From: an uncultured Ignavibacteriaceae bacterium | GTDB taxonomy: Bacteria; Bacteroidota; Ignavibacteria; Ignavibacteriales; Ignavibacteriaceae | Length of the DNA: 64,000 bases | Reading direction: 5' to 3' | Assembly (NCBI GenBank): GCA_963698525.1 | Contig: CAVORE010000008.1 | Location: 33,122 to 97,121, forward strand | Shown here: positions 1 through 64,000 of the stretch, in pieces | Numbering within the stretch: the stretch's first letter is position 1 | How the letters are laid out: each line of letters opens with the position of its first letter | The notes under the pieces: generated by a model | Databases searched by the model: none | The model's input: only the letters and a program-made list of their open reading frames with translations | What the model was told of the DNA's origin: nothing | Program-made: the position numbers and the translations under genes

Positions 1-445
1 CCCAGACTCTTGTTTTAGCAGCTTCCGTAGCTATCTGGAATCTATGTCTTGTGTCCATTAACTCTTTATAAATTTTATTTTTATAAAGAGCCATCTCAAC
101 TACTCTTGTAAATTCTTTTAATTCAATAGGCTTTATTAAATATCCGAAAGGTTCAGTTTTTTTTGCCCTTTGGAATGATTCATCATCTGAAAGTGAGGTG
201 AGAAAAATAACCGGGATCTGATAATTTTTCCTGATATAGTCTGCAGTTTCAACCCCATCCATAGAACCCATAATTTTTATATCCATCAGGATAATATCAG
301 GATTTAGAGCCGGAACTTTTTCAATAGCTTCTTCTCCTGATGTAACAGCGTCAACAATTTTATAACCTGCCCCTTTTAGCTGTTTCTCGATATACTTCGA
401 AACTATTTGCTCGTCTTCTACCAGTAATATTTTTATTGTTTCCAT
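1..445 (-). CDS. Response regulator, CheY-like receiver domain (N-terminal part; gene runs off the left edge)
   Basis: Reverse translation from ATG at 445-443 reads METIKILLVEDEQIVSKYIEKQLKGAGYKIVDAVTSGEEAIEKVPALNPDIILMDIKIMGSMDGVETADYIRKNYQIPVIFLTSLSDDESFQRAKKTEPFGYLIKPIELKEF... This has the acidic pair, the phospho-acceptor Asp in ILMDI, and the conserved T/S and K-P. The frame stays open to position 1. It is absent from the ORF track because there is no stop in the window. Confidence 0.8.
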   Translation of the reverse strand, partial: METIKILLVEDEQIVSKYIEKQLKGAGYKIVDAVTSGEEAIEKVPALNPDIILMDIKIMGSMDGVETADYIRKNYQIPVIFLTSLSDDESFQRAKKTEPFGYLIKPIELKEFTRVVEMALYKNKIYKELMDTRHRFQIATEAAKTRVW

Positions 446-530
446 TCCCCACATCTTAGATTTATTTTACAGACACAATTTAACTATTTAAAAATATAAT
501 TTTGGATCAGGTGAACTTATTTCGTTAAAA

Positions 531-1469
531 TTACCTGAACAGTGATATAGATGAATATTTTTTCGTCTCTGATAAACCTCTCAATCCTTGCAATCCACCG
601 GTATGGATGGCGATTATCCGGATTCCATTACTAAAAAACCCTTTGGATGAAAGGTCATAAATCCCATACAGCATCTTACCGGTATAAATTGGTTCTATTG
701 GAATTTTTGTAAGGTTAATAAATTTATTTACGAATTCAATGAGCGTGGAATCCAATTTTGCGTAACCTCCAAAATGGTAATCCAGATTTACATCCCAATT
801 ATTAAATGAATCGCTGCTGTTATTTTTTAATAAAGATCTAATCTCCTCTTTTAGAAAAGAAGCACCTTTTAACACCGCAAAGCCCAGCGCATTTTTTCTC
901 CCGTGCAATCCGGAAATTAAACCGGCTAAAGTTCCCCCGGTTCCGCAAGGGCAGCAAACGTAGTCGAAATCAATATCAATTTTATTGATGATTTCACTGC
1001 AACCCTTAACAGCAAAATCATTAGTGCCGCCTTCCGGAACAAGGTAAAATTCCCCGAATAATTTTTTAAGCTGAATAATGATTTCCGGAGAATATTTTTT
1101 TCTATATGATGTCCGATTTAGGTAATAAAGCTTCATCCCTTTCTCGGTTGCAAAAGAAAGGGTTGGATTTAATGGTAAATGTTTTTCACCCCTGATAATT
1201 CCGATTGTCTTGAAGTTGAAAATATTTCCGGCAGAAGCCACCGCATAAATATGATTGGAATAAGCGCCGCCAAAAGTAAGTATCGTGTTTTTACCCTGTC
1301 TGACTGCTTCCTGAAGATTGTATTTCAATTTATGCCATTTATTGCCTGACATAAATGGATGATTAAGGTCTTCTCTTTTAATGAATAAAGAAATTTTCCT
1401 TTCCTTTAAAAAAGGATCATTTACTTCTTCAACAGGAGTGTTTTCGTTTATGATTAGTGTATCTTCCAA
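531..1469 (-). CDS. PLP-dependent enzyme, ACC deaminase / D-cysteine desulfhydrase family
   Basis: 312-aa ORF. SGNKWHKLKYNL resembles the PLP-lysine motif of this fold-type II family. It also has GGAYSNH and a CPCGTGGT glycine-rich loop. Confidence 0.65.
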   Translation of the reverse strand: MEDTLIINENTPVEEVNDPFLKERKISLFIKREDLNHPFMSGNKWHKLKYNLQEAVRQGKNTILTFGGAYSNHIYAVASAGNIFNFKTIGIIRGEKHLPLNPTLSFATEKGMKLYYLNRTSYRKKYSPEIIIQLKKLFGEFYLVPEGGTNDFAVKGCSEIINKIDIDFDYVCCPCGTGGTLAGLISGLHGRKNALGFAVLKGASFLKEEIRSLLKNNSSDSFNNWDVNLDYHFGGYAKLDSTLIEFVNKFINLTKIPIEPIYTGKMLYGIYDLSSKGFFSNGIRIIAIHTGGLQGLRGLSETKKYSSISLFR

Positions 1470-1553
1470 ACTACAATGTATCTTTTATTCAACGACTAAA
1501 TTTATTTAATTATTTTTGTTATAGTAATATTTTTTAAGAACAGATAATGCGGT

Positions 1554-3131
1554 ATGAATAATAAAGAGTTTGAAGCGTTAAAAAAAGAGATTTCAGCCGA
1601 TGCGACACTCCTGCTTTCCCCGGATAAAATTATTGAACAGATAAAAATTTTTGAAAGGGGAATTACCTTTTTAAAACTTGTGAAACCTTGCATAATCGGT
1701 GATGGCGTAAAAGTAATTCCGCAAGCTGATCAAAAAGATTACATAAAGATTTTTATGTCGGCATTGGATGAAGGCAGGGTGATTAAATTTGTCCCGGCTT
1801 CAGGAGCTGCTACAAGAATGTTTAAGAAGCAATTGGCTGTGCTGACAAAGTTTGAAAATGTTAAGCTTGATGGAATAAAAGATTTATCTGAAAATGGAGA
1901 TGATGATTGCAAGGCAGCTTTGGAATTCTATAATAACATTCAACGCTTTGCATTCTACGATGCATTAAAAAGAATTGTTAAGGAATCTGGAAAAGAAATT
2001 GATGAACTTATTTCAAACGGAAACATTTCAGAAATAATTCGTTTGGTTACTGACGAAACCGGATTGAATTATGCAAATCTTCCAAAGGGTTGTATTCTTT
2101 TTCATTCTTATTCTGAAGGATCCAGAACGGCATTTGAAGAACAACTTGTCGAGGCGATTAATTATTCTGCTGGCAAAGATAAAATTGTGAATTTACACTT
2201 TACAATTTCGCCCGAGCACGAATCAGAAATAAAAATGTTATTCAGTTCTCTATGTGAAAAACACCGCAGTAAAGGCTGGAAGTTTAATGTTGGCTTTTCT
2301 TTTCAAAGTCCATCTACAGATACTATTTCAGTTACAATAGATAATAAGCCTTTCAAAGATGAAAATGGAAAAATTGTTTTCAGACCCGGAGGACACGGTG
2401 CTTTACTCAAGAATCTGAATGATCTCAAAGCCGATATTATAACAGTTAAAAATATTGATAACATTGTTCCAGATTATTTAAGTGACGAGACTTACAAATA
2501 CAAAAAAATTCTTGGCGGTTATCTTATTTCATTGCAGCAGCAAGTTTTTAACTTCCTCAGAATTCTTGAAAAGAAAAAAGTTGATGACAAATCAATTATT
2601 CAAACTATAAACTTTATAAAAGATGAGTTTGATACTGATTTAACTATTAATCTGAAAGAAAAATCAGCAAAGGAAAAGCAGAGGCATCTTTTTGATTATC
2701 TCAATCGTCCGATCCGAGTATGCGGAATGGTAAAAAGAGAAGATCATCCCGGCGGAAGTCCTTTTTGGGTAGAAAGTAAAAATGGCGAACTGACAAAGCA
2801 AATAGTTGAAACTGATCAGGTGGATGTTTCAGATCCGGCTCAATATAAAATTTTTAACAAAGGAACTCATTTTAACCCGGTTGATCTTGTTTGTGGTGTA
2901 AAGGATTTCAAAGGAGATCATATTAATCTTGAAAAATTCTCTAATCCTGAAACAGGATTGATCACACAAAAATCTAAGGATGGTAAAGAGTTGAAAGCTC
3001 TTGAGCTGCCTGGTTTGTGGAATGGAGGAATGTATTTCTGGTTAACGGTTTTTGTGGAGGTTCCAAAAATTACTTTTAATCCGGTTAAGGAAGTGAACGA
3101 TTTGTTAAAGCCGGAACATCAGCCATTATAG
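1554..3131 (+). CDS. DUF4301-like protein with UDP-sugar-pyrophosphorylase-like motifs
   Basis: 525-aa ORF. PASGAATRMFK and FRPGGHGAL resemble the nucleotide-binding loops of UDPGP-type nucleotidyltransferases. The size is typical of the Bacteroidota DUF4301 family. The family name is from memory and not verified. Confidence 0.4.
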   Translation: MNNKEFEALKKEISADATLLLSPDKIIEQIKIFERGITFLKLVKPCIIGDGVKVIPQADQKDYIKIFMSALDEGRVIKFVPASGAATRMFKKQLAVLTKFENVKLDGIKDLSENGDDDCKAALEFYNNIQRFAFYDALKRIVKESGKEIDELISNGNISEIIRLVTDETGLNYANLPKGCILFHSYSEGSRTAFEEQLVEAINYSAGKDKIVNLHFTISPEHESEIKMLFSSLCEKHRSKGWKFNVGFSFQSPSTDTISVTIDNKPFKDENGKIVFRPGGHGALLKNLNDLKADIITVKNIDNIVPDYLSDETYKYKKILGGYLISLQQQVFNFLRILEKKKVDDKSIIQTINFIKDEFDTDLTINLKEKSAKEKQRHLFDYLNRPIRVCGMVKREDHPGGSPFWVESKNGELTKQIVETDQVDVSDPAQYKIFNKGTHFNPVDLVCGVKDFKGDHINLEKFSNPETGLITQKSKDGKELKALELPGLWNGGMYFWLTVFVEVPKITFNPVKEVNDLLKPEHQPL

Positions 3132-3144
3132 CGATAATAAAGTG

Positions 3145-3173
3145 GATCACCCCACGTGGCAAATGGGGTGATC
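3145..3173. terminator. GC-rich hairpin between convergent genes
   Basis: gatcacccca (3145-3154) pairs perfectly with tggggtgatc (3164-3173) around a 9-nt loop. It lies between the stop of 1554-3131 (+) and the stop of 3191-3496 (-). A U-rich tract is seen only on the minus-strand reading. Confidence 0.55.
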
Positions 3174-3190
3174 GCACAGGAGGGCGTTAT

Positions 3191-3496
3191 CTAGTTAGCT
3201 AAACTTTTCGGCGGATTGTGAACAATTTTTCTTATTGTATCAAATTGAAGGTAAGGATATTCTTCCCTGATTGAATCAATTGCGTCTCCGGTTCTAAGTT
3301 TTTGTGCACGCAATGATTTGAATTTTTTCCTTATGATGTAATCTCTCACGGCTCTATCGTTTATTAATCCCTTTGATAGAAGCAGATCATAAATTTCATC
3401 ACTGATTAAATCCGATATTGGATTGCTCAGCTCTTTTTTTGTGATTGTAGTTTCCATTTGCGCACCCTTTTTGGTTATTGAATTATCCAGGCACAA
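3191..3496 (-). CDS. Small hypothetical protein (start more likely at the internal METTITKK, about 3457)
   Basis: 101-aa ORF with no motif I recognise. It sits downstream of the two-component pair on the same strand. Confidence 0.35.
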   Translation of the reverse strand: MCLDNSITKKGAQMETTITKKELSNPISDLISDEIYDLLLSKGLINDRAVRDYIIRKKFKSLRAQKLRTGDAIDSIREEYPYLQFDTIRKIVHNPPKSLAN

Positions 3497-3650
3497 ATTG
3501 AGATTTTTAGATTCAGTTAAATGAGTGTTCTTAATCTCTGGGTTTAAACTAGCAGAATAGCTTCAGAAATCAATTACATGATTATGTAATTATTTTGTTA
3601 TTTGGTGAGAAGATCATTTCGACACTACATATCTATGTAGGTGCCTGGTA

Positions 3651-4289
3651 CTAAATGATTTTTTTTCGGATGGCTTTTGCCACTGCTTCAGACTGCGTGT
3701 GGACATGAAGCTTTTTGTAAATGTTTTTAATATGATGACGAACTGTATCAACACTTATAAATAGTTGATCGGCTATTTGCTGGTAGTTATTTCCGCCGGC
3801 GAGAAGATTTATTACTTCCTTTTCTCTCGCACTTAATTCAAACTCCTGTTTGTCGTCTTTAAGATCATTTGATTCTTTGAATGCTGTAATTACCTGTCTT
3901 GCAATCTGACTGCTCATCGGCGAACCGCCTTCATTAACTTCCTTAATTGCTTCCAGAAGTTTGGATGGCGGAGTTTTTTTCACGAGATAACCACAAGCTC
4001 CGGCGCAAAGCGCATCAAAAACTTTTTCGCTATCCTCATAAATTGTGAGCATAAGAATATCAGTATCCGGTTTTATTTTTTTAGCCTCTTTTACTCCTTC
4101 AATTCCATTCATTCCGGGCAACGCAATATCCATCAATACAACATTAACATCGAGTGACGAAAGTTTTGCAAGAAAACTTTCGCAATCTCTGAACAAGCCT
4201 ATACTTTGATATCCGGCTGTCCCATTAATCAGAGCTGCTAAACCCTCTCTGATCGTATCATTATCTTCAACTATGGCTACATTAATCAT
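3651..4289 (-). CDS. NarL/LuxR-family response regulator (REC + HTH)
   Basis: INVAIVEDND...VVLMDIALPGMNG...K receiver domain. The C-terminal region LSAREKEVINLLAGGNNYQQIADQLFISVDTVRHHIKNIYKKL is a LuxR-type HTH. Confidence 0.9.
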   Translation of the reverse strand: MINVAIVEDNDTIREGLAALINGTAGYQSIGLFRDCESFLAKLSSLDVNVVLMDIALPGMNGIEGVKEAKKIKPDTDILMLTIYEDSEKVFDALCAGACGYLVKKTPPSKLLEAIKEVNEGGSPMSSQIARQVITAFKESNDLKDDKQEFELSAREKEVINLLAGGNNYQQIADQLFISVDTVRHHIKNIYKKLHVHTQSEAVAKAIRKKII

Positions 4290-4305
4290 TTTTAGTTTAA
4301 CAAAA

Positions 4306-7300
4306 TTATTTTAGAAGTGATTTTAACCTGTTCAATCTGCCGAGCTTTCCTGAAAAAATTACTGTAGTGCTTTTACCGATTTCGGTTTTCCAGCTCAGCT
4401 TTCCTTTTATTTTATTTGCCCGGTTCTCCATATTCCTGATTCCATTACCAAACTTAACTTTATTTAAATCAAATCCTGCACCGTCATCTTTAAGAATAAT
4501 TTCGATTATATCATTTTTATAAAAAGCTTCAAGTACTAATTTCTTACATCCACTGTGTTTTATTGCATTATTGATTGCCTCTTTGAACATCAGAAGAAGA
4601 TTCTGTTTATATTCCATCGGAAGTTTTATGTCATCACTTTTTTCAATATTATTAACCTGGAATGAAATTCCAATCGAACTGAAGAATTCATTATATGAAT
4701 CTTTCAGTTTTACGATAAGATCATGAAGTGAATCTCTTTGTGGATTTACAACCCAAACTATATCACTCATTGAATCAACCAACTGCCGTGCGGTTTCACT
4801 GATTTTTTGCAGATCCTTTTTGGCAACCGTACTTGAATGAGCATCGCTTCTCTCAGCAACTTCACTAAGAATTGAAATTTCAGTTAAGCCCGAGCCAATG
4901 TTATCGTGCAGGTCGGAAGCAATTTTTAGTTTCAACTTTTCAATTTCAAGCTGGCTCTTCACCCTGCTGGTTCCAATGTAGTAAATGAAAAAGACAACTG
5001 TCAATACAACCAGTGTAACGAACCACCAGGTTTCCCAAAACGGCGGATTGATAATTATTTTTATTGAAGCCGGATTCTCATTCCATATTCCATCTTCGTT
5101 AGTTCCTTTAACTAAAAATGTAAATTCTCCTGATGGGAGATTTGTATACGTTGCAGTTCTGCCGGTACCATCCGTTGATATCCAGGTTTCCTGAAAGCCC
5201 TGAAGAATGTAGCTGTATTTGTTTTGCTTTGGAATGGAAAAGTCGAGTGCGGAGAATTCTATCGAAACAAAATTCTGATCGTGGGATAAAATTAATTCTT
5301 CCGGTTCTCCTTTAATTCTCACATCCATTACTTTTATGTCGCTAATTACAATTGAAGGAACAAATTGATTAATAGCAACACTATCAGGATGAAAGTAGTT
5401 AAATCCATTTATGCCGCCGAAATACATCATACCATCTGCATCCTTGAAGTACGCTCCTCCGCTGAATTCCAGACTTTGAACTCCATCTTCAATTCCAAAT
5501 TGAGTAAATCTTTCTGTAGCCGTATCAAAAAGAAAAATTCCATCATCAGTACTCAGCCATAAATTTGAGTTACTATCTTCAAGTATTCCATATACGACTG
5601 CACTACTCAAGCCCTGAGCCATCGAAAAATTTTGAAATGAATTTGTTGAGGTGTTTAGTTTATTCAATCCCCCTCCTGAAGTTCCTACCCAGGAAGTATT
5701 ATCCGACGATATTAACAGAGAAAGAATCTTATCATTCAACGCTGCCCGGGAATTTTCAGAATCGGAAAAAGCTGCACTAAACTTTCCGGTATTTTCATCA
5801 AACTTGTTCAGACCTCCGCCATACGTTCCAACCAAAAATTTTTTATTTTCAACTTTTAAAATTGTGTAAACACGATCATCCGAAAGTGAAGAAGGATCAG
5901 ATGGATTATGACTGTATGCTTTAAATTGGGGTACTCCGGAAGTATTCTCTGAAAATGAAAGCTCATTTAACCCACCTCCAAACGTTGCAACCCAAATTTT
6001 ATTTTCGGATTCTATAAAAATATCGAGCACCTGGTTAGCCGAAAGTGAGTTGCTATCTTCCGGTACATTTTTAAATAAATCTATCTTACCGGTGATGCTA
6101 TTAATTCTGTTTAACCCTCCGCTGTAAGTCCCGATCCAGATATTTCCGAATTTATCTTCAGCTATTGATCTGATATGGTTATCACTGATTTCAAATTTTT
6201 TGCTGCCAGATTTTTTATAAATCTGTCGCTGCTTTGTTTTGAAGTTTAGAACATTTAAACCACCTCTGTATGTTCCGACCCAAAGATTTTCTTTACTATC
6301 CTTGAATAAAGACCAGACTACATCATCGTTGAGCTTTAGACTACCGGTTGATTTGCTATTGATAATACCAAATTTCAATTTAAATTTTTGAATTTTTGTA
6401 ACGCCTTCACCAAGATGTGAGCCGGCCCATAATATTCCGGATCTGTCAACAAAAAGTGAAAGTATTTCGACATCAGGAAAAACATTTTGCGGCGAAGAGA
6501 TTTTACTGAAATTTATAAAACTATCATCGCTGATATTGAATCTGTCAATTCCACCGCCGAATGTTCCAACCCATAAATATCCATCCGGATTCTGCTGAAT
6601 AGCCATCACCGTGTTATTTGAAAGATTACTATTCTTTTGATTATAACTAATGAACTTAGCTTCGTCTGGAGGGAGTTTATTATTGAATGAATCAAGTTTA
6701 TTCAGTCCGCCGTAGAAAGTACCGATCCAGATGTTTTGGTCTTTATCTTCAAAAAGAGTAATTGTTTTATTGTCACTAAGTGAGTTTTTATTTTTTTTAT
6801 CTGATGTATAATGGAGAAAACTTGCTGGTTTTGAATTTTCCTGGTGACGTTCAGCAGATTCATCCTGATTCAACTTGTTTAACCCGCCTCCAAAAGTTGC
6901 AATCCATATATCACTATTTGTGTTTAATAAAATATCAAGTATTCTATTTGAACTTAAGCTTGTTGGATTATCCTTATCGTATGAAATATGTTTGCCTGTT
7001 TTATTTTTCCGGTCGAATTTTACTATACCGTTTCCCCAGGTTCCTATCCATAAAAATCCTTCGTTGTCTTCAGTTATTGATGTAATTGTATTTATCTGAT
7101 TACGCGAGAAAGCAAGAGGGTATTCATAAAAATTTGTGTCGGGATTTTTTGTCGATGAGAAAAAATCGCTCGCAAAATATCTTTTGAAATCTTCGGTCTT
7201 CCTGTCAAAACAATTAAAATATCCATTTACAGTTCCCACCCAGATAAATCCTTCACTATCTTCGTAAAGTGCTGAGATAAAATTATCGGAGATTGAAGTA

Positions 7301-7551
7301 TTGTCAGATGGGTTATTTACGTAAACTCTGAACTGATAGCCATCATAGCGGTTAAGTCCATCAATTGTTCCAAGCCACAAATAACCCTGCTGATCTTGTA
7401 ACATCGCAAAAATAGTACTTTGTGAAAGCCCGTCTGCATCAGTAAATTGTTTGAAGATATATTCTTCAGTCTGAGGAAATGAAGAGATGGAAAGGAATAA
7501 AAACAGTATTACTTTTATAATGTTCATAGAATTAGAAGAAGTATCATCCAT
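4306..7551 (-). CDS. Hybrid-architecture sensor histidine kinase: signal peptide, two-component-regulator beta-propeller repeats + Y_Y_Y region, TM, HisKA_3/HATPase
   Basis: 1081 aa. It has many repeats of the type W(I/V)GT.GGGLN..., a TM segment WWFVTLVVLTVVFFIYY, then SDLHDNIGSGLTEI (H-box of the NarX/DesK type) and an ATPase region with NNAIKHSG...DDGAGF...GNGIRNM. It ends 17 nt upstream of its cognate regulator. Confidence 0.9.
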   Translation of the reverse strand: MDDTSSNSMNIIKVILFLFLSISSFPQTEEYIFKQFTDADGLSQSTIFAMLQDQQGYLWLGTIDGLNRYDGYQFRVYVNNPSDNTSISDNFISALYEDSEGFIWVGTVNGYFNCFDRKTEDFKRYFASDFFSSTKNPDTNFYEYPLAFSRNQINTITSITEDNEGFLWIGTWGNGIVKFDRKNKTGKHISYDKDNPTSLSSNRILDILLNTNSDIWIATFGGGLNKLNQDESAERHQENSKPASFLHYTSDKKNKNSLSDNKTITLFEDKDQNIWIGTFYGGLNKLDSFNNKLPPDEAKFISYNQKNSNLSNNTVMAIQQNPDGYLWVGTFGGGIDRFNISDDSFINFSKISSPQNVFPDVEILSLFVDRSGILWAGSHLGEGVTKIQKFKLKFGIINSKSTGSLKLNDDVVWSLFKDSKENLWVGTYRGGLNVLNFKTKQRQIYKKSGSKKFEISDNHIRSIAEDKFGNIWIGTYSGGLNRINSITGKIDLFKNVPEDSNSLSANQVLDIFIESENKIWVATFGGGLNELSFSENTSGVPQFKAYSHNPSDPSSLSDDRVYTILKVENKKFLVGTYGGGLNKFDENTGKFSAAFSDSENSRAALNDKILSLLISSDNTSWVGTSGGGLNKLNTSTNSFQNFSMAQGLSSAVVYGILEDSNSNLWLSTDDGIFLFDTATERFTQFGIEDGVQSLEFSGGAYFKDADGMMYFGGINGFNYFHPDSVAINQFVPSIVISDIKVMDVRIKGEPEELILSHDQNFVSIEFSALDFSIPKQNKYSYILQGFQETWISTDGTGRTATYTNLPSGEFTFLVKGTNEDGIWNENPASIKIIINPPFWETWWFVTLVVLTVVFFIYYIGTSRVKSQLEIEKLKLKIASDLHDNIGSGLTEISILSEVAERSDAHSSTVAKKDLQKISETARQLVDSMSDIVWVVNPQRDSLHDLIVKLKDSYNEFFSSIGISFQVNNIEKSDDIKLPMEYKQNLLLMFKEAINNAIKHSGCKKLVLEAFYKNDIIEIILKDDGAGFDLNKVKFGNGIRNMENRANKIKGKLSWKTEIGKSTTVIFSGKLGRLNRLKSLLK

Positions 7552-7832
7552 ATTTCTCTTAGGCGAAATATAGTAAATTGAATCATCATTTTAATTATAA
7601 CTTAGCTACGTATAGTTTGGGTTTCAATGAACTTTCATTTTGTACAACTTAGTGACTTAGCGTCTTTGTGGCTTAATTTCTTACTTATTTGTTTGCTACG
7701 AAACTGCCTGCCGGCAAGGCAGGGTCACAAAGAAATCATCAAATGCGTAAGGTTAATTATAATAAAAAATTGCTCATGTAGCTTTACACATTAAATTAAT
7801 TGATTGCAACATTATTTTTTTAACAAAAACGT

Positions 7833-8879
7833 ATGAGAAAAAAACTATCAGTCGAAACTATCAGACGTTTTTCTTCTGAAAAGTTTCATAAAATTTATTC
7901 TTTACCAATTGTAATTCTAATGCCTCACAGCAGATGTAATTGCCGTTGCGTGATGTGTGATATCTGGAAAGGGAATAATAATGTAAAGCAACTCGAAGAA
8001 AGCGATATTGAAAAATTATTAGTCTCAATGCACAGGTTGAACACAAAAATTATTGTTATGTCTGGTGGTGAAGCTCTTATGCATCCTAATTTCTTTAGGC
8101 TGTGCGAAATAATTAAAGCACAAAAAATTAAAATTACTCTACTATCTACCGGTTTGCTTTTGAAGAAATACGCTTCCGAGATTTTTTCAAAGACTGATGA
8201 AGTTATAGTTTCATTGGATGGTTCAAAAGAAGTGCACGATAAAATTAGGAACATTCCAAACGCTTTTGATAAATTGAAAGAAGGAGTGCAGGAGTTAAAA
8301 AAAATAAATCAGAAATTTAAAGTAACGGCACGCTGCGTAATTCAAAAAGAAAATTTTGAAGACTTTCCAAACATAGTTGATGCTGCAAAAGAAATAGGAC
8401 TTGATCAAATCAGTTTTCTAACTGCTGATGTTACAACCGATGCGTTTAACCGACCCGAATTATGGGATGATCAAAAAGTTGGTGAAGTTAAATTATCCCG
8501 AGATGAATTACCAAAGTTTAAAGAGATCATTGAATCACTAATAACTACGTACGCGAATGATTTCAAAACAAATTTCATTGCTGAATCACCCGATAAAATA
8601 AGACGATTTTACCATTACTATGCGGCGTATTATAGTGAGAGCAAATTTCCGAAGATGAAGTGTAATGCCCCGTGGGTTTCGGTTGTAATAGAAGCGGATG
8701 GAAGTGTGCGTCCTTGTTTCTTTCATCACGTAATTGGTGATATCAGGGAAAATTCTCTGGCTGAAATTATAAATTCAGAAAAATCAATATCATTCAGAAA
8801 AAATCTTGATGTTGCTACTAATTCAATCTGCGAGAAGTGTGTCTGTTATCTTAATCTTTCTCCGTTCGCAAAGTTATAA
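7833..8879 (+). CDS. Radical SAM enzyme with SPASM/twitch-type C-terminal Cys motif
   Basis: HSRCNCRCVMCDIW contains CxxxCxxC. The C-terminal CNAPWVSVVIEADGSVRPC (GxxxxC) plus CEKCVC match an auxiliary-cluster domain. Confidence 0.8.
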   Translation: MRKKLSVETIRRFSSEKFHKIYSLPIVILMPHSRCNCRCVMCDIWKGNNNVKQLEESDIEKLLVSMHRLNTKIIVMSGGEALMHPNFFRLCEIIKAQKIKITLLSTGLLLKKYASEIFSKTDEVIVSLDGSKEVHDKIRNIPNAFDKLKEGVQELKKINQKFKVTARCVIQKENFEDFPNIVDAAKEIGLDQISFLTADVTTDAFNRPELWDDQKVGEVKLSRDELPKFKEIIESLITTYANDFKTNFIAESPDKIRRFYHYYAAYYSESKFPKMKCNAPWVSVVIEADGSVRPCFFHHVIGDIRENSLAEIINSEKSISFRKNLDVATNSICEKCVCYLNLSPFAKL

Positions 8880-8916
8880 CGGCAGTACTCTTCTTCTAAA
8901 CCCGTACTACCTGGTA

Positions 8917-9600
8917 CTATTCGCTGTTGCTTTTAATGCTAAATATAAAATGATTTTCTCCCCACGTTTTTTTATGAATCACTTCTTCCATCCTAAAATT
9001 AAATTCTTCGGCAATTGAATTTATCATTTCCAGATCAGCTTCATCTGATAGCACCATAATTACATTTGTGTTCTCGTAAATATTTGTTCTAAGCTGATCA
9101 AACAATTTTCTGAAATACTGAAAATCATCTCCTCCATACCAGGCAAATTCTTTTTCACTCGCTGGAGTTCTTTTGTAGTAAGGCGGGTTGATAATTATAT
9201 AGTCATATCGCCTTTGTGGTATATCATCAAAAAGATCTGAGTGAACTACTTCAACATTTGCATTCGTCATCTTTACATTTTTCTCGATATTATAAACTGC
9301 AGTAAGACTTATATCGGATGCAGTAACATATCCACCTTTATTTGCCGTAATAATTGAAATCAATCCTGTACCAGCACCAAGTTCGAGAACATATTTTTTC
9401 TGAAATTCTAAATTCTCAATATAACCGAGCAGAAGTTTTGTGCTGAAGAAAAAACCCGGATGAAAAACTCCCGGAAATACTGTGACAGTTGCCCCTTTGT
9501 AACTGTAGCTTCTTTCTTTTGACAAATACTTTTCTGATGCGGGATATAGAATTCTGAAGGCAATACTTTTTAATAAACTTTTCTTTTTTTGAGGTTTCAT
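8917..9600 (-). CDS. Class I SAM-dependent methyltransferase, NPPY (HemK/RsmC-like small-domain) type
   Basis: VLELGAGTGLISI (motif I) and IIINPPYY (motif IV). Its start overlaps the stop of the upstream radical SAM ORF by 4 nt. Confidence 0.8.
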   Translation of the reverse strand: MKPQKKKSLLKSIAFRILYPASEKYLSKERSYSYKGATVTVFPGVFHPGFFFSTKLLLGYIENLEFQKKYVLELGAGTGLISIITANKGGYVTASDISLTAVYNIEKNVKMTNANVEVVHSDLFDDIPQRRYDYIIINPPYYKRTPASEKEFAWYGGDDFQYFRKLFDQLRTNIYENTNVIMVLSDEADLEMINSIAEEFNFRMEEVIHKKTWGENHFIFSIKSNSE

Positions 9601-10859
9601 TCAGTGTAAAATCCTTCCACTTCCGGTCTTCTATAATTCAGCCAGAATTTTTGAAGAGCCTTAAGCTCATACGGGAAATTATAAAAGTTGGTTTTATATC
9701 TTACTGAAGAAATAATTTTCATAACCTTTTTTTGGAAAGAAGTCAACTTGAAATCCGAAACAGTTGGGTATTGAGCATTGATAACTGTTTCAAAATTTAA
9801 AATCTTATTAACCATTTCCGCTGTAAGCCATGGAGTTAACGGATTTTTCCTCAAATCAAAATTTGCCCATTCAGGATTAAGCCAGTCTTCAAGCTTTTCA
9901 GGAAATCTGAATCCTGTTTTGACCACTTCGTTGTAAAGCTCAGATCCTTCTGTCGGTACAGGGCTATAAACATAAATAATTATTTCTGTATCAGGATTTA
10001 TTTCTTTTATCTGTTTTATGAATTGAATATCCTCATCAATCTGCTGCATAACTTTTTCAGGAGTTTCTGCAGGAAGTCCAAGTACAAAAGAATATTCTGG
10101 TATGATATCAAACTTTTTCATCCTGGCAGCAAATTTTTTTATTTGTTCACCGGTTTGAGTTCCGCCTTTATCCATTTGTTTGAGTATTGCATCGTTGCCG
10201 GTTTCTGCACCAAAGAAAATCATTCTGCATCCTGCTTCTCTCATTAAAGCAAGAGAGTCATCGCTGTATTTATGTATCGTATCAATCCTGCCTTCGCCCC
10301 ACCAAATAATATTTTCATTCTTTATCAGATTAGAAAACTCAACTGTTCTTTTCTCTGAGACAAAAAAATTGTTATCGTGGAATTCAACTGCATCTGCTCC
10401 AAATTTATCTTTCAGATATTTGATGTCTTTATAAATAAGCGAAGCTGATTTTCCTTTCCATCTTGCTTCATAGATCGGAACAACAGCACAGAAGGAACAT
10501 GTAAACGGACATCCGACACTTGAATGATAAGCTGCAGTTTTTGTTCCAAGAAAAGTTTTTCCAAGGTAGTGTTTCATCGGATACAAATTATTCAGCTTGT
10601 CGTAAGGAAGCGCAGGCAGAGTATCCTGATCAATTAAATCTGCTTTCGGAGTTTTTATGAATTCATTATTCTTTTTATAAATCAAATTCCTAACGGAAGA
10701 AGTGTCGTGATTATTTTCTAATGCAGCAAGAAGTTGTGGAAAGGCTTCATCACCCGGTCCGTTAATAACGTAATCAACAAATCCAGAGTTGAGGGCTACT
10801 TTATATTGATTGGCTGGAAAGTATCCACCCCAGATATTTATCACATCCGGGAAATTCAT
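9597..10859 (-). CDS. B12-binding radical SAM enzyme, radical SAM core (3' part of an apparently split gene)
   Basis: SSVGCPFTCSFCAV is CxxxCxxC. The N-terminal WGGYFP...INGPGDEAF is the tail of a cobalamin-binding Rossmann domain. It is paralogous to 14285-15697 and 16494-17966. Confidence 0.8.
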   Translation of the reverse strand: MNFPDVINIWGGYFPANQYKVALNSGFVDYVINGPGDEAFPQLLAALENNHDTSSVRNLIYKKNNEFIKTPKADLIDQDTLPALPYDKLNNLYPMKHYLGKTFLGTKTAAYHSSVGCPFTCSFCAVVPIYEARWKGKSASLIYKDIKYLKDKFGADAVEFHDNNFFVSEKRTVEFSNLIKNENIIWWGEGRIDTIHKYSDDSLALMREAGCRMIFFGAETGNDAILKQMDKGGTQTGEQIKKFAARMKKFDIIPEYSFVLGLPAETPEKVMQQIDEDIQFIKQIKEINPDTEIIIYVYSPVPTEGSELYNEVVKTGFRFPEKLEDWLNPEWANFDLRKNPLTPWLTAEMVNKILNFETVINAQYPTVSDFKLTSFQKKVMKIISSVRYKTNFYNFPYELKALQKFWLNYRRPEVEGFYTE

Positions 10860-11110
10860 TCCTTATTTTTTTGGTGATAAGGAATTGCCTGCTTTGGTTG
10901 CAAGCCCGGCATAACCGTGCAGCCAAAATATTTGTATTCACCTGTAACAAGGTAATTGGATATCGTCTTCCAGGGATCTTTCTCAAGATTTCCATCTACA
11001 AATATATAATCATACTTGCCCTCAATGGATGCACCAACCTGCAAAATTGAATTTGGAATTCTGTATTTTGAGTTGGCACTTCGTGGATTGAATAATATTA
11101 CTTTGTTCAT
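10856..11110 (-). CDS. B12-binding domain N-terminal fragment (84 aa), 5' part of the same split gene
   Basis: MNKVILFNPRSANSKYRIPNSILQVGASIEG...YKYFGCTVMPG aligns with the N-termini of the intact paralogs (MKLILTHGYF...PPLGILYISAFL and KKILFTHSYF...PPLGTIYAAAVM). Its TGA overlaps the next ATG (ATGA). Confidence 0.6.
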   Translation of the reverse strand: MNKVILFNPRSANSKYRIPNSILQVGASIEGKYDYIFVDGNLEKDPWKTISNYLVTGEYKYFGCTVMPGLQPKQAIPYHQKNKE

Positions 11111-11213
11111 TAAATAAGAATTTTTTTAACAGCTAAATTAAATAGGAAAAATTTTACTTTTATTTTAAAACCATAATGAGATTTATTCAAATTAAGAACC
11201 ATCAGCAATTGCA

Positions 11214-12350
11214 ATGAAAGTTACATTCGTAAATTACTACTATGACAAAGATATACCAATTGATAATTATTTAATTAAATATCCAACTATTCATGGGTGG
11301 TGCAAAGCTTTAATGCATTTGGGAACTCAGGTGGATGTTTATCATCGCTTCAGCAAGGATGGTGTTATTCAGAAAGACGGGGTCAATTATTTTTTAATTA
11401 AAGACGATAAAAAGTTTAACCTGAATTGGAATGAGAATCCAAAATCATTTCATGAAAAGATTTCAAATGGGAATAATGAAATAATTCATATCAATAGTTT
11501 TCGTTACGCTTATCAGGCATCGTTACTCAAACAGAAAATTCCTTCAGCAAAAATTATAATCCAGCATCACGCAGAAAAACCCGGACATATAATAAAGCGT
11601 TTTCTTCTTCGGAAATTTTCTTCTTCAGTAGATGGATTTATTTTTTCTTCAAAAGAGATTTATGAAGATTGGCTTGCTAAAAAAATAATCCCGAATGGAA
11701 AATATTTTGCCGAGATAATGGAAGGCTCTTCAGATTTTACTTATAAAAATCGTGATGAAGCAAGATTGATAACCGGCATATCAGGAAAACCTATACTTTT
11801 ATGGGTTGGCAGATTAAATGAGAACAAAGACCCAATTACTGTGTTGGCAGGATTTACAAAACTGCTAAATGATTTTCCGGAAGCGCGACTTTATATGGTG
11901 TTTTCCGATGATCAACTAAAGCAACAAGTTCTGTCAGTCATTGAACAAAATTCAATTTTAAAAAAATCCGTAACGCTTCCCGGATTTATTAATCACAAAG
12001 AAATTGATAGTTATTACAATAGTGCCGATTACTTTGTCTTGGGCAGCCACTATGAAGGTTCAGGCTTTAGTTTGGTGGAAGCAATGTCGTGCGGTGTTGT
12101 TCCGATTGTTACCGATATTCCATCGTTCAGAATGATAACGAACAAAGGACAAATTGGTGGATTGTGGAAATGCGGAGATGCTGATTCATTTTATAATATT
12201 GCAAAAAAAAATATTATCAAGCCTTTAGAAGTTGAATCGAAAAAATGTGTGGATTACTTTTCTGATAACCTGAGCTTCCCGGCTATCGCAAAAAAAGCTA
12301 AAATGTTTTATGAGAGTTTAGTTAATAACTCATCTAACGCAGTGAAGTAA
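11214..12350 (+). CDS. Glycosyltransferase, GT4 (GT-B, retaining) family
   Basis: C-terminal EGSGFSLVEAMSCGVVPIVTDIPS is an E(x7)E-type GT1/GT4 signature. 378 aa. Confidence 0.85.
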   Translation: MKVTFVNYYYDKDIPIDNYLIKYPTIHGWCKALMHLGTQVDVYHRFSKDGVIQKDGVNYFLIKDDKKFNLNWNENPKSFHEKISNGNNEIIHINSFRYAYQASLLKQKIPSAKIIIQHHAEKPGHIIKRFLLRKFSSSVDGFIFSSKEIYEDWLAKKIIPNGKYFAEIMEGSSDFTYKNRDEARLITGISGKPILLWVGRLNENKDPITVLAGFTKLLNDFPEARLYMVFSDDQLKQQVLSVIEQNSILKKSVTLPGFINHKEIDSYYNSADYFVLGSHYEGSGFSLVEAMSCGVVPIVTDIPSFRMITNKGQIGGLWKCGDADSFYNIAKKNIIKPLEVESKKCVDYFSDNLSFPAIAKKAKMFYESLVNNSSNAVK

Positions 12351-12480
12351 CTAGTACAGAGATGCCATCTTTATATTTTATTAAATTTCAAACAAATTTA
12401 ACATTAACAATTCAATTCAAGTTCCGACTTAATTATTGAAAAGATGGCATCTCTTGGTTTTGCGTAAGGTGAATTAATAA

Positions 12481-13551
12481 TTAGTTGGATGAAATTCCGT
12501 AGAATGAAGCATATCTTTCAACTGTTTCCGGTAGTGGAAATAAATTAACAGGTTCAAAGTTCAAATTTTCACTCAATAGTTTTTTAGTGATTCTGATAAA
12601 ATCATTTTCATCTCTGGCAATAAACCATTTAGGATGTTCCTGAGCATAGCCCACATTGAATGAAACTAAGTTCATTCCGTTTGCAAGTGCTTCTGCAAAA
12701 ACAAATCCTGAACCCTCAAACTTTGATGGGTGAATTAATATCTTACTTCTTTGCATCAGCTTAAAAATTTCTTTACGATCAATTAAGCCGGTGAATTCGA
12801 GATTATTTGCTATTCCATAAGCTTCTGCCATTTCTTTTAATTTAGTTGATTGAGGACCTGTTCCGACAAGCTTGCATCTCAAATCAGGTTTCTTCTTCAC
12901 AATTTCTGCTATTGTTTTTATAAAGAGTGAATAATTTTTTAAAGGAATTAGCGAACCAATTCCTAATAAATCAACATCCCTTTCATGAGAGTTTATTTGT
13001 TGGTCATCAATTCCCCAATGAATAATTTCGTCAACCGCTCTGTTTGTTAAATTCAAAAAGTTCTGTGCTTGATTTTCTGATAAAGCTATGATTTTGATCT
13101 TTTTACTTTCTGAAAGTTTTAAATATCTGTTATTCGCTTTAACATCCTGTCCCATCAGTGTGCAAATATGCTGACAGCCAAATCTTTTAGATAAAATGTT
13201 ACCGATCATCGCACATTCACCCAGCCAAAGTGAGTGAACCACATCAACCGGATTTGTTTTGTGAATTTTTTTTGCTTCTCGAATGGCTTTTAACCAAACG
13301 AAAGGCTTTTTGAACTTCAAATTATTTCCACCAAGTGGATTAATGGTAATCCCTTTCCAGTTGTAAGTCTCATGTTGATAGGGATATTGAAATGAGATGA
13401 CTGAAATATTTATCAGAGGAAATTCTGATCTAAATTTACTTAAAAATTCCTGTAACGGAGGAATACAATTAAAATCATTTTCGTCTTTAGGAAAGCCCGG
13501 CACTAAATAAAGTATATGAGTTGCTGCATTCATTTTTTTATTTTTATCCAT
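12481..13551 (-). CDS. Glycosyltransferase, GT4 family
   Basis: HPSKFEGSGFVFAEALANGMNLVS signature. It is the last gene of the minus-strand operon that starts at 18892. Confidence 0.8.
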   Translation of the reverse strand: MDKNKKMNAATHILYLVPGFPKDENDFNCIPPLQEFLSKFRSEFPLINISVISFQYPYQHETYNWKGITINPLGGNNLKFKKPFVWLKAIREAKKIHKTNPVDVVHSLWLGECAMIGNILSKRFGCQHICTLMGQDVKANNRYLKLSESKKIKIIALSENQAQNFLNLTNRAVDEIIHWGIDDQQINSHERDVDLLGIGSLIPLKNYSLFIKTIAEIVKKKPDLRCKLVGTGPQSTKLKEMAEAYGIANNLEFTGLIDRKEIFKLMQRSKILIHPSKFEGSGFVFAEALANGMNLVSFNVGYAQEHPKWFIARDENDFIRITKKLLSENLNFEPVNLFPLPETVERYASFYGISSN

Positions 13552-14321
13552 GGAAAAGGGGAGTCCTTGATAGAGAACAATCTTTTCAATCTTCCGGTAA
13601 TTGAATGCGGAGCGTAAAGAATATTATAATTATAACCAGTCAGTACATCCCAGGAATGATGGTGATAATTTTCTGCCATTTCCCTAAAACTCATTGATGA
13701 ATAATATTCCTTTGTTCGTTGTCTGGCATTAACTACTTCCGCCGGGGTGTAAACAGGAGAATCAATAATATGAACCTCACCATTTTCTTTCAATAACTCC
13801 AGGCACCGATCCACAAGAGTTTTTAAATCAGTAAAGTACTGGATAGCAGCATTGATTATTATTACATCAAAAAAAACATTAGGGAATTCCGATTTAAATA
13901 TGTCTGCATAAATGAATTTCAGATTATCAGAGTTAAAAACTCTTTGCGCTTGTGTTAATTCGGTCAGGTTTATATCAACACAATAAAAATTGTGAGTAAA
14001 TGATCTTGAAAGCTGTCCGCAAAACCATCCGTTGCCGCATCCAAGATCGAGAATATTAAGTTTCAGTTCTTTTGATTGGAGATATTTTCTGAATCGTTGA
14101 AAAGATTTAGCTCTTAAATTCCATTCCTTTTTATGTGGATTGGATACAGAAGCAAAAGGCAGGTTTAGTAATTCCTCATCAGAATAAATTCTTTTTTCCT
14201 TCTCTCTCACTTTCAAATAAATAGATTCAAATTCATTATTTATTTTGGTGAGAATATAAACACCATTGCGATTGTCGGCAGAGTTTAATTTGAAGTCATC
14301 CATTTCGATTTTCGTATCCAC
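13530..14321 (-). CDS. Class I SAM-dependent methyltransferase
   Basis: ILDLGCGNGWFCGQL (motif I) and FDVIIINAAIQY (motif II/III region). It overlaps both neighbouring genes. Confidence 0.85.
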   Translation of the reverse strand: MDTKIEMDDFKLNSADNRNGVYILTKINNEFESIYLKVREKEKRIYSDEELLNLPFASVSNPHKKEWNLRAKSFQRFRKYLQSKELKLNILDLGCGNGWFCGQLSRSFTHNFYCVDINLTELTQAQRVFNSDNLKFIYADIFKSEFPNVFFDVIIINAAIQYFTDLKTLVDRCLELLKENGEVHIIDSPVYTPAEVVNARQRTKEYYSSMSFREMAENYHHHSWDVLTGYNYNILYAPHSITGRLKRLFSIKDSPFPWIKIKK

Positions 14322-15697
14322 AACATTCCAGCTTTAGCGGCATATGATTTTAATTTTAACTTTAATACTTCTGCACCGTTAGACCCATTATTTTTTTTCT
14401 GATGTAGCCTAACTTCATTAACTACACGACGGACTGCAAAGTCATAGTATTTCTTCGGGTAAGTTCTTACAAAGTCTCTATCCCTGTCAGTTTGTTTTTC
14501 CCAATCGAATACGTTGACCTGGTTGGATTCAATTTCCCCGAAAAATTCCGTACCCTTAATCGGGTAAGCTACTGTAATTGTAAAATGATCAGGGTTGGAT
14601 TTTTTCAGGTGGCTGATTGTTTCTTCAATATCTCTTTCTGTTTCACCGGGATATCCAAGCATAATAAAAGTGCCGGCTTCAATTCCATATTTTCTGGAAA
14701 GCTGAATCATCTCACGAACTTGCTCAACTTTTACTCTCCTGTCCATCGCATCTATTATTCTTTGTGAACCACTTTCTGCACCAATCCAAACTCTGAAGCA
14801 CCCCGATTCTTTAATTGTTTTTATAACATCTTCGTTCAATCTGTCAGCACGAGTTATGCACTCATATTTTATTTTCAGATTACTCTTTTTCAGTTCTTCA
14901 TTGAAACCCGATAACCATTTATGACTTATTGTAAAAACATCATCAACAAACCAGATGGTGTCCGGATTGTAATTTGCTTTTATATGTTTTACTTCCTCGA
15001 CAACTTTTTGAGGTGATCTTCTCCTGTAAGTTAAACCATATACCGCCCGGCTGCACCATCGGCAAGTGTAAGGGCAGCCTCTCATAGTGCTGACAGAAAT
15101 TGCATTCTGGCCATGACGTTTTTTCCAGGCATCCTGATATTTACTTATATTTATTCCTTCCCGGTTTGGAACCGGCAATGTGTTAATATCCGAAATTAAT
15201 TTTCTTTCTGGATTGAAAACTATTTTACCGCCGTCATCCTTAAATCCAATACCATTTATTTCTTCGAAAAGAATTTTAGAATTCTTCTGAAGACTGCGTA
15301 CTAATTCAAGTGTAGTTTCCTCACCCTCACCGATTACTATGAAGTCGGCACCATGTTCAAGTAAGTCAGTTGCGTTGTAACGTACTTCCGGCCCGCCAAG
15401 AATAATTTTGGCATTCTTGATTGAGTCAGTAGATTTAATGAACCTAATGATCTCAAGAACATTTAGCTTTGTCACGAGATTAACATATATAGCAACGCAG
15501 TCCGGCTTTTCTTCAATTAAATATTTTTTCAATTCATCTTTGGAAGAAAAAGTCGTGTCAAATATTTTATTTTCAATTCCATTTTCTTTTAAGAAAGCAG
15601 AGATATAGAGGATACCTAATGGAGGGTAGGGTTTCATAATCCTTTGCTCGGCAGGATCATCGTTCAGAAAATAACCGTGTGTAAGAATTAGTTTCAT
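14285..15697 (-). CDS. B12-binding radical SAM enzyme
   Basis: The N-terminal Rossmann-type B12-binding region ends in ILGGPEV...FIVIGEGEETTLELV. MRGCPYTCRWCS is CxxxCxxC. 470 aa. Confidence 0.85.
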   Translation of the reverse strand: MKLILTHGYFLNDDPAEQRIMKPYPPLGILYISAFLKENGIENKIFDTTFSSKDELKKYLIEEKPDCVAIYVNLVTKLNVLEIIRFIKSTDSIKNAKIILGGPEVRYNATDLLEHGADFIVIGEGEETTLELVRSLQKNSKILFEEINGIGFKDDGGKIVFNPERKLISDINTLPVPNREGINISKYQDAWKKRHGQNAISVSTMRGCPYTCRWCSRAVYGLTYRRRSPQKVVEEVKHIKANYNPDTIWFVDDVFTISHKWLSGFNEELKKSNLKIKYECITRADRLNEDVIKTIKESGCFRVWIGAESGSQRIIDAMDRRVKVEQVREMIQLSRKYGIEAGTFIMLGYPGETERDIEETISHLKKSNPDHFTITVAYPIKGTEFFGEIESNQVNVFDWEKQTDRDRDFVRTYPKKYYDFAVRRVVNEVRLHQKKNNGSNGAEVLKLKLKSYAAKAGMLWIRKSKWMTSN

Positions 15698-16494
15698 GAC
15701 TTCACCTGGAATTGAATCAGGTAATGATCGGATGAGCCGGAAAAAAAACTGAATCCATAAATTGCTTGTTCTAATTTTTTCAGAGCGTTAAATATCTTAT
15801 TTCTGGAAGAAAAAAAGTTATCCAGATATGATGGTGGAATGAAAAATCCTACAGGTTTGACTGATATTAATTTAAAGTTTTGCGCAAAAATCTTTTTTAC
15901 TTTTAATGGTGAATGATAGTAAATATTTACATCTGAACCATTGAGTTTTACGGCTATAGCTTTTTCAGAAAACCTTCTGAAAGCTTTTTTGAAATTCAGT
16001 TTCAAAAGGAAATAGAATGTTTCCCAAAAACAAAAAGTTGGCATTATCACCATTATTATCTGCCCATTTGGGTTGAGTAACTTTGTTATTTCTGTAGACA
16101 GCTTTTCCATTTCCTTAAATGATATACAATTCAACCCGCCAAAGTTTGAAAAAATCAAATCGAATTTTTCATTGAATACTGTGTAATCAATTTTGCTTAT
16201 ATCGAGCTTCATAGTTTTAATGAGCGAATCCAGACCTGCATCACTAATTTTTTTTTGTGCAATTGCCAGCATATTTTCTGAAATATCAGTAGCTAAAACA
16301 TGATGCCCTCGCTTACCAAACCACACCGCATCTTCACCTGTTCCACAATTCAATTCAAGCACATTCAATTTTTCTCCCGATGATATAGATCTTTCAAGGT
16401 AATTCCAGACTATGTTTCTTTGAGCTTTACCAATGAAGCTATTCGTAAATGATGCATCATAATCATTTGCAATTGTATCGAAAGCCTGCTGCAT
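15694..16494 (-). CDS. Class I SAM-dependent methyltransferase (type 11/12-like)
   Basis: VLELNCGTGEDAVWF (motif I) and FDLIFSNFGGLN. It has a 1-nt overlap upstream and a 4-nt overlap downstream. Confidence 0.85.
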   Translation of the reverse strand: MQQAFDTIANDYDASFTNSFIGKAQRNIVWNYLERSISSGEKLNVLELNCGTGEDAVWFGKRGHHVLATDISENMLAIAQKKISDAGLDSLIKTMKLDISKIDYTVFNEKFDLIFSNFGGLNCISFKEMEKLSTEITKLLNPNGQIIMVIMPTFCFWETFYFLLKLNFKKAFRRFSEKAIAVKLNGSDVNIYYHSPLKVKKIFAQNFKLISVKPVGFFIPPSYLDNFFSSRNKIFNALKKLEQAIYGFSFFSGSSDHYLIQFQVKS

Positions 16495-17966
16495 CAGCTT
16501 ACTTTTTCTAATCTCTTAAGCTGGAAGGCATCAAGAAGAGTCATCGGGGAATAATAAACTAAAGCCGCGGCAGAGCGGAGTTTTTTTCTGTTAACGTTGA
16601 AAGGATTAAGAATCAGATTTTTCAGATTTAAAAAACTTTGCTTGCGTCTGTAAACTTTATGAACATACCTGTGAAGTTTTTTATAGTATGAAGGAGAGAA
16701 AGTGCCTTTGTACATAAGAGCAAGTTCATCTGAATCCGTCCAGTTAGTTTTCACTTTCAATTGCTCTTTTACTTTGTCGTAAAATTTTGTTCCCGGTAGG
16801 GGATAGGAAACAGAAATACCAATTTCTTCAGGCATCAGATCAAGAACCATGTTAATTGTCTGTTCAATGTCATTCTTTTCTTCACCGAGATAACCAAATT
16901 GCAAAAAGAAAGCCGGTCGGATTCCATTTTTTTTCAGAAGTCTTGTCGCTTCATAAATTTGTTCAACTGTTGTTCCTTTATCCATCGAATCAAGAATTTT
17001 TTGAGAGCCGGATTCTGCACCAACCCAGACTGTTTCTGCTCCTGACTGAGCAAGTGCTGTAATTGTATCCTCCTGCAAAAGCAAATCAACTCTTGACTGA
17101 ATTTTGTATTTGAATTTCAGATCTTTTGATTTTACAATATCTCTGAATTCCTGAACCCAGCCGGGTTTCAAACCAAAAATATCATCGCACATCCAGAAAT
17201 GATTCACGTCAAAGTTCTTCATTAAGTATGCAATTTCTTCAGCTACTTTTTTTGGGGAACGAGAATTATACCTGTTGCCGTAAATCGGTTTTGCGCACCA
17301 GTTACATTTGAATGGACATCCGCGGGTCGTCGCAATGTTAAGTGAAAAATACCCGTAATTTTCAATCCATATTTTTTTATAAGATGGAACATCAATCAAA
17401 TCCCATGCAGGCATCGGGAAGGTGTCGAGTTCTTTAACTATTTGTCTTGCTGCAGTTCGGATAATTTTTTCGTTTTCCTTATATGCAAGTCCATCAATGT
17501 TATTAAATATCGTTTCACCTTTATCTAAAGAAGTAACAAGTTCTTTAAGAGTTACTTCACCTTCACCAATAACTACAAAGTCAACACCGTGGTCAAGATA
17601 CTTTTCAAAATGATCTGCAGCGTCCGAGCTTGAAGCGATTACTCTCAAACCATTATTTTTGGCAATCTCAGCCATTCTGAAAGCTGCTTCACGCATGTTA
17701 GTCAGACACATTTTCGTCAGGTAATTAAATCCGTCATCATAAATCACGAGATAATCAGGCTTTTCATTTTTAATAACGGGAATTATTTTTTCGGGGGAAT
17801 CAAGTAGTGCAGTATCAAACAGTGAAATATTGTAACCGGCTTCGCGCATAACTGCGGCAGCATAAATTGTCCCAAGCGGCGGGTAAGGTTGTTTGGTGTT
17901 CCATTGCTTGGTATCGAACCTGTAGAAATATGAGTGTGTGAAAAGAATTTTTTTCATTTGGGTCAA
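16494..17966 (-). CDS. B12-binding radical SAM enzyme
   Basis: FVVIGEGEVTLKELV marks the end of the B12-binding domain. TTRGCPFKCNWCAKP is CxxxCxxC. 490 aa and a clear paralog of 14285-15697. Confidence 0.85.
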   Translation of the reverse strand: MTQMKKILFTHSYFYRFDTKQWNTKQPYPPLGTIYAAAVMREAGYNISLFDTALLDSPEKIIPVIKNEKPDYLVIYDDGFNYLTKMCLTNMREAAFRMAEIAKNNGLRVIASSSDAADHFEKYLDHGVDFVVIGEGEVTLKELVTSLDKGETIFNNIDGLAYKENEKIIRTAARQIVKELDTFPMPAWDLIDVPSYKKIWIENYGYFSLNIATTRGCPFKCNWCAKPIYGNRYNSRSPKKVAEEIAYLMKNFDVNHFWMCDDIFGLKPGWVQEFRDIVKSKDLKFKYKIQSRVDLLLQEDTITALAQSGAETVWVGAESGSQKILDSMDKGTTVEQIYEATRLLKKNGIRPAFFLQFGYLGEEKNDIEQTINMVLDLMPEEIGISVSYPLPGTKFYDKVKEQLKVKTNWTDSDELALMYKGTFSPSYYKKLHRYVHKVYRRKQSFLNLKNLILNPFNVNRKKLRSAAALVYYSPMTLLDAFQLKRLEKVS

Positions 17967-18892
17967 AGCGAAATTCTAAGCTTCTGCTCCAGTGATTTTA
18001 TTTTGTTGTCATACTCCTCTAAAACTTTCTTCTGAAAAAATTTTGGATGATGCTTGGATTCTTTCTTTGATGACTTAAATGCAATCTTGAATTCATCCGG
18101 ATTATAATTTTTATACTTTCTTTTATTATACTTTTCAAACAGTGCCATCGCAAAGTCATCTATTTTATCACCAAGACTTTTGCTCAGGATCTTTTCTAAA
18201 GATGATTTAAGCCATCCATTTTTTTTCTCGATTATTTCCTTTGTTCCTCTTTTAGGAAAATTAGGATAAAATTCTTTGGCCCAGCTATTTTTTTCGTAGA
18301 ACTGCTCATAAAAGTCTTTTCCGAATGTAGGCAGAAGCGTTACCGTTTCAGTTGCTGTAAATATATTTTTTTCGTGAATTTCAAGATTTTCTGAATCAAC
18401 AAAATAATTAATGCAAAATATCTTTTTTGAGTTGAATAAAACTATCTTTTTAAACACCATCAACATTAATTTTGAAAACCAAACCCTGTTTGGATGAGTA
18501 ATAATAAAGTAATCGATATCAGAATCTTCTTCCATGAAACCTTTTGAGATTGAACCCGAAAGCAAAATACCCCGAATGAATGGAAATCCTGATATAAAAC
18601 CAGAGACTCGTCTGGCAGTTTTCAATCTCTTCTCTGCTAGGTCATTACCAGTTTTTCTGCGATTGATGTAGTTATCGTTATTCTTAAGCAGGAAGAATTC
18701 GTCTTTCTGATAAACAAATTGATGTGCAGATAAATTTTTTAAAACACTTTTTACTTCATCGAGGCTGGTATGGTTATCTCCCAGATTATAATAAATTTCA
18801 TCAGCAGTTAATGGATAGGAAAAAATATCATAGTAAGCGAGAGTACGCAAAATACTTCGCCTCAAACGTGTTAATTGATGGTCGTTATCCAA
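17963..18892 (-). CDS. Nucleotidyltransferase-domain protein (Pol-beta superfamily) with N-terminal winged-helix-like region
   Basis: GILLSGSISKGFMEEDSDIDYFIIT matches the GS...DxD nucleotidyltransferase signature. It is the first gene of the operon. Confidence 0.6.
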   Translation of the reverse strand: MDNDHQLTRLRRSILRTLAYYDIFSYPLTADEIYYNLGDNHTSLDEVKSVLKNLSAHQFVYQKDEFFLLKNNDNYINRRKTGNDLAEKRLKTARRVSGFISGFPFIRGILLSGSISKGFMEEDSDIDYFIITHPNRVWFSKLMLMVFKKIVLFNSKKIFCINYFVDSENLEIHEKNIFTATETVTLLPTFGKDFYEQFYEKNSWAKEFYPNFPKRGTKEIIEKKNGWLKSSLEKILSKSLGDKIDDFAMALFEKYNKRKYKNYNPDEFKIAFKSSKKESKHHPKFFQKKVLEEYDNKIKSLEQKLRISL

Positions 18893-19038
18893 ATTATTCT
18901 TAAATCTTTGTTTATTAAAGAGGTTCTCCTAATTCTGCCTTCAAGTTAAGAAAATTATAGTATAGTTCTCAAGTCCTCTCACGGGGTTATTAATTTTAAT
19001 TGAGTGAATTTTGACAAGTATTTACTATTTTAATTTTT

Positions 19039-20856
19039 ATGAGAAATAAGAATTATTTGCCACCGAAAAAGAAATACGGCGGATTAAGTATTTTGTACGG
19101 AATTACCTTCCTTTCTCCATTAACATATTCGATGATTGTGTATGAAATGGATGTAGTTCAAAGGATGGTCTTCTTTTGTCTTTCACTTATTTTATTCCTG
19201 GTATTTATTCTCAAACTAAAAACTGATGATTCAATCCGGCTTCATAAGTATTTGACTGTTTTGATTATTCTGTTTCCTTTTACTTTTCTTACAGCCTTCG
19301 TGAACGACAGCGAGTCGCTGCTGCTTTTAAAATTTAGTGATATAATCATTCCGCTTTCAATTATCCTGCAATCTTCAATAGTGTTTTTCATTCTTGGTGA
19401 AGAAAAATTTTTTAGAGTAGTTTCCTACGCTGTGGTGATACTATCAACCGTTTTCAGTTTAATTGGTATATTAGAAATTCTTGAGATAAATATACTTTCA
19501 CTACCGACTGTCGTTCCACCAGGTTCTGTGCTGGGGCACAGAGGTTTTGCTGCTGAGTATCTGTTGTCTGCAATACCATTCATTTTAATTGCAAATGAAT
19601 ACATCAAAAAAGATAAAAAGTATCTGTTAATAGTTTCGGCGATGATTAATATTTCATTTTTGCTTTTTACCCGCAGTCGTGCCGGACTAATAATCTTAAT
19701 TTTTTCTGTCTTAATCTATATTGCTTTCATTTTTATTAACAGAAAGAAGGGAAGGAGATTAAAAACGTTGATTCCGGTTTTGGCAGTGGTAATTAGTTCT
19801 TTCTTCATTTCCTTAATTCCGGTTAAAATTGGTGAGAGACCAGACTTTACATCTACGGCAGATACTTTTTTTGACGAAAATTTTAAAAGTAATATGCTTC
19901 GCCTGAATTTTCTGGATGCTACTTTACAAATGATTAAAGAAGATCCAGTCATGGGTAAAGGATTGTTTAAGTGGAGTGGGTACTATCCTAAATATCATGG
20001 CGAATATTTTAACGACAAAAATTTGTTCTATGTTCATAACGTACATGCTCATAATGATTTTCTTGAAATATTTGCTGAGAGCGGTTTAGCATCTGCATTA
20101 ATTTTTGCGCTGATCTATTTTACAATTGCTTTCATACTTTTTAAAAGAAGCTGGAAAAATGAAAAATACTTTCCGTTGTTTTTAACTATTCTTATTACTG
20201 CCGGATTTTCTTTTTCTTCTTTCCCTAATCATAAATTTGCATCATATTTTCTTGCGGCAGTGGTGAGTGGAACGGCTTTGGTTTCTTCTGCTGAATATGG
20301 GAATAAGAGCATTACAATAAAATTTGATAATCTTAAATGGGTTCTGCTCGTTCTGATATTTCTTGGAGGGATTGTTTCTTACATTAAGCTCAAATCAGAA
20401 ATAAGCTACGGACAAGCAATTTACCTGAAGGAAAATAGGCAATACCCATTAATGCTTCAGAAGTTGGAAGAAATATCAAATATTTTTTATCCGCTGGATT
20501 CATCAAAACAACCTGTTGATTATTATCGGGGTATAGCAAATTCCTATTTGGGAAGAAATGCAGAAGCGTTGAATAATACTCTCTCTGCCCGGCAATTAGC
20601 ACCATTTAATCCAATTGTTTGGCGAAATATAGCTGGTGCATACCGGTCATTGGGAAATATTAATAGTGCTGTTGAACAATATGAAAATCTCAGGCATCAA
20701 TTCCCAAATTACATAAATGCTCAACTTAATCTTCTCGACATATACATTGAATTGGGACATACTGAACAAGCTAAACTTCTCTACTCAGAAATTTCAGGCA
20801 AATCTCCTGACAATCCACGCCTTCAAGAATACAAAAATAAATTTCCGACCGACTAA
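19039..20856 (+). CDS. O-antigen ligase/polymerase-like (Wzy_C) membrane protein with C-terminal TPR repeats
   Basis: About 10 or more hydrophobic segments. HNVHAHNDFLEIFAESGL resembles the Wzy_C/O-antigen-ligase loop. The C-terminal 150 aa carry TPR-like repeats (YYRGIANSYLGRNAEAL..., WRNIAGAYRSLGNINSAVEQY...). Confidence 0.75.
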   Translation: MRNKNYLPPKKKYGGLSILYGITFLSPLTYSMIVYEMDVVQRMVFFCLSLILFLVFILKLKTDDSIRLHKYLTVLIILFPFTFLTAFVNDSESLLLLKFSDIIIPLSIILQSSIVFFILGEEKFFRVVSYAVVILSTVFSLIGILEILEINILSLPTVVPPGSVLGHRGFAAEYLLSAIPFILIANEYIKKDKKYLLIVSAMINISFLLFTRSRAGLIILIFSVLIYIAFIFINRKKGRRLKTLIPVLAVVISSFFISLIPVKIGERPDFTSTADTFFDENFKSNMLRLNFLDATLQMIKEDPVMGKGLFKWSGYYPKYHGEYFNDKNLFYVHNVHAHNDFLEIFAESGLASALIFALIYFTIAFILFKRSWKNEKYFPLFLTILITAGFSFSSFPNHKFASYFLAAVVSGTALVSSAEYGNKSITIKFDNLKWVLLVLIFLGGIVSYIKLKSEISYGQAIYLKENRQYPLMLQKLEEISNIFYPLDSSKQPVDYYRGIANSYLGRNAEALNNTLSARQLAPFNPIVWRNIAGAYRSLGNINSAVEQYENLRHQFPNYINAQLNLLDIYIELGHTEQAKLLYSEISGKSPDNPRLQEYKNKFPTD

Positions 20857-21007
20857 AGCTCAAAAATCCCTAATTATTTCAAAGTAGGTGAGCTTTTTCA
20901 CAGGTAATAGCTTGGGGTGAGTTTTCATTTTCTTATTTTTGGGTTAGAAATTATTCGCTTTCCCGCAAATCGGGAGTCTTTTCTCAAATGCAAATAAAGA
21001 GGGAATT

Positions 21008-22630
21008 ATGGAAAAACTTCTTCTCCTCGGTGCCGAAGCAATTGCTCAGGGCGCGATAGACGGGGGAATGTCTGGTATTTATGCTTATCCCGGTACACCT
21101 TCTACAGAAATAACTGAATATGTTCAACATAATAAAACGGCAATAGAGAGAAATATTCATCGGCAGTGGTCGGCTAATGAGAAGACTGCAATGGAAGCAG
21201 CTCTTGGAATGAGCTACGCTGGAAAACGTGCAATGGTTTGTATGAAGCACGTAGGATTAAATGTTGCTGCCGATGCGTTTATCAACTCTGCAATTACCGG
21301 TGTTAACGGCGGATTGGTTATCACAGTTGCAGATGATCCATCTATGCATTCATCTCAGAATGAACAGGACTCACGCTTCTTCGGAAAGTTTGCGATGATT
21401 CCAATCCTTGAACCTGCAAACCAGCAGGAAGCTTATGATATGGCTTATGAAGGTTTTGAGCTGTCTGAAAAATTCAAAATTCCTGTGTTGATAAGAATTA
21501 CAACCAGACTTTCTCATTCTCGCTCAGGAGTTGAAAGAAGGGAAATCAAAAAGGAAAATAATCTTACTTACCCCGAAGATCCTATTCAATTTGTTCTTCT
21601 TCCATCAAATGCAAGAAAGAGATACAAAGGATTGCTATCCATTCAATCTCTGATTGAGCAGGAATCGGAGCACTCAGTTTATAATACCTATTTTCCCGGA
21701 AGGGATAAATCACTCGGCATAATTGTTTGTGGAATTGCATTTAATTATTTGAAAGAAAATTATCAGAACAAAGGTTGTCCTCATCCAGTTCTTCAGATTA
21801 ATCAATATCCACTTCCTTTTACAAAAGTAGAAAAAATAGTTAATGAATGTGAAAAAGTTCTTGTTCTGGAAGATGGTTATCCATTTGTTGAAGAGCAGTT
21901 AAGAGGCTTCCTGAATATTAACGCAAATATTATTGGACGACTGAATGGCACAATTCCTCGTGACGGCGAATTGAATCCTGATATTGTTGCTAAAGCATTG
22001 GGCAAAGAAGTTAAACAAGGATTACCGGTTCCAAAAGTTGTTGCTAACCGTCCGCCTGAACTTTGTTCCGGTTGCAGTCACCGTGACATTTACAACGCAC
22101 TTAATGAAACGATGAAAGAATTCGGTAAGCAAAAAGTTTTTTCTGATATTGGTTGTTATACACTTGGTGCATTGCCTCCCTGGAATTCAATTAATTCTTG
22201 TGTTGATATGGGTGCATCAATCACCATGGCAAAAGGTGCTGCTGATGCAGGTGTTCGTCCTTCAATCGCAGTTATTGGTGATTCAACTTTCACACATAGC
22301 GGAATGACCGCGCTTCTTGATTGTGTATATGAGAATACTCCTGTTACAGTTATCATTTCGGATAATGCAACTACCGCAATGACAGGCGGACAGGCATCTC
22401 ACGCAACAGGAAGACTTGAAGAAATTTGCATCGGTCTAGGTGTTAAATCGGAACACGTTAAAGTTCTTACTCCTCTTCCTAAATATCATGAAGAGATGGT
22501 AAAATCCTTACGAGAAGAATTTCTTTATGAGGGAGTATCTGTAATTATTCCGAGAAGAGAGTGTATTGTGCAGGCAGTTGCGAAGAATAAGAAAGAAGGA
22601 AAATTGAAAAAAGAGGAGATTGAATCGTGA
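21008..22630 (+). CDS. iorA: Indolepyruvate:ferredoxin oxidoreductase, alpha (TPP-binding) subunit
   Basis: LLGAEAIAQGAIDGG..YAYPGTPSTEI at the N-terminus and the VIGDSTFTHSGMTALL TPP-binding motif. It is translationally coupled to the beta subunit with a 4-nt overlap. Confidence 0.8.
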   Translation: MEKLLLLGAEAIAQGAIDGGMSGIYAYPGTPSTEITEYVQHNKTAIERNIHRQWSANEKTAMEAALGMSYAGKRAMVCMKHVGLNVAADAFINSAITGVNGGLVITVADDPSMHSSQNEQDSRFFGKFAMIPILEPANQQEAYDMAYEGFELSEKFKIPVLIRITTRLSHSRSGVERREIKKENNLTYPEDPIQFVLLPSNARKRYKGLLSIQSLIEQESEHSVYNTYFPGRDKSLGIIVCGIAFNYLKENYQNKGCPHPVLQINQYPLPFTKVEKIVNECEKVLVLEDGYPFVEEQLRGFLNINANIIGRLNGTIPRDGELNPDIVAKALGKEVKQGLPVPKVVANRPPELCSGCSHRDIYNALNETMKEFGKQKVFSDIGCYTLGALPPWNSINSCVDMGASITMAKGAADAGVRPSIAVIGDSTFTHSGMTALLDCVYENTPVTVIISDNATTAMTGGQASHATGRLEEICIGLGVKSEHVKVLTPLPKYHEEMVKSLREEFLYEGVSVIIPRRECIVQAVAKNKKEGKLKKEEIES

Positions 22631-23232
22631 AATCAGATATAATCTTAGCAGGTGTCGGAGGTCAGGGAATACTTTCTATTGCTGCAACAATAGGAATGGC
22701 AGCCCTTGAAAATCATCTTCATTTAAAACAGGCAGAAGTTCACGGGATGAGTCAGCGTGGTGGAGCCGTTCAATCTCATTTAAGAATTTCCCCGAACGAA
22801 ATTTCAAGCGACTTAATTCCACTCGGTAGAGCCGATTTAATTATTTCCGTTGAGCCGATGGAGTCACTTCGTTACCTACCATGGCTTTCTGAAAATGGCT
22901 GGCTGGTTACAAATACAACTCCTTTTGTCAACATACCTGATTATCCAGATATGAAAGAGCTGCTTGCAGAAATAGAAAAACTTCCTCATCATATTGCTAT
23001 AAATGCAGATGAAATTGCCCGGCAGGTAAAGTCGCTCCGCTCATCAAATATAGTAATGCTGGGTGCTGCTTCACCTTTTCTGGACATTCCTTATGAAAGT
23101 CTTGAAATTGGAATAAAAAAAATCTTTGGAAGAAAAGGGGAGAAGATCGTTCAGTTAAATTTGGATGCGTTAAAAGCTGGTCGTGCATTTGCCTTAGAGC
23201 ATACACCGGTGGATTTAAGTAATGGTAAATAG
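22627..23232 (+). CDS. iorB: Indolepyruvate:ferredoxin oxidoreductase, beta subunit
   Basis: DIILAGVGGQGILSIA is the pyruvate/ketoisovalerate oxidoreductase gamma-type domain. 201 aa, directly after iorA. Confidence 0.8.
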   Translation: MKSDIILAGVGGQGILSIAATIGMAALENHLHLKQAEVHGMSQRGGAVQSHLRISPNEISSDLIPLGRADLIISVEPMESLRYLPWLSENGWLVTNTTPFVNIPDYPDMKELLAEIEKLPHHIAINADEIARQVKSLRSSNIVMLGAASPFLDIPYESLEIGIKKIFGRKGEKIVQLNLDALKAGRAFALEHTPVDLSNGK

Positions 23233-23728
23233 AATATTGAACTTAACACCTAGCTGTCTCAAGATGGATCAAAATAAATTACGAGTTTCTTTCTATGAGA
23301 ACTAAAAGCTTTTTTTAATCATAAGAGAAACTTTTGTGATTGTAAATAATTATTTTTCCACAGTTGAATATCCCATTGCTTTTAGAGCACTATAAAGCCA
23401 TCTAGAGATATTTAATACCCGATCCTTCAAATTTTCCAATATATCCACATCCATTTTTTTGCAGAATATTAGTTTCTAAGATTATCATAAAAAGTGAATT
23501 GTCGGCATAAAAGTTGATTTTCAACAAACGATTTCAAGAGAGGATAGCTTTTAGGGAACCGGATTGTAAGTACAAAAATGACGAAATAGAGATCTGGTAA
23601 ATAATATATAATGCTCATTATTGAACTTATTTATTACATAATAATCTCGCTATATTCTGGATAGTTACAGAGTTTCTTATAATCCGTTAATATTGAGCCA
23701 GGATTTTTTTAATTAAAAGGGCAATCTA

Positions 23729-25261
23729 GTGTCTAAAAAATTTACTTGTTTTGTAGTTGGTGAAGATTCACTTCTTATTAAATGCTGTGAAACTCTCCTG
23801 GATAAGTCGCACGATATATTTGGAATAATCTCATCAAGTCAATCAATAAAAAAATGGGCATCAGAAAATAACATAAAAGTTTATGAGTTAGACGCAAACC
23901 TTATTAGTGTATTATCTTCAAAACCTTTCGATTACCTTTTCAGTATTACAAATTTGTCTATCCTAAAAGATGAAGTTATTAATTCTCCTCGTAAAGCGGC
24001 AATAAACTTTCACGACGGACCGTTACCAAAATATGCAGGAATCAACGCAACATCCTGGGCATTGATGAATCGGGAAAAGAAATATGCAATTACGTGGCAT
24101 GAAATAACCAGTGAAATTGATAAGGGCGATATTTTAAAGCAGGTTCATTTGGTTATTGATGATGGAGAAATTGCACTTTCACTGAATGCAAAATGTTTTG
24201 AAGCAGGAGCTTCTGCTTTTGAAGAATTAGTTGAGGAACTAGCTAATGGAACTGTCCAGAGAATTAAACAGGATTTTTCAAAAAGATCATATTTCGGCAA
24301 ATTTAAAAGACCTGATTCTGCTGCAATTATTGATTGGAACAGTGATGCTGAAAGTATTTTGTCATTTGTTCATGCACTAAATTTTGGCAGGTATAGAAAT
24401 CCTCTTGGACTGCCGAAAATAAAAATTGGTGAAAAGTATTTTCTTATTCCGGAACTTGAAATTACTAATCCAAAATCAAAAGAGGCACCTGGAACAATTA
24501 CGGCAGCCAATGAAAAATACTTTGAGGTTTCAACAAAGACTAATTCTGTAAGATTTAGTAAAGTTCTTTCAATTGATGGTTTAGCAATTTCATTGGTGAA
24601 CCTGATCGAGCAATTTTCATTAAAATCAGGAACAAGATTAAATCAGGTTGACGGCGGATCCTCTAAAAGCATAACGGAATTCAATTCAGTTATTGCGAAT
24701 AAAGAAAATTATTGGATTAGAGAGCTAACAAATCTTGAAGCGATTAATTTTAATTATACAAAGCGAAATTCGAAAAGTGATCATTTAGCTGATCCAGCCG
24801 AAGAATATTTAAAGATTTCTAAAAAAGCTTTTAGCACATTTAAGATTGATGAGAACCAACTTCCAACACTTATCCTTTCTCTTTTTTCAATCTTCATTGG
24901 TCGCCACAGCGGAAAGAATAATTTTACTCTTGGATATTCTAATTCAGAATTACTGGAGAATCAGAAAAAGTTCGGAAACCTATTTGCAGAGATTGTTCCC
25001 GCTAATATTTATTTTAATCCTGAAGAGAGCCTTAATGATGCTGTAATTAAGTTAATTGAGGGATTTAATAAAATTGATAAGAATAAAACATTCATAAAAG
25101 ATGTTTTCCCACGTCATCCGGAATTATTACACTTTGTAAATGAAGGCGGAGAACCTGTTTATCCAGTTGCTGCTGTGATCATTAAAGATCAATCTGATTT
25201 TAAGCCTCAGCCAAGCAACGTATTGACTTTTGTCATTTCCTCAGATTGTAGTACCGATTAA
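23729..25261 (+). CDS. NRPS starter fragment: formyltransferase (F) domain + C-terminal lobe of a condensation-like domain (frame-broken from the next ORF)
   Basis: GTG start. INFHDGPLPKYAGINA (Fmt Asn/His motif), HEITSEIDKGDIL (catalytic Asp region) and an Fmt C-terminal subdomain (IDWNSDAESILSFVHAL). From about residue 320, ENYWIRELTNLEAINFNYTKR... is typical of the second half of C domains. There is no HHxxxDG. Confidence 0.75.
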   Translation: MSKKFTCFVVGEDSLLIKCCETLLDKSHDIFGIISSSQSIKKWASENNIKVYELDANLISVLSSKPFDYLFSITNLSILKDEVINSPRKAAINFHDGPLPKYAGINATSWALMNREKKYAITWHEITSEIDKGDILKQVHLVIDDGEIALSLNAKCFEAGASAFEELVEELANGTVQRIKQDFSKRSYFGKFKRPDSAAIIDWNSDAESILSFVHALNFGRYRNPLGLPKIKIGEKYFLIPELEITNPKSKEAPGTITAANEKYFEVSTKTNSVRFSKVLSIDGLAISLVNLIEQFSLKSGTRLNQVDGGSSKSITEFNSVIANKENYWIRELTNLEAINFNYTKRNSKSDHLADPAEEYLKISKKAFSTFKIDENQLPTLILSLFSIFIGRHSGKNNFTLGYSNSELLENQKKFGNLFAEIVPANIYFNPEESLNDAVIKLIEGFNKIDKNKTFIKDVFPRHPELLHFVNEGGEPVYPVAAVIIKDQSDFKPQPSNVLTFVISSDCSTD

Positions 25262-28200
25262 GTTTGTTTACAACTCTGCTTCAATAAGTGTTGATGATAT
25301 GAAGTTGTTAAAAGAACAGTTTACAGCTTTTATTGAGGGAACCTCTGTTCTTAAAGAATCACCCATAACCGAAATTGCTATTATCTCTTCGGAAGAAAAA
25401 AGAAAATTATTAGAAGAATGGAATAAAACGAACACGACATATTCGATTGATAAATGCATTCATCAGCTTTTTGAAGAACAGGTTGTTAAAACTCCTTCGG
25501 CTATTGCTGTCTTCTGCAAAGGTGAATCACTTACTTATGATGAACTTAACAAAAAATCAAATCAGCTCGCAAAGAAATTGAAGAAATCAGGCGTCGGTGC
25601 AGAAACGCTCATTGGCATTAGTTTGCATAGATCAGTTGATATGATGATAGCTATTCTCGGAGTGTTAAAAGCCGGCGGAGCGTATGTCCCTCTTGATCCT
25701 GAATTCCCTAAAGACAGAATTTTATATATGGTTCAGGATTCAAAATGTTCCGTAATCATTACGGAACAAAAATTAAAGAAAGAATTTGACTCTGTTAAAG
25801 CAAAGCTCATTTCAATTGATAATGATTGGAAAGAAATTTCAAAAGAATCAGGTGACAATTCTAAAAGTAGTGTTACGTCAAATAATCTATCATATGTAAT
25901 TTATACATCAGGCTCAACCGGAAAGCCAAAAGGTGTAATGGTTCAACATAGGAATGTAGTTAACTTTTTTGCCGGAATGGATAAGCACATCAAATTCGAT
26001 CCTCCTGGTGTATGGCTTGCAGTTACCAGTTTATCCTTCGATATCTCGGTACTGGAATTACTATGGACGTTGTGCCGTGGATTCAAAGTCGTTATATATG
26101 CTGAAGAAGATTGGAAATCAGAACAACTAAAATCAACAATACTAAAGAATCAGCAGAGAATTGACTTCAGCTTGTTTTATTTTTCAAGTTACGCGAGTGA
26201 AAATCCGAATGAGAAATACCGGTTATTAGTTGAAGGAGCAAAATTCGCAGACCAAAACAGGTTTACTGCAGTCTGGACTCCTGAAAGACATTTTCATGAC
26301 TTTGGTGGATTGTATCCGAATCCAGCAGTAACAAGCGCTGCCCTGGCAACGATAACGAAACATTTGAGAATTATGAGCGGTAGTTGTGTATCCCCCTTGC
26401 ATCATCCTCTAAGAATTGCCGAGGACTGGTCAATAGTTGATAACCTATCAAATGGAAGAGTAGGAATTTCTTTTGCAGCAGGATGGCAACCTATAGATTT
26501 TACTTTGATGCCTCAAAATTACGAGAGGCGCAAGGATATAATGTTTGAGCAGATTGAAATTATTAAGAAATTATGGAGAGGTGAAGCCGTTGAGTTCGAT
26601 TCACCGATTGGTAAAAAGGTAGGAATAAAAACATTACCGAGGCCGATTCAGAAAGAACTTCCTGTATGGATAACAGCAGCTAATAATCCAGAAACATTTC
26701 AGATGGCAGGTGAAAAGGGATTTTATTTGTTAACTCACCTTCTCGGGCAATCAATCGAGGAGCTTGAAGATAAGATTGCAATTTATCGCAAAGCATGGAA
26801 ATCAAACGGACATCCTGGAAATGGTTACATTTCTCTTATGCTTCATACATTTGTGGGAGAAAATCTTGAAGAAGTAAAGGAAACGGTTCGTGAACCCATG
26901 AAACATTATCTTAACAGCGCTGTAAACCTGGTAAAGCTTGCATCGTGGTATTTTCCCACCTATAATAAACTTAACGATAGTTTTAATGAAGCTGCAGAAC
27001 ACCTTACTAAAGAGGATATGGACGCGATCCTAAATCATTCATTTGAAAGATACTTTGAAACCAGTGCCTTGCTTGGAACTCCTGAAACTTGCCTGGAAAC
27101 AGTAGAAAAACTAAAGAAAGTTGGCGTCGATGAAGCCGCATGCCTTATTGACTTTGGTGTTGAATCTGAAAAAGTGCTTTCGCATTTGCAGTATCTCAAT
27201 GCAGTTAAAACGCTGGCAAATTTAGGAGTCCGTGAACAAGCTGCCGTGGATGAAGATGAAAATTATTCCATTACTGAATTAATTAATCAACAGAAAGTTA
27301 CTCACTTACAATGTACTCCTTCGATGGCTAAAATTTTAATGCTTGAAGTTGAGTCTAAAAGAGCACTAAAGAATATTAAATGCTTAATGATTGGCGGAGA
27401 GGCTTTCCCGGTTAATCTGGCACAAGAATTAAAAGAAACCGTCAGCGGTAAAATATTGAATATGTATGGACCAACAGAAACTACAGTCTGGTCTTCAATT
27501 CATAAAATTGATGAACTAAACGATTCAATACCTATTGGCAAACCGATTGCTAATACTGAAATTTTTATATTAGATAATTACCATCAGTTAGTACCTATCG
27601 GAGTTCCGGGAGAGTTGTGTATAGGAGGAGATGGGGTTGTTAGGGGATATTTTGAAAGACCCGAACTGACAAAGGAAAAATTCATAACATTCTCATTAAA
27701 CGGCACACAAATCCAGAAACGGATTTACAAAACAGGTGATCTTGCCTGCTACAGAAAAGATGGAACAATAGAATTTCTTGGACGACTTGATCATCAGGTC
27801 AAAATTCGTGGCTACAGAATTGAATTAGGAGAGATTGAAACAGCACTCGGGAAACACTCACAAATTAGGGAAGCAGTTGTAGTTGTACGGGAAGATAAAC
27901 CGGGAGAGAAAAGATTAGTTGCTTACCTGGTCGGATCTTCTGGCGTAAATCCTTCTACAATAAATCTTAGGAATTTTCTGAAAGAATCGCTCCCGGAGTA
28001 TATGATCCCTTCACTTTTTTCTTTCGTGGAAGAATTTCCGCTAACTCCAAATGGTAAAGTAGATAGGAATGCCTTGCCTGAACCTGAATCTGAGAGACCG
28101 GCGCTGGACAAAGCATTTGAAACACCGCAAACCCCTACTGAAGTAACACTTGCTAATTTATGGAGTCAGGTTCTTGGTATTGAAGGAATTGGGCTTCACG

Positions 28201-28412
28201 ATAACTTCTTTGATTTGGGTGGTCATTCATTATCAGCGGTTCAGATAACTGTAAAAATTCATCAGTCATACAACATAGATTTATCTTTGCAAACATTCTT
28301 TCAGTCCTCTACTCTTAAAGAACTTGCAAATGCAATTGATGAAAAATTACTTGAGCAGGCTTCCGGTGAGCATTTAGAACAACTTTTACGTGAAGTTGAA
28401 AATTCAAAATAA
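25230..28412 (+). CDS. NRPS A-T didomain; A domain (Gly-like code) interrupted by a luciferase-like monooxygenase
   Basis: LSYVIYTSGSTGKPKGV (A3), SLSFDISVLELLW (A4), then a 355-aa LLM insert, then HLQCTPSMA (A5), NMYGPTETTVWSS, YKTGDL, GRLDHQVKIRGYRIELGEIE (A8), LPEYMIP (A9), PNGKVDR (A10) and FFDLGGHSLSAVQ (carrier Ser codon 28227-28229). Confidence 0.85.
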   Translation: MSFPQIVVPIKFVYNSASISVDDMKLLKEQFTAFIEGTSVLKESPITEIAIISSEEKRKLLEEWNKTNTTYSIDKCIHQLFEEQVVKTPSAIAVFCKGESLTYDELNKKSNQLAKKLKKSGVGAETLIGISLHRSVDMMIAILGVLKAGGAYVPLDPEFPKDRILYMVQDSKCSVIITEQKLKKEFDSVKAKLISIDNDWKEISKESGDNSKSSVTSNNLSYVIYTSGSTGKPKGVMVQHRNVVNFFAGMDKHIKFDPPGVWLAVTSLSFDISVLELLWTLCRGFKVVIYAEEDWKSEQLKSTILKNQQRIDFSLFYFSSYASENPNEKYRLLVEGAKFADQNRFTAVWTPERHFHDFGGLYPNPAVTSAALATITKHLRIMSGSCVSPLHHPLRIAEDWSIVDNLSNGRVGISFAAGWQPIDFTLMPQNYERRKDIMFEQIEIIKKLWRGEAVEFDSPIGKKVGIKTLPRPIQKELPVWITAANNPETFQMAGEKGFYLLTHLLGQSIEELEDKIAIYRKAWKSNGHPGNGYISLMLHTFVGENLEEVKETVREPMKHYLNSAVNLVKLASWYFPTYNKLNDSFNEAAEHLTKEDMDAILNHSFERYFETSALLGTPETCLETVEKLKKVGVDEAACLIDFGVESEKVLSHLQYLNAVKTLANLGVREQAAVDEDENYSITELINQQKVTHLQCTPSMAKILMLEVESKRALKNIKCLMIGGEAFPVNLAQELKETVSGKILNMYGPTETTVWSSIHKIDELNDSIPIGKPIANTEIFILDNYHQLVPIGVPGELCIGGDGVVRGYFERPELTKEKFITFSLNGTQIQKRIYKTGDLACYRKDGTIEFLGRLDHQVKIRGYRIELGEIETALGKHSQIREAVVVVREDKPGEKRLVAYLVGSSGVNPSTINLRNFLKESLPEYMIPSLFSFVEEFPLTPNGKVDRNALPEPESERPALDKAFETPQTPTEVTLANLWSQVLGIEGIGLHDNFFDLGGHSLSAVQITVKIHQSYNIDLSLQTFFQSSTLKELANAIDEKLLEQASGEHLEQLLREVENSK
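26160..27230 (+). other. Luciferase-like (FMN/F420-type) monooxygenase domain inserted between A4 and A5 (approximate bounds)
   Basis: IDFSLFYFSSYASENPNEKYRLLVEGAKFADQNRFTAVWTPERHFHDFGGLYPNPAVTSAALA...GRVGISFAAGWQP... This is a TIM-barrel LLM signature of the natural-product LLM type. Confidence 0.75.
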
Positions 28413-28463
28413 AAATATTATCTGAAAAGATAATGAAATCAATAACTAATTATTAGGTGTAAA

Positions 28464-29414
28464 ATGAGGGATGAATTAAAGAGTTTCACTTATCTGGAAG
28501 AAATATCTTCAACACTAAAAAACATTTCCTTTCCAACAAGATTTGCAGTAGAAGTAACCGCCGAGTGCAATCTTAAATGTGCCATGTGTCATCATCCGAA
28601 TATGGTAAGACCGAAAGGGAGAATGCCATTTGAACTCTGGAAAAAATGTGCTGACGAGATTGCAGAAATTTCTCCTTCTACACAGTGCTGGTTCTCTTTT
28701 TGCGGAGAACCTCTTCTTGAACCGGAACATTTGATAAAAATGATTAAGTACGGAAAGTCAGTCGGGCTTAAATCACTTAATATCAACACTAATGGAATGT
28801 TATTAACTCCCGAATGGGCCGAACCAATTATAGATTCGGGTGTGGACCTTGTTGTAATTGGCATTGATGGATTTTCTGCAGAAGTGTTTGAGAAAATAAG
28901 GATCGAAGCTAAAAGAGATGTTGTTTATTCTAATGTTGAGTATTTTCTTGAAGTGAAGAAAAAGCGCGGTTTCGGACCCGAGGTCCAGGTTCAGTTTATA
29001 GAGATGGAAGAAAACAAACATGAGCTTGACACATTTAAAAAATATTGGCTGCAGCGAAGTGCAACTATTAAAGCAAGAAGGATGTTAAGCTGGGGAGGAA
29101 AATTTGATACGCAGTTATGTGTACCTGAAGATAATCGTATTCCATGTCCATGGTCATGCACAATGATGCACGTATTCTGGGATGGAAGGGTGCCCCGTTG
29201 TCCCGGTGATACAGAAGGGGATGAAGGTGCAGGTAATGCATGGGATGAACCGTTATTTAAGCTTTGGGGAAAACTGAGTCCTTATCGGGATCTGCATTTG
29301 GAGCATCGGTTTGATGAACTTCCTGACCGTTGCCAAAATTGTACCGACTGGATGACAGGTTCTGCTGAAAGGATAAAACCGTCAGAGACTAGTGAACTAA
29401 ATGGTGGTATTTGA
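28464..29414 (+). CDS. Radical SAM enzyme with truncated SPASM/twitch-type domain
   Basis: EVTAECNLKCAMCHH is CxxxCxxC. The C-terminal region has CPWSCTMMHVFWDGRVPRC (GxxxxC) and CQNC. 316 aa, embedded between NRPS genes. Confidence 0.8.
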   Translation: MRDELKSFTYLEEISSTLKNISFPTRFAVEVTAECNLKCAMCHHPNMVRPKGRMPFELWKKCADEIAEISPSTQCWFSFCGEPLLEPEHLIKMIKYGKSVGLKSLNINTNGMLLTPEWAEPIIDSGVDLVVIGIDGFSAEVFEKIRIEAKRDVVYSNVEYFLEVKKKRGFGPEVQVQFIEMEENKHELDTFKKYWLQRSATIKARRMLSWGGKFDTQLCVPEDNRIPCPWSCTMMHVFWDGRVPRCPGDTEGDEGAGNAWDEPLFKLWGKLSPYRDLHLEHRFDELPDRCQNCTDWMTGSAERIKPSETSELNGGI

Positions 29415-29430
29415 GAAAAGGAGTAAAAAA

Positions 29431-30471
29431 ATGAAATCAATATTATATCTATGTGGTGCAGGTAATGCTGAAGGTGTTCGTCTTGCATTAAGAGTTAATG
29501 AGAAAGAACACCGTTGGGAAAAAATAGTAATTCTTGATGATGATATAAATAAGATTGGCAAGAATATACTTGGGGTGGAAATAGTTGGTCCATTTGATCA
29601 TTTAACTCAGGTTGATAAAACTAATGAACAAGTAGTTAACTTAGTTGCCAGAACAACCACTAAAAGATATAATGCTGCTGAAAAAATTAAAAAGTACGGA
29701 TTACCATTTATATCTTTGATTGACCCTAATGTTGATACCTGGGGTGTTGAATACAGTGGCGATGTAACTATTTATCAGAACGTTACTTTTTCTGCTGGTG
29801 CATTCATAGACGAAGGTTCAGTTGTTTTTACAGGTGCAGTTGTTGGTCACGGTTGTAAAGTTGGTAAATGTTGTGTTATAGCTCCGGGTGCCGTTCTCAA
29901 TGCTCGTGTCGAACTTGAAGATGGAGTTTACATGGGAACAAATGCATCAATTCTTCCTGATCTTAAAGTTGGTGCTTGGGCAACTATCGGAATTAATTCA
30001 GCTATCGTACAAAATGTACCCGAAGGTGCAACTGCAATGGGAGTTCCTGCAGAATTAGTTATGTTACCGAACAGTTCTCCGTTTCCTGGTTTACCGGTAC
30101 GAAAGGAAAATATAGATCAAAAAGTAATAATGCCAAAAGCTACTGCGAAGAGACCAAAGTTAAATACAATATTCAAAGAACCGAAGACTGAAATTGACAT
30201 AGCCATCACAGAAATATTCTCGCAAGTGCTTAAATTAGATAAAATTGGTATTGATGATAACTTTTTTGATATAGGGGGTCATTCACTCTCAGCAGTTCAG
30301 ATTGCATTTCAACTTAAGAAAAAATTCAATATAAATGTTCCTCTTCAAACATTTTTCGATTTTCCGACGATTGCCGGATTATCCAATAAGATTGAAACTG
30401 AATTAATCAGTAGTGCTGATGGCGCTGATCTTGAAAAATTATTGAATGAAATAGAGAATAAATCTCACTGA
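29431..30471 (+). CDS. NeuD/PglD-like left-handed beta-helix acyltransferase fused to a C-terminal carrier (T) domain
   Basis: The ATG at 29431 follows AAGGAG (29418-29423); the alternative ATG at 29401 overlaps the upstream gene. The N-terminal LCGAGNAEGV...ILDDD...G..I.G is the NeuD-type Rossmann-like lobe. Hexapeptide repeats run through GAFIDEGSVVFTGAVVGHGCKVGKCCVIAPGAVLNARVELEDGVYMGTNASI. The C-terminal FFDIGGHSLSAVQIAFQL is the phosphopantetheine site. Confidence 0.75.
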   Translation: MKSILYLCGAGNAEGVRLALRVNEKEHRWEKIVILDDDINKIGKNILGVEIVGPFDHLTQVDKTNEQVVNLVARTTTKRYNAAEKIKKYGLPFISLIDPNVDTWGVEYSGDVTIYQNVTFSAGAFIDEGSVVFTGAVVGHGCKVGKCCVIAPGAVLNARVELEDGVYMGTNASILPDLKVGAWATIGINSAIVQNVPEGATAMGVPAELVMLPNSSPFPGLPVRKENIDQKVIMPKATAKRPKLNTIFKEPKTEIDIAITEIFSQVLKLDKIGIDDNFFDIGGHSLSAVQIAFQLKKKFNINVPLQTFFDFPTIAGLSNKIETELISSADGADLEKLLNEIENKSH

Positions 30472-30580
30472 AATCGAACAGCATCGGTGATATTCACGTT
30501 GTTGGAGCATATCTAATCATTAAATTTAAATTATGTTTGAATTCAAGTATATTATTAAAACTCATAGAAATGAATAAAGA

Positions 30581-33500
30581 ATGGATATAAAAGAACGTCT
30601 TAAAAATCTTACGCCGGAACAACGGTCGGTATTGTTAAAAAAACTAAGTGAAGACAGAGCCGGTCAGGAATCACCCAAAAGCATGTTTCCTGAAGTAATT
30701 ATGAACACCGAAGAACGTTATGAGACTTTTCCATTGAACAATCTTCAGCAAGCATATTTAATTGGACGTTCCAACGCATTTGAGATGGGAAATATTCCTT
30801 CTGCTGCTTATGTAGAGCTTGAATGTAAAAATCTTGATCTTGATAGATTCAAAGCTGCATGGATGAAACTGATCAACAGACACGAAATTCTTCGCTCCAT
30901 AGTTAATGAAGACTATACACAACAGATACTTAAAGAATCTCCTGAATTCAAAATTCAAATTAATGATTTAAGATCTGAAGACGGTGAGTTGTTAGAAACC
31001 GAATTGAAATCTATAAAGAAAAGAATGCTGCATACGGTTAAGAGTGCCGGAACCTGGCCATTGTTCGAAGTTCAGGTTTCAAAAATAAAAGATGGAATTG
31101 ATCATGTCCATTTTAAACTCGACTTACTAAACTTTGATGCTGGAAGCATAGCAATACTTTTTAACGAGTTAAAAGAATTTTATTTAGATGCAAACAAAAA
31201 TCTTCCCGGATTAGAACTTTCATACAGAGATTATCTGATTGCCGAGAAAAAATTCGAGGAAACAGAATTCTTCACACGTTCAAAAGAATACTGGATGAAC
31301 CGTCTTGCAACTATTCCTCCGGCACCACAATTACCGCTTCGAATAAGTTCGAAGGAAGTTGAAAAGCCTTATTTCATCAGAAGAATAAAAACTATTAATT
31401 CTGATAACTGGTTTAAGTTGAAAGCGAAAGCTGCCCGTGAAGGTTTGACCCCAACAGTTTTGCTGTTAACTGCGTACGCCGAAATTCTTGGTTTGTGGAG
31501 CACCTCGTTAAGGTTCTCAATTAACATTCCTTTGTTCAATCGTTTTCCTCTTCATCCGGATGTAAATAAAATAATCGGAGATTTTTCTACTGTAGAAATT
31601 CTTGAGGTTGATAGAACGGAGAAAGAGTCATTTATAGATCGGGCGAAAAAAATTCACAAACAATTAATTGCTGATCTTGACAGTCGTTACTTTGATGGTG
31701 TTGCAGTTTTCAGAGAGTTAGCCAAAATAAATGAAGACGATTTCAGAAAAGGGGTTCCGGTAATTTTCACTAGTTTAATCGATCATAGTTTTACTGAAAA
31801 CATCAGCCAGATTGGTAGAATTGTTGACAGTGTAAACCAGACCGCACATGTCTGGCTCGATCTTCATGTTGATGAGGTTGATGGTAATTTGGTTGTCAAA
31901 TTTGATGCTGTTGAAGAGCTCTTCGAAGAATCGGTTCTTGATGATATGTTAACAACTTATATTGACCTGCTCTCAAAACTAGCAACTAATGAACAAACCT
32001 GGGAGAATAATAATTTAGCGTTGTTTCCTGCTAACCAATATGAGAAAAGACTAAAAGTAAACGATACCAATAAACCTGTACCGCAGGAACTTCTTCACTC
32101 CCTGTTTTCCAAAAAGGCAAAAGAGCAACCTGATCATCTGGCTGTAATCTCTTCAGAAAAAAGATTATCATTTAAAGAACTGGATGAGCTATCAAATCGG
32201 ATTGGAAATCATTTAAGAAAACTTGGAGCAAAGCCAGATAAACTTATTGCAATTATTATGGACAAAGGCTGGGAACAGGTTCCGGCAGTTTATGGAATTT
32301 TAAAAGCGGGTTCTGCCTATCTCCCGATCGATCCTGATTTCCCTGGCGACAGGATAAATCATTTGTTAATTGATGGTCAAGTTGAAATTATCCTAACTCA
32401 ATCCTGGATAAAAGACAGATTAGCTATTTCCGGAAACATTAATTGCTTTTCAATTGATAACGGAGATTTCGATGAAGCGGATTCAAAGGAACCCGCACCA
32501 ATACAGAAACCTGATAATCTGGCTTACGTTCTCTACACTTCAGGTTCAACCGGAAACCCAAAGGGTGTAATGATTGAACACCGCAGTGTTGTGAACCGGA
32601 TGCTTGATGTTAATGAGAGATACGGAGTAACAGAAACCGACAAAGCAATTGCACTTACAGCTCTTCAACATGATCTTTCTGTTTACGATTTATTTGGAAT
32701 GTTGATTGCTGGAGGCACAATTGTAATTCCAGAGAACGACAAACGACTTGACCCGGCTCATTGGGCAAAAATAATGAACGGAAATAAAGTAACTTTTTGG
32801 AATTCTGTTCCTGCATATCTTGAAATGTTGATTGACTATCTTGAAAACCAAAAAGACAAGAGCATAGTGCCGAATTCATTTAGAATGACTGTGCTTTCAG
32901 GTGACTGGATTCCAGTTTCAATTCCTGATCGCCTGCGAACTTTGATTCCAAAAATTCAAATTATTGGATCGGGTGGACCGACTGAAACAACAATCTGGGA
33001 TATTTACAACTTCATCGGTGAAGTCGATCCAAACTGGAAGAGTATTCCTTACGGTAAGCCACTAACAAACGCTTCTTATTATGTAATGAAAGATAATCTT
33101 GAAGAATGTCCTGAATTTGTTATTGGCGAATTATGTATTGGTGGAGCGGGACTTGCGAGAGGATTCTGGAAAGATGCGGAAAGGACAAATGATAAATTTA
33201 TTTTACATCCTTCAACTGGTGAAAGATTATATAAGAGCGGCGACCTCGGTTATTTCCGACCTGACGGAATGATACAAATTGCGGGAAGGAAAGATTTTCA
33301 GGTTAAGATCCGCGGATTAAGAGTTGAACTTGGTGAAATCGAATCAGCTTTGGAAAAACATCCGGATGTTAAAGATGCAGTTGTAACCACTATTGGTGAA
33401 TCCCAAACTAACAAACGGCTCGTAGGTTATATTGTAACTTCTAAAGAATTTAATGATGCAGTAGTTCAAACTGCCAGCAAACCGAAACAAGAGACTTTGT

Positions 33501-34912
33501 CCAATGACCAATCCGTAAGAGATGGTTCTCTTCTCTCTGAAGTTCAAAAGATGGAATTAAAACTTCAGCATCTTGAGATTAGACAGAACGATGATGATAA
33601 ACAGAAGATTGAACTGATAAAGCCCCCGACCAATAACCGGTTCAAAGAAAAATATCTTTCCAGACAGACTTACCGTACATTTCTTAACGGAAAAGAAAAA
33701 ATTTCATTTAAAAAGTTTAGTGAGTTTCTAAATTGTCTTGCTCAATTAAATTCCGACGAGCTTCCTTTTCCTAAATACAGATATCCCTCCGCAGGAAGCT
33801 TGTATCCCGTTCAAGTTTATCTTTATATAAAATCCGGGAAAATTGAAGGTGTTGATGGCGGGGCATATTACTATAATCCAAAAGATCACCGTTTGGTTTT
33901 GTTATCTTCTAACCCCAGGATATTGAAGAATATTCATACTGTAAACAATTACGAAACATTTGAAGATTCCGCTTTCTCAATCTTCCTTGTTGCACAACTG
34001 AAAGCTATTGCTCCTGTTTATGGCACAAAGACAATATCTAAAAGAACCAAGAAATCAGCATTTAAAACTTTGCTTTCCGGTCTTCACACAATGATAGTAG
34101 GCATGAAACAGCAGCAAAGTTCGGCGGATGTTTCAAGAGATTTCTGTGTTATTGAAGCCGGTTACATGGGTCAACTACTAATGACATCGGCTCAGGAAAA
34201 TCAGGTTGGTCTTTGCCCGGTTGGCGGAGTAGATTTTGATAAAATAAGAGAATACTTTGATTTGGAAGCAACACACTTATACATTCATGGATTTATGGGT
34301 GGCGCAATTTCTATTGGACAAACTAAATCTTTTTCATTAGTTGCAGATTTGCCATCTGCATCCGCACAGAAGAATACTAAGCAAGCATTTATTGAAGAAG
34401 TTAAAAATTATCTTCAGGATTCTATTCCTGATTACATGGTTCCTGCAAACTTTGTGATATTAGATGTGCTTCCGTTAACACCAAACGGTAAAGTTGATAG
34501 AAAAGCTCTTCCAATTCCAGAGGATGAAAATAGTTCGGTTTCGATCCAAATGCCTGAAGGAGAAATGAGTCCTTCTACTGAAAAAATTTCAAAGATTGTG
34601 CAAAGTATTTTGAAGATGGAAAGTATAAACCCTTTGGTTAATTTATTTAACGTGGGCGCTACTTCTATACAGATTATTATGATCACAAATCAACTAGAAA
34701 GTAAGCTTGGATTCAGACCGCGAATAGATGAGATTTATGCTGATCCAACTATCTCTGCCATTGCAAAAAAATACGATAAATTTGCGGGAATAGCATCGAA
34801 GAGTGGCAGCTCAAATGGAAAGAGCATCGAAGAGGATAAAACACTTGAATTACTGAAGAAAGTGAAATCACTTTCACAGGAAGATGTAAAATCAAAATTA
34901 AAGCAGATTTAA
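30581..34912 (+). CDS. NRPS module Cy-A(Cys-like)-[Ox]-T (thiazoline/thiazole-forming)
   Basis: FPLNNLQQAYLIGR and DLLNFDAGS (DxxxxDxxS, codons from 31121) identify a heterocyclisation domain. The A domain has LAYVLYTSGSTGNPKGV, HDLSVYDLFG, WNSVPA, LSGDWIP, GGPTETTIW and GRKDFQVKIRGLRVELGEIE. The Ox insert follows, then IPDYMVP...PNGKVDR. The carrier site is FNVGATSIQ (Ser codon 34664-34666). Confidence 0.85.
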   Translation: MDIKERLKNLTPEQRSVLLKKLSEDRAGQESPKSMFPEVIMNTEERYETFPLNNLQQAYLIGRSNAFEMGNIPSAAYVELECKNLDLDRFKAAWMKLINRHEILRSIVNEDYTQQILKESPEFKIQINDLRSEDGELLETELKSIKKRMLHTVKSAGTWPLFEVQVSKIKDGIDHVHFKLDLLNFDAGSIAILFNELKEFYLDANKNLPGLELSYRDYLIAEKKFEETEFFTRSKEYWMNRLATIPPAPQLPLRISSKEVEKPYFIRRIKTINSDNWFKLKAKAAREGLTPTVLLLTAYAEILGLWSTSLRFSINIPLFNRFPLHPDVNKIIGDFSTVEILEVDRTEKESFIDRAKKIHKQLIADLDSRYFDGVAVFRELAKINEDDFRKGVPVIFTSLIDHSFTENISQIGRIVDSVNQTAHVWLDLHVDEVDGNLVVKFDAVEELFEESVLDDMLTTYIDLLSKLATNEQTWENNNLALFPANQYEKRLKVNDTNKPVPQELLHSLFSKKAKEQPDHLAVISSEKRLSFKELDELSNRIGNHLRKLGAKPDKLIAIIMDKGWEQVPAVYGILKAGSAYLPIDPDFPGDRINHLLIDGQVEIILTQSWIKDRLAISGNINCFSIDNGDFDEADSKEPAPIQKPDNLAYVLYTSGSTGNPKGVMIEHRSVVNRMLDVNERYGVTETDKAIALTALQHDLSVYDLFGMLIAGGTIVIPENDKRLDPAHWAKIMNGNKVTFWNSVPAYLEMLIDYLENQKDKSIVPNSFRMTVLSGDWIPVSIPDRLRTLIPKIQIIGSGGPTETTIWDIYNFIGEVDPNWKSIPYGKPLTNASYYVMKDNLEECPEFVIGELCIGGAGLARGFWKDAERTNDKFILHPSTGERLYKSGDLGYFRPDGMIQIAGRKDFQVKIRGLRVELGEIESALEKHPDVKDAVVTTIGESQTNKRLVGYIVTSKEFNDAVVQTASKPKQETLSNDQSVRDGSLLSEVQKMELKLQHLEIRQNDDDKQKIELIKPPTNNRFKEKYLSRQTYRTFLNGKEKISFKKFSEFLNCLAQLNSDELPFPKYRYPSAGSLYPVQVYLYIKSGKIEGVDGGAYYYNPKDHRLVLLSSNPRILKNIHTVNNYETFEDSAFSIFLVAQLKAIAPVYGTKTISKRTKKSAFKTLLSGLHTMIVGMKQQQSSADVSRDFCVIEAGYMGQLLMTSAQENQVGLCPVGGVDFDKIREYFDLEATHLYIHGFMGGAISIGQTKSFSLVADLPSASAQKNTKQAFIEEVKNYLQDSIPDYMVPANFVILDVLPLTPNGKVDRKALPIPEDENSSVSIQMPEGEMSPSTEKISKIVQSILKMESINPLVNLFNVGATSIQIIMITNQLESKLGFRPRIDEIYADPTISAIAKKYDKFAGIASKSGSSNGKSIEEDKTLELLKKVKSLSQEDVKSKLKQI
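33640..34330 (+). other. FMN-dependent oxidase (nitroreductase/SagB-like Ox) domain inserted between A8 and A9 (approximate bounds)
   Basis: LSRQTYRTF...PKYRYPSAGSLYPVQVYLYI...GAYYYNPKDHRLVLL...EAGYMGQLLM...GLCPVGG matches the Ox domains of thiazole-forming NRPS modules. Confidence 0.7.
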
Positions 34913-34924
34913 GTAACTGATTAG

Positions 34925-37900
34925 ATGAACTTATCTTATGATGAAATAGCCAGGCTTACATCTGAACAACGTGCTCTATTAGAAAAGCTGATGAAAGAAG
35001 AGGGGCTGGATGTTTCAAAGTTACCAATACCACTCCGGCAAAAAGAATCAAAAATCCCTCTAACTCCAACTCAAAAAAGATTCTGGTTTCTTGAAAAAAT
35101 TCATCCCGGGACCTCAACATATAATATTCCAATTTTCTTCAAGATAAAAGGCAAGATTTCCATTGAGATTCTTGAAAAAAGTTTCAAGCAGCTTGTCCAA
35201 AGACATAGTTTATTAAGAACTAAATTTATTGAAATTGATAGTGAACCATACCAGGAAATTTTACAGCATGATAATTTCAGAATAAATGTGAGCGAGCTTA
35301 ATAAGAACGAACTCTCCGACAAAGATCCCGATGTTCAGAAAGTTCTGACTAACGAATTACAAAAACCTTTTGACTTTATTAATGATTTTTTGTTGAGAAT
35401 TCTTCTTATAAAATGCAATAAGAACGAATTTATCTTATCAATCGTAACGCATCATCTTTATGCTGATGGTTGGTCCATTCGTATTTTATTAAAAGAATTA
35501 GATGAGATTTACAACTCATTCAATGAAAAGAAAAATGCCTCCCTGAAAGAGCTCACAATTGATTTTCCGGATTATGCCTGCTGGCTCGATGATCATCTGG
35601 ATGACAGCAGCTTAGAGGAACAATTAAAATTCTGGAAAGAAAAACTTAACGGCGCATCATTAATCTTAGATTTACCAACGGATTTTAACCGTCCTGCTGT
35701 AGAAAAATATAATGGTGCTGCATATCATTTTGAAATTGACACTACCAGGGCTGGGATGATTTCTGCTTTGACAAAGAAGTTGAAAGTGACAAAGTTTGTA
35801 TTAATAATGAGCTTTTTCCAGGGGTTACTACATAAATATTCTAATCAGAATGATATAATTGTGGCAACTGCCATTTCCAACAGGAGTAGATCGGAAGTTG
35901 AAGATATCATAGGTAACTTTTCAAACAATTTGTTAATACGTACAGATTTTTCCGAAGATCCTAATTTAGAAAAAATATCTGCTCACGTTCATCAATCTTT
36001 CCTTGAAGCACTGCAAAACAAGGATCTTCCGTTTGAAAAGCTCGTTGAACAAATTAATGTTGGCCGTGACTTAAGCCGGAATGCACTTTTTCAGTTTATG
36101 ATACTTCTACACCAGGGAAGGCACGATGAGTTAATAAACTTTTCCGGAACAGAAATCTGTGAACTCGAGCCGGTTATCACCACTTCAAAATTCGATATGT
36201 TGCTTGAGATATATGATGGGAAGGATTCTTTAAGAGGTATACTTGAATACAATTCTGATTTGTTCAAATCAACAACCATTGAGCTAATGGTAAAACATTT
36301 TTTCCGTTTGATTGAAATTTGGTCTGAGCATACAAATCTTCCATTTTCAGAGATTGATATTCTAACTGATGATGAAAAAAATCTTTTAGCTGAGATTAAT
36401 AATACTGACGCTATTTATCCCAAAAAATTACGACTTCATGATCTTTTTGAAATGCAGGCCGAGAAAACCCCGGATAAAATAGCTGTTGAGTTTGAAGGAA
36501 AATTTTTAACTTATTCTGATCTTAATAGCAAAGCAAATAAGGTAGCTAATTATTTACGAAAGCTTGGAATTGAAGAAAGCCAATTTGTAGGCATTTGTGT
36601 CGATCGCTCAATCGAGATGCTGATTGGAATTATAGGAATTCTAAAAGCCGGATGCGCTTATATTCCTTTAGATTCGGGTTTTCCATCGAACAGGTTAAAC
36701 TATATGCTTGAAGATGCCAAAGTAAAGATACTGCTTACTTCAAATAAACTAAAAGATATCTTCCATAAAGTCGATTTAAAATGTGTGTTACTAGATGATG
36801 ATTGGAAACTTCTTGAAAAAGAAAATGAAGAGAATTTAATTTCAAAAATATCTTCAGAAGATCTTGCATATGTAATTTACACTTCAGGTTCAACGGGAAA
36901 TCCTAAAGGCGTGCAGATAAAGCATAAATCCGTTGTTAACTTTTTACTTTCTATGCAGATGGAACCCGGAATAACTTCTGAAGATGTTCTTCTTTCCGTC
37001 ACAACAATTTCCTTCGATATTTCTGTGCTGGAAATGTTTTTACCCATTATTTCCGGTGCCAAGCTGGTTATTGCTGGAAAAGCTGTTACATGGGATGGTA
37101 AACAATTACTAAAATTACTGCATGATACAAATGCTAACGTAATGCAGGCAACACCATCAACCTGGCGGCTGATGATTGAATCAGGCTGGAGATCGACCCT
37201 TAACTTAAAAATGCTGTGCGGTGGTGAGGCACTTTCAATTGAACTGGCCAACCAAATGCTTGATAGAGGTGGTTCACTCTGGAATATGTATGGTCCAACC
37301 GAAACAACAATCTGGTCTTCTGTTAAAAAAATAGAGCCCAGAAGTGAGTCCGTTTTAATCGGGCCACCAATTGCGAATACGCAATTTTATATTCTTGATA
37401 ATGATTTGAAACCTGTTCCATTCGGTATACCCGGTGAACTTTTTATTGGTGGTGACGGACTTGCAAAAGGATATCTGTACAGGCCTGAATTAACTAATGA
37501 AAAATTTATATCAAATCCTTTCACAAACTCGGATTCGAAATTATACAGAACAGGGGATTTGACCAGATTCAGGAATAATGGCGACATTGAATTTCTTGGA
37601 CGTTTAGATTATCAGGTAAAGATAAGAGGTTTCAGAATTGAGCTTGGTGAAATTGAAAATGTGCTTTCAGAACATCCTGAGATAAAAAATGTAGCTGTGA
37701 ATGCCTGGTCTGATGTAAGTGGAGATAAAAAATTAGTTGCTTATTACACTTCTATAAATGGAACTTCCATTGAAGTAACCAACTTAAGATCTTATTTAAC
37801 AAATAAGCTGCCCGATTATATGGTCCCATCTTTCTTTGTGAAGATGGGTGAATTACCAGTTACTCCAAACAAGAAAATAGATCGAAAAGCTTTACCGGCA

Positions 37901-40900
37901 CCTGATATTTCGGAAGTCTCGGCAAAGGAAGAATACGCTCCACCACGTGATGATCTTGATAAAGAACTTGTTTCCATTTGGCAGAAGATACTTGGAATAA
38001 AAGTAATAGGAATTAATGATAATTTTTTTGATCTGGGTGGTCATTCACTTCTGGTGGTCCAGTTATTTGCTCAAATAGAGAAGAAGATCGGTGCTAATCT
38101 GCCGCTTGCAATTTTATTTCAAGCGCCAACAATTGCTCAATTAGCTGACAGAATAAAAAATAAAAATTGGGAGAATAAACCGAGAACTAATATCCCAATA
38201 GAAAAGATTGATAGACCAAAATATCTTCCGCTTTCGTTTCCACAACAAAGACTTTGGTTCCTGGAGAAATATGAGGCAAATACTCCAGTGTATAATATTC
38301 CGATGGCATATAGAATTTATGGAGAATTTGATATCGATGCATTCGGAAAAGCCATGAATGAAATAATCAGGCGGCACGAAATATTAAGAACAAGTTTTAA
38401 AATAAATAAAGGTACACCATATCAAGATATTTTGAGTAAGTTGAAATTGAGTATACCTTTAATTGATCTTTCCGGGCTTCCATCACAGGATAGAGAAGCT
38501 GTCTTGTCAAAGCAATTACATTCTAAAGCCGGAAATACTTTTAATATAAGCGAAGGACCTCTTCTAAGCTGCGATGTTTTTAAGCTAGGACAACTTGAAT
38601 ATGTAGTTCTATTTGTGATACATCATTTAATTTTCGATGGTTGGTCCACAAACGTATTATTAAAAGAACTGAATCAACAATATTTATTTCATCATCAAGG
38701 CGGCACAGAATCTTCAAAAGAGCTACCGATTCAATATGCTGATTTTTCATTATGGCAGCATCAGTGGATAAACGAAGATTTTCTCAAACAGCAATTATAT
38801 TATTGGAAAAATCAATTAAAAGGAGAATTACCATCTCTTGAACTTCCCACCGATTTTCCCAGACCAGCGGTTCAGAAATACAACGGTAAAATAGAGTTAT
38901 TTAAAATTGATTTAGAATTGGCAGAAATGTTAACAGCACTAGGTCGCAAGGAAAATTCAACTCTATTTATGGTTTTATTAACTGCTTTGTACGTCTTGGT
39001 CTATCGTTATTCGGGGCAGAAAGATATTTGCGTCGGTACTGTTGTAGCCAATAGAATTAGACCGGAACTTGATGATTTGATGGGAGTATTTGTAAATAAT
39101 TTGGTTATGCGAGCCAATTTTTCAAGTAACCAAAGTTTTAGGGAATTACTCAGAACAGTTCGTCAAATTTGTTTAGAAGCATATGAGAATCAGGATTTAC
39201 CGTTTGAAAAATTGGTTGAAGAATTACAACCCAAACGAGACATCAGTCGCACACCGCTTTTTCAATTACTGTTTTCCTATCAGGAAATTAACGAAAATAA
39301 ATCACTACCAAATGGTATAAAACTAGAACAAGTTCCTGTTCACTCAGGTGTTGCGCGAACTGATTTAAGTCTTTGGATTGATAAGAATGATTACGAGATA
39401 AATGGTGCGTTGGAATATTGCACCCACTTGTTTCAGGCCGAAACGATTAATCGCTTTGTCGGGAATTACAAATACCTGCTAAAGAAAATTTGTGAAAACG
39501 CTGATCAAAAAGTTTCTGAGATAACAATTTTAAACGGAGAGGAAAAAAATAAAGTTCTCTATGAATGGAATAATACGAAAGCATTCTCTCCTACAAACAC
39601 AACACTAATTCAACTTTTTGAAGAACAAGTAAAATCCTCAGGTAATAAAGTAGTTGTGGAATCAGAGGGTGAAAAGCTGAGTTATATTCAGCTTAATGAG
39701 CGGGTTAACCAAACTGCAAATTATTTATTAAGCATTGGAGTCAAAGAAGAAGATTATGTTGGAATCTGCTTAGATAGATCGGTTGAGATGCTTATTTCAA
39801 TGCTGGCTGTTTTGAAATGTGGTGCAGCATATTTACCGATGGATCCAATATTTCCGCCTGAAAGATTAGATTATATGTTAGATGATGCTAAGGTAAAGGT
39901 GATAATAACCAATAGTAAGTTAATCAACATTTTCAGTGGATTTAAAGGTAAGAGTGTCTTTATCGATGAGGAGTTTGAAAAAATAAAACGTTGTGACAAT
40001 ATAAATCCTGATATAAAAATCAATCCGGATAATCTTGCCTATGTAATATACACATCAGGTTCAACAGGAAATCCAAAAGGCGTGCAGATAAAACATAGTT
40101 CGGTTGTAAACTTTTTGCTTGCTATGAAGACAAAGCCCGGAATTAATCCTGAAGATGTACTTGTTTCGGTTACGACAATATCATTTGATATTTCTGTACT
40201 TGAACTGTTTCTTCCAATTATTACAGGGGCAAAGCTGATAATTGCCAGTAAGGCGATTACTTTAGATGGTAAACTTTTGCTGAAGTTGCTTGAAGAAAAA
40301 AATGCAACAATAATGCAGGCCACACCATCGACCTGGAAGATGATGATTGAATCAGGCTGGAAAAGAACACCGGGCTTAAAAATCCTTTGTGGAGGGGAAG
40401 CACTGCCTCTGGATCTTGCTAAGCAGATGTTAGCCAGAGGTGAAAGTTTGTGGAATATGTATGGTCCCACAGAAACGACAGTATGGTCTGCAGTTAGGAA
40501 AATTTCAGCAGATGATGAAGCGGTTTTTATCGGTTCACCAATAGACAACACACAATTCTATATACTGGATGAAGAATTTAACCCAGTACCGATCGGAGTG
40601 CCCGGCGAGCTATTTATAGGAGGAGAAGGGCTTGCGAAAGGATATCTAAACCGCCCTGAATTAACTAATGATAAATTTATTAGCAATCCTTTTGACAGAT
40701 CAGGTTTAAAGCTTTACAGGACAGGCGATCTTACCAGATTTAGATCAAACGGAGATATTGAATTTCTTGGACGGTTAGATCTTCAGGTAAAAATACGGGG
40801 GTTCAGGATTGAACTTGGTGAAATTGAAAATGTGCTTTCAGAACATCCGCAGATAAAAGATGTAGCAGTTAATTCTTGGGCTGACGCAAGCGGAGATAAA

Positions 40901-41356
40901 AAATTAGTTGCTTATTACATTTCACCGGATGGAGAATCAATTAATGTTTCCGAGTTTAGAACATTTTTAACTAAAAAGTTGCCGGAATATATGATCCCTT
41001 CTTTCTACATAAGACTGGAAAAATTTCCACTAACCCCTAATGCCAAAATTGACAGGAAAGCATTACCTGCACCTGACATTTCGGAGGTATCAAGCGAGAA
41101 GCCATATGTTCCACCACGTGATGAACTTGAAATGAAGCTATCTGAAATATGGCGTTCAGTTCTAAAACTTAAAACTGTTGGGATTAACGATAATTTTTTT
41201 GAGCTTGGTGGGCACTCACTACTGGTTGTTCAGCTATTTAGCCAAGTTGAAGAGCTATTTAAGGTAGAACTGTCTATAGCGTTGATTTTTGAATGTCCTA
41301 CAATAAAAGAGCTTGCGTTAAAAATTAGGGAAACCATTGAGATTAAAATCTCATAA
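34925..41356 (+). CDS. Bimodular NRPS C-A-T-C-A-T, both A domains Gly-like, ending in a bare T domain
   Basis: HHLYADGWS (35450-35476) and HHLIFDGWS (38621-38647). There are two copies of AYVIYTSGSTGNPKGVQIKH, TTISFDISVLE, MQATPSTW, LCGGEAL, NMYGPTETT(I/V)WS and GRLD.QVKIRGFRIELGEIE. Carrier sites are FFDLGGHSLLVVQ (Ser 38045-38047) and FFELGGHSLLVVQ (Ser 41216-41218). The stop comes 46 codons after the last carrier Ser. Confidence 0.9.
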   Translation: MNLSYDEIARLTSEQRALLEKLMKEEGLDVSKLPIPLRQKESKIPLTPTQKRFWFLEKIHPGTSTYNIPIFFKIKGKISIEILEKSFKQLVQRHSLLRTKFIEIDSEPYQEILQHDNFRINVSELNKNELSDKDPDVQKVLTNELQKPFDFINDFLLRILLIKCNKNEFILSIVTHHLYADGWSIRILLKELDEIYNSFNEKKNASLKELTIDFPDYACWLDDHLDDSSLEEQLKFWKEKLNGASLILDLPTDFNRPAVEKYNGAAYHFEIDTTRAGMISALTKKLKVTKFVLIMSFFQGLLHKYSNQNDIIVATAISNRSRSEVEDIIGNFSNNLLIRTDFSEDPNLEKISAHVHQSFLEALQNKDLPFEKLVEQINVGRDLSRNALFQFMILLHQGRHDELINFSGTEICELEPVITTSKFDMLLEIYDGKDSLRGILEYNSDLFKSTTIELMVKHFFRLIEIWSEHTNLPFSEIDILTDDEKNLLAEINNTDAIYPKKLRLHDLFEMQAEKTPDKIAVEFEGKFLTYSDLNSKANKVANYLRKLGIEESQFVGICVDRSIEMLIGIIGILKAGCAYIPLDSGFPSNRLNYMLEDAKVKILLTSNKLKDIFHKVDLKCVLLDDDWKLLEKENEENLISKISSEDLAYVIYTSGSTGNPKGVQIKHKSVVNFLLSMQMEPGITSEDVLLSVTTISFDISVLEMFLPIISGAKLVIAGKAVTWDGKQLLKLLHDTNANVMQATPSTWRLMIESGWRSTLNLKMLCGGEALSIELANQMLDRGGSLWNMYGPTETTIWSSVKKIEPRSESVLIGPPIANTQFYILDNDLKPVPFGIPGELFIGGDGLAKGYLYRPELTNEKFISNPFTNSDSKLYRTGDLTRFRNNGDIEFLGRLDYQVKIRGFRIELGEIENVLSEHPEIKNVAVNAWSDVSGDKKLVAYYTSINGTSIEVTNLRSYLTNKLPDYMVPSFFVKMGELPVTPNKKIDRKALPAPDISEVSAKEEYAPPRDDLDKELVSIWQKILGIKVIGINDNFFDLGGHSLLVVQLFAQIEKKIGANLPLAILFQAPTIAQLADRIKNKNWENKPRTNIPIEKIDRPKYLPLSFPQQRLWFLEKYEANTPVYNIPMAYRIYGEFDIDAFGKAMNEIIRRHEILRTSFKINKGTPYQDILSKLKLSIPLIDLSGLPSQDREAVLSKQLHSKAGNTFNISEGPLLSCDVFKLGQLEYVVLFVIHHLIFDGWSTNVLLKELNQQYLFHHQGGTESSKELPIQYADFSLWQHQWINEDFLKQQLYYWKNQLKGELPSLELPTDFPRPAVQKYNGKIELFKIDLELAEMLTALGRKENSTLFMVLLTALYVLVYRYSGQKDICVGTVVANRIRPELDDLMGVFVNNLVMRANFSSNQSFRELLRTVRQICLEAYENQDLPFEKLVEELQPKRDISRTPLFQLLFSYQEINENKSLPNGIKLEQVPVHSGVARTDLSLWIDKNDYEINGALEYCTHLFQAETINRFVGNYKYLLKKICENADQKVSEITILNGEEKNKVLYEWNNTKAFSPTNTTLIQLFEEQVKSSGNKVVVESEGEKLSYIQLNERVNQTANYLLSIGVKEEDYVGICLDRSVEMLISMLAVLKCGAAYLPMDPIFPPERLDYMLDDAKVKVIITNSKLINIFSGFKGKSVFIDEEFEKIKRCDNINPDIKINPDNLAYVIYTSGSTGNPKGVQIKHSSVVNFLLAMKTKPGINPEDVLVSVTTISFDISVLELFLPIITGAKLIIASKAITLDGKLLLKLLEEKNATIMQATPSTWKMMIESGWKRTPGLKILCGGEALPLDLAKQMLARGESLWNMYGPTETTVWSAVRKISADDEAVFIGSPIDNTQFYILDEEFNPVPIGVPGELFIGGEGLAKGYLNRPELTNDKFISNPFDRSGLKLYRTGDLTRFRSNGDIEFLGRLDLQVKIRGFRIELGEIENVLSEHPQIKDVAVNSWADASGDKKLVAYYISPDGESINVSEFRTFLTKKLPEYMIPSFYIRLEKFPLTPNAKIDRKALPAPDISEVSSEKPYVPPRDELEMKLSEIWRSVLKLKTVGINDNFFELGGHSLLVVQLFSQVEELFKVELSIALIFECPTIKELALKIRETIEIKIS

Positions 41357-41404
41357 CCAATACTGCGTAATACCAATACTGCGTAATACCAATACTGCGT
41401 AATT
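41357..41404. repeat. Three tandem copies of a 16-bp unit (ccaatactgcgtaata) starting at the first base after the NRPS stop codon
   Basis: Copies at 41357-41372, 41373-41388 and 41389-41404. Copies 1 and 2 are identical; copy 3 differs only at its last base. Confidence 0.95.
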
Positions 41405-41571
41405 CTTTAATATCCTGAACTGTGAGAACTCTAGTGATCTTCTTGTATTTTTAAAATTAGATTATTTGAATTTAATTGTATAATAGAATGACAAGATATT
41501 ATCATTTAACATTCACTGACAGATAGTGAGTATGAAAATATTATTTTTTGAAAAACCGGGCTTACAAATAA

Positions 41572-42963
41572 TTATCTTCCTACAATCGCTTCAACTTCTT
41601 CAACAGTTTTAGGAATTGGTTTTGAACCCAACACTCTGTATCCATCTTCAGTTACTAAAACATCATCCTCGATTCTTATTCCACCGAAGTCTGTGAAATT
41701 TTCTAACATATCATAGTTGATAAATTCTGAAAAACGATTTTGTGTCTTCCACATATCAATCAACTCAGGAATAAAATAAATTCCAGGTTCAATGGTAAAA
41801 ATAAATCCAGGTTGAAGTGTTTTTGCCAATCTTAAATACTTTAAACCGAAATCATCACTTCGCTGTACACTTTCATCATAACCAACATGGTCCTCACCAA
41901 GTCCTTCCATATCGTGGACATCCAAGCCGAGCATGTGTCCTAAACCATGCGGGAAGAATAACGTATGTGCACCTGCGTTTACAGCCTCATCAGCATTACC
42001 GAACATTATACCCAGTTCAATTAATCCTGAAGCGATATCTTTAGCAGCTCCAAAATGAAGTTCTCTGTTTGTGATACCGGGTTTTACAGCATTGATGGCA
42101 TTCATTTCTGCTTTTAAAACTATCTGATATATGTCTTTTTGTTTATCGGAGAATTTTCCACCAACGGGAATCGTTCTTGTTATATCACTTGCATAATGCA
42201 GCTTACTTTCCGCACCGGAATCATTTACAAGCAAATCACCCGCTTTCATTTTATTATCGTAATAAGGGTTGTGAAGAGTCTGCCCATTAATTGAAACGAT
42301 TGGTCTGAACGAAAGTCCATAACCCAGAGAAAGGGCAATTCCTTCAATCATACCTGCAATTTTTTTCTCATCAGTCTCTGGCTTTACCATCTTCATAGCT
42401 GCAATATGCATTTTGGCAGCAATGTCAACAGCTTCGTCAATTTCAGATATTTCTTCGACTGATTTAATCGATCTTTGTGCCACCACGGCTTTGATAAGTT
42501 TTTCAGAAGTATAATCGTTTACATTCAAAGGATTCAATCCACTTATCGAGGAAAGTTTCATTATGTTTTCAATTCTGTACTGAGGAAGAAAATAAATCCT
42601 TCTGCCTTTTTTTATTGCGCTAATTATCTGTTCGTGTAATTTATCAGTCGTGGTTGCCCGCTTCACTCCTACATTTTCGGCAAAGTCATTAACGCTTGGT
42701 TGCCGACCATTCCAAACTACATCATCTATCGTCATATCGTTACCAAAGAGCGTTTCAAGATTATTATCAATATCGATTGTTGCAGCGAGCCCTGGTCTGT
42801 CAATTCCAAAGTAATATAGAAAAGTACTATCCTGCCGGAAATTATAGGTATTTGCTTTGTAGTTAGCAGGGCTGTCCTCATTGCCAAGAAATAAAAGTAA
42901 TCCTGAATCAAATTTTTCTTTTAATAATCTTCTGCGGTTAGTATAAGCGATTGTATCAAACAT
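41572..42963 (-). CDS. pepP: Xaa-Pro aminopeptidase / M24B family metallopeptidase
   Basis: 463 aa. Pita-bread-fold metal ligand motifs are present: YASDITRT, HGLGHMLGLDVHD, FTIEPGIY and GGIRIEDD. Confidence 0.85.
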   Translation of the reverse strand: MFDTIAYTNRRRLLKEKFDSGLLLFLGNEDSPANYKANTYNFRQDSTFLYYFGIDRPGLAATIDIDNNLETLFGNDMTIDDVVWNGRQPSVNDFAENVGVKRATTTDKLHEQIISAIKKGRRIYFLPQYRIENIMKLSSISGLNPLNVNDYTSEKLIKAVVAQRSIKSVEEISEIDEAVDIAAKMHIAAMKMVKPETDEKKIAGMIEGIALSLGYGLSFRPIVSINGQTLHNPYYDNKMKAGDLLVNDSGAESKLHYASDITRTIPVGGKFSDKQKDIYQIVLKAEMNAINAVKPGITNRELHFGAAKDIASGLIELGIMFGNADEAVNAGAHTLFFPHGLGHMLGLDVHDMEGLGEDHVGYDESVQRSDDFGLKYLRLAKTLQPGFIFTIEPGIYFIPELIDMWKTQNRFSEFINYDMLENFTDFGGIRIEDDVLVTEDGYRVLGSKPIPKTVEEVEAIVGR

Positions 42964-43220
42964 TGAATCTCCTGTTCAAAAGTTAGTAGGTGTATTTATA
43001 TTAAGTGGCAGTTTTTATCCAGTAACTAAATTAAACATTTTGTGTATCTAAATGTAGCAATTACCTGCCGATAAATCTCAATAAAGAATAATATCCATTT
43101 TCGGGCCAAAATCAATATTTTCTTCAACTCATTTTGGTAAAAAAATTCGCATAAGATTTGTGTATGAATTAATTTAATACAGTAACTAGGTAAAATTTTA
43201 TTAATTAATAGGTCCCAACT

Positions 43221-44582
43221 GTGAAAAAATTATACACTTACTCAAAACTTTCCGATAATTTCACATTTTTTATTTCATTGTTACTATTGTTTACACTTTC
43301 GGATACTTTTTCACAATATAAGTCAGAAGTTCACCATGCATTCCACAATACATTTGTAATAAGTATAGAAGGCGGATTAACCCTTCCACAGACAGATTAT
43401 CAAACGAATAAAACAGGATATGCTACAAGAATTGCGGGAGAATATTACTTTAAGACAAACTCGATACATCTATTCGGGTTGAAATTAAAGGTAGGCTACG
43501 ATCAGCTGCAGGGCGAAGATAGCCGTGGCAATGTTTCAACGCAGGATGGAATGAGAAATATACCACCAAAATTTACGACGGGGATATTCACAGGCGGGTT
43601 ATCAGCCACATACAGCCTATCAATAGGAGAAGTATTCTTCCCATACGTATCAGGAGGAATAACAAACTTATGGTTTGATCCCAAAGACGATCAGAATAAT
43701 GCATTAGAATACAATGCATCTAACAAATATGAAAAAAGTACAATAGCCTATAGTGTAGAAGTTGGTGTAAGGTATTTAGTGAGCGATAAAGTAAGTATAA
43801 ATCTATCAGTAAATCCTTACATCCCCCAAAGTGATTACCTGGATGACATAGCAGCGGCATATTCGAAAGATGCATATACGACAGTAATGATGGGCATCAC
43901 ATACTCACCGTTTTTCGATAATGATCCAGACAAAGATGGAATAAAAGGATCAGCAGACATATGTCCAGAGGAAGCAGAAGATTATGACGGCTATGAGGAT
44001 GAGGACGGCTGCCCGGAGAAGGATAATGATGGAGATGGGATAGAGGATAACAAGGATAAATGTCCGAATGAAGCGGAGGATAAAGATGGCTATGAGGATG
44101 AGGATGGCTGCCCGGAATTAGATAATGATGGAGATGGTATACCGGATGCAGCGGATAAATGTCCGAATGAAGCCGAAGATAAGGATGGAATAAGTGACGA
44201 GGATGGCTGTCCGGAATATGAAGAAGAAAGTGGCGTACAGAATTATATGCTGATGGGAGATGAGGTATTTGAGATGAACTCAGCGATGATAAAGATAGAA
44301 GGGAAGAAGAAATTAGATGAACTGATAAACGAGCTGGAGAAATATCCAGAAGGGAAGTGGCGGATAGAGGGACATATGGATTCGAATGGAAACAAGAGAT
44401 ATTTGAGGAACCTGTCGTTGGAACGAGCGAAGTCAGTGTTAGAATATTTGAGTTACTTTGGAGGAATGAAGAGAGGGAACTTCCAGGTATTTGGGATGGG
44501 AGATAACTATCCGGTAGGGGATAACAACACAGAAGAAGGCAGAAGACAGAACCGAAGAATTGAGATTATTGCTGAGGAGTAA
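43221..44582 (+). CDS. OmpA-family outer-membrane protein: N-terminal beta-barrel-like region, thrombospondin type 3 Ca-binding repeats, one OmpA_C domain
   Basis: GTG start and a signal-like N-terminus. It has CP.EAEDxDGYEDEDGCPExDNDGDGIxD repeats. The C-terminal W.IEGHMDSNGN...NL.LS..RA.SV..YL...GMGDNYPVGDNNTEEGRRQNRRIEI is the OmpA/MotB peptidoglycan-binding motif. Confidence 0.85.
   Translation: MKKLYTYSKLSDNFTFFISLLLLFTLSDTFSQYKSEVHHAFHNTFVISIEGGLTLPQTDYQTNKTGYATRIAGEYYFKTNSIHLFGLKLKVGYDQLQGEDSRGNVSTQDGMRNIPPKFTTGIFTGGLSATYSLSIGEVFFPYVSGGITNLWFDPKDDQNNALEYNASNKYEKSTIAYSVEVGVRYLVSDKVSINLSVNPYIPQSDYLDDIAAAYSKDAYTTVMMGITYSPFFDNDPDKDGIKGSADICPEEAEDYDGYEDEDGCPEKDNDGDGIEDNKDKCPNEAEDKDGYEDEDGCPELDNDGDGIPDAADKCPNEAEDKDGISDEDGCPEYEEESGVQNYMLMGDEVFEMNSAMIKIEGKKKLDELINELEKYPEGKWRIEGHMDSNGNKRYLRNLSLERAKSVLEYLSYFGGMKRGNFQVFGMGDNYPVGDNNTEEGRRQNRRIEIIAEE
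43329..44553 (+). repeat. Left copy of a 1225-bp near-identical direct repeat (partner 47705-48929)
   Basis: Base-by-base comparison at a constant offset of 4376 nt. I found a single mismatch (a at 43654 versus g at 48030, synonymous GGA/GGG). Identity begins at gttcaccatgcattcc and ends at agacagaacc. Confidence 0.9.
43962..44222 (+). repeat. About 2.6 tandem copies of a 99-bp (33-codon) thrombospondin-type-3 repeat unit; the same array recurs at 48338-48598
   Basis: Units start at 43962, 44061 and 44160 (tgtcc(a/g)(g/a)a(g/t)gaagc...). They encode CP(E/N)EAED(Y/K)DG(Y/I)(E/S)DEDGCPE.DNDGDGI.D..DK. Confidence 0.85.
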
Positions 44583-44597
44583 TTATATACGAATAAT

Positions 44598-44626
44598 AAA
44601 AAACCTGATTTAAAGTCAGGTTTTTT
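44598..44626. terminator. Bidirectional rho-independent terminator
   Basis: aaaaaacctga (44598-44608) pairs with tcaggtttttt (44616-44626) around a 7-nt loop. The A-run and T-run give a U-tract on either strand. It lies between the convergent stops at 44582 (+) and 44631 (-). Confidence 0.8.
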
Positions 44627-44630
44627 TATT

Positions 44631-45101
44631 CTATTTTAATTTCTTGATGATCTTTGCTGGAACACCGGCAACGATCGTGTTTGCCGGGACATCCTTTGTA
44701 ACGACTGCACCGGCACCAACAATGGCATTTTCACCTACCGTAACTCCGCACATAATTGTTGATGAAGAACCGATTGAAGCCCCCTTCTTTATAAAAGTCT
44801 CGATAACTTTCCAGTCTGAGTCTATTTGCATTGAACCATCTTCGTTCGTTGCTCTTGGGTTCTTATCATTAATGAATGTAACGTTATGACCAACAAAAAC
44901 ATTATCCTCAATGTGCACACCTTCGCAAATAAATGTGTGAGATGATATTTTACAGTTCTTGCCAATGAAAGCATTCTTCTGAATTTCAACAAATGTTCCC
45001 ACTTTTGTTCCGTCGTCAATTGAACAGCCGTAAAGATTCACAAAGTCGTAAATCTTTACGTCCTTCCCAAGTTTAACGTTATTGATAATTTGCTTGCTCA
45101 T
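44631..45101 (-). CDS. Hexapeptide-repeat N-acetyltransferase (WbpD/WlbB-like)
   Basis: 156 aa, nearly all left-handed beta-helix repeats ([30 protein letters not shown]...[17 protein letters not shown]). It follows an oxidoreductase and an aminotransferase in the same operon. Confidence 0.75.
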
Positions 45102-45197
45102 ATAATTTTTTGATTGTTTAATTAAAATTATTTGAATTGTTCAAAGGAAAAGAAAGTTTTTTGACAAACGTGGTTTATTTATCAAAGCCTTTAATCA

Positions 45198-46211
45198 TCA
45201 AGCAGAAATTTTATCCAGCTCAACAATCTGTCCCATGTTTGCAAGAGAAATATCCGCTGCTTCGAGCAGCTTAATTACACTGAGGCCGTCTTTTCCGCTG
45301 GTTAAAGGTTGTCTGTTTTCAGTTATTGCCGATATGAATTCTTGAGTTCCAAGTGCAAGAGCTTCCGTTTGATTTACTTTTGGTGAAAACATATCTCCGA
45401 TTCTGTATTGAACCAGTGCCTCATGAATACTCTCGGTTGATTTGAATTCAACCCCGCTGTCATAAACTTTTATCTTCTCAAAATTTTCCATATCATCATA
45501 TACAAGCATTTTCTTATCTCCACCAACTATAATTCTCCTGATCTTTACAGGTGATACCCAATTAACATGAAAATGAGCGAAGCAATTATCTTCAAAGTAA
45601 ATGCATATATGAGCCAGATTTTCTTTCCCCTTAAAATTTGCGATACCATTTGCAACAAGGGCTTTTGCATTGTGATTACTAAGCAGGTAACTCATGACTG
45701 AAAGGTCATGCGGAGCCAGATCCCAGATAACGTTTACATCTCTTTGAAAGAGGCCCAGATTAATTCTTTCTGAATCAAAGTATATGATATTTCCCAACTC
45801 ATTTTTATTAATGAGTTCCTTAATTTTAATTACTGCCCCGTTGTAAATGAAAGTGTGATCCACAAATATTTTAAGATTTTTCCGATCAGCAATCTCTATC
45901 AATTCTTTGGCTTCCGAGGAGGTAGAAGTAAAAGGTTTTTCTACCCAAATGTGTTTGCCTGCTTCAAGAGATTTTTTTGCCAATTCATAGTGCGTATCAA
46001 CAGGAGTAGAAATAACTATAATATCCAGGTCCCCATCTATCAAACTTACACAGTCCTTAGAGAGTTCAGCAGCCGGTAACTTTTCTTTGATGATCTGAAG
46101 CCTGTTTTCTCTTATATCACATGCAACAACTTTTTTCACATCTTTATGAACGAGAAAATTTCTTACCAAGTTTGGACCCCAATATCCGAGACCAATTACT
46201 CCAACTTTCAT
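45198..46211 (-). CDS. Gfo/Idh/MocA-family NAD-dependent sugar oxidoreductase (WbpB/WlbA-like)
   Basis: MKVGVIGLGYWGPNLVRNF is a Rossmann N-terminus, with EKP in HIWVEKPF. 337 aa, with a 4-nt overlap with the upstream aminotransferase. Confidence 0.8.
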   Translation of the reverse strand: MKVGVIGLGYWGPNLVRNFLVHKDVKKVVACDIRENRLQIIKEKLPAAELSKDCVSLIDGDLDIIVISTPVDTHYELAKKSLEAGKHIWVEKPFTSTSSEAKELIEIADRKNLKIFVDHTFIYNGAVIKIKELINKNELGNIIYFDSERINLGLFQRDVNVIWDLAPHDLSVMSYLLSNHNAKALVANGIANFKGKENLAHICIYFEDNCFAHFHVNWVSPVKIRRIIVGGDKKMLVYDDMENFEKIKVYDSGVEFKSTESIHEALVQYRIGDMFSPKVNQTEALALGTQEFISAITENRQPLTSGKDGLSVIKLLEAADISLANMGQIVELDKISA

Positions 46212-47350
46212 TTTAATGTCCTAAAAAATTTAATAATTGTACTGGCAACGTATTCAATCTGTTCCTCACTTAATTCAGGAAACATTGGTAGCGATAATCC
46301 ACTTTCGGCTAGCTTTTCTGTTTCTGGAAAATCACAGTGTTTGTGCCCGAGGTGTCTGAAGCAATCCTGTAAGTGAAGAGGAACAGGGTAATGCAATCCT
46401 GTGGAAATATTTTGTTCTTGAAGATAAGCCTGCAGTTTATCTCTTGTCTCTTGATTTTTTTGATCGCTTCCGACATTTACTCTTATCACATAAAGATGAT
46501 AAACATGTTTGTGGTGAAGCAATTCAACCGGTAGTACAATTTGTTCGATATTCCCGAGTAGCTCTCGATATTTTTCAGCAACTCTTCTTCTTTGGTTAGT
46601 CCATTTCTCAATATGTTTTAACTTTACATTAAGTACGGCACCTTGAATTCCTTCCATCCTGTAATTATGACCAAAAGATTCATGATAATATTTTTTTGAT
46701 TGGCCATGTTCACGCAGCTTTTTAATCTTTTGGAAAATATCCGCACTATTTGTGACGACTGCACCAGCTTCACCATAGGCTCCAAGATTCTTTCCAGGAT
46801 AAAAACTGAATGAAGTAACTTCAGAAAAACCTCCAACTTTTTTTCCTTTGTATTCAGATAAATGTGCTTGTGCTGCATCCTCCACAAGATGAATATCTTT
46901 TTTCTCAGAAATTTTTTTTAATTCATCCATATCGGCTGACTGACCATAAAGATGAACTGCTACAATTGCTTTAGTCTTTTTGGTGATAGATTTTTCTACC
47001 TTTTCAGGATCGATGTTATAACTTTTACTGTGACAATCAACGAAAACAGGAGTAGCGCCGCAAAGCGTTGCGCCCCAGGCTGTAGCAATAAAAGTATTTG
47101 CAGGAATGATAACTTCATCACCAGGTCCTATTCCCAGGCTCCATAATGCAAGGTGATTTCCATCTGTACCCGAGCTTGTGCCGAGACAAAAATTTACATC
47201 TTGAATTTTGGCAAATTCCTTTTCAAACTCTGCTACAGCAGGTCCTAAAACAAATGCGGTGCTATCCAACACCTTCTGAATAGCAGTATCAATCTCGGGT
47301 TTGATTGATTTGTATTGTAATTTTAAATCAAGAAATGGAACTTGCATCAT
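46208..47350 (-). CDS. DegT/DnrJ/EryC1/StrS-family PLP sugar aminotransferase (WbpE/WlbC-like)
   Basis: 380 aa. Motifs: GDEVIIPANTFIAT, VHLYGQ.ADM and SFSFYPGKNLGAYGEAGAVVTN (PLP-lysine region). Confidence 0.85.
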   Translation of the reverse strand: MMQVPFLDLKLQYKSIKPEIDTAIQKVLDSTAFVLGPAVAEFEKEFAKIQDVNFCLGTSSGTDGNHLALWSLGIGPGDEVIIPANTFIATAWGATLCGATPVFVDCHSKSYNIDPEKVEKSITKKTKAIVAVHLYGQSADMDELKKISEKKDIHLVEDAAQAHLSEYKGKKVGGFSEVTSFSFYPGKNLGAYGEAGAVVTNSADIFQKIKKLREHGQSKKYYHESFGHNYRMEGIQGAVLNVKLKHIEKWTNQRRRVAEKYRELLGNIEQIVLPVELLHHKHVYHLYVIRVNVGSDQKNQETRDKLQAYLQEQNISTGLHYPVPLHLQDCFRHLGHKHCDFPETEKLAESGLSLPMFPELSEEQIEYVASTIIKFFRTLK

Positions 47351-47596
47351 ATTTCTCTTTTTAGATTAATTGTTTTTATAATTGCCAGGATAGAATAAAT
47401 TTAATACGTCGATTTAATTTCATAAGAAAGCGATTTTATACGTTGATAAATGAAAATGCATATAAATATCATTATTTTACTTGTAAAGTTAACTATTTGT
47501 GTGGTATAATTAAATTATCATTTATAAAGATTTCAATTTGAGTTTCATTATATGATTTCTAAAAGTTTATTAATAAAATAAAAAACTAAATTTTAT

Positions 47597-49342
47597 ATGC
47601 AGTATTCTATTAAAGCATCGCTTAACCTTAACCAACCGTTGAAGGTAATGGTAATTTTTGTATTATTTTTTATTACAAATATTTATTCGCAGATACCTCA
47701 ATCTGTTCACCATGCATTCCACAATACATTTGTAATAAGTATAGAAGGCGGATTAACCCTTCCACAGACAGATTATCAAACGAATAAAACAGGATATGCT
47801 ACAAGAATTGCGGGAGAATATTACTTTAAGACAAACTCGATACATCTATTCGGGTTGAAATTAAAGGTAGGCTACGATCAGCTGCAGGGCGAAGATAGCC
47901 GTGGCAATGTTTCAACGCAGGATGGAATGAGAAATATACCACCAAAATTTACGACGGGGATATTCACAGGCGGGTTATCAGCCACATACAGCCTATCAAT
48001 AGGAGAAGTATTCTTCCCATACGTATCAGGGGGAATAACAAACTTATGGTTTGATCCCAAAGACGATCAGAATAATGCATTAGAATACAATGCATCTAAC
48101 AAATATGAAAAAAGTACAATAGCCTATAGTGTAGAAGTTGGTGTAAGGTATTTAGTGAGCGATAAAGTAAGTATAAATCTATCAGTAAATCCTTACATCC
48201 CCCAAAGTGATTACCTGGATGACATAGCAGCGGCATATTCGAAAGATGCATATACGACAGTAATGATGGGCATCACATACTCACCGTTTTTCGATAATGA
48301 TCCAGACAAAGATGGAATAAAAGGATCAGCAGACATATGTCCAGAGGAAGCAGAAGATTATGACGGCTATGAGGATGAGGACGGCTGCCCGGAGAAGGAT
48401 AATGATGGAGATGGGATAGAGGATAACAAGGATAAATGTCCGAATGAAGCGGAGGATAAAGATGGCTATGAGGATGAGGATGGCTGCCCGGAATTAGATA
48501 ATGATGGAGATGGTATACCGGATGCAGCGGATAAATGTCCGAATGAAGCCGAAGATAAGGATGGAATAAGTGACGAGGATGGCTGTCCGGAATATGAAGA
48601 AGAAAGTGGCGTACAGAATTATATGCTGATGGGAGATGAGGTATTTGAGATGAACTCAGCGATGATAAAGATAGAAGGGAAGAAGAAATTAGATGAACTG
48701 ATAAACGAGCTGGAGAAATATCCAGAAGGGAAGTGGCGGATAGAGGGACATATGGATTCGAATGGAAACAAGAGATATTTGAGGAACCTGTCGTTGGAAC
48801 GAGCGAAGTCAGTGTTAGAATATTTGAGTTACTTTGGAGGAATGAAGAGAGGGAACTTCCAGGTATTTGGGATGGGAGATAACTATCCGGTAGGGGATAA
48901 CAACACAGAAGAAGGCAGAAGACAGAACCAACGAATTGAAATTATTCCTGAAGCAACGAATACTACGGTTGATAACACTCTCACAACGCAAGAAGAATTT
49001 AATCAGTTTATTTTGCGGGGTGATGATTCCTTTGAGCAAAATTCAGCTACATTAATGGATCTAGCGAAAATACTGTTAAGTGAAATAGCTGAGTATATAA
49101 AAAATGAACCGGATAGTAACTGGGGGATCGAAGGGTACACAGATAATCGAGGCTCGGCATCCGAACAGAAAAGAATAACATTAGATAGAGCATACGCCGT
49201 ATATGATTATCTGATTTCCGAAGGTGTTCCGGAAGACAAATTAACCGTATCTGGGCTCGGTAGTTCTAATCCAATTGCAAATAATGACACTGAAAAAGGT
49301 AGAAGTGCTAATAGAAGAGTATTAATAATCAGAGAGGATTAA
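47597..49342 (+). CDS. OmpA-family outer-membrane protein, paralog of 43221-44582, with TSP3 repeats and two tandem OmpA_C domains
   Basis: Residues about 37-444 are identical to the paralog because of the DNA repeat. It has a unique signal region. The extra C-terminal OmpA domain reads WGIEGYTDNRGSASEQKRITLDRAYAVYDYL...GLGSSNPIANNDTEKGRSANRRVLI. Confidence 0.85.
   Translation: MQYSIKASLNLNQPLKVMVIFVLFFITNIYSQIPQSVHHAFHNTFVISIEGGLTLPQTDYQTNKTGYATRIAGEYYFKTNSIHLFGLKLKVGYDQLQGEDSRGNVSTQDGMRNIPPKFTTGIFTGGLSATYSLSIGEVFFPYVSGGITNLWFDPKDDQNNALEYNASNKYEKSTIAYSVEVGVRYLVSDKVSINLSVNPYIPQSDYLDDIAAAYSKDAYTTVMMGITYSPFFDNDPDKDGIKGSADICPEEAEDYDGYEDEDGCPEKDNDGDGIEDNKDKCPNEAEDKDGYEDEDGCPELDNDGDGIPDAADKCPNEAEDKDGISDEDGCPEYEEESGVQNYMLMGDEVFEMNSAMIKIEGKKKLDELINELEKYPEGKWRIEGHMDSNGNKRYLRNLSLERAKSVLEYLSYFGGMKRGNFQVFGMGDNYPVGDNNTEEGRRQNQRIEIIPEATNTTVDNTLTTQEEFNQFILRGDDSFEQNSATLMDLAKILLSEIAEYIKNEPDSNWGIEGYTDNRGSASEQKRITLDRAYAVYDYLISEGVPEDKLTVSGLGSSNPIANNDTEKGRSANRRVLIIRED
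47705..48929 (+). repeat. Right copy of the 1225-bp direct repeat
   Basis: See 43329-44553. Confidence 0.9.
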
Positions 49343-49482
49343 AACTGGATTCCTCAAAAAATCAAATAATTATATAGTCAATTTTATTAATTTCTCAATT
49401 TGACAGCTTGTATTTAAGAATTGATTATCAGTTGATAATTATCCAAACAAACTGTCCACACGTCAAGTAAGGGTAATCACTC

Positions 49483-50676
49483 ATGAGTCAAAAAACTAAT
49501 AATTTTTTCACACCACTGAATATATTAATAATTATAACTTTTGTCGGGCTTTCCATCTATATCTATCGTGGATTCTATTTTATTGATTCCACAGTTTACT
49601 ATTTACACTCGTGGACCGCTATTTTATTAAAAGTAATTAAATTAATTTTTCCGGTCTTTGTCATCATTTTGATCATTTTATATCGTTCAGTTTACCTAAA
49701 GAAAATACAATTAAGTTCTGTCATCATTCTATTTTTTACCCTCTTCTTTTTCCTATTATTGGTTTACCCATTTGCGGATTATTTTTACAGGAAGTCCGTG
49801 ACAGCAAATATCGGAGAATTTCATTCTTACCTGCAAATAAATCCTCCATCAATTAATAATTTTGACTCAACAAAGTTTAACATTTTTTGTCTTGGTGGTT
49901 CTACTACTGAATTTAGGGATGAATCAGGTAGAGATTGGCCAGGTTTAGTTCAACAAAAAATCAATGAAGAACAGGTATTTAAAGATGTGAGAGTATTTAA
50001 TTTAGGAAAACAATGGTACACAACACAGCATATTCTTATTTATTATACATTAGAGCTGAAGCATTATAAACCGGATGCAATAATTGTTATGGAAAGCATC
50101 AATGATCTGCTGCACAATGCTGATTTTTCGTGGCTCAGTGCTGGTGAATTTCGAGATGATTACGGCAACTTTCTTGGGCCTTTGACAAGGTTAATTAAAT
50201 ATGGAAGTTTTGCAGAATTCTTCGTACATACGATTGACGGCTTGTGGTATCAGGAAAAACCAGTTGAAATAGACACGAAGGAATTTCCGGGTTTAAAAGC
50301 TTTTGAAAGAAATCTGAAAACTTTAATCTCGCTGGCAAAAGAAGATGAGACAAAAATTATCCTAATTACTCAGCCAAACATTTATAAAGATTCTATGAGT
50401 TTACAAGAAATAGGTTCGCTAGAGATGCTTAATGGCGAAGCAATAGGTAACGGGAAAAGGTGGACGTTTAATACAGCCTTGAAGGGATTCAAACTTTACA
50501 GAGATAAAATGAAGGAGATTGCTTTGATAAACGATGTTGTTTACCTGATAGACCTGGAAAATATTGTTCCTAAAAATTTAGAATATTTTTATGATGATGT
50601 ACACTTTAAATCAAAAACATACGATTTGATTTCATCATTCATTTCAGAAGAATTGAAAAAAGTATTAAAAAAATAA
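49483..50676 (+). CDS. Membrane-anchored SGNH/GDSL-like hydrolase-fold protein (possible polysaccharide O-acyl esterase/transferase)
   Basis: The N-terminal 100 aa have 3 hydrophobic segments. FCLGGSTTE is a block-I-like motif with a Ser nucleophile, and DDVHF is a block-V DxxH. Confidence 0.45.
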   Translation: MSQKTNNFFTPLNILIIITFVGLSIYIYRGFYFIDSTVYYLHSWTAILLKVIKLIFPVFVIILIILYRSVYLKKIQLSSVIILFFTLFFFLLLVYPFADYFYRKSVTANIGEFHSYLQINPPSINNFDSTKFNIFCLGGSTTEFRDESGRDWPGLVQQKINEEQVFKDVRVFNLGKQWYTTQHILIYYTLELKHYKPDAIIVMESINDLLHNADFSWLSAGEFRDDYGNFLGPLTRLIKYGSFAEFFVHTIDGLWYQEKPVEIDTKEFPGLKAFERNLKTLISLAKEDETKIILITQPNIYKDSMSLQEIGSLEMLNGEAIGNGKRWTFNTALKGFKLYRDKMKEIALINDVVYLIDLENIVPKNLEYFYDDVHFKSKTYDLISSFISEELKKVLKK

Positions 50677-50979
50677 TGAAAAAGTTAATTCAAATTTTAT
50701 TTGGTAATATCTTTGGGATGTCATACAATGTTTTTTTCGAGAGTGAACATAGAAGGGAATTTCGTACGAGATAAAAACTAACAATTTCAGATAATGAAGG
50801 ATTTAAGGTTTGGTTGGAAGTTAAAATATCAATAAAACAACTGGTTTAGGGTTATTTGAACTTAGAAAATATTATGCCTCTTAAAATAAAATAATACACC
50901 GTTGATAAATATAAATATTGAAATGATTTATGAATTGAAATACATCCTGCAAATCAAGAATGTGTCTTAAATAATTTGA

Positions 50980-53067
50980 TTAAGCACTTCTTTTCTTGTT
51001 TATCAGAATATTATTTACTGCTCGCATAAAATATTTTACATCCGTTTTAAGTGGATTTTTTTCATATGAATCCAGATATTTTTTCTCTGACAACTCAATC
51101 TCTTCAATTGAATTAGGCAGATCGGCGTAAAATGGTGGGACCAATCCGGGCTTAAAGTTTTTTCTTCTATCCTGGTGTTCTTTTGAATATAAACTCAGGT
51201 ATTGGTTACTGATTGGACGAACACCTACAAATTTTAAATCCCTTTTTACCCAATTAATTAGCATCGGAAGTTCATCAATCCAAAGTTTTCTAAACAACCT
51301 GCCCCAGGCTGGAACTCTGAAATCATCTCTAAACTTTCCCCCAGCTTCCAGTTTGTTATGATTATAAACGAAATCCTGAATGAACTCAGAGTAGGGGTAC
51401 ATGGTCCTTAGCTTATACACATATATTGGCTTTCCATCCTTACCAACTCTCTTCATTTTGAAAATAGGACTGTAGAAAAACTTTTTATCAGGTTTATAAC
51501 CCCCACTTTTTGCTGCAGCAAAATAAACCACATCATCAACAACCACTAAATCCAGAATTTTGAATCCGCAGTAAACCAATCTACCTAAGCCTTCAGCCAG
51601 TGAAAGAGCACGGTCTTTTTCCTTACTAAATGTAAAATATATTTCTCTGGTAACAGGAAGTTTAGGCATTACTCTTTTCCACATGAAATCAAAGAAATAG
51701 AAAATGTTTGCAGTATAAAAGGAGTATTTTTTTAAGTACCTACGGTAACGGTAATGGTGTGGGAGTAAAGCTCCAACAAACACGCCATTGTCTAATATTA
51801 TGTTTCTGACATTTAACAAATAATCATTAAGCTTAACCTGATCGTTAAGAACATGTAAATTAACGACTAACTGATAAGAATTGATTTTTTGTTCGGTAAT
51901 TTCTTGTGGTTGATCAGAGTTTAGTATTATCGTTTTGCGGGAATCGAATGATTTTAGATCGAGTATAGTATCTAATATTGAAAAAACATTTCCATATCGT
52001 TTTAAGAAATCAAATTCAATCTTATGTGATTCAATCGATGTTTCGGCTTCATTGGTGAGAAAGCTGTGTCTTCCATTCCCGTTTCTTCCGTTTGATCGGC
52101 TACCGGCATCATTCATTTCATAAGCTTTCAAAAAGACAACAGTAGACTCATCACTTTTATTTCTAATCTTATGAGCAAATAATAAAATTGACAGGAGAGA
52201 TGAAATTAAAGAATATCCTGCCAAAGCTTTTAAGAAATTAACTGAACTGGAAAATTCTAACTGTAAAAAAATCATTGATAGCAATGTCAGAGCTATAATT
52301 CTAAAATAGAATTTAACTTGTAATTCAAGAGCATTCATCCTGCTGGTTGAGATTTCGGCAGGTATAAATTTATGTGTCACAGCAGCTGAGATACCCCAAC
52401 TAAGATAAATTAGAACCAGTAATACAAACTCTTTTTCTTTATAACTAATCGGAGTAATATTTTGGAATATTTCAAAGTAGCAGAACAGTGTTAGAATAAA
52501 GCCATCAAATAGTAGGTATCCACCAAGTAACTTGAATTGTTTTATATAACTTCCCTTATTTGGTCTGCTATGATTAAATAAAATAAAGTAAAATAATTCA
52601 ACTACTAATCCGATGAAAACAGCACTTAGGATGTAAACTCTAGATACATAACTAGTCTCTAATACCAAAAATGATGGTATTAAAAAACATAAAGTAATAA
52701 AAAGTGATAAATAAAGAGTCTTTAATGTTTTTTCTGACTTGTCTTGTCTTTTAATCTTAAACTTTCCAGAAAGCGATGCAGATAACAAAACTGATAGTAA
52801 GAAAAGAGCCGAATAGCTAAAATAATCCTCACCGAATTGAAAAGTTTTCTGAGCTAATAAATAGAATAATGAAAAAGAGAGTAAGTAAATTAAAAAATTT
52901 AATAAAATGATAAAGTGCTTACCATTTTGCAAGTTATCATCTATCTCCCGTTCAACTTTAATTGTAGATTTGTTCCTTCTTAAACTAACAAAGTTAGACT
53001 TTATGTCCAGCTGTTCCTGCAATTTATATACGCCCTCGATTATTAAATGTATGAAGTATAGCACCAA
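50980..53067 (-). CDS. Polytopic membrane protein with C-terminal bacterial sugar (phospho)transferase domain (WbaP/PglC-superfamily core)
   Basis: The C-terminal region KMKRVGKDGKPIYVYKLRTM...FRVPAWGRLFRKLWIDELPMLINWVKRDLKFVGVRPIS matches the KFRTM...DELPQL...VGPRP signature. The N-terminal 300 aa are highly hydrophobic. Confidence 0.7.
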   Translation of the reverse strand: MVLYFIHLIIEGVYKLQEQLDIKSNFVSLRRNKSTIKVEREIDDNLQNGKHFIILLNFLIYLLSFSLFYLLAQKTFQFGEDYFSYSALFLLSVLLSASLSGKFKIKRQDKSEKTLKTLYLSLFITLCFLIPSFLVLETSYVSRVYILSAVFIGLVVELFYFILFNHSRPNKGSYIKQFKLLGGYLLFDGFILTLFCYFEIFQNITPISYKEKEFVLLVLIYLSWGISAAVTHKFIPAEISTSRMNALELQVKFYFRIIALTLLSMIFLQLEFSSSVNFLKALAGYSLISSLLSILLFAHKIRNKSDESTVVFLKAYEMNDAGSRSNGRNGNGRHSFLTNEAETSIESHKIEFDFLKRYGNVFSILDTILDLKSFDSRKTIILNSDQPQEITEQKINSYQLVVNLHVLNDQVKLNDYLLNVRNIILDNGVFVGALLPHHYRYRRYLKKYSFYTANIFYFFDFMWKRVMPKLPVTREIYFTFSKEKDRALSLAEGLGRLVYCGFKILDLVVVDDVVYFAAAKSGGYKPDKKFFYSPIFKMKRVGKDGKPIYVYKLRTMYPYSEFIQDFVYNHNKLEAGGKFRDDFRVPAWGRLFRKLWIDELPMLINWVKRDLKFVGVRPISNQYLSLYSKEHQDRRKNFKPGLVPPFYADLPNSIEEIELSEKKYLDSYEKNPLKTDVKYFMRAVNNILINKKRSA

Positions 53068-53380
53068 TTGATAGCCAGATTTGTACCGTAAAGCTATGTC
53101 CCGATATCTCTGAAAAATACAGTTTTTAATAATTTATTCATCTCAAATTGGGTCTCTGTTACAAAACAATACAAGCCTATTTCTTAATTATTTAATCCAA
53201 AAAGAAGCTAACTCGTAATGATCTTTTACGACTAAACGTGATCAAATTCTTGAAAAAGATTGATGAGTTGAATGGCTTGAAAACGGGAATTTTAGAATTA
53301 AAATATTTTATGGTCCGTGGACTCTTATTTCTTTTTTCTTTTATTGATTTAGTCGGGTTTGGAATCTGTCATAAAAGATT

Positions 53381-54490
53381 TTAAGTAAATTCTTTGATCA
53401 AAATTTCAACAATTCTTTCAGATGATTTTCCATCCCACAAATCGGGTATTTTCCCAATCTTTATCTTACCACTAATAATTGAATCTGCTAATTTTTCAGC
53501 ACTTGCGAAATCATCCCCAACAAGTTGATTTGTGCCGACATCAACTGTTATAGGTCTTTCAGTTGTTTTTCTTAGGGTGATGCATTGAATTCCAAGAAAA
53601 GTACTTTCTTCTTGAATTCCACCACTATCAGTTAGTATCAGACTTGCATTCCGCATTATCCAAATAAAATCAAGATACCCTATCGGATCAGTGATGATGA
53701 GATTAGAACTTAATTTAGAATTCAGTTTAAATTTTTCTAAATTTTTACTTGTACGGGGATGAACTGGAAAAATAATCTGTGTTTTTTCTGCCAATCTGTT
53801 GAGTAATGAAATCAATTCTTCCAGTCTATCCTCATTATCAACGTTGCTGGGACGGTGCATGGTAACGAGGATATATTTATTCTTAATCAGTTTGTAAAAT
53901 TCCAATATTTTTGATTTTTCTGCTTTCGATAGAAAATAAACCAAGCTATCTATCATTACATGCCCGACAAAATGTATTTTTTTCTCATCTACTCCTTCCC
54001 GTTTTAAATTTACTAACCCACTCTGTTCGGTAACAAAAAGGTAATCCGAAATAGAGTCGGTAAGAATTCTATTTATCTCCTCAGGCATGCTTCGATCAAA
54101 GCTTCGGAGCCCAGCTTCGACATGAGCAACCTTTATTCCTAATTTAACAGCTGTTAAGCTGCAGGCTATAGTAGAATTTACATCGCCCACTACAATCACA
54201 AGGTCAGGTTTTACTTCCAGCAAAACTTTCTCAAACTCCATCATAATTCTTGCTGTCTGCTCAGTATGGGAACCACTTCCGATACCCAAATAAAAATCGG
54301 GTTTTGGTAATTCCAATTCTTCAAAAAATATTTTGCTCATTCTTTCGTCATAATGTTGACCGGTATGACAAATTAAATGCTCGATTTCGACATTTAATAC
54401 TTTACGCTTAATATTTATTGCGCGATAAATCGGTGCTATTTTCATAAAATTTGGTCTGGCACCAACTACTGAGACAATTTTCATTTTCAA
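53381..54490 (-). CDS. wecB: UDP-N-acetylglucosamine 2-epimerase (non-hydrolysing)
   Basis: VVGARPNFMKIAPI, HVEAGLRSFDRSMPEEINR and DSGGIQEE. 369 aa. Confidence 0.9.
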   Translation of the reverse strand: MKMKIVSVVGARPNFMKIAPIYRAINIKRKVLNVEIEHLICHTGQHYDERMSKIFFEELELPKPDFYLGIGSGSHTEQTARIMMEFEKVLLEVKPDLVIVVGDVNSTIACSLTAVKLGIKVAHVEAGLRSFDRSMPEEINRILTDSISDYLFVTEQSGLVNLKREGVDEKKIHFVGHVMIDSLVYFLSKAEKSKILEFYKLIKNKYILVTMHRPSNVDNEDRLEELISLLNRLAEKTQIIFPVHPRTSKNLEKFKLNSKLSSNLIITDPIGYLDFIWIMRNASLILTDSGGIQEESTFLGIQCITLRKTTERPITVDVGTNQLVGDDFASAEKLADSIISGKIKIGKIPDLWDGKSSERIVEILIKEFT

Positions 54491-54553
54491 TTTCTACTCA
54501 TTTCTTTTGACTTAATAATTTAAATAGATTCATCTTCGAAGATAACTTACGAA

Positions 54554-55492
54554 TCATTTTTTTTTCTTGTAAATAGTGTGACCCTTTTTTGCTGCTTCGA
54601 TCAGTGTTTCAGTTACTACATTTGCTTGCGTTAGAAAAAAAGGAATTCCCTGATATTTCCATTCTAATACTTTGGCTTTTTTTAATATTTTTTTAAAAGA
54701 TCTCTTGTCAAAATGATATTCCGGACTCTTAATTCGTAAATTATAAACGAAAGTATTTCCCATCTCATCAACACAAGTAACAGGAAGAATCTCCGAATAT
54801 AAAGAAAGTGGAAATTCACTTTTCATAATATCTTCAGTAGAGTGAATCTGGGTAAGCGCGAATTTACGGGCACCTATACCTAAAATCATTGTTCGACACT
54901 TTAGCATTTCCTCGAATGGTGTTCCTTCTCCAAAAGTTGTCTCTGCATTATGGTGATTGCAGGTCAATTTATCTGCCAGGGGACCCAATGAACATATGCT
55001 ATGGGTAGGATGAATGCTTCTTTTAACTTTCGCAGTTCGCCTGAACATTTCTGAAAACATCCCCATTTCAGAAACAGTTTTGCGAACGTCAAATACATTT
55101 ATTCCACTTTTATAATGTTCTTTAGCCTGATAACTTGATCCGAGAAAAAAGGTTGGCATCGCAAGTGTGATATTTTTCTGTTCACAAAACGAAATTATCA
55201 AAGATAGTAATTTACCAGGCTGGCCGGTATACATTGGAATCATATCATTGAATGAGCTATGAATCATCAGCACATCAAACTTCCCATCAAATTTTTGTAA
55301 TATATTATTGAAAATCTCTTCGTCATTGGCCGTACCATGAAGTAACCTGAAAATCCATTTATTTCTAATTTTAAATTTAAATATTGAAGCATAAATAGTA
55401 TTTCCGGACTCTAGTGTTAAGAGTATACTAAACACTTTCCTTACAATATTATTAAAGAAACTTTTCATTAATTTTACTAAACATTGATTCAA
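54554..55492 (-). CDS. AAC(3)/Antibiotic_NAT-family N-acetyltransferase fold protein
   Basis: MIHSSFNDM..., LAMPTF, SIHPTHSICSLGP and LTQIHSTED resemble the conserved blocks of aminoglycoside 3-N-acetyltransferase-fold enzymes. It lies in a polysaccharide locus. Confidence 0.55.
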   Translation of the reverse strand: MNQCLVKLMKSFFNNIVRKVFSILLTLESGNTIYASIFKFKIRNKWIFRLLHGTANDEEIFNNILQKFDGKFDVLMIHSSFNDMIPMYTGQPGKLLSLIISFCEQKNITLAMPTFFLGSSYQAKEHYKSGINVFDVRKTVSEMGMFSEMFRRTAKVKRSIHPTHSICSLGPLADKLTCNHHNAETTFGEGTPFEEMLKCRTMILGIGARKFALTQIHSTEDIMKSEFPLSLYSEILPVTCVDEMGNTFVYNLRIKSPEYHFDKRSFKKILKKAKVLEWKYQGIPFFLTQANVVTETLIEAAKKGHTIYKKKK

Positions 55493-56612
55493 ATGGAGGT
55501 TTAATTTGAATTAAATTACAATTCATTGAATGATTACTAAATATGATAAATTTAAAAATATTGAAAGGTATTATAATAATATAATTCCGGAATTCATTGG
55601 AAAGAGCTTTCTCAAATGGATATTAAAAATGAGATGCTAATTTTTTAGTTAATGTATCACCTAAATTGGAAGTGTTAAAAATTGCTGATCTAAGAACAAA
55701 TAACTAATTCAAATTCAGAAACTATTTCGATAAAGTAAATAATTCTATTTTTCACACTGTCTTTACTATTGTAATAATTAGCTAAATTTATTTTCGTTTA
55801 CTGTCATCAAGTATTAATCGTATCTCTTGTTTTTTTATCATCTCGTTCAAACATTTAACTAATCGAAACCCTCCAGATTAAGAAATCTAAATATTCGGCA
55901 GATTGTTTTGTCTCTGTTCAAACGGATGAATCGATTATAAATTGAACAGCTTTCCTGGTAAGTTAATTCAGAAACTTTTGACTTTTTATTCATCAGGAAT
56001 ACATTTATTTTATTATTCCAAGAAATAGAATACTAAATTTTCGGGTTATACCCTCAACTTACTTCTCGTTTTTTTAATCCCTTGTTTGACGTATTCATTT
56101 CTCATAGTCAAGAAAGGGCCTGTAAATGTTACCAGAATTACGATCTTACTTAGTTATCCCTTTAAATATTTATTAAAAGTAATGATTCTGTAAGGTACAA
56201 AATTTGCGGTTGCTGTAAGAAAATATTTTATTGGAGACAGATGAGATGACAAAATTTTTCTCATTAAAAGCATGCCAAATATCGCTTACCTTAAATCGCT
56301 CCTGGCATCTAATATATTTATTTTCAATTATGACTTATCTGGTCACATATGTTTTCTTGCACCTCCAGCAGGGAACGGTTTATATGCCCACTATAGTCAT
56401 AACATTATTTCCTTCTTTACAAGCGTTTATGTTTTAATTAGGAGCTATTTAAACAAAGAAAAGGAAGGAAGTAGATAGTAATTTTAGATTTAAATTTTTT
56501 GGTTCAAGGGTTAAGTAAATCTAATATTTTACGATAAAGTGTAGTTGGTTGATCAGAAAATATTCATTCAATTTTTCAAATTCTGGTGGTTAACATTTAG
56601 GGAGATGAACAT

Positions 56613-58771
56613 ATGAAAGCATTTATAATCAGCATACTTTTATTTTTCACTGCTAATGCACAAAACATCTGGTATGTGAACAGGGATGCAAGTGGAAATG
56701 AACAAATGGGGCAATCCTGGAATAATCTTGGGTTCTAAGTTGGTGGCCAATATCAACTGGGGCAATATATCAGCCGTGGTGATTCTATTTATATCTCGGT
56801 GGAAGTAGTGATCGACTTATTTAGAGCACTTACGATAGACCAACTCCCAATTATACATTTCGCTTCGGCAACGCCAGTAGTTATTAAGTTCAGCCTGGCA
56901 ATGTGGACATAATGGGAAATAGTTTTTATAGCTACCAAGTTCAAATAGCCAGCATCATCTTTTGCGAATTAGAGGAATTTCAAATCTTAAAATACGGGAA
57001 TTACTTTTATGGATTTGAGAACTCACCTACTGATCTTAATGGATGATTTAATTGGTGATGCAAGTGATCCTGGTGATACTTACGGAAAGGGTGCATTTTG
57101 ATAATGTTCATATAATTGGGAATGGTACTACCAGGATTTTTAATTTTGAGGGTTCAAAAATAACTTTATCAAACTTCAAAATTGAACATACTGTAAATAA
57201 TGACCCAGACTGATTGTGACCCTTAATTGGAACAGTATGGTAGAGGGGGAATACCATTATTGAAAATAATACATTCATCAGAGGAATCACAAATATAGGT
57301 ACAGATGCTCATAGAGATATGATTACAGCTTGCTCATTTTGGTGAAGGAACTTCAGGGGACATCATCGTAAAGATACCAATGTATATAATTTTCAAGATG
57401 GTAATGGCAAGTAGTTGGAATGCATTACTTTATTGCTTCTGTTCCATACGTAATGCAAGTTTTGTATGTTTATAATAATATACTATTAGTAATACTACGA
57501 GGAAACTTGGGTAGATTCTATTTATGGGTAATAGTGAATCAGGTTCAAGGCGGAAAATCACCTGGACATTCAAAATACAGTTTTACACCTGATGATAGTA
57601 GTGGTACTTCAAGATCGTTTAGAAGTGCGGCAAATCAACATTACTAACGGCTTACAATCACGATACTTTATGGTAAGAATAATTTAGTTGTTATAGATGC
57701 CCCAGATAGACTTGTTTCTAAGCTGGTGCCCAGATGGTTTTCTTTAAGGAATATAAGGGAGATAGATTATAATGGATATGTATGAAATGGTGGACTGTCA
57801 AACCCGTTTATGGAATTGGGAATGGATTGGCAACTATAATTATGCTACTTGGCAGACGCTTTCAGGGGCACGACGCTAATACCACGACAGGGAATTCTAC
57901 TAGCATGTTATCTTTTAGCAATAAATATGGAACTAAAGCTTCGAAGACTATTATACTACAATCGGCAGGAATTTAGGAGTAAATATCGCAGAGGAAGATC
58001 TGATCTTTTAGCAAAGTTTCCTATTTACTTTCTACAGATATTCTTAGGTAATCCAAGACCTCAAACAGGGCCTGGGATATAGGAGCATTAGAATAGACAG
58101 GAGGCCAGACAAATATTATAAAGGTAAGAGGTAAAGTATATCTGCAAGGACCTTTCAATTCAAATTCAATGTCAACTACACTTGAACCAAAGTTCGCTTT
58201 TCCCGAATTTCAACCATATAATCAACCTCCCTGGAACTATAATGGAAATGAAAGTTTTAGTCTGGTCCAACTCAACAATGGTTGATTGGGTATTAGTCGA
58301 ATTAAGAAATGCTTCAAATCCTCTCAGGTAGTTGCTCGACGAGCAGCAGTACTAAAAAATGATGGACTTCTATCTAGAGACCAAATGGAAGTGAAGGAAT
58401 CCTTTTTAAAATGTCAATCCCGGCTCTTATTATATAGCAATTTATCACAGGAATCATCTTGCAATAATGTCAGCATCACCAGTAGTTCTCTCATTAACTC
58501 CAGCATTTATATGATTTTACAACTGCAATGAATAAGGCATATGGACAAAATCCAATGGTTGAATTAGGTACCTGGCAAATATGGTATGTTTGCAACCGAT
58601 GGAAATGCTGATGGAGTTGTTAATAATGCTGATAGAGATAATGTATGGCTTATGCAGAATGGCAATATGGGATATCTGAATGGTGATTTTAATATGAATA
58701 GTGGTGTTACTATTCACGATGTTAATCAGCTTTGGAATATAAATAACGGAAAAACATCGCAGGTACCTTAG
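56613..58771 (+). pseudogene. Heavily decayed gene for a large secreted protein (signal peptide, beta-helix-like N-terminus, conserved C-terminal region with dockerin/EF-hand-like D.N.DG.VN repeats)
   Basis: ATG 56613 gives MKAFIISILLFFTANAQNIWYVNRDASGNEQMGQSWNNLGF then a stop. Recognisable protein-like text continues in alternating frames (...IIKVRGKVYLQGPFNSNSMSTTLEPKF.FPEFQPYNQPPWNYNGNESF...VVARRAAVLKNDGLL...GMFATDGNADGVVNNADRDNVWLMQNGNMGYLNGDFNMNSGVTIHDVNQLWNINNGKTSQVP stop at 58771). No ORF longer than 96 aa exists in over 2 kb. Confidence 0.65.
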
Positions 58772-58964
58772 TATATAAAAATAAAGTAATGAGTAATAAA
58801 TAAGCAAATAACTTATTTTTTAAATATTCAATAAATTAAGGAGTCATAATTACTGGTAGGATTTAAGCTATGCTTTATTAATTTCGGCTAATTCAACTAC
58901 AAGCCGAAATATTTTTAACAAGAGTTCAGTTAAACCCGGAATATGATGCAAACTCTTTTACGTA

Positions 58965-59813
58965 ATGGAGAGAAATATGAAGCTTTTTAGTTCCCTTCTG
59001 GGAGTGATGTTATTTTGGTATGCCTGTTCTGCAGAAGCAGCAACTATCAATGGCAGATTTGTAATTACCAATTCAAATGCTTTGACGACTTCAGTACTTC
59101 TTCAAATTAACACTGATTCAGGTGTTGATGATCTTGGTGGAGCAACTATTGTTTTTAGCTTTAATACTTCAGCTATCTCCATAAATGAGAATCCTGTTCA
59201 GGATATTGATTACACTTTCCACAATTTTAGCGGTAACAATTATTCTTCAGCAACTGTAACCAGACCGATGACGAATACAATCTGGGTAAACATAGATCTT
59301 CCATTCCTCAATAGTAACAACGGAACCGTTATATCAGGAAGTCCTGAATGGACAGATGTTGTTACAATTCATTTTATTACAGTAGATGCCAATGCATCTC
59401 AGGATTTATCCTGGCTAACAAATAGTCTGTTCTGGGGAATTTATGATGCAGACAATTCTACTTTATCGGGAACAGGAGTGTTTGAAGATTTTCCAACCTC
59501 TGTCGACCCAGGTTCAGACTTTCCTTCGCAATTTATATTGGAGCAAAACTATCCAAATCCTTTTAATCCAAGCACAAAGATTAGATATACAGTGCCATCT
59601 AATACTGCGAGTGGAACGAGTCAGTCTCAGTTAGTCATTCTTAAAGTTTATGACGTTCTAGGAAATGAAATTGCAACTTTGGTTGACGAAGAGAAAGGAC
59701 CCGGAAATTATGAGGTTGAATTCTCTTCTGATAACCTGGCATCGGGAATTTATATTTATAGTTTGCACAGTCCAGGGTTTTCTGAAAATAAAAAAATGGT
59801 AATTTTACGCTGA
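58965..59813 (+). CDS. Secreted protein with T9SS (Por) C-terminal sorting domain; intact member of a local 3-copy family
   Basis: Signal peptide MKLFSSLLGVMLFWYACSAEA. The C-terminal EQNYPNPFNPSTKIRYTVP...LKVYDVLGNEIATLVDEEKGPGNYEVEF...LASGIYIYSL...KKMVILR is a type A T9SS CTD. Confidence 0.85.
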   Translation: MERNMKLFSSLLGVMLFWYACSAEAATINGRFVITNSNALTTSVLLQINTDSGVDDLGGATIVFSFNTSAISINENPVQDIDYTFHNFSGNNYSSATVTRPMTNTIWVNIDLPFLNSNNGTVISGSPEWTDVVTIHFITVDANASQDLSWLTNSLFWGIYDADNSTLSGTGVFEDFPTSVDPGSDFPSQFILEQNYPNPFNPSTKIRYTVPSNTASGTSQSQLVILKVYDVLGNEIATLVDEEKGPGNYEVEFSSDNLASGIYIYSLHSPGFSENKKMVILR

Positions 59814-60505
59814 GATAATTTCCTAAGCGTTCAGACATTTCAAAATTTATCCCACTTTAACAAATCCATTCAAGAAAATTTAAATAGTTACTTTCCTTGA
59901 ATCAAAGAAGATGGCTTTATTATAATGATAAAGTTAACAAAAAGTAAATTATGAAAATGATCAAAAAAAAGAGTCTCCATCTTCAACTAAAACTGAATTT
60001 ATGGCTTCGCTTCAATTTAGTATTCTATTTATTGGAACCTTTGACTTAAACTTACATTTTAATATAATAAAACCGTGTAATAATTATTAATCTGGAAATT
60101 ATTAAGTTACGTTTTGCAAAAGTATTTGCTACAAACACAATTTAATTAAACCAGATAAACTAGTGCGGAGAAAAATAGGTTTGTTTAAATGGCATTTCTA
60201 TCTAACATATTGCATAACGTGAGTTATTTATTTGATTTCACTACATAGAATTCCAATTCATTTATCTGATAGTTAATCAAGGTTTTAATTATATATCATT
60301 GGGTTAACATTCATGGAGGTCTAAAAAATTATGATTTTCAACAGAAATACTATTTATAAAGCCTTTTTCCTCTTTGTGTTTCTCTTACTTTGTAGTGTGG
60401 TTATTTGGCTAAATTTTAACTCTGATCAGATATTGATTTGGACGAAAAAAAGTGGTATGAATCTTAAAAATCCGCAGACAATAATCCCCATGTATTTTCA
60501 ATGCT

Positions 60506-61081
60506 ATGTCCACGTATCGTTTATTTGTTTTTAGTATTTTTCCTGTTTTATATATACTCTCTATTATTATTTATCGATTTTACACTGAACAATTTAAAAA
60601 CCATATTACTAAGCTTCAAAGGTTTATTGTTATTATTATTTTGTTTATATCTTTTCTCTACGGAATTACAACAAACTATAAATATGCAAAAATAGGATAC
60701 AATGACGGTGTTCAATTTGATCTCGACGGTTTTAAAGGAAGGCTATTCACTGGCATTGAAAATGATAATTCTCAAAAACTTTTTTATAACACAGTAAAAA
60801 ACAAAATTAATTCCGATGATATTATTTTTACACCCTCTCCTTTTCTTACAAATTTCTACTTATCAAATCAAGTATATGATCTGAATCAAATATTCAATTC
60901 CGAAATAAAAGGGGATAAATATTACGTGATTATTAGCAGAGAATACTATCCTAATGAAATTTCCAAAGGCTATAGTGAATTAAGAAATTTAGTTGTTAGT
61001 ATTAGAGATACATTGATCATTGGAAATTTTCATTTATTAGAAATTGATAAAGAGCAATTTCAAATTGAAAATCCCAAGTAA
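60506..61081 (+). CDS. Hypothetical membrane protein; possibly the 3' remnant of a larger membrane-protein gene (the overlapping ORF 60331-60534 may be its frameshifted 5' part)
   Basis: Two hydrophobic segments followed by a soluble 120-aa tail. No motif recognised. Confidence 0.3.
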   Translation: MSTYRLFVFSIFPVLYILSIIIYRFYTEQFKNHITKLQRFIVIIILFISFLYGITTNYKYAKIGYNDGVQFDLDGFKGRLFTGIENDNSQKLFYNTVKNKINSDDIIFTPSPFLTNFYLSNQVYDLNQIFNSEIKGDKYYVIISREYYPNEISKGYSELRNLVVSIRDTLIIGNFHLLEIDKEQFQIENPK

Positions 61082-61084
61082 AAC

Positions 61085-61802
61085 TTCAACTCTATATAGA
61101 TGCAGCTACTAATGATCTTGGCGGAGCAACTATTGTTTTTAGTTTTAATACATCAGCTATAAACTCCACAAGAGAATCCTGTTAGTGATATTGATTACAC
61201 ATTCCATAATTTTAGCGGTAACAATTATTCTTTAGCAACTATAACCAGACCGATGACGAATACAATCTGGGTAAACATAGATCTTCCATTCGTCAATAGT
61301 AACAACGGAACCGTTATATCTGGAAGTCCTGAATGGACAGATGTTGTAACAATTCATTTTACTACTGTAGATGCGAATGCATCTCAAGATTTATCCTGGC
61401 TAACAGCATAGTCTGTTCTGGGGAATTTATGATGCAGACAATTCTACTTTATCGGGAACAGGTGTGTTTGAAGATTTTCCGACTTCTGTCGAACCGGGTT
61501 TAGATTTTCCTTCGCAATTTATATTAGAGCAGAATTATCCAAATCCATTTAATCCCAGCACAAAGATTAGATATACAATCCCGTATACGGATGCAAATAG
61601 CACTGCTCCAGTCAAACTAAAGGTTTACGATATGCTTGGTAATGAATTAGCAATATTGGTTGACGAAGATAAAGAACCTGGTATTTATGAAGTAGAATTT
61701 TCTGCCATTAATGGAGTATCAAACTTAGCATCGGGTATTTACATCTACAGAATTGAGAGTGCAGGTTTTGTTGATACAAAGAAAATGGTATTACTTAAAT
61801 AG
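61085..61802 (+). pseudogene. 5'-truncated, frameshifted paralog of 58965-59813 (T9SS cargo)
   Basis: DNA from about 61086 aligns with 59100-59813 (NDLGGATIVFSFNTSAI...TRPMTNTIWVNIDLPF.NSNNGTVISGSPEWTDVVTIHF). There is no signal peptide or start codon. In-frame stops and frame changes occur near 61170-61190 and 61410. Only the last 112 codons (61464-61802, CTD) are open. Confidence 0.75.
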
Positions 61803-62511
61803 TATCATATGATACTAACCATTAATAACAATTAAATTCATTTTTAAGAATTATTTTTTGCCATTCGGAGTTGACACCTGCTTTAATAATTAAGAAGAAT
61901 ATTTGTTTAAAAAATAACCTATTCTTTCTTATCCAAGCGTGTATTCCTTTCCCAGATAATTATACCTCAATCTCATTTAAGCTGAATTAATTTTTTTAAT
62001 TTTGGAATGTAAGGTGAATTCCAAAGTTAAAGGATTACAAACAACACCATACCACGATACTCTACGTTTTCAGAATAATATCCTTAATGCTGGTGCTCAT
62101 ATCCGTGAGATATTTGCTGCACTAAAAAGTCATTCAATTGCAAGTCACTTAAAATTAAAAAGTAATTGTATCCTATTGGCAAGAATAAAGTGTTAATCCA
62201 GTCTTAAAATTAATCTGACGGTCAGTTTCGTCGTCCGTCATTTACTACCAAACTACTTACTACTTTTTTGATTCAAATTCGTTGTAGAATACAATGGTAT
62301 TCAAGTTGAATAGTTAGGCAAACAGCGATAAGAATGGTTGGCTAAAAAGATAAACTCTGGATGAAGTTTAGAACACAGAACCACTTATATACTGCTTTGA
62401 CACATCAGAGCTAAGGAATGGCTGGTTTGAATTCGGCTTTGATAGATACGATGCCGAATGACTTAAATAGAGTTCGGGTAAATACCGAATGTAACTTAAA
62501 CTCTTTCAGAA

Positions 62512-63634
62512 ATGGAGAGAATTATGAGGCCAATTAACTTCTGGATATTAAGCATAATATTTGGCTATGCAACCTTTTCTTTTCCCACGGATGTAAATGG
62601 ACGATTCACTGTAGCGAATATTACAGGTTCAAAGATTTCCGTTTTACTTCAATTAAATACAAATACCGGGGCGGATGATCTTGGCGGTGCAACTGTGGTT
62701 TTTAGTTTTGATACAACGGCTGTTTCTATTATTGAGTATCCGGTAAAGAATGCAGACTATTTTTTTCACAACTTTTCCGAGGGAAATTATTCATCCGCAA
62801 CAATAACAAGACCTATGAGAGATAAAATCTGGGTAAATATTGATCTGCCTTTCAACAACAATAATAATGGAACAGTTGTATCAGCAAACCCAGGATGGTC
62901 TGATGTTGTAACAATTCATTTTGATATTGTTGATCCTAATGGAACAGCAACTCTATCCTGGCAAACGGCAAGCCCATTCTGGGGAATTTATGATGCAAAC
63001 AACACTACTCTCTGGCAGACAGATGAATTTGAAGATCTTTTCAGTCCGCTCCCGGTTGAGCTTATTTCATTTTCTGCAACTTTCCTTTCAAATCAAAATG
63101 TATTATTGGAATGGAAAACCGCTTCTTCATTAAATAACCTTGGTTTCGAAATTCAAAAATCATATACTATTACAGAAGAGTGGATAAGCATTGGGTTTGT
63201 TGAAAATCAAGGAGATCCAAACTCATTAACCGAATATAGTTTTACTGATGTAACATTGCATAATTTTCCTATTGTGAGGTACCGGTTAAAGTCAATTGAT
63301 CACGATGGATCCTTCGAATATTCTGAAGTAATTGAAATTAATACATTGCCAATGAGCTATGAACTTTCTCAGAATTATCCTAATCCCTTTAATCCAAGCA
63401 CAAAAATAAAATTCACAATCCCATTTGTAGAATCAGCTCTAAGAATGAGCGTTTAGTGAATTGAAAGTTTATGATATGCTGGGTAATGAAGTTACAACAT
63501 TAGTTGACGAAGAGAAGGAGCCTGGAATTTATGAGGTTGAATTTTCTAAACCTGAGTTGACTTCTGGAATATATATTTACCGGTTACAAGCGTCTGAGTT
63601 TACTGAAACGAAGAAGATGGTTTTACTTCGTTAA
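62512..63634 (+). pseudogene. Third paralog (with an extra middle domain) whose T9SS C-terminal domain is split by a frameshift
   Basis: The ORF stops at 63456 just after QNYPNPFNPSTKIKFTIP. The rest of the CTD (KVYDMLGNEVTTLVDEEKEPGIYEVEFSKPELTSGIYIYRLQASEFTETKKMVLLR, stop 63632-63634) continues in another frame. The total span of 1123 nt is not a multiple of 3. Confidence 0.7.
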
Positions 63635-63655
63635 TTATTTGAACTGATATATTGG

Positions 63656-64000
63656 TTATATTAAAATTACACTATTCAGAATACTATTATATATCAAAAC
63701 TAAAGTACTTTCTTGTAGACAGTATCCGGAACAATTCCAACCTTGTTGCCCCAGGATATTGGTTGTCTTCAATGCTTTAACCAGTGAATAGTAGGAGTTG
63801 TAATCTTTAAATAATTTTGGTGCATCGTTCATTATTTTATCAAATTCTTCGTAAGATAAATCAAGTTTTTTTAAACAGTAATCGAGGGACTCAAGACCTC
63901 CCGTATATGGGTCTTTGTTTATTACCTCAAGTGCTTCTGCTCTCGTTAACTGACCATTCCTGACTTTAGCTGAGTAATGAAGTTTTCGCTTATCAATATT
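63656..64000 (-). CDS. C-terminal 114 codons of a gene entering from the right edge; possibly an N-acetyl sugar amidotransferase (WbuX-like)
   Basis: The reverse frame is open from 64000 to the stop at 63658-63656: NIDKRKLHYSAKVRNGQLTRAEALEVINKDPYTGGLESLDYCLKKLDLSYEEFDKIMNDAPKLFKDYNSYYSLVKALK... The family assignment is from memory of similar C-termini and is weak. Confidence 0.35.
   Translation of the reverse strand, partial: NIDKRKLHYSAKVRNGQLTRAEALEVINKDPYTGGLESLDYCLKKLDLSYEEFDKIMNDAPKLFKDYNSYYSLVKALKTTNILGQQGWNCSGYCLQESTLVLIYNSILNSVILI

Follow-up and report, generated by a model that had tools for sequence, protein, structure and literature searches.

Gene content of the locus

The locus lies in a window of 64,000 nucleotides, the whole stretch of DNA that was analyzed, from an uncultured Ignavibacteriaceae bacterium. 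It comprises a core operon on the minus strand, a second radical SAM/methyltransferase group and flanking genes on the plus strand. The features are as follows (window positions).

19039..20856, plus strand: Wzy_C (O-antigen-ligase-type) membrane protein with C-terminal TPR; Wzy_C 68.1 bits, TPR_19 35.9 bits
17963..18892, minus strand: NT, winged-helix plus putative minimal (Pol-beta-type) nucleotidyltransferase plus helical C-domain; 309 aa, first gene of the core operon
16494..17966, minus strand: rSAM-A, B12-binding radical SAM enzyme (Pfam), partner of NT; 490 aa
15694..16494, minus strand: MT-A, class I SAM methyltransferase (UbiE/CpaM-like), partner of rSAM-B; 266 aa, Pfam Methyltransf_25/11
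14285..15697, minus strand: rSAM-B, B12-binding radical SAM enzyme (Pfam), paralogue of rSAM-A; 470 aa
13530..14321, minus strand: MT-B, class I SAM methyltransferase (BioC-like), accessory; 263 aa, Pfam Methyltransf_11/25
12481..13551, minus strand: GT4a, GT4-family glycosyltransferase; 356 aa, Pfam Glycos_transf_1 87 bits
11214..12350, plus strand: GT4b, convergent GT4 glycosyltransferase; Pfam Glycos_transf_1 86.5 bits
9597..11110, minus strand: rSAM-C, third B12-type radical SAM enzyme, split here; Radical_SAM 50.5 bits
8917..9600, minus strand: MT-C, NPPY-motif (HemK/RsmC-like) protein of N-methyltransferase type, partner of rSAM-C; Pfam MTS 63.5 bits
7833..8879, plus strand: SPASM-domain radical SAM enzyme, accessory; Radical_SAM 72.4 bits, SPASM 53.6 bits

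The ORF list and Pfam searches bore out all ORF calls, domains and junction overlaps of an earlier sequence-only reading. Along the minus strand, the core operon junctions overlap by 4, 1, 4, 37 and 22 nt. The last value depends on the start chosen for GT4a. With the second ATG, at 13533, the overlap shrinks to a canonical 4-nt ATGA (13530-13533); this start agrees with a 350-aa gene called in a relative (L003) and is likely the real one. Direct inspection of the sequences revealed the CxxxCxxC motif in every radical SAM enzyme (CPFKCNWC in rSAM-A, CPYTCRWC in rSAM-B). The Pfam scores were 76.8 bits (Radical_SAM) and 32.3 bits (B12-binding; cut-off, 32.1) for rSAM-A and 92 and 63.8 bits, respectively, for rSAM-B. 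rSAM-C is broken into two pieces (10856-11110, 84 aa, and 9597-10859, 420 aa) that share an ATGA overlap, and its junction with MT-C is a 4-nt overlap. The gene is unbroken in L001 (503 aa), and the copy studied here carries two additional single bases compared to all relatives, about 30 nt apart, near 10870-10900. The split thus stems from a mistake in assembly or from an inactivation that happened very recently.

The nucleotidyltransferase assignment of NT is the weakest gene call. The Pfam NTP_transf_2 score was 21.1 bits at a cut-off of 21, and the AlphaFold (AF2) model (pLDDT of 74) contains a minimal-NTase core whose top Foldseek matches were MNT antitoxins and ANT(4'), with E values of at least 0.015. 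Both this core and an invariant GS-x10-DxD motif (DID) support the call. Pol-beta-type nucleotidyltransferases are not the usual fold for sugar activation.

Distribution and partner units

The genes had been described as an island. Because the base composition of the locus equals that of its flanks, relatives are syntenic, with the same POR and histidine-kinase genes on either side, and the core is widespread, we rejected a strain-specific island. The core was present in more than 590 genome stretches from Ignavibacteria and Bacteroidota, and its cultured carriers include Chryseolinea, Ohtaekwangia, Fulvivirga and Emticicia; this is a chromosomal locus common to Ignavibacteria and many Bacteroidota. 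The neighborhood conservation suggested for checking was found in both phyla, where the order NT, rSAM-A, MT-A, rSAM-B recurs. Chance is very far from explaining the arrangement, since dozens of independent genomes show it too. rSAM-A orthologues from the two groups were 53-86% identical, rSAM-B orthologues (56-85% identity) occurred in the more than 590 stretches, and MT-A yielded 660 representatives at E<=1e-30, almost all of about 265 aa.

Presence and adjacency were counted in the 57 loci with enough flank. MT-A was present in 49/57 and rSAM-A and NT in 43/57 each, with MT-A immediately 5′ of rSAM-B in 49/57 and NT immediately 5′ of rSAM-A in 43/57. An rSAM-C orthologue lay within 10 kb of rSAM-B in 34/57 loci, and MT-C followed rSAM-C shortly 3′ on the same strand (<=1.5 kb) in 25 of 35 cases. 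Relatives of GT4a or GT4b were found in 28/57 loci; GT4b is kept at 70% identity in the nearest relatives (L003-L005, L010). MT-B is optional, being located 3′ of rSAM-B in only 15/57 loci, and two loci (L041, L079) carry MT-B while MT-A is absent. The SPASM enzyme is lineage restricted (9/57 loci at >=45% identity).

These data changed the presumed unit. A radical SAM gene followed by a methyltransferase gene had been counted three times; rearranged loci and two natural fusions instead define the units NTase-like protein plus rSAM-A, MT-A (with GT4a) plus rSAM-B, and rSAM-C plus the NPPY protein MT-C. In rearranged Chitinophagales loci, NT and rSAM-A stay linked, as do MT-A and rSAM-B. NT is fused to rSAM-A at L041:7345-9756, and in P0326 MT-A is fused to a GT4a-like glycosyltransferase, immediately 5′ of rSAM-B. 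Both fusions are rare (one 90%- or 50%-identity cluster each). rSAM-A and rSAM-B are paralogues with 34% identity, and rSAM-C is 24-26% identical to either; the three methyltransferases belong to different class I subfamilies (about 26% mutual identity).

Family placement, glycan context and proposed function

No radical SAM enzyme of the locus, including the SPASM enzyme in the profile search, reached any curated NCBIfam cut-off, and literature searches yielded no description of the module; the earlier statement that it could not be assigned to a characterized pathway therefore holds. BchE was the top match of both rSAM-A (184 bits) and rSAM-B (190 bits) against a cut-off of 481. The top matches, all far under cut-off, include the non-methylases BchE and HpnJ as well as lipid enzymes; with scores 2.5- to 5-fold under the cut-offs, the non-methylases were no nearer than the methylases PhpK, HpnR and MgmA. 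The methyltransferases matched CpaM (MT-A; 64 bits, cut-off 180), BioC (MT-B; 71 bits, cut-off 185) and TIGR00537 (MT-C; 83.8 bits, cut-off 87). The closest solved structures were MJ0882, RsmC and METTL21 for MT-C and BlsE and SkfB (about 41 bits) for the SPASM enzyme.

A surface-glycan context, as the sequence-only reading had supposed, was supported in both phyla by glycan genes adjoining the core. In Ignavibacteria, the neighbors encode GT4, GT87, PMT_2 and MptA/B-like enzymes and the Wzy_C/TPR protein, whose gene is divergent from the core operon and unchanged in position among relatives. In Ohtaekwangia and Emticicia, they encode GT2, GT4, GT9, an FkbM methyltransferase, acyltransferase_3, GT87 and a capsule-synthesis protein. 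A census of 121 neighboring ORFs from 13 Bacteroidota loci was led by Glycos_transf_1 (11), GT2 (7) and TPR_19 (5), followed by ABC_tran, GT87 and Wzy_C (4 each). An ABC half-transporter 3′ of rSAM-B in Cytophagales loci had PglK and MsbA as its top-scoring matches. Among the genes of the locus, none was recognized as an initiating phosphoglycosyltransferase. The core enzymes are without transmembrane segments (MT-A has one hydrophobic window); the Wzy_C protein (eight hydrophobic windows) and the GT-C proteins are polytopic. Because the adjoining glycan genes vary by lineage, the module may have different acceptors or be only loosely associated with these genes.

Probably, then, the three B12-type radical enzymes and their helpers decorate a cell-surface glycan. 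More specifically, and with somewhat less than even confidence, we propose that the locus builds and tailors a lipid-linked glycan by means of C-alkylating B12 radical SAM enzymes with priming partners. We infer a substrate, a radical reaction, an order of steps, a final acceptor and a product chemistry as follows. The glycan would be an LPS-core/O-antigen or related glycoconjugate. Soluble cytoplasmic enzymes would work ahead of export, with GT4-family transferases attaching sugars. The three radical enzymes would alter carbons that are not activated, in a sugar or in its substituent; C-methylation or alkyl extension is the most probable reaction. Each of the three may have its own priming partner. 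By the logic of Fom1/Fom3, the NTase-like protein could place a nucleotide handle on the rSAM-A substrate; by that of CysF/CysS, MT-A (in some cases as a fusion with GT4a) could methylate a heteroatom of the newly attached sugar, at or beside which rSAM-B would then act; and MT-C, paired with rSAM-C, would probably target the nitrogen of an amino or amide group. Flipping of the product would follow, a candidate flippase being the PglK/MsbA-like transporter of the Cytophagales loci, and in the periplasm the Wzy_C/TPR protein and GT-C enzymes would finally ligate or extend it.

The same enzymes might instead serve a Bacteroidota-type general protein O-glycosylation, with the Wzy_C/TPR protein as oligosaccharyltransferase or ligase and the PglK-like transporter as core-glycan flippase. 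The transporter's top match is PglK, TPR domains fit protein binding and known PglL-type oligosaccharyltransferases bear Wzy_C domains. Moreover, a 2025 review lists the oligosaccharyltransferase, ligase and core-glycan flippase of this pathway as undiscovered and its glycans as commonly methylated (PMC12871550). However, GT9, a heptosyltransferase family, adjoining the core indicates LPS core, and it is mainly in Ignavibacteria that the Wzy_C/TPR gene lies next to the core genes. In addition, the best 80 of the more than 590 genome matches included no named Bacteroides, Tannerella or Flavobacterium, the genera where such O-glycans were solved. We consider this pathway unlikely. A similarly low probability is given to non-methylating radical chemistry on the sugar of the HpnJ, OxsB, BchE or AprD4 type (ring contraction/cyclitol formation, C-C bonding, dehydration or oxidation), with the class I methyltransferases supplying all methyls. 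BchE and HpnJ as top NCBIfam matches, and AprD4 and OxsB among the closest solved structures, are consistent with it, as are a GT9 and a polysaccharide deacetylase gene beside the module in L084; HpnJ works after a glycosyltransferase and a deacetylase. According to a 2026 review, methylating and non-methylating B12 radical SAM enzymes are indistinguishable from sequence, and each network group with a characterized member contains C-methyltransferases (PMC12931638). The shortfall from the cut-offs, no smaller than for the methylases, speaks against such chemistry, and the tight, conserved coupling to class I methyltransferases suits methyl-extension logic (PMC12846815).

A still less probable target is the lipid moiety of a glycolipid or some other membrane lipid; its alkyl chains would be methylated, cyclized or cross-linked, and the glycosyltransferases would make only the head group. 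Models for such reactions are hopanoid methylases and ladderane-type or tetraether-type radical SAM enzymes. rSAM-B scored 154 bits on TIGR04072 ("lipid biosynthesis B12-binding/radical SAM"), 151 on HpnJ and 131 on HpnR, the GT4 family includes glycolipid synthases (GT4b, 43 bits on MGlcDAG synthase) and the hydrophobic window of MT-A would suit a lipid substrate. Yet all of these scores are far under the cut-offs, the neighboring ORFs included no fatty-acid, isoprenoid or polyketide genes kept beside the core, and the Rosetta-stone fusion partner of MT-A is a glycosyltransferase, not a lipid enzyme. It is very improbable that the class I methyltransferases reload the cobalamin of their partners (CpaM-like corrinoid methylation) or that the module modifies a peptide or protein in a RiPP-like manner. 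CpaM is the top match of MT-A, but at one third of its cut-off, and class B radical SAM methylases load their cobalamin from SAM themselves (PMC12846815). RiPP C-methyltransferase models scored 89-95 bits, and NT begins with a winged helix reminiscent of small recognition domains; however, the structural search with NT returned no RRE-like matches, and the transporter is without a peptidase domain and resembles flippases of lipid-linked glycans and lipid A. Since the intergenic gaps inside the locus measure 38-147 bp (the 282-bp gap at 7551-7833 lies just upstream and outside this scope), there is no room within it for a precursor-peptide gene.

Comparison with known systems

By sequence, the closest solved structure is MgmA/QCMT (PDB 9ccb; 73 bits for rSAM-A, 82 bits for rSAM-B), the glutamine C-methyltransferase of methyl-coenzyme M reductase. 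However, TIGR04014 requires 360 bits and the scores were 110-118, and the substrate of MgmA is an archaeal protein missing from these bacteria. The N-terminal B12-binding domain and radical SAM core are shared with BchE/BchQ/BchR and HpnJ/HpnP/HpnR, BchE being the top profile, and Ignavibacteria are the sister group of Chlorobi, which hold many BchE paralogues. Unlike in those systems, glycan genes adjoin the module rather than tetrapyrrole or hopanoid genes, and the scores fall well under the family cut-offs.

Gentamicin-type tailoring combines class B radical C-methylation (GenK/GenD1) with class I N-methylation (GenN/GenL) of (amino)sugars. GenK and GenD1 are classed as Csp3-methyltransferases (PMC12931638). 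The structural neighbors of NT include the aminoglycoside nucleotidyltransferase ANT(4'); however, gentamicin belongs to actinomycete secondary metabolism, while the present module has no aminocyclitol genes and is chromosomal, phylum-wide and located in envelope-glycan loci.

In fosfomycin biosynthesis, the substrate receives a CMP handle from Fom1 before the B12 radical SAM enzyme Fom3 adds a methyl group to an sp3 carbon of the tagged molecule (PMC8158854). Similarly, rSAM-A always has an NTase-like gene on its 5′ side, and in one lineage the two are fused. In contrast to Fom1/Fom3, no phosphonate genes (PEP mutase or others) were found in or near the locus, and rSAM-A stayed under the cut-off of every phosphonate-related model. 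The transferase of Fom1, a cytidylyltransferase domain, is not known to be of the Pol-beta/MNT type found in NT. CysS belongs to an NRPS pathway, that of cystobactamid, where its substrate is an aromatic acid bound to a carrier; the genes studied here sit among glycosyltransferases instead, and the similarity of CysS to the radical enzymes of the locus is only 32-38 bits. However, the conserved adjacency of MT-A and rSAM-B fits a scheme in which the class I O-methyltransferase CysF forms a methoxy group that CysS extends by radical methylation (PMC12846815). Because a methyl from CysF is extended by CysS, a methyltransferase and a class B radical SAM enzyme need not be redundant; the pairing that had seemed a chemical puzzle has published precedents in both CysF/CysS and Fom1/Fom3.

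Gene content and the split rSAM-C gene

The ORF layout proposed by the sequence-only reading agreed exactly with our ORF map, and Pfam backed all of its assignments, most weakly that of the nucleotidyltransferase-like protein NT (score, 21.1 bits; cut-off, 21).

Genes of the locus (window positions)
17963-18892, minus strand: NT, nucleotidyltransferase-like protein, 309 aa
16494-17966, minus strand: rSAM-A, B12-type radical SAM enzyme, 490 aa
15694-16494, minus strand: MT-A, class I methyltransferase, 266 aa
14285-15697, minus strand: rSAM-B, B12-type radical SAM enzyme, 470 aa
13530-14321, minus strand: MT-B, class I methyltransferase, 263 aa
12481-13551, minus strand: GT4a, GT4-family glycosyltransferase, 356 aa
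11214-12350, convergent: GT4b, GT4-family glycosyltransferase
10856-11110 and 9597-10859: rSAM-C, B12-type radical SAM enzyme, split
8917-9600: MT-C, class I methyltransferase with NPPY motif
7833-8879: SPASM radical SAM protein, flanking the gene set
19039-20856: Wzy_C/TPR membrane protein, flanking the gene set

The operon junctions overlap by 4, 1, 4, 37 and 22 nt (minus-strand order, NT to GT4a). A second ATG of GT4a at 13533, which is also the start called in the relative locus L003, turns the 22-nt overlap into a canonical 4-nt ATGA. The GS-x10-DxD motif was invariant among 30 NT orthologues (the candidate class, minimal or Pol-beta-type nucleotidyltransferases, is defined by GS-x(9-13)-DxD), and the AlphaFold model of NT (pLDDT 74) comprised a winged helix, a minimal nucleotidyltransferase core and a helical C-domain. 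Its top Foldseek neighbors were MNT antitoxins and the aminoglycoside nucleotidyltransferase ANT(4'), with probabilities of 0.89 to 0.98, none of them significant (E≥0.015). MT-C, a candidate HemK/MTQ2-type N-methyltransferase, carries its motif as IIINPPYY and scored 83.8 bits for TIGR00537 (cut-off, 87) and 63 bits for PrmC (cut-off, 199).

Both flanking products could be placed by their domains. The 7833-8879 product is a predicted SPASM/twitch radical SAM enzyme, combining the core (PF04055, 72.4 bits) with a C-terminal SPASM auxiliary-cluster domain (PF13186, 53.6 bits; cut-off, 21.5); it reached no specific equivalog, the top match being NirJ1 (82 bits versus 650), and BlsE scored 56 bits versus 400. 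The 19039-20856 product, with a PF04932 score of 68.1 bits against 31.7 and eight hydrophobic windows, is assigned by domain to the Wzy_C class (O-antigen ligase, polymerase or PglL-type oligosaccharyltransferase). Transmembrane segments were found in none of the core enzymes, and the Wzy_C and GT-C proteins were polytopic.

Orthologues of rSAM-C are intact (e.g., 503 aa in the relative locus L001). A DNA alignment revealed two additional single bases in the window, about 30 nt apart, in comparison to every relative; the resulting net +2 shift leads to a stop codon and a restart. A natural two-gene rSAM-C could thus be dismissed as a design feature. The 420-aa remainder still shares 86% identity with the closest orthologues, and L003, the closest relative, carries its own rSAM-C frameshift at a different site (L003:14461-15973). 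Therefore, we regard the split as either an assembly indel artifact or a very recent inactivation. The gamma subunit gene of the 2-oxoacid:ferredoxin oxidoreductase (POR) is also split in L003 (2512-3109), and together the two breaks suggest that indel errors are frequent in this MAG series.

Conservation and partner pairs

The closest homologs of rSAM-B (65 to 85% identity) were found in MAGs of Ignavibacteriaceae and Ignavibacteria. When one genome of each GTDB species was scanned, 591 stretches were found to encode an rSAM-B relative. The best 80 of these belonged to Ignavibacteria and Bacteroidota (Cytophagales, Chitinophagales, Saprospiraceae and Flavobacteriales) and included the cultured carriers Fulvivirga, Ohtaekwangia, Chryseolinea and Emticicia, with identities of 56 to 84%. 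tblastn searches on these loci showed that the module recurs in both groups. The sequence-only reading's description of the genes as an island did not hold up: the GC content was flat over the locus, and in the two relatives L001 and L003 the gene set was enclosed by the same neighbors as in the window, POR genes and a hybrid histidine kinase gene. With even GC content and a synteny that extends to these neighbors, a horizontally acquired island was ruled out.

The POR genes and an M24 aminopeptidase gene are adjacent in L001 and L003; therefore, the roughly 18-kb NRPS-type cluster that separates them in the window (23729-41356, plus strand) is a strain-specific insertion. Besides a two-module NRPS and a C-A-nitroreductase-PCP module, it encodes a formyltransferase, an AMP-binding/luciferase-like/PCP protein, a small radical SAM protein and a hexapeptide-transferase/PCP protein. 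Elsewhere in the window (43221-49342), two paralogous genes for OmpA/thrombospondin-repeat outer-membrane proteins (43221-44582 and 47597-49342) enclose a GFO/IDH/MocA oxidoreductase and a DegT/EryC1 aminotransferase (45198-47350), a pair typical for amino-sugar synthesis.

All proteins of the locus were placed on the loci of relatives by tblastn, and their positions were counted over the 57 loci with enough flank. MT-A was located immediately upstream of rSAM-B in 49 loci, and rSAM-A and NT each kept the expected position in 43/57, while MT-B followed rSAM-B in only 15/57. rSAM-C lay within 10 kb of rSAM-B in 34 of the 57 loci; of 35 cases, 25 had MT-C on the same strand as rSAM-C and no more than 1.5 kb downstream of it. 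The gene order in Chitinophagales was rearranged (MT-A, rSAM-B, GT4, rSAM-C, MT-C, NT, rSAM-A), which left the MT-A/rSAM-B and NT/rSAM-A pairs together. Two gene fusions agree with the same pairing. NT and rSAM-A form an uninterrupted protein of 803 aa in a Cytophagales MAG (L041:7345-9756), and the same sequence was present in an independent assembly; the 120 best matches included no second cluster with this fusion. The 630-aa protein P0326 joins a GT4a-like domain (31% identity, E 2e-51) to an MT-A orthologue (42%, E 2e-70), and its gene lies directly upstream of rSAM-B.

Several variants were seen. An apparent MT-A::rSAM-B fusion in L022, a high-GC genome, proved to be an ORF-calling artifact, its upstream part being a spurious ORF extension. 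The compact locus L084 (positions 1-13300; GCA_964422885.1) contains a GT4a::MT-A fusion (10001-11893), all three radical SAM genes and a fourth B12-type radical SAM gene (5637-7058) whose product is 28 to 30% identical to rSAM-C. Some Ignavibacteria encode, between MT-A and rSAM-B, a 338-aa protein (L001:8988-10004; also in L009) that has seven hydrophobic segments and matches nothing in Pfam or NCBIfam, and L001 has a PMT_2-like GT-C enzyme in place of MT-B.

In an all-against-all comparison, rSAM-A and rSAM-B were full-length paralogues (34% identity), and rSAM-C was distant from both (24 to 26%). Identity between the three methyltransferases was low (about 26%, Rossmann core), and their top family matches differed (UbiE/CpaM-like for MT-A, BioC-like for MT-B and HemK/RsmC-like for MT-C). 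The sequence-only reading had seen one radical SAM-then-methyltransferase unit repeated three times. Because paralogy is limited, the methyltransferase families differ, MT-B follows rSAM-B in a minority of the loci, and rearrangements and fusions define other pairs, this view had to be given up; the locus comprises three distinct partner sets, with MT-B as an optional extra.

Family membership of the radical SAM enzymes

The CxxxCxxC motifs of the three B12-type enzymes (rSAM-A, rSAM-B and rSAM-C, in this order) were read directly as CPFKCNWC, CPYTCRWC and CPFTCSFC, and the radical SAM core (PF04055) scored 76.8, 92 and 50.5 bits. The cobalamin-binding domain (PF02310) matched rSAM-B with 63.8 bits and rSAM-A with 32.3 (cut-off, 32.1); for rSAM-C, only a weak match was found, in an intact orthologue. 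All three thus have the class B domain set of CxxxCxxC motif, core and N-terminal Rossmann-like domain (the last weakly matched for rSAM-C), from which cobalamin binding and methyl transfer are predicted only. AprD4 and ArsL homologs have related domains yet bind no cobalamin (PMC12931638).

None of the four radical SAM proteins of the locus reached a curated NCBIfam cut-off.

Scores of the B12-type radical SAM enzymes for characterized families, all below the cut-off
BchE (TIGR02026): rSAM-B 190.5, rSAM-A 183.9, rSAM-C fragment 117.5 bits; cut-off 481.35
HpnJ: 150.9, 137.6 and 99 bits; cut-off 577.6
HpnR: 130.6, 93.4 and 40.4 bits; cut-off 650
PhpK P-methyltransferase: 168, 104 and 106 bits; cut-off 600
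Sden_1168 P-methyltransferase: 121, 96 and 85 bits; cut-off 575
Lipid-biosynthesis B12 radical SAM, ladderane-type (TIGR04072): 154, 114 and 52 bits; cut-off 360
MgmA: 118 bits; cut-off 360

The nearest solved structures were MgmA/QCMT (9ccb, 73 to 82 bits), AprD4, TokK, CysS and OxsB. With such distant PDB neighbors and no cut-off reached, membership in a characterized subfamily was ruled out. Database names were generic ("B12-binding domain-containing radical SAM protein" and automatic "BchE" or "YgiQ" labels), and our literature search found no paper describing the module, so the earlier view that the locus cannot be assigned to a characterized pathway stands. A 2026 review counts more than 100 B12 radical SAM sequence groups, most of them uncharacterized (PMC12931638). 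The module consists of unassigned class B subfamilies in a conserved, two-phylum arrangement within envelope-glycan loci.

Glycan context and proposed role

Glycan genes surround the module in both phyla, and the envelope context suggested by the sequence-only reading was thereby upheld. In Ignavibacteria, the neighbors were GT4, GT87, PMT_2-like and MptA/B-like GT-C enzymes and the Wzy_C/TPR protein; in Ohtaekwangia and Emticicia, they were GT2, GT4, GT9 (heptosyltransferase family), FkbM methyltransferases, acyltransferase_3, GT87 and a capsule-synthesis protein. L084 has a GT9 glycosyltransferase and a polysaccharide deacetylase. Among 121 neighbor ORFs from 13 Bacteroidota loci, Glycos_transf_1 (n=11) and GT2 (n=7) were the commonest, followed by TPR_19 (n=5) and by ABC_tran, GT87 and Wzy_C (n=4 each). 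Cytophagales encode an ABC half-transporter of about 580 aa directly after rSAM-B or MT-B (L028:11423-13183 and L041:12124-13863, with equivalents in the Fulvivirga and Chryseolinea loci). Its top matches were the lipid-linked-oligosaccharide flippase PglK and MsbA, below the cut-offs of both; the window does not contain it. Glycan neighbors, this PglK/MsbA-like transporter, the soluble core enzymes and the GT4a::MT-A fusion support a scheme in which the core enzymes would tailor a lipid-linked surface glycan in the cytoplasm, after which it would be flipped and then ligated or extended in the periplasm.

Other systems were rejected. PADLOC gave only generic methyltransferase-domain and radical SAM-core matches (mad2, pVip and PDC-M51A, 30 to 66 bits), and a defense system was discarded. 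A RiPP system was rejected as well, there being no room for a precursor gene among the genes, no RRE-like fold and no peptidase domain in the ABC transporter. For a phosphonate or phosphocholine pathway, the nearest structures to the methyltransferases were phosphoethanolamine N-methyltransferases, at 33 to 38 bits and thus with generic class I similarity only; neither PEP mutase nor LicC or LicD turned up among the neighbors of the core. Rfam returned no family at gathering score anywhere in the 64 kb, so the three B12-type genes have no cobalamin riboswitch nearby; a promoter and terminator scan gave signals at background level.

Within the envelope setting, the target may be a lipid, or the glycan may be protein linked. 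The latter would connect to Bacteroidota protein O-glycosylation, in which the oligosaccharyltransferase, ligase and core flippase are not known and the glycans are often methylated (PMC12871550); the module could bear on these missing transferase, ligase and flippase steps. The radical SAM reaction itself may be nonmethylating (HpnJ-, OxsB- or BchE-like), given that no sequence feature tells B12 radical SAM methylases from enzymes of other chemistries (PMC12931638). Since partner pairs are not redundant in two characterized systems, our proposal is that a sugar, or a methyl substituent on one of its heteroatoms, undergoes radical C-alkylation. In its full form, the hypothesis is a tentative one that we consider rather doubtful: Ignavibacteria and many Bacteroidota would have in common a surface glycan whose sugars carry alkyl groups added by radical chemistry (C-methyl groups, or methyl groups lengthened to ethyl or beyond), and these would be made by three new cobalamin-radical SAM subfamilies, each primed by its partner through a nucleotide handle or an O- or N-methyl group.

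The cobalamin-dependent radical SAM enzymes known so far mostly belong to antibiotic, pigment and hopanoid pathways or modify enzymes of archaea. If the hypothesis is true, this would be the first class B chemistry in primary envelope-glycan assembly, and vitamin B12 would be needed for normal envelope biogenesis in these bacteria; in soil and water bacteria, envelope structure would then be linked to how much B12 is available. Conserved at 55 to 85% over two phyla and set in glycan loci, the three-enzyme module points to a widespread, hitherto unknown surface-sugar modification. It constitutes a defined, testable set of partner pairs, and the cultured carriers make genetics and glycan analysis feasible.

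Two known systems provide the model for these pairs. On the way to fosfomycin, Fom1 attaches a CMP tag to the substrate, and the tagged molecule is methylated by the B12 radical SAM enzyme Fom3 (PMC8158854). NT and rSAM-A, a nucleotidyltransferase-like protein and a B12-type radical SAM enzyme, would parallel Fom1/Fom3 and may likewise act by nucleotide tagging followed by radical methylation. The cystobactamid pathway uses the class I O-methyltransferase CysF to form a methoxy group, which the B12 radical SAM enzyme CysS converts to ethoxy, isopropoxy and butoxy groups (PMC12846815). MT-A and rSAM-B, as a class I methyltransferase/B12 radical SAM pair, are similar to CysF/CysS and would place a methyl group on a heteroatom and then extend it by radical chemistry; MT-C and rSAM-C possibly do likewise, at a nitrogen.

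Follow-up and report, generated by a model that had tools for sequence, protein, structure and literature searches.

The window, that is, the whole 64-kb stretch of DNA analysed here, carries a genuine, uncharacterised NRPS peptide-assembly gene cluster comprised mostly of glycine modules around a cassette of a radical SAM enzyme and an acyltransferase-carrier fusion. Its features are listed below, where F denotes a formyltransferase domain, C* the remains of a condensation domain's C-terminal half, LLM a luciferase-like FMN monooxygenase, LbH a left-handed β-helix, and T or PCP a carrier domain.

23233..23728, + strand: intergenic region of 496 nt, AT-rich (GC 0.27-0.31), upstream of the operon; presumed promoter
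23729..25261, + strand: g1, N-terminal part of the F-C*-A(LLM)-T gene (Pfam Formyl_trans_N, Formyl_trans_C)
25230..28412, + strand: g2, end of C*, A(Gly) with LLM insert, PCP (Pfam, TIGR04020)
25256, + strand: frameshift site, an extra G in 'ACCGATTAAG' that breaks the F-C*-A(LLM)-T gene in two (g1, g2)
28464..29414, + strand: g3, radical SAM with a Twitch-like (half-SPASM) domain, cassette gene 1 (Pfam Radical_SAM)
29431..30471 (ORF from 29401), + strand: g4, LbH acyltransferase-PCP, cassette gene 2 (Hexapep and PP-binding)
30581..34912, + strand: g5, Cy-A(Cys-like)-[Ox]-PCP thiazole module (Condensation, AMP-binding, Nitroreductase, PP-binding)
34925..41356, + strand: g6, C-A(Gly)-T-C-A(Gly)-T (Pfam, two C-A-T sets)
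41572-42963, convergent: M24 aminopeptidase, the next gene after g6

Organization of the assembly-line genes

The genes of the operon have a GC content of 0.34-0.40, compared to 0.27-0.31 in the upstream region, where ORFs occur on the minus strand only and none exceeds 49 aa. Tight co-directional packing behind this AT-rich region, as described in the original prediction, is borne out by the spacing between successive ORFs g1-g6 of -32, 51, -14 (or +16 from the Met11 start of g4), 109 and 12 nt. The count of six genes is not, as g1 and g2 are one gene split by a +1 frameshift and the operon is comprised of five. F and A(LLM)-T form a single protein in every orthologue; homology to the fused orthologue of the relative with the closest architecture (L003) switches from frame 2 to frame 3 at 25256; and in a 99.5% identical contig (L085), which is missing the extra G, the sequence ...VISSDCRTIKFVYNS... 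keeps the frame open. The split is therefore no less likely to be an assembly error than a real mutation.

Profile searches with Pfam and NCBIfam upheld the F, C, Cy, A, LLM, Ox, radical SAM, Hexapep and carrier assignments, and the domain identities and substrate codes given here are firmly established at the level of sequence. Three A domains carry the motifs FDISVLE, Q(A/C)TPS, GGEA and NMYGPTETT(I/V)W, from which follow the Gly-type codes DILQMGMVWK (g2), DILQLGMIWK and DILQLGMVWK (both g6), while HDLSVYD, WNSVPA, LSGDWIP and GGPTETTIW give the Cys-like code DLYNVSSIWK of g5. The five carrier serines are located at Ser1000 of g2 (nt 28227-28229), Ser295 of g4 (nt 30283-30285), Ser1362 of g5, and Ser1041 and Ser2098 of g6.

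The initiation gene begins with the formyltransferase domain (aa 40-284 of g1), followed by the first part of C*. Its best PDB match is the formyltransferase domain of ArnA (E 8e-17), with which the predicted Asn/His/Asp set aligns. C* occupies roughly 270 aa between F and A, and in the L001 orthologue its Pfam Condensation match is confined to model positions 190-455. Formylation also initiates assembly in LgrA (F-A-PCP; linear gramicidin) and in the F-A(Gly)-PCP loaders of oxazolomycin- and conglobatin-type pathways. These share with g1 and g2 an N-terminal formyltransferase fused to the first A-PCP, and in the oxazole-forming loaders glycine is the formylated starter, as proposed here. However, no half C domain separates F from A in the LgrA-type loaders, and the g1 domain is nearer by sequence to ArnA, Fmt and sugar N-formyltransferases than to LgrA, which is absent from its PDB matches at E<=1e-6.

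The LLM of g2 (aa 313-660, nt 26166-27209) is inserted between A4 and A5 of the A domain and matches Bac_luciferase, TIGR04020 (504 bits, NCBIfam) and, in the PDB, PuwE (6ket; E 4e-117); the PCP behind it ends in an acidic tail. A Gly-coded A domain bearing a TIGR04020-type LLM at the same position is found in MtaG (myxothiazol), MelG (melithiazol) and SolF (solanimycin), where the chemistry is α-hydroxylation of carrier-bound glycine, yielding α-hydroxyglycine (PMC10204066). Those modules are terminal C-A(MOx)-T-TE units that make an amide, whereas g2 belongs to an initiation module with F and a half-C remnant at its N-terminus.

The g5 product opens with a docking-type sequence, MDIKERLKNLTPEQR, followed by a Cy domain whose motif DLLNFDAGS lies at aa 181. 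Its Ox domain (Nitroreductase, aa 1027-1232) is inserted ahead of A10 (aa 1303). The best PDB matches covering the full Cy-A region are BmdB (7ly4), 6lta and PchE (7emy), with the Cy domain of EpoB also among the strong matches. The Cy motif DxxxxDxxS, the Cys-like code and an FMN nitroreductase-type Ox ahead of A10 are shared with EpoB (epothilone), MtaD (myxothiazol) and BmdB/BmdC (bacillamide), although two residues of the g5 code depart from canonical DLYNLSLIWK, and the unit donated from upstream is predicted to be formyl-glycyl or cassette-derived rather than acetyl or polyketide.

The last gene, g6, contains the two canonical C domains (HHLYADG and HHLIFDG) and stops about 45 aa past its final carrier serine, TE, R and terminal C domains all being absent. 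The reported lack of a local release domain, PPTase, MbtH or exporter stands, and extends to the whole 64 kb for TE, PPTase and MbtH (tblastn at E<=1, regex, and Pfam on all ORFs >=120 aa) and for R domains (profile searches). The g6 gene is not orthologous to the C-T-TE gene of L003, their C domains being 26% identical, which suggests that a variable site, also present in the L005 and L039 loci, was recently rearranged.

A conserved radical SAM and acyltransferase-carrier cassette

The g3 product bears the radical SAM motif CX3CX2C (C35/C39/C42) and, in an alignment of homologues, four invariant auxiliary cysteines (C228-x12-G-x4-C246 and C290-x2-C293). It has 804 homologues, of which the aligned top matches are 64-91% identical. 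The radical SAM part of its original description as a radical SAM/SPASM gene holds, but not the full SPASM: the Pfam model scores 21.2 bits, just below its threshold of 21.5, and the first half alone of the SPASM Cys pattern is conserved, which by sequence makes g3 a Twitch-like (half-SPASM) enzyme. No NCBIfam model reaches its cutoff on it. The AF2 model (pLDDT 82) finds its best Foldseek matches in MoaA, BlsE, BtrN and DesII (TM 0.55-0.62). BtrN, MoaA, BlsE, anSME and SkfB are Twitch/SPASM enzymes with the nearest folds, to which the CX3CX2C and CX12GX4C...CX2C arrangement of g3 compares, yet identity is just 15-18%, g3 is accompanied by neither an RRE nor a precursor peptide, and its conserved partner is, unlike theirs, a carrier-protein fusion. 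These nearest folds act on nucleotides and sugars and the resemblance is weak, an observation that runs against a role on carrier-bound glycine.

The g4 product is a PerB/PglD/NeuD-type LbH acyltransferase (nt 29431-30096) fused to a PCP (nt 30166-30405) with an acidic tail; translation probably starts at the conserved Met11 (29431) rather than at 29401. The Hex domain matches PerB (4ea7; E 4e-17) and scores 133 bits against TIGR03570, under the cutoff of 160.8, and the protein has 690 homologues. It shares an N-terminal Rossmann-like domain, the left-handed β-helix and the catalytic His with PerB, PglD and VioB, NDP-amino-sugar N-acetyltransferases of the NeuD family; its invariant His150 falls at the position replaced by Asn in the PerB variant 4eaa and by Ala in 4eab. 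Unlike these enzymes, g4 is fused to a PCP (sometimes PCP-TE in homologues) and always paired with a radical SAM gene. As judged from its GGHSL motif and, by eye, a remnant 'RPKLNTIFKEP' of an A-to-T linker, the PCP is of the NRPS type. The nearest relatives of both the Hex and F domains act on NDP-amino sugars, not aminoacyl thioesters, which likewise counts against a role on carrier-bound glycine. A logical analogy alone is offered by Elp3, in which a radical SAM domain is joined to an acetyltransferase domain and acts on the α-carbon of acetyl-CoA. There too a radical SAM enzyme is obligatorily coupled to an acyltransferase holding a pantetheine thioester, but the two are not homologous (GNAT versus LbH) and the Elp3 substrate is tRNA, compared to the carrier-bound intermediate proposed here.

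The locus was originally called an orphan, a label that does not survive comparison with other genomes. The radical SAM and Hex(-T) pair is conserved in 72 other loci retrieved from at least eight phyla, at 57-83% (radical SAM) and 45-78% (Hex) identity, and the radical SAM gene immediately precedes Hex(-T) in about 65 of them. Beyond this pair no further partner is conserved, each Pfam family being found in at most 4 of the 111 co-directional neighbours. NRPS/PKS or adenylation genes adjoin the cassette in about 20 of the 72 loci. In the NRPS-linked loci the pair always has a Gly module before it and a C, Cy or KS domain after it. The Gly code DILQxGM(I/V)WK is found in 24 of the 30 NRPS-type A domains within 10 kb, spanning Ignavibacteriota, Fibrobacterota, Bacteroidota, Alphaproteobacteria, Gemmatimonadota and a deltaproteobacterial MAG, while the stand-alone A domain of the Geobacter and Geomonas loci is not Gly-coded. 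PCPs outnumber A domains by one in every locus, and the surplus is always the Hex-PCP. Sequence comparison firmly establishes that the cassette is conserved and that it is associated with Gly modules; the association is not universal, since about 50 loci lack both A domains and megasynthases within 10 kb, and it could be a trait of just those clades closest to the window.

Both the Hex-PCP and the upstream Gly-module PCP have C-terminal tails that vary with the type of downstream module, acidic tails ('LExLLxExE') preceding C or Cy proteins with an N-terminal docking sequence and basic tails ('FRQRF' or 'RRxxRR') preceding KS. As the L001 locus has acidic tails on three PCPs and a matching docking sequence on one protein only, this argument is suggestive only. 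The closest architecture, L003, reads F-C*-A(LLM)-T / PPTase / rSAM / Hex-T / Cy-A(Ox)-T / C-T-TE, and both the PPTase and the terminal TE missing here are carried by close Ignavibacteriaceae relatives.

Proposed assembly and its alternatives

The reading favoured here, to which we give slightly better than even chances, is a five-gene assembly line, probably of an Ignavibacteriota genome, with a portable cassette acting on a carrier-bound glycyl unit, and with release not encoded at the locus. Glycine would be activated, N-formylated and probably α-hydroxylated on the carrier by F-C*-A(Gly, LLM)-T; cysteine would be added and turned into a thiazole by Cy-A(Cys, Ox)-T; and two further glycines would follow from C-A(Gly)-T-C-A(Gly)-T. 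This module series predicts a backbone of N-formyl-(α-hydroxy)Gly-thiazole-Gly-Gly, and the original colinear reading (formyl/oxidised-Gly - thiazole - Gly - Gly) remains the best guess. The product would most likely be a small peptide of this type, for which the naive free acid is calculated as C10H12N4O5S with [M+H]+ 301.060, or 317.055 with the hydroxyl. Hydroxyglycine on the g2 PCP may either be kept or fragment into formamide and glyoxylyl-S-PCP. The probable substrates of the cassette are glycyl units bound to a carrier, plausibly a glycyl or N-acyl-glycyl thioester on its own PCP that the neighbouring Gly A domain would load in trans. The PerB-like domain would perform acyl transfer and the Twitch-type radical SAM enzyme H-atom abstraction or oxidation at the glycine α-carbon, after which the cassette PCP would pass the unit on to the Cy, C or KS domain that follows. 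Release, the task of a terminal TE in relatives, is a presumed step at this locus, and we infer both the order of transfer and the outcome of hydroxylation.

The polysaccharide genes found with Pfam on both sides of the locus (GT4s, Wzy_C, methyltransferases, a DegT aminotransferase, GFO/IDH/MocA oxidoreductase, hexapeptide acetyltransferase, Bac_transf and UDP-GlcNAc 2-epimerase) raise a different scenario, which appears unlikely, in which the PerB/PglD-like domain moves a peptide or glycyl unit from the carrier thioester to an NDP-amino sugar or lipid-linked glycan. PCP-bound acyl would replace acyl-CoA, the radical SAM enzyme would tailor the same sugar, and the NRPS would decorate a surface polysaccharide. 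Hand-off to an amino sugar comes into question as an alternative release because the locus sits within this polysaccharide region, and it would explain why no TE is needed. Glycan genes also lie within 10 kb in at least 7 of the 11 NRPS/PKS-linked relatives examined, including DUF354 in L001 and L003; RmlD, a dTDP-sugar isomerase, PS_pyruv_trans and CapK in L002; Wzz/BY-kinase in L087; Poly_export and UDP-Glc dehydrogenase in L084; and a Wzy-like gene in L005 and L039. The kinship of Hex to PerB, PglD and VioB with its catalytic His retained, that of F to ArnA and sugar N-formyltransferases, the presence of BlsE, BtrN and DesII among the Foldseek neighbours of g3, and the gemmatimonadotal L087, which likewise ends in C-T with no TE, all fit, and acyl-ACP-dependent LbH transferases exist in LpxA and LpxD. 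However, most close relatives carry a terminal TE (L001, L002, L003 and L008) and some cassettes are fused as Hex-T-TE, which points to hydrolytic release. Stand-alone pairs show no enrichment of glycan genes, the amino-sugar operon flanking the locus already encodes an acetyltransferase, and the covalent link of F with the Gly module makes glycyl-S-PCP its almost certain substrate.

With no TE, no PPTase and a frameshift within the folded C* remnant, this particular copy may make nothing, and a decaying or incomplete assembly line whose initiation gene is truly frameshifted and whose PPTase and TE, both present in L003, have been lost would agree with the rearrangement suggested for g6. We regard this as improbable: the remaining ORFs are intact, including the 2143-aa gene, every catalytic motif is kept, and the near-identical contig is in frame at 25256. 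PPTases and type II thioesterases are, moreover, frequently encoded elsewhere in the genome. It is more doubtful still that the pair has a function unrelated to the NRPS, such as modifying a cofactor, lipid or nucleotide sugar or maturing the Hex protein itself, and merely tends to insert beside megasynthase genes. The stand-alone loci do have heterogeneous neighbours, conservation across phyla is very high, as is typical of a self-contained, horizontally moving unit, and an acidobacterial and planctomycete sub-clade has a small protein and a VOC/glyoxalase protein as partner instead. Against such independence stand the NRPS-type PCP, the invariable placement of the pair in NRPS-linked loci, tails that co-vary with the downstream module, TE fusions, one apparent NRPS-T-to-rSAM fusion (P0234), and the nearly constant Gly code beside the cassette.

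The assembly line with a cassette acting on carrier-bound glycine remains the preferred reading. The observation behind the original prediction is confirmed and its interpretation partly supported. No characterised counterpart with this combination is represented by an NCBIfam equivalog, and a full-text literature search returned nothing relevant, in agreement with the earlier statement that no such assembly line is known. The radical SAM gene and the Hex-carrier fusion do lie between the modules, but the radical SAM enzyme and LbH acyltransferase(-PCP) form the family's conserved core and not an accessory set. With a cassette found again in about 70 species of uncultured bacteria, the locus represents an unstudied family of biosynthetic loci and is no isolated curiosity.

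Organisation of the locus

The six plus-strand open reading frames of the nonribosomal peptide synthetase (NRPS) locus lie where the original prediction had placed them, behind a 496-nt AT-rich spacer (GC 0.27-0.31 against 0.34-0.40 in the genes). Profile searches of g1-g6 bore out every domain call, save that the gene listed as radical SAM/SPASM proved to be radical SAM with a Twitch-like auxiliary domain and not a full SPASM domain.

Genes of the locus and their domains by profile search.
g1, 23729-25261, plus strand: formyltransferase, F (Formyl_trans_N, Formyl_trans_C)
g2, 25230-28412, plus strand: adenylation domain (AMP-binding) split by a luciferase-like monooxygenase, LLM (TIGR04020, 504 bits), then carrier (PP-binding)
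g3, 28464-29414, plus strand: radical SAM enzyme (Radical_SAM)
g4, 29431-30471, plus strand: Hex-PCP, a left-handed beta-helix acyltransferase (Hexapep, NeuD/PglB/VioB-like) fused to a carrier (PP-binding)
g5, 30581-34912, plus strand: Condensation-AMP-binding-Nitroreductase-PP-binding
g6, 34925-41356, plus strand: two C-A-T modules

The motifs formerly read by eye were also recovered, comprising DLLNFDAGS at aa 181 of the g5 Cy domain (a DxxxxDxxS signature), HHLYADG and HHLIFDG in g6, and five carrier serines, four in GGHS and one in GATS. Four AMP-binding plus AMP-binding_C domains are present, and motifs A4, A5 and A10 could be placed in three of them, the fourth (the second of g6) being unmatched by the A10 expression. 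Their specificity codes are those reported before: DILQMGMVWK, DILQLGMIWK and DILQLGMVWK are Gly-like, and DLYNVSSIWK of g5 is Cys-like, agreeing by motif reading at 8 of 10 positions with the canonical Cys code, DLYNLSLIWK. In all, the window has four A-T modules, for Gly, Cys, Gly and Gly in turn, together with a formylating cap, two flavoenzyme inserts for tailoring and three condensing domains predicted from sequence to be functional (Cy, C and C); a fifth PCP, beyond those of the A-T modules, belongs to Hex.

The individual NRPS modules are of known types. The LLM domain of g2 (aa 313-660; TIGR04020 cutoff 244 bits) matches PuwE (6ket; E 4e-117) and lies between A4 (aa 271) and A5 (aa 747) of the adenylation domain with the code DILQMGMVWK, in the manner of MtaG, MelG and SolF, where an LLM of the MupA/Atu3671 family likewise interrupts a Gly-coded domain between these two motifs. 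Alpha-hydroxylation of glycine has been described for such domains in Gly modules, the hydroxyglycine being retained in solanimycin B and breaking down to an amide in myxothiazol and melithiazol (PMC10204066). In contrast to MtaG and MelG, which are terminal, carry a thioesterase (TE) and yield a C-terminal amide, the g2 module comes first, is fused to the formyltransferase and lacks a TE. The g5 protein resembles thiazole-forming modules (Cy-A-Ox-PCP) in its Cy signature and its FMN-type Ox domain (PF00881; aa 1027-1232; E 2.6e-12), which precedes A10 at aa 1303, and its Cy-A portion matched BmdB, 6lta, PchE, the EpoB Cy domain and the HMWP2 Cy structure in a PDB search. The formyltransferase is nearest to ArnA, Fmt and sugar N-formyltransferases, with its Asn/His/Asp triad aligned with that of ArnA; LgrA was not among its PDB matches at E<=1e-6. 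From these parts, the peptide backbone would be N-formyl-(alpha-hydroxy)Gly-thiazole-Gly-Gly.

Where the original prediction counted six genes, the reading frames stand and the separation of g1 from g2 does not, as these are one gene. In the orthologous loci L001, L003, L012, L014 and L071 (L numbers denote relatives' loci carrying homologues of g3 and g4), the formyltransferase, a condensation-domain remnant (C*), A(LLM) and T form a single reading frame of ~1560 aa, and in the window the stretch homologous to L003 switches from reading frame 2 to 3 at ~25245-25260. The polypeptide from F to the A-PCP is continuous only with the G at 25256 removed, as in all orthologues and in L085 (ENA ERZ25039603 contig_73613), an independent contig 99.5% identical to window 23639-40474 that reads through as ...VISSDCRTIKFVYNS... 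at a length equal to the orthologues; the frame-breaking base sits in the window and not in L085. The latter differs from the window at 22 indel positions that fragment most of its genes, and so looks like a noisy long-read assembly. The C* remnant aligns only with positions ~190-455 of the Condensation profile and therefore lacks the half bearing HHxxxDG; a PDB sequence search with it gave no matches. Translation of g4 probably starts at Met11 (nt 29431). No intrinsic terminator-like site was found after g6, and tRNA and Rfam scans of the 64-kb window returned no RNA genes.

As had been noted for the locus itself, nothing resembling a TE, a phosphopantetheinyl transferase (PPTase) or MbtH occurs in the entire 64 kb, and the window has no TE, R or terminal C domain that could release the chain in cis. 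Release functions are present in the related loci L001, L002, L003 and L008, and the window's copy may be incomplete.

The radical SAM/Hex-PCP cassette and its distribution

The acyltransferase of g4 scores 133.2 bits against TIGR03570 (NeuD/PglB/VioB), below the cutoff of 160.8, and spans profile positions 11-201 of 202. Its Hex domain is nearest to PerB (E 4e-17), PglD and VioB, and its invariant His150 aligns with the PerB residue altered to Asn in 4eaa and to Ala in 4eab. The fused PCP is of NRPS type and retains a remnant of the A-to-T linker. The partner enzyme, g3, has 316 aa and no N-terminal extension; besides CX3CX2C, the only invariant Cys of its C-terminal domain are those of C228-x12-G-x4-C246 and C290-x2-C293. 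With a Pfam SPASM score of 21.2 against a cutoff of 21.5, and short of the seven-Cys SPASM motif of two auxiliary clusters, g3 is by sequence of the Twitch-like type. Its AF2 model (pLDDT 82) resembles MoaA, BlsE, BtrN, DesII, SuiB, SkfB and anSME at TM 0.55-0.62 only. A role as RiPP maturase was rejected, there being no precursor ORF, no RRE, half a SPASM motif and a PCP fusion as partner; no conserved small ORF was found beside g3 in the neighbourhoods of the cassette loci. Anti-phage defence was also rejected, as the pVip/PADLOC models matched g3 at 42 bits in the radical SAM core only and left Hex-PCP unmatched.

The description of the locus as an orphan did not hold, for homologues of g4 (n=690) and g3 (n=804), all generically named, were plentiful. 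Scanning one genome per species gave 77 loci, from which five with ordinary sugar acetyltransferases (L075-L079) were excluded to leave a family of 72. The radical SAM gene lies immediately 5' of Hex(-T) in ~65 of the 72 (tblastn domain mapping), with identities of 57-83% for radical SAM and 45-78% for Hex, and the closest loci are Ignavibacteriaceae MAGs (Hex-T identity 64-71%). On that ground the window probably derives from Ignavibacteriota, an origin with which the OmpA/TSP_3 and T9SS-tail proteins of its flanks agree. The cassette occurs in ~70 species of at least eight phyla, among them Ignavibacteriota, Bacteroidota, Fibrobacterota, Gemmatimonadota, Planctomycetota, Acidobacteriota, Proteobacteria (including Geobacter sp. 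AOG1 and Hydrogenophaga pseudoflava) and Actinomycetota. When 3811 ORFs of these loci were clustered all against all and 111 co-directional neighbours were then searched with Pfam, no third conserved partner emerged, with no recurrence above 4 of the 111; Era GTPase, Rrf2 and similar candidates reflect clade-specific synteny. Seeming rSAM-Hex fusions in high-GC loci were dismissed as ORF-calling artefacts, both matches lying in different frames.

NRPS/PKS or adenylation genes adjoin the cassette in ~20 loci. The Gly code DILQxGM(I/V)WK is found in 24 of the 30 NRPS-type A domains within 10 kb of a cassette, the remainder being Cys-type domains of Cy modules (3/30) and stand-alone domains of Geobacter/Geomonas (3/30).

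Gene and domain order in loci of relatives (rSAM, radical SAM; Hex-T, Hex-PCP).
L003, Ignavibacteriaceae: F-C*-A(LLM)-T / Sfp-type PPTase / rSAM / Hex-T / Cy-A(Ox)-T / C-T-TE
L001, Ignavibacteria: F-C*-A(LLM)-T / C-A(LLM)-T / rSAM / Hex-T / C-A-T-TE
L005, L007, L008, Ignavibacteriaceae, Ignavibacterium and Bacteroidetes: PKS after the cassette
L087, Gemmatimonadota: C-A(LLM)-T / PPTase / rSAM / Hex-T / C-A-T / Cy-A-T-Ox / C-T, then Wzz
L086, Alphaproteobacteria (MAG): C-A-T / rSAM / Hex-T only
L080, Geobacter sp. AOG1: A / T / rSAM / Hex / F / Hex-T-TE

Protein termini were compared in the window (28300-28412, 30360-30471, 30581-30660, 34830-34912 and 34925-35010) and in L001, L002, L005 and L007. 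The C-terminal tail of the Hex-PCP and that of the Gly-module PCP preceding it are of one type per locus and vary with the downstream partner: acidic LExLLxExE tails occur where the next protein opens with MDIKERLKNL(T/S)PEQR, also summarised as L(T/S)PEQRxxLLxKL, followed by C or Cy, and basic tails (SKR..FRQRF, FRQRF or RRxxRR) where a KS follows. Most stand-alone pairs also bear Arg-rich tails, which hint at unlinked megasynthase partners.

Several variants of the family were observed. The minimal locus of the cultured Geobacter sp. AOG1 (L080; BLIZ01000001.1:1088842-1110590, 5271-11749) comprises a non-Gly stand-alone A domain, a 92-aa carrier, a 33-aa ORF, rSAM, a PCP-less Hex, a stand-alone formyltransferase and Hex-PCP-TE, and is a good entry point for experiments. 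A sub-clade from Acidobacteriota, Latescibacterota and Planctomycetota (L029, L044, L045, L046, L053 and L054) has Hex without PCP, followed by a conserved ~100-113-aa protein without Pfam match, possibly a divergent carrier, and then a Glyoxalase_4/VOC protein. On a 2.8-kb ENA contig, P0234 apparently has the last part of an A domain plus a PCP-like segment (GGEAH for GGHSL) joined to the radical SAM N-terminus; this may be either a genuine fusion or an artefact of sequencing.

Genes flanking the operon

An upstream 2-oxoacid:ferredoxin oxidoreductase (21008-23232) was considered as a member of the cluster. It proved to be an indolepyruvate oxidoreductase (IorA/IorB), with the 496-nt spacer between it and the operon, and was taken as housekeeping. 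The order Wzy_C/TPR gene, IorA/IorB, NRPS occurs in the window (19039-23232) and in two Ignavibacteriaceae MAGs (L005, 2-3955; L039, 3-3700), but with differing NRPS/PKS modules, as though one fixed place in the chromosome hosted a biosynthetic island of variable content.

The flanking glycan locus contains four more radical SAM genes (7833-8879, 9597-10859, 14285-15697 and 16494-17966), one being of SPASM type, one BchE/PhpK-like without a detected B12 domain, and two B12-binding. They adjoin three SAM methyltransferases and GT4 glycosyltransferases, are an unusual find in a polysaccharide cluster, and are not paralogues of g3; the SPASM gene at 7833-8879, tried as such, is 24% identical and in the core only. 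On the other side, 43221-44582 and 47597-49342 encode two outer-membrane proteins of the OmpA family, paralogues of each other that carry thrombospondin type 3 repeats (TSP_3), and between them lies a minus-strand trio of acetyltransferase, GFO/IDH/MocA oxidoreductase and DegT aminotransferase, typical of 3-acetamido sugar synthesis. The flanks also encode a T9SS-tail protein and, at 1554-3131, a protein that matches DUF4301 over its full length (E 1.8e-193) but no NCBIfam model. The 3.4 kb at 55493-58964 have no ORF above 96 aa, no tRNA, no Rfam match and no repeats, and may consist of genes broken by frameshifts or of non-coding DNA.

Proposed working of the cassette and alternatives

We think that the cassette works on-line, because in NRPS-linked loci it always follows a Gly module and precedes a C, Cy or KS, because its PCP is of NRPS type with an A-to-T linker remnant, because certain versions are fused to a TE, and because the PCP tails share one type per locus and change with the downstream partner. 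The Gly A domain would charge the Hex-PCP as well as its own PCP; the PerB-like domain may acylate the tethered unit at N or O, and the Twitch radical SAM enzyme might abstract hydrogen at the glycine alpha-carbon, leading to oxidation or substitution. A possible if doubtful reading is that the pair is a new portable assembly-line unit, serving either radical functionalisation of the alpha-carbon of carrier-bound Gly or the off-loading of NRPS products onto amino sugars.

That the locus builds a glycoconjugate, its carrier-bound acyl group being passed to an amino sugar, is unlikely in our estimate: such a transfer would account for the lack of a TE, polysaccharide genes surround the operon, glycan genes occur within 10 kb in at least 7 of the 11 NRPS/PKS-linked relatives examined, and enzymes acting on NDP-sugars are the most similar to Hex, to F and to the radical SAM enzyme alike, yet most relatives possess a TE and the stand-alone pairs have no glycan link. 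The frameshift and the absence of TE and PPTase would also suit a decaying copy, a reading made distinctly improbable by the intactness of all other ORFs and motifs and by the near-identical contig L085, which is in frame. It is very doubtful that the pair is simply an unrelated neighbour of the NRPS, as the regularities of position, tail and Gly code speak against it even though most pairs stand alone.

A full-text literature search found no relevant description of this domain combination or of Ignavibacteria NRPSs, nor any of a conserved cassette of radical SAM and LbH-acyltransferase-PCP with near-exclusive pairing to Gly modules. NRPS clusters are common in uncultured phyla, but conserved, recurrent and uncharacterised enzyme pairs inside them are rarer and directly studiable. 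Beside megasynthases this pair is tied almost exclusively to glycine modules, and minimal test systems exist in C-A(Gly)-T / rSAM / Hex-T of an alphaproteobacterial MAG and in A / T / rSAM / Hex / F / Hex-T-TE of Geobacter sp. AOG1. The pair could reveal new radical chemistry on carrier-bound thioesters, a new means by which assembly lines begin or finish, or a connection of NRPSs to glycan biosynthesis. If the doubtful reading of a portable unit is true in its first form, the cassette would be an oxygen-independent counterpart of the luciferase-like monooxygenase (MOx) domain that places side chains on an oligoglycine scaffold; if true in its second, an NRPS would directly decorate a surface polysaccharide.

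Follow-up and report, generated by a model that had tools for sequence, protein, structure and literature searches.

LbH-T is a 346 aa protein encoded on the forward strand at positions 29431..30471 of the window (the whole 64,000-nt stretch of DNA analysed here). As established by profile searches, an AlphaFold2 model and homologs, it consists of an acyltransferase of the PglD/PerB fold with a left-handed beta-helix (LbH), a linker, a peptidyl carrier (PCP or T) domain and a C-terminal tail. Directly upstream on the same strand lies the gene for a 316 aa radical SAM (rSAM) protein of the SPASM(twitch) type (28464..29414, Pfam Radical_SAM and SPASM), which ends 17 nt before the start of LbH-T.

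The two genes are surrounded by NRPS genes on the forward strand. The formyl-glycine starter module F-Fc-A_Gly(LLM)-T (23729..28412), identified with Pfam and NCBIfam models, precedes them. It is split by a frameshift at about 25247-25256, and its ortholog in locus L006 is one ORF of 1559 aa that could be aligned across the frame change. The Stachelhaus code of its A domain, partly read by hand, is DIL-QMGMVWK and near the Gly code. The LLM is located between motifs A4 and A5. Monooxygenase domains inserted in Gly-specific A domains hydroxylate the glycyl C-alpha (PMC10204066). LbH-T is followed by a Cy-A_Cys(Ox)-T module (30581..34912, Pfam), which carries a 50-aa N-terminal extension, the Cy motif DLLNFDAGS and a code, DLYNVSSI, near that for Cys. 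This module probably receives the unit that the T domain of LbH-T carries. The next protein, C-A-T-C-A-T (34925..41356, Pfam), comprises two Gly-like modules (codes DILQLGMI-K and DILALGMV-K) and has neither a TE nor an R domain. A Pfam match to the TubC_N docking domain was found at none of the N-termini of the window proteins; L079 has one.

At the upstream end, the alpha and beta subunits of an indolepyruvate:ferredoxin oxidoreductase (IOR) are encoded (21008..23232, forward strand; NCBIfam IOR_alpha 536 bits, IOR beta model 308 bits). It is possible that IOR provides LbH-T with an acyl-CoA, namely arylacetyl-CoA. The association is weak: synteny of the IOR genes is limited to three Ignavibacteria loci (the window, L008 and L032), and IOR was for this reason rejected as a general acyl-CoA supplier.

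An acyltransferase fused to a carrier domain

The LbH-T ORF is intact. It begins with an ATG at 29431, 7 nt downstream of a GGAG, and terminates at the stop codon 30469-30471. This start is preferred over an upstream ATG at 29401 because all homologs open with MK(S/T)xLYLCGAGN. The 120 best LbH homologs comprise 75 with the architecture LbH-T, 8 with LbH-T-TE, 2 with LbH-x-T and 35 with LbH only. This means that the fusion to T is kept in 85 of 120 and is spread over more than 10 phyla. Given this conservation, the unbroken ORF and its own RBS, a missed stop, a frameshift or an assembly error was rejected as the origin of the fusion. The fusion of an acyltransferase with a carrier, first noticed in a sequence-only reading of the locus, is therefore genuine.

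The acyltransferase domain (aa 1-211, 29431..30063, forward strand) is composed of an N-terminal alpha/beta lobe with a GAGNAEG loop and the strand end IVILDDD, followed by the left-handed beta-helix. In the AlphaFold2 model (mean pLDDT 88.7), residues 1-211 superpose in Foldseek on PglB-ATD, PerB, WeeI, PglD and VioB with target-normalised TM values of 0.85-0.91. The matches are 4m99, 4ea7, 4m9c, 3bsy and 7txp, with an rmsd of about 2 A for 4m99, 4ea7, 7txp and 3bsy. His140 (codon 29848-29850) is invariant in 57 homologs. In the alignment it corresponds to the catalytic His141 of PerB, which is mutated in the entries 4eaa and 4eab (H141N and H141A); the catalytic histidine of PglD is His125. 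The invariant LbH residues are C8, G9, N12, E14, G15, R17, W29, D36, D37, R79, H140, N157, R159, Y167 and N171. The N-lobe is strongly conserved and retains both the Gly-rich loop and the acidic strand end. Pfam Hexapep matches with 35.4 bits (cutoff 27). TIGR03570, the NCBIfam model for NeuD/PglB/VioB, covers residues 16-207 with 133.3 bits (E=8e-39), which is under its curated cutoff of 160.8; the Geobacter paralog is likewise under this cutoff (144.6 bits).

The nearest solved relatives, PerB, PglD, VioB and WeeI, together with Wzy_C and a WbpB/E/D-like trio encoded in the window, would be in keeping with a common nucleotide-sugar N-acetyltransferase encoded in a polysaccharide locus, with a carrier that is there by chance or through an assembly artefact. 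This is highly improbable. The fusion is conserved in dozens of lineages, and rSAM and carrier are always linked to it. Furthermore, no DegT homolog is found within 10 kb of LbH in any of 78 loci; this and the TIGR03570 score below the cutoff led to the rejection of a classical sugar N-acetyltransferase. The DegT gene of the window (46208-47350) is 16 kb away on the strand opposite to LbH-T and lies beside its own hexapeptide transferase.

Residues 212-247 (30064..30171, forward strand) form a flexible linker, a disordered stretch of about 40 aa with pLDDT below 50 for residues 226-241. Its final part resembles an NRPS A-to-T linker, as the alignment with the linker of A(LLM)-T indicates. In the homolog P0050 (locus L018), a dead C-terminal A subdomain that has lost Lys517 is found at the linker position. 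The T domain (30172..30405, forward strand) matches Pfam PP-binding over residues 259-319 with 60.2 bits (cutoff 20.8). Its Ser285 (30283-30285) is part of GGHSL, in which G282 and S285 are invariant among homologs. PCPs matched in the PDB include those of PvdL, LgrA, TycC3 and PaxA, and the four T helices of the model (254-267, 285-299, 306-310 and 314-328) correspond to those of 2md9 (TMt 0.84) and 7b2b (TMt 0.76). Both domain assignments of the sequence-only reading are thus borne out: the NeuD/PglD-type acyltransferase by its fold, His140 and the TIGR03570 match below the curated cutoff, and the true carrier at the C-terminus by the PP-binding score, the carrier fold and the preserved context of Ser285.

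The C-terminal helical tail ELISSADGADLEKLLNEIENKSH (30406..30468, forward strand; helix 331-345 in the model) is common to the T domain of A(LLM)-T and to orthologs. It is read as a putative docking element. A paralogy of the carrier with that of A(LLM)-T had been proposed as well and stands in part. The core identity of the two T domains is barely higher (44.5%) than that to the other T domains of the cluster (41-42%). The alignment with A(LLM)-T is longer (110 aa, 111 bits; other cluster T domains 69-72 bits), as the two proteins also have the pre-T linker and the 25-aa C-terminal tail in common. No curated model in Pfam or NCBIfam spans the fusion and literature searches found no description of it or of the rSAM/LbH unit, which agrees with the earlier view that LbH-T is not a standard NRPS part.

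The radical SAM partner and the conserved unit

The rSAM partner scores 58.9 bits with Pfam Radical_SAM and, as a borderline match, 21.2 bits with SPASM (cutoff 21.5). Its CX3CX2C motif (CNLKCAMC) is formed by C35, C39 and C42, and C228, C246, C290 and C293 are invariant. The best matches to named rSAM subfamilies of NCBIfam reach at most 96 bits and lie below the cutoffs of 250-400 in every case. By structure comparison, the fold neighbours include MoaA, BlsE, BtrN, DesII, viperin, SkfB, CteB, EpeE and anSME; with a TM of about 0.6 to many SPASM/twitch enzymes, no single reaction is singled out. Homologs across phyla are 64-84% identical, and the rSAM gene is located immediately upstream of LbH in 70 of 71 loci.

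All-against-all clustering of the flanking ORFs of 76 loci revealed only LbH and rSAM as common genes. A third universal gene was not found among these ORFs, the next family being present in at most 12 loci. The only invariant parts of the unit are rSAM, LbH and a carrier. The latter can be fused (T, T-T or T-TE) or be the T domain of an adjacent module; in other loci, a separate LDSL ORF of about 95 aa is a candidate carrier. The statistics for these small ORFs are weak (PDB-profile ACP match E=0.03; hhalign against the T profile E=4e-4 with 34% probability), and Pfam matches none of them. According to the curated models and the literature searched, the rSAM/LbH pair is a widespread, undescribed two-gene unit. 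It comprises about 680 protein clusters at 90% identity and occurs in Ignavibacteria, Gemmatimonadota, Planctomycetota, Acidobacteriota, Geobacter, Myxococcota, Rhodobacteraceae and others. A library search with the full profile was swamped by NRPS T domains and yielded no clean family size.

In 12 of 16 assembly-line clusters, LbH-T is encoded directly upstream of a protein that opens with KS (L001, L008, L011, L032), C (L002, L003, L007, L013, L055) or Cy (window, L006, L079). The A domains adjoining the unit are almost always Gly-specific (codes DILQLGMIWK or DILQLGMVWK). They were found in Fibrobacterota, Alphaproteobacteria, Gemmatimonadota, a deltaproteobacterial genome, Ignavibacteria and further metagenome contigs. 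The C domains downstream of LbH-T are peptide-donor types and not starter C domains, as judged by best PDB matches, which resolve the subtype no further. In L013 and L055, they belong to the W(S/T)FHHIxxDGRS type, as do C domains that receive formyl-Gly. Together with rSAM, LbH-T seems to form a conserved pair of tailoring enzymes, to which it contributes the carrier; the pair would act on a glycyl thioester on a phosphopantetheine (Ppant) arm where peptide and polyketide assembly lines begin.

The variants show where the carrier can be located. The LbH domains of L079 and L080 are 86% identical. In L079, LbH-T is followed by Cy-A_Cys, and in L080, LbH without T is followed by C-A_Gly-T-T-Cy-A_Cys, with a PPTase gene clustered with the unit. 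L069 has an LbH-only gene beside Fc-A_Gly-T-T-TE. In both L080 and L069, the carrier of the Gly module stands in for the fused T. In L076 and L077, LbH without T adjoins one A_Gly-T module, which is already capped by a C domain plus a carbamoyltransferase in L076 and by an F domain (F-Fc-A-T-TE) in L077; the caps in L069 and L080 are an F and a C domain, respectively. For the T domain of LbH-T in L072 and L001, no obvious N-cap is present. In Geobacter, the first LbH of the cluster is adjoined by an A and a T domain encoded there, and the form LbH-T-TE also occurs. Among the 33 loci flanked by 8 kb or more on each side, 19 contain a lone rSAM/LbH pair with no A, C, F or TE domain nearby. Complete genomes with such lone cassettes include those of Roseobacter sp. 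SK209-2-6 and Aliisedimentitalea sp. MJ-SS2 and the Acidobacteriota chromosome CP070706. None of the models considered below explains these lone pairs well. The sequence-only reading had not included the radical SAM partner, the Gly-specific neighbouring A domains or the unfused-carrier variants.

Possible roles of the carrier

The reading that we favour, to which we assign a probability of about one in three, is that the glycine starter module uses the T domain of LbH-T as an additional carrier, on which the substrate is acylated by LbH and modified at C-alpha by rSAM before it is handed to Cy. The Gly-specific A domain of F-Fc-A(LLM)-T would load this T domain in trans. LbH, acting as a PglD-type trimer with His140 as base, would acylate the tethered unit using an acyl-CoA as donor. 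The simplest target would be the free glycyl amine, and the resulting N-acyl-Gly-S-T would be the counterpart of N-formyl-Gly-S-T1. Then, rSAM might functionalise C-alpha of the peptide-like thioester after abstracting its activated hydrogen. Finally, by way of the C-terminal tail, the product would reach the Cy domain that opens the following protein (Cy-Cys-Ox) and end up beside a thiazole. Since A-less carriers such as that in the C-T-TE terminus of L006 are present, trans-loading is already needed in these clusters. Likewise, the monooxygenase-inserted Gly A domains imply that C-alpha chemistry on tethered Gly already belongs to them (PMC10204066). The arrangement LbH-(dead A subdomain)-T may be seen as mirroring F-A-T, an analogy which we count in favour of a second glycine carrier.

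Several points argue against it. In the 19 of 33 loci with lone pairs, nothing local could load glycine. As the A_Gly-T modules of L076 and L077 are already capped, simple N-capping by LbH looks redundant there. The conserved nucleotide-type N-terminal lobe is given no role. In addition, we know of no LbH enzyme that acylates a carrier-tethered amine. In the known carrier-dependent LbH enzymes (LpxA, LpxD, Pls/PosA), the tethered acyl group is the donor.

The same direction of transfer would apply if LbH moved a T-bound glycyl or peptidyl group to an acceptor in the N-lobe, either a glycan or a nucleotide-linked molecule, that offers an amine or hydroxyl. The Ppant arm would then fill the CoA channel known from PglD, rSAM might make the acceptor, and LbH would catalyse condensation or release. 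The beta-helix carries T at its C-terminal end, the side at which the ACP docks in LpxD and CoA enters in PglD-type enzymes. Such a transfer would give a function to the highly conserved N-lobe with its Gly-rich loop and acidic strand end, and the closest rSAM folds include the nucleotide- or sugar-acting MoaA, BlsE, BtrN, DesII and viperin. The window cluster and L076 are devoid of a TE, and polysaccharide genes flank the window cluster, L001, L002 and L077. A precedent is the Pls/PosA synthetase, which polymerises an amino acid activated by its own A and T domains and in whose polymerisation domain three LbH units are predicted, with a packing like that of sugar-nucleotide acyltransferases (PMC10522769). 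A Geobacter homolog weakly matches the Pls/PosA family TIGR02353 (26.8 bits against a cutoff of 423); this is the only match, and LbH-T differs from that family in architecture. Nevertheless, this alternative is rather unlikely. T lies directly before condensing domains and, in L080, in line before Cy, where off-loading would compete with extension. Given the TE fusions (LbH-T-TE, and F-Fc-A-T-TE in L077), release by LbH would be redundant. A DegT-type aminotransferase is missing from the neighbourhoods surveyed, and lone cassettes would still be without a loader.

Lone cassettes would be self-sufficient under one explanation alone, namely that LbH shifts an acyl group from an acyl-CoA or another nucleotide-linked ester to the thiol of its own carrier and rSAM remodels it to an unusual starter. 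P0050 of L018, in which LbH replaces the A core and the remnant A subdomain is devoid of Lys517, would fit this, as would the loading-module position of LbH-T before KS, C or Cy. The Geobacter LbH-T-TE protein could load, modify and release, and the IOR genes near the three Ignavibacteria loci could provide the arylacetyl-CoA. Self-loading from acyl-CoA, which the sequence-only reading had suggested, is however weakened by L076, L077, L080 and L069. There, an LbH without T is paired with A_Gly-T or A_Gly-T-T modules, whose carriers are loaded in cis by the Gly-specific A domain. Further objections are that A and T are already present beside the first LbH of the Geobacter cluster, that the downstream C domains belong to peptide-donor and not to starter types, and that no LbH thiol acyltransferase is known. 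Altogether, self-loading appears quite unlikely. The broader suggestion that LbH-T supplies an alternative starter is consistent with both the position before Cy, C or KS and the tail resembling that of the formyl-Gly module T.

The third earlier suggestion, N-acylation of a tethered amine, is possible and is complicated by the F, C or carbamoyltransferase caps in the same clusters. If such an N-cap (formyl, carbamoyl or acyl) were a variable prerequisite, LbH might acylate an oxygen or sulfur group put on the C-alpha of the N-capped glycyl thioester by rSAM or LLM and thereby trap or activate alpha-hydroxy- or alpha-thio-glycine. This would explain why rSAM and LbH are inseparable despite the varied caps in L077, L069, L076 and L080. 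O-acetyltransferases exist in the NeuD family, and the structural neighbours of rSAM include SkfB, CteB and EpeE, which abstract a C-alpha hydrogen. Alpha-hydroxyglycine is labile and is produced by the inserted monooxygenase domains in related modules (PMC10204066). We nonetheless regard O- or S-acylation as decidedly doubtful: It has no precedent, leaves the lone cassettes unexplained and conflicts with L072 and L001, where an N-cap is not obvious. Moreover, the functions of LLM and rSAM would overlap where both occur.

More tentatively, and with a rather low probability, rSAM, LbH and carrier could form a new and widespread trio for the oxygen-free C-alpha functionalisation of carrier-bound Gly. 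In lone pairs, LbH would charge the carrier without an A domain, either from acyl-CoA or from an aminoacyl ester (Gly-tRNA). If true, the trio would be the radical counterpart of flavin monooxygenase domains and of peptidylglycine hydroxylation.

Should T of LbH-T indeed act as the second glycine carrier, a third route to prime or cap a starter unit would exist beside formylation domains and GNAT loaders, in which a sugar-type LbH acyltransferase is tied to a radical SAM enzyme. As neither a curated model nor a paper covers the unit, current genome-mining tools recognise no more than a sugar O-acyltransferase and an AslB-like radical SAM protein and mis-predict the starters of these clusters. 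Radical chemistry on carrier-tethered glycine could be studied with the unit in a small system of two to six genes, as in the operon of the cultured Geobacter sp. AOG1 or in the three-gene alphaproteobacterial cluster L072.

Comparison with known systems

With PglD, PglB-ATD, PerB, VioB and WeeI, LbH-T shares the two-lobe fold, the position of the catalytic His, the Gly-rich loop and the acidic strand end. In contrast to the PglD/PerB family (TIGR03570), it has an additional C-terminal PCP, is always found by rSAM and never by a DegT aminotransferase, and scores below the family cutoff. It also has an invariant set of its own, which includes C8, E14, R17, W29, R79 and NARV. LpxA and LpxD are LbH trimers that take a Ppant-bound acyl group from a carrier, as may be proposed for LbH-T, and the carrier of LpxD docks at the C-terminal end of the helix. 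Their carrier is a separate protein, whereas that of LbH-T is fused; the match to LbH-T is only 32-36 bits, far under the cutoffs, and acceptor and context differ. In Pls/PosA, too, an LbH acyltransferase fold works with an NRPS carrier instead of a C domain. There, three tandem LbH units are located between six membrane helices C-terminal to T, whereas LbH-T has one soluble LbH N-terminal to T with a PglD-type N-lobe and is presumably a homotrimer.

GNAT-ACP loading didomains (CurA AR-GNAT-ACP) resemble LbH-T in that an acyl-CoA-type transferase is fused to a carrier just before the first condensing domain. The GNAT of the CurA-type didomain decarboxylates malonyl and loads acetyl. Its fold is unrelated, and loading by LbH-T is doubtful because variants work beside A_Gly-loaded carriers. 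A parallel in organisation is provided by the F-A-T starters (LgrA; OzmO with formyl-glycine loading), in which the carrier at the beginning of an NRPS has acquired a transferase from sugar or tRNA metabolism, again with a link to glycine. F-Fc-A_Gly-T is encoded in the same cluster as LbH-T, and the variant LbH-(A remnant)-T keeps the order of parts. F-A-T starters use a formyltransferase and formyl-THF; here, LbH and, as proposed, acyl-CoA would take their place, a functional A domain in cis is lacking and the rSAM partner is obligatory. The Gly modules of MtaG, MelG and SolF with an inserted monooxygenase perform C-alpha chemistry on carrier-bound Gly, as is proposed here, and such an A_Gly(LLM) module adjoins the unit. 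Their reaction depends on O2 and flavin and occurs in cis, whereas the unit described here consists of rSAM and an acyltransferase and is also found without any LLM.

Architecture and fold of LbH-T

LbH-T is a 346 aa protein encoded by an uninterrupted ORF (29431-30471, forward strand). It consists of an acyltransferase of the PglD/PerB fold (LbH), a linker, a carrier (T) domain and a C-terminal tail. The ATG is located 7 nt downstream of a GGAG and 17 nt past the stop codon of the preceding gene. Because all homologs open with MK(S/T)xLYLCGAGN, we assign the start to 29431 and not to the upstream ATG at 29401.

The sequence-only reading had seen a NeuD/PglB/VioB-type acyltransferase followed by a bona fide carrier. 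Both assignments were borne out, and a missed stop or frameshift does not account for the fusion: the ORF is clean and the fusion recurs among homologs. The NCBIfam NeuD/PglB/VioB model matches residues 16-207 with 133 bits (E=8e-39), which is significant yet below the curated cutoff of 160.8; Pfam Hexapep scores 35.4 bits. In an AlphaFold2 model (57 homologs, mean pLDDT 88.7, residues 226-241 disordered), residues 1-211 superpose on PglB-ATD, PerB, WeeI, PglD and VioB with target-normalised TM values of 0.85-0.91. Towards the C-terminus the model resembles PCP structures, one of them PaxA T1 together with its docking tail, and Pfam PP-binding covers residues 259-319 with 60.2 bits (cutoff 20.8). 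Two residues show no variation across 57 homologs: His140, which aligns with the catalytic His141 of PerB, and Ser285 in the motif GGHSL.

Searching 5.8 billion proteins yielded 682 matches at E<=1e-5. Among the best 120 of these 682, 75 have the architecture LbH-T, 8 LbH-T-TE (thioesterase) and 2 LbH-x-T, while 35 comprise LbH only. In the LbH-x-T protein P0050, only the C-terminal subdomain of an adenylation (A) domain lies between LbH and T, with Thr instead of the lysine of motif A10. The nearest named relatives of the window protein belong to Ignavibacteriaceae (72% identity). A scan at one genome per species found 66 loci in Ignavibacteria, Gemmatimonadota, Planctomycetota, Acidobacteriota, Geobacter/Geomonas, Myxococcota, Rhodobacteraceae, Gammaproteobacteria, Spirochaetota, Actinomycetes and Firmicutes, among them the cultured strains Geobacter sp. 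AOG1, Roseobacter sp. SK209-2-6 and Aliisedimentitalea sp. MJ-SS2.

The radical SAM partner and the carrier

In 70 of 71 loci, the LbH gene is directly preceded by a gene for a radical SAM (rSAM) protein of ~310 aa; the sole exception is a contig beginning inside the LbH gene. The same arrangement was found in every further locus. When flanking ORFs from 76 loci were clustered all-against-all, LbH (76) and rSAM (74) were the only universal families, and the next real family occurred in at most 12. Conservation is higher for the rSAM protein than for LbH: identities are 64-84% across phyla in a 45-sequence alignment and up to 91% with the closest homolog. It carries a CX3CX2C motif as well as four cysteines in its C-terminal part that never vary. 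No named NCBIfam subfamily matched it, and its fold neighbours MoaA, BlsE, BtrN, DesII, SkfB, CteB, SuiB, viperin, anSME and EpeE all score a TM of about 0.6. The protein fragment P0234 (414 aa, encoded on a contig of 2.8 kb) apparently fuses the end of an A domain, a T-like domain with GGEAH and no serine, and rSAM; this fusion is either genuine or artefactual. Two neighbouring B12-binding rSAM genes lie upstream of the window cluster (14285-17966, reverse strand), and a B12-rSAM gene is found near the unit of locus L080.

The carrier is the third constant beside LbH and rSAM. Most LbH genes have one fused T, some T-T (L045, L058) or T-TE. In nine Acidobacteria-type loci (L024, L026, L028, L034, L035, L038, L046, L051, L064) LbH ends early and is directly followed by a ~95 aa LDSL ORF in which the motif TVLxG…(D/E)S is invariant; it is probably an ACP, with weak profile support. 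The next gene in 7 of the 9 encodes a VOC protein similar to methylmalonyl-CoA epimerase, whose score of 42-45 bits stays under the cutoff. LbH-only proteins terminate in a conserved helix, ALxKLxxAQ(Q/E)KF. In other clusters, LbH without T stands beside an NRPS module. The gene orders are carbamoyltransferase, rSAM, LbH, C-A(LLM)-T in L076; rSAM, LbH, F-Fc-A-T-TE in the glycosyltransferase-rich L077; LbH, F, Fc-A-T-T-TE, rSAM in L069; and PPTase, TEII, rSAM, LbH, C-A-T-T-Cy-A… in L080 (C, condensation; F, formyltransferase; Fc, the stretch after F, faintly similar to a C domain; Cy, heterocyclisation; LLM, luciferase-like monooxygenase). The modules of L076 and L077 have a single T; the glycine modules of L080 and L069 have a tandem carrier, which substitutes for the fused T. 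The LbH domains of L079 and L080 are 86% identical, L079 having LbH-T followed by Cy-A_Cys(Ox)-T (Ox, FMN oxidase) and L080 a free LbH followed by C-A_Gly-T-T-Cy-A_Cys. A compact locus of Geobacter sp. AOG1 (L004/L016, 5271-11749) comprises six genes: A, T, rSAM, LbH, formyltransferase and LbH-T-TE. The A domain in this locus is DltA-like, with the unassigned code DLFSLCLIAK.

These clusters bear on two functions proposed from sequence. N-acylation of a tethered amine agrees with the chemistry of the family and parallels F-A-T; as the sole function it is strained, since a second cap seems redundant where F, C or carbamoyltransferase occurs. Loading of the carrier thiol from acyl-CoA by LbH is likewise strained as the whole explanation: the LbH-only genes adjoin carriers loaded in cis by a Gly A domain. 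Such loading would account for the LbH-(dead A)-T variant and for the lone cassettes. The latter are frequent: NRPS-type domains occur in 14 of the 33 loci flanked by 8 kb or more on both sides, and the other 19 show the LbH-rSAM pair alone. Lone cassettes (L017, L020-L023, L033, L036, L040, L042, L043, L053, L060, L062 and others) have an Arg-rich tail after T, e.g. RRRRQARS or ARRQAMARRRR, instead of an acidic one.

Position in assembly lines and glycine codes

In assembly-line clusters, the protein following LbH-T opens with a condensing domain: KS (ketosynthase) in L001, L008, L011 and L032, C in L002, L003, L007, L013 and L055, and Cy in the window, L006 and L079. In L013 and L055, the C domains following LbH-T share the signature W(S/T)FHHIxxDGRS with those after formyl-Gly modules and are, by best PDB match, peptide-donor types and not starter C domains. 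This in-line position, like the TE fusions, clashes with a transfer of the tethered acyl group to an external amine. That transfer has a real precedent in LpxA/LpxD and Pls/PosA, and would explain both why the nucleotide-type N-lobe is conserved and why T is placed C-terminally. The polymerisation domain of Pls/PosA is predicted to comprise three LbH units that pack as in sugar-nucleotide acyltransferases (PMC10522769). A classical nucleotide-sugar acetyltransferase is excluded, with DegT within 10 kb in 0 of 78 loci.

The carrier and tail had been read as paralogs of those of A(LLM)-T, the formyl-Gly starter module (23729-28412). This holds for the pre-T linker and the 25 aa tail (…DLEKLLNEIE… versus …HLEQLLREVE…), which the two specifically share. 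The carrier cores are no closer than other pairs in the cluster, as T of LbH-T is 44.5% identical to that of A(LLM)-T (110 aa, 111 bits) and 41-42% to the two T domains of the 2143 aa protein (71-77 aa, 69-72 bits). Every protein-terminal T in orthologous clusters bears this tail, and the protein downstream of LbH-T has a conserved 45-50 aa extension, MDIKERLKNL(S/T)PEQRxLLLK(K/R)L, before Cy or C. Since Pfam does not call this extension TubC_N, we only infer that the tail is a docking element. In the related L079, a downstream protein carries a true TubC_N.

A-domain codes were obtained by alignment to GrsA-PheA, which as a control gave its published code DAWTIAAICK. The following codes, from A domains adjoining the unit, are all near the glycine code DILQLGLIWK: DILQLGMIWK (L001, L013), DILQVGMVWK (L012/L072), DILQLGMVWK (L069, L080), DIIQLGMVWK (L077) and (DIL)QMGMVWK (L076, window A(LLM)). 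The module after LbH-T (30581-34912) combines a code near that of cysteine (DLYNVSSI) and the Cy motif DLLNFDAGS with an Ox domain of the nitroreductase type, and is therefore a thiazole-forming module. LLM in the first window module is placed between motifs A4 and A5, as in MtaG/MelG, whose inserted monooxygenase domains hydroxylate the glycyl alpha-carbon (PMC10204066). Modules without A occur in L006 (C-T-TE, 15449-18013), L013 (C-T, 17726-20299) and L079 (TubC_N-C-T, 6604-8607), so trans-loading of carriers seems common there.

Further features of the clusters were observed. F-Fc (23729-25261) and A_Gly(LLM)-T (25230-28412) are one gene in orthologs (L006, 1559 aa; L002, 1563 aa); the frame change between 25246 and 25257, at the ORF junction 25230-25261, may reflect an error in sequencing, a pseudogene or a genuine split of the gene. 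C-A-T-C-A-T (34925-41356), the final NRPS protein, ends with T, and neither TE nor reductase was found in the window NRPS cluster. The C domain of L072, a three-gene alphaproteobacterial cluster (5722-8970), has HNxxxDS for HHxxxDG and is probably inactive; that of L080 (9191-15421) has NHxxxDA. Genes for both subunits (alpha, beta) of indolepyruvate:ferredoxin oxidoreductase precede the cluster (21008-23232), an arrangement repeated in L008 and L032, with all three loci from Ignavibacteria. Their products could be a source of arylacetyl-CoA, or the genes could simply be syntenic. A hexapeptide acetyltransferase, a GFO/IDH/MocA oxidoreductase and a DegT aminotransferase (44631-47350, reverse strand) resemble the WbpD/WbpB/WbpE route to 2,3-diacetamido sugars. 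Together with a Wzy_C/TPR protein (19039-20856) they place the NRPS cluster in a cell-envelope glycan region. Two paralogous outer-membrane proteins with beta-barrel, thrombospondin type 3 repeats and OmpA domain are encoded at 43221-44582 and 47597-49342.

Mechanistic readings and comparison with known systems

The comparative data constrain the mechanism without settling it. According to the reading we prefer, to which we give roughly a one-in-three chance, T of LbH-T serves the glycine starter module as its second carrier. A_Gly would load it in trans; A-less carriers such as C-T-TE are already present in these clusters. LbH would then acylate the tethered glycyl unit from an acyl-CoA, the amine being the simplest target, rSAM would modify it at the activated C-alpha, and the product would be handed to the Cy module. 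Assembly would then begin with a glycyl-thiazole that is N-acylated and modified at C-alpha, in parallel with the formyl-(hydroxy)glycyl start from F-Fc-A_Gly(LLM)-T. Nearly as likely, LbH acylates a group put in by rSAM. The main fact that the second-carrier reading leaves unexplained is the lone cassettes.

LbH-T had been regarded as no standard NRPS part. In agreement, neither the fusion nor the associated rSAM protein is named by any curated family model, and full-text literature searches found no description of the unit; we rate it as known kinds of parts joined in a conserved unit without prior description. LbH-T is a member of neither Pls/PosA nor LpxA/LpxD. From the PglD/NeuD family it differs both in score (133 versus 160.8 bits) and in the missing sugar-pathway context (no DegT), and it is predicted to work in the manner of a PglD-type acyltransferase.
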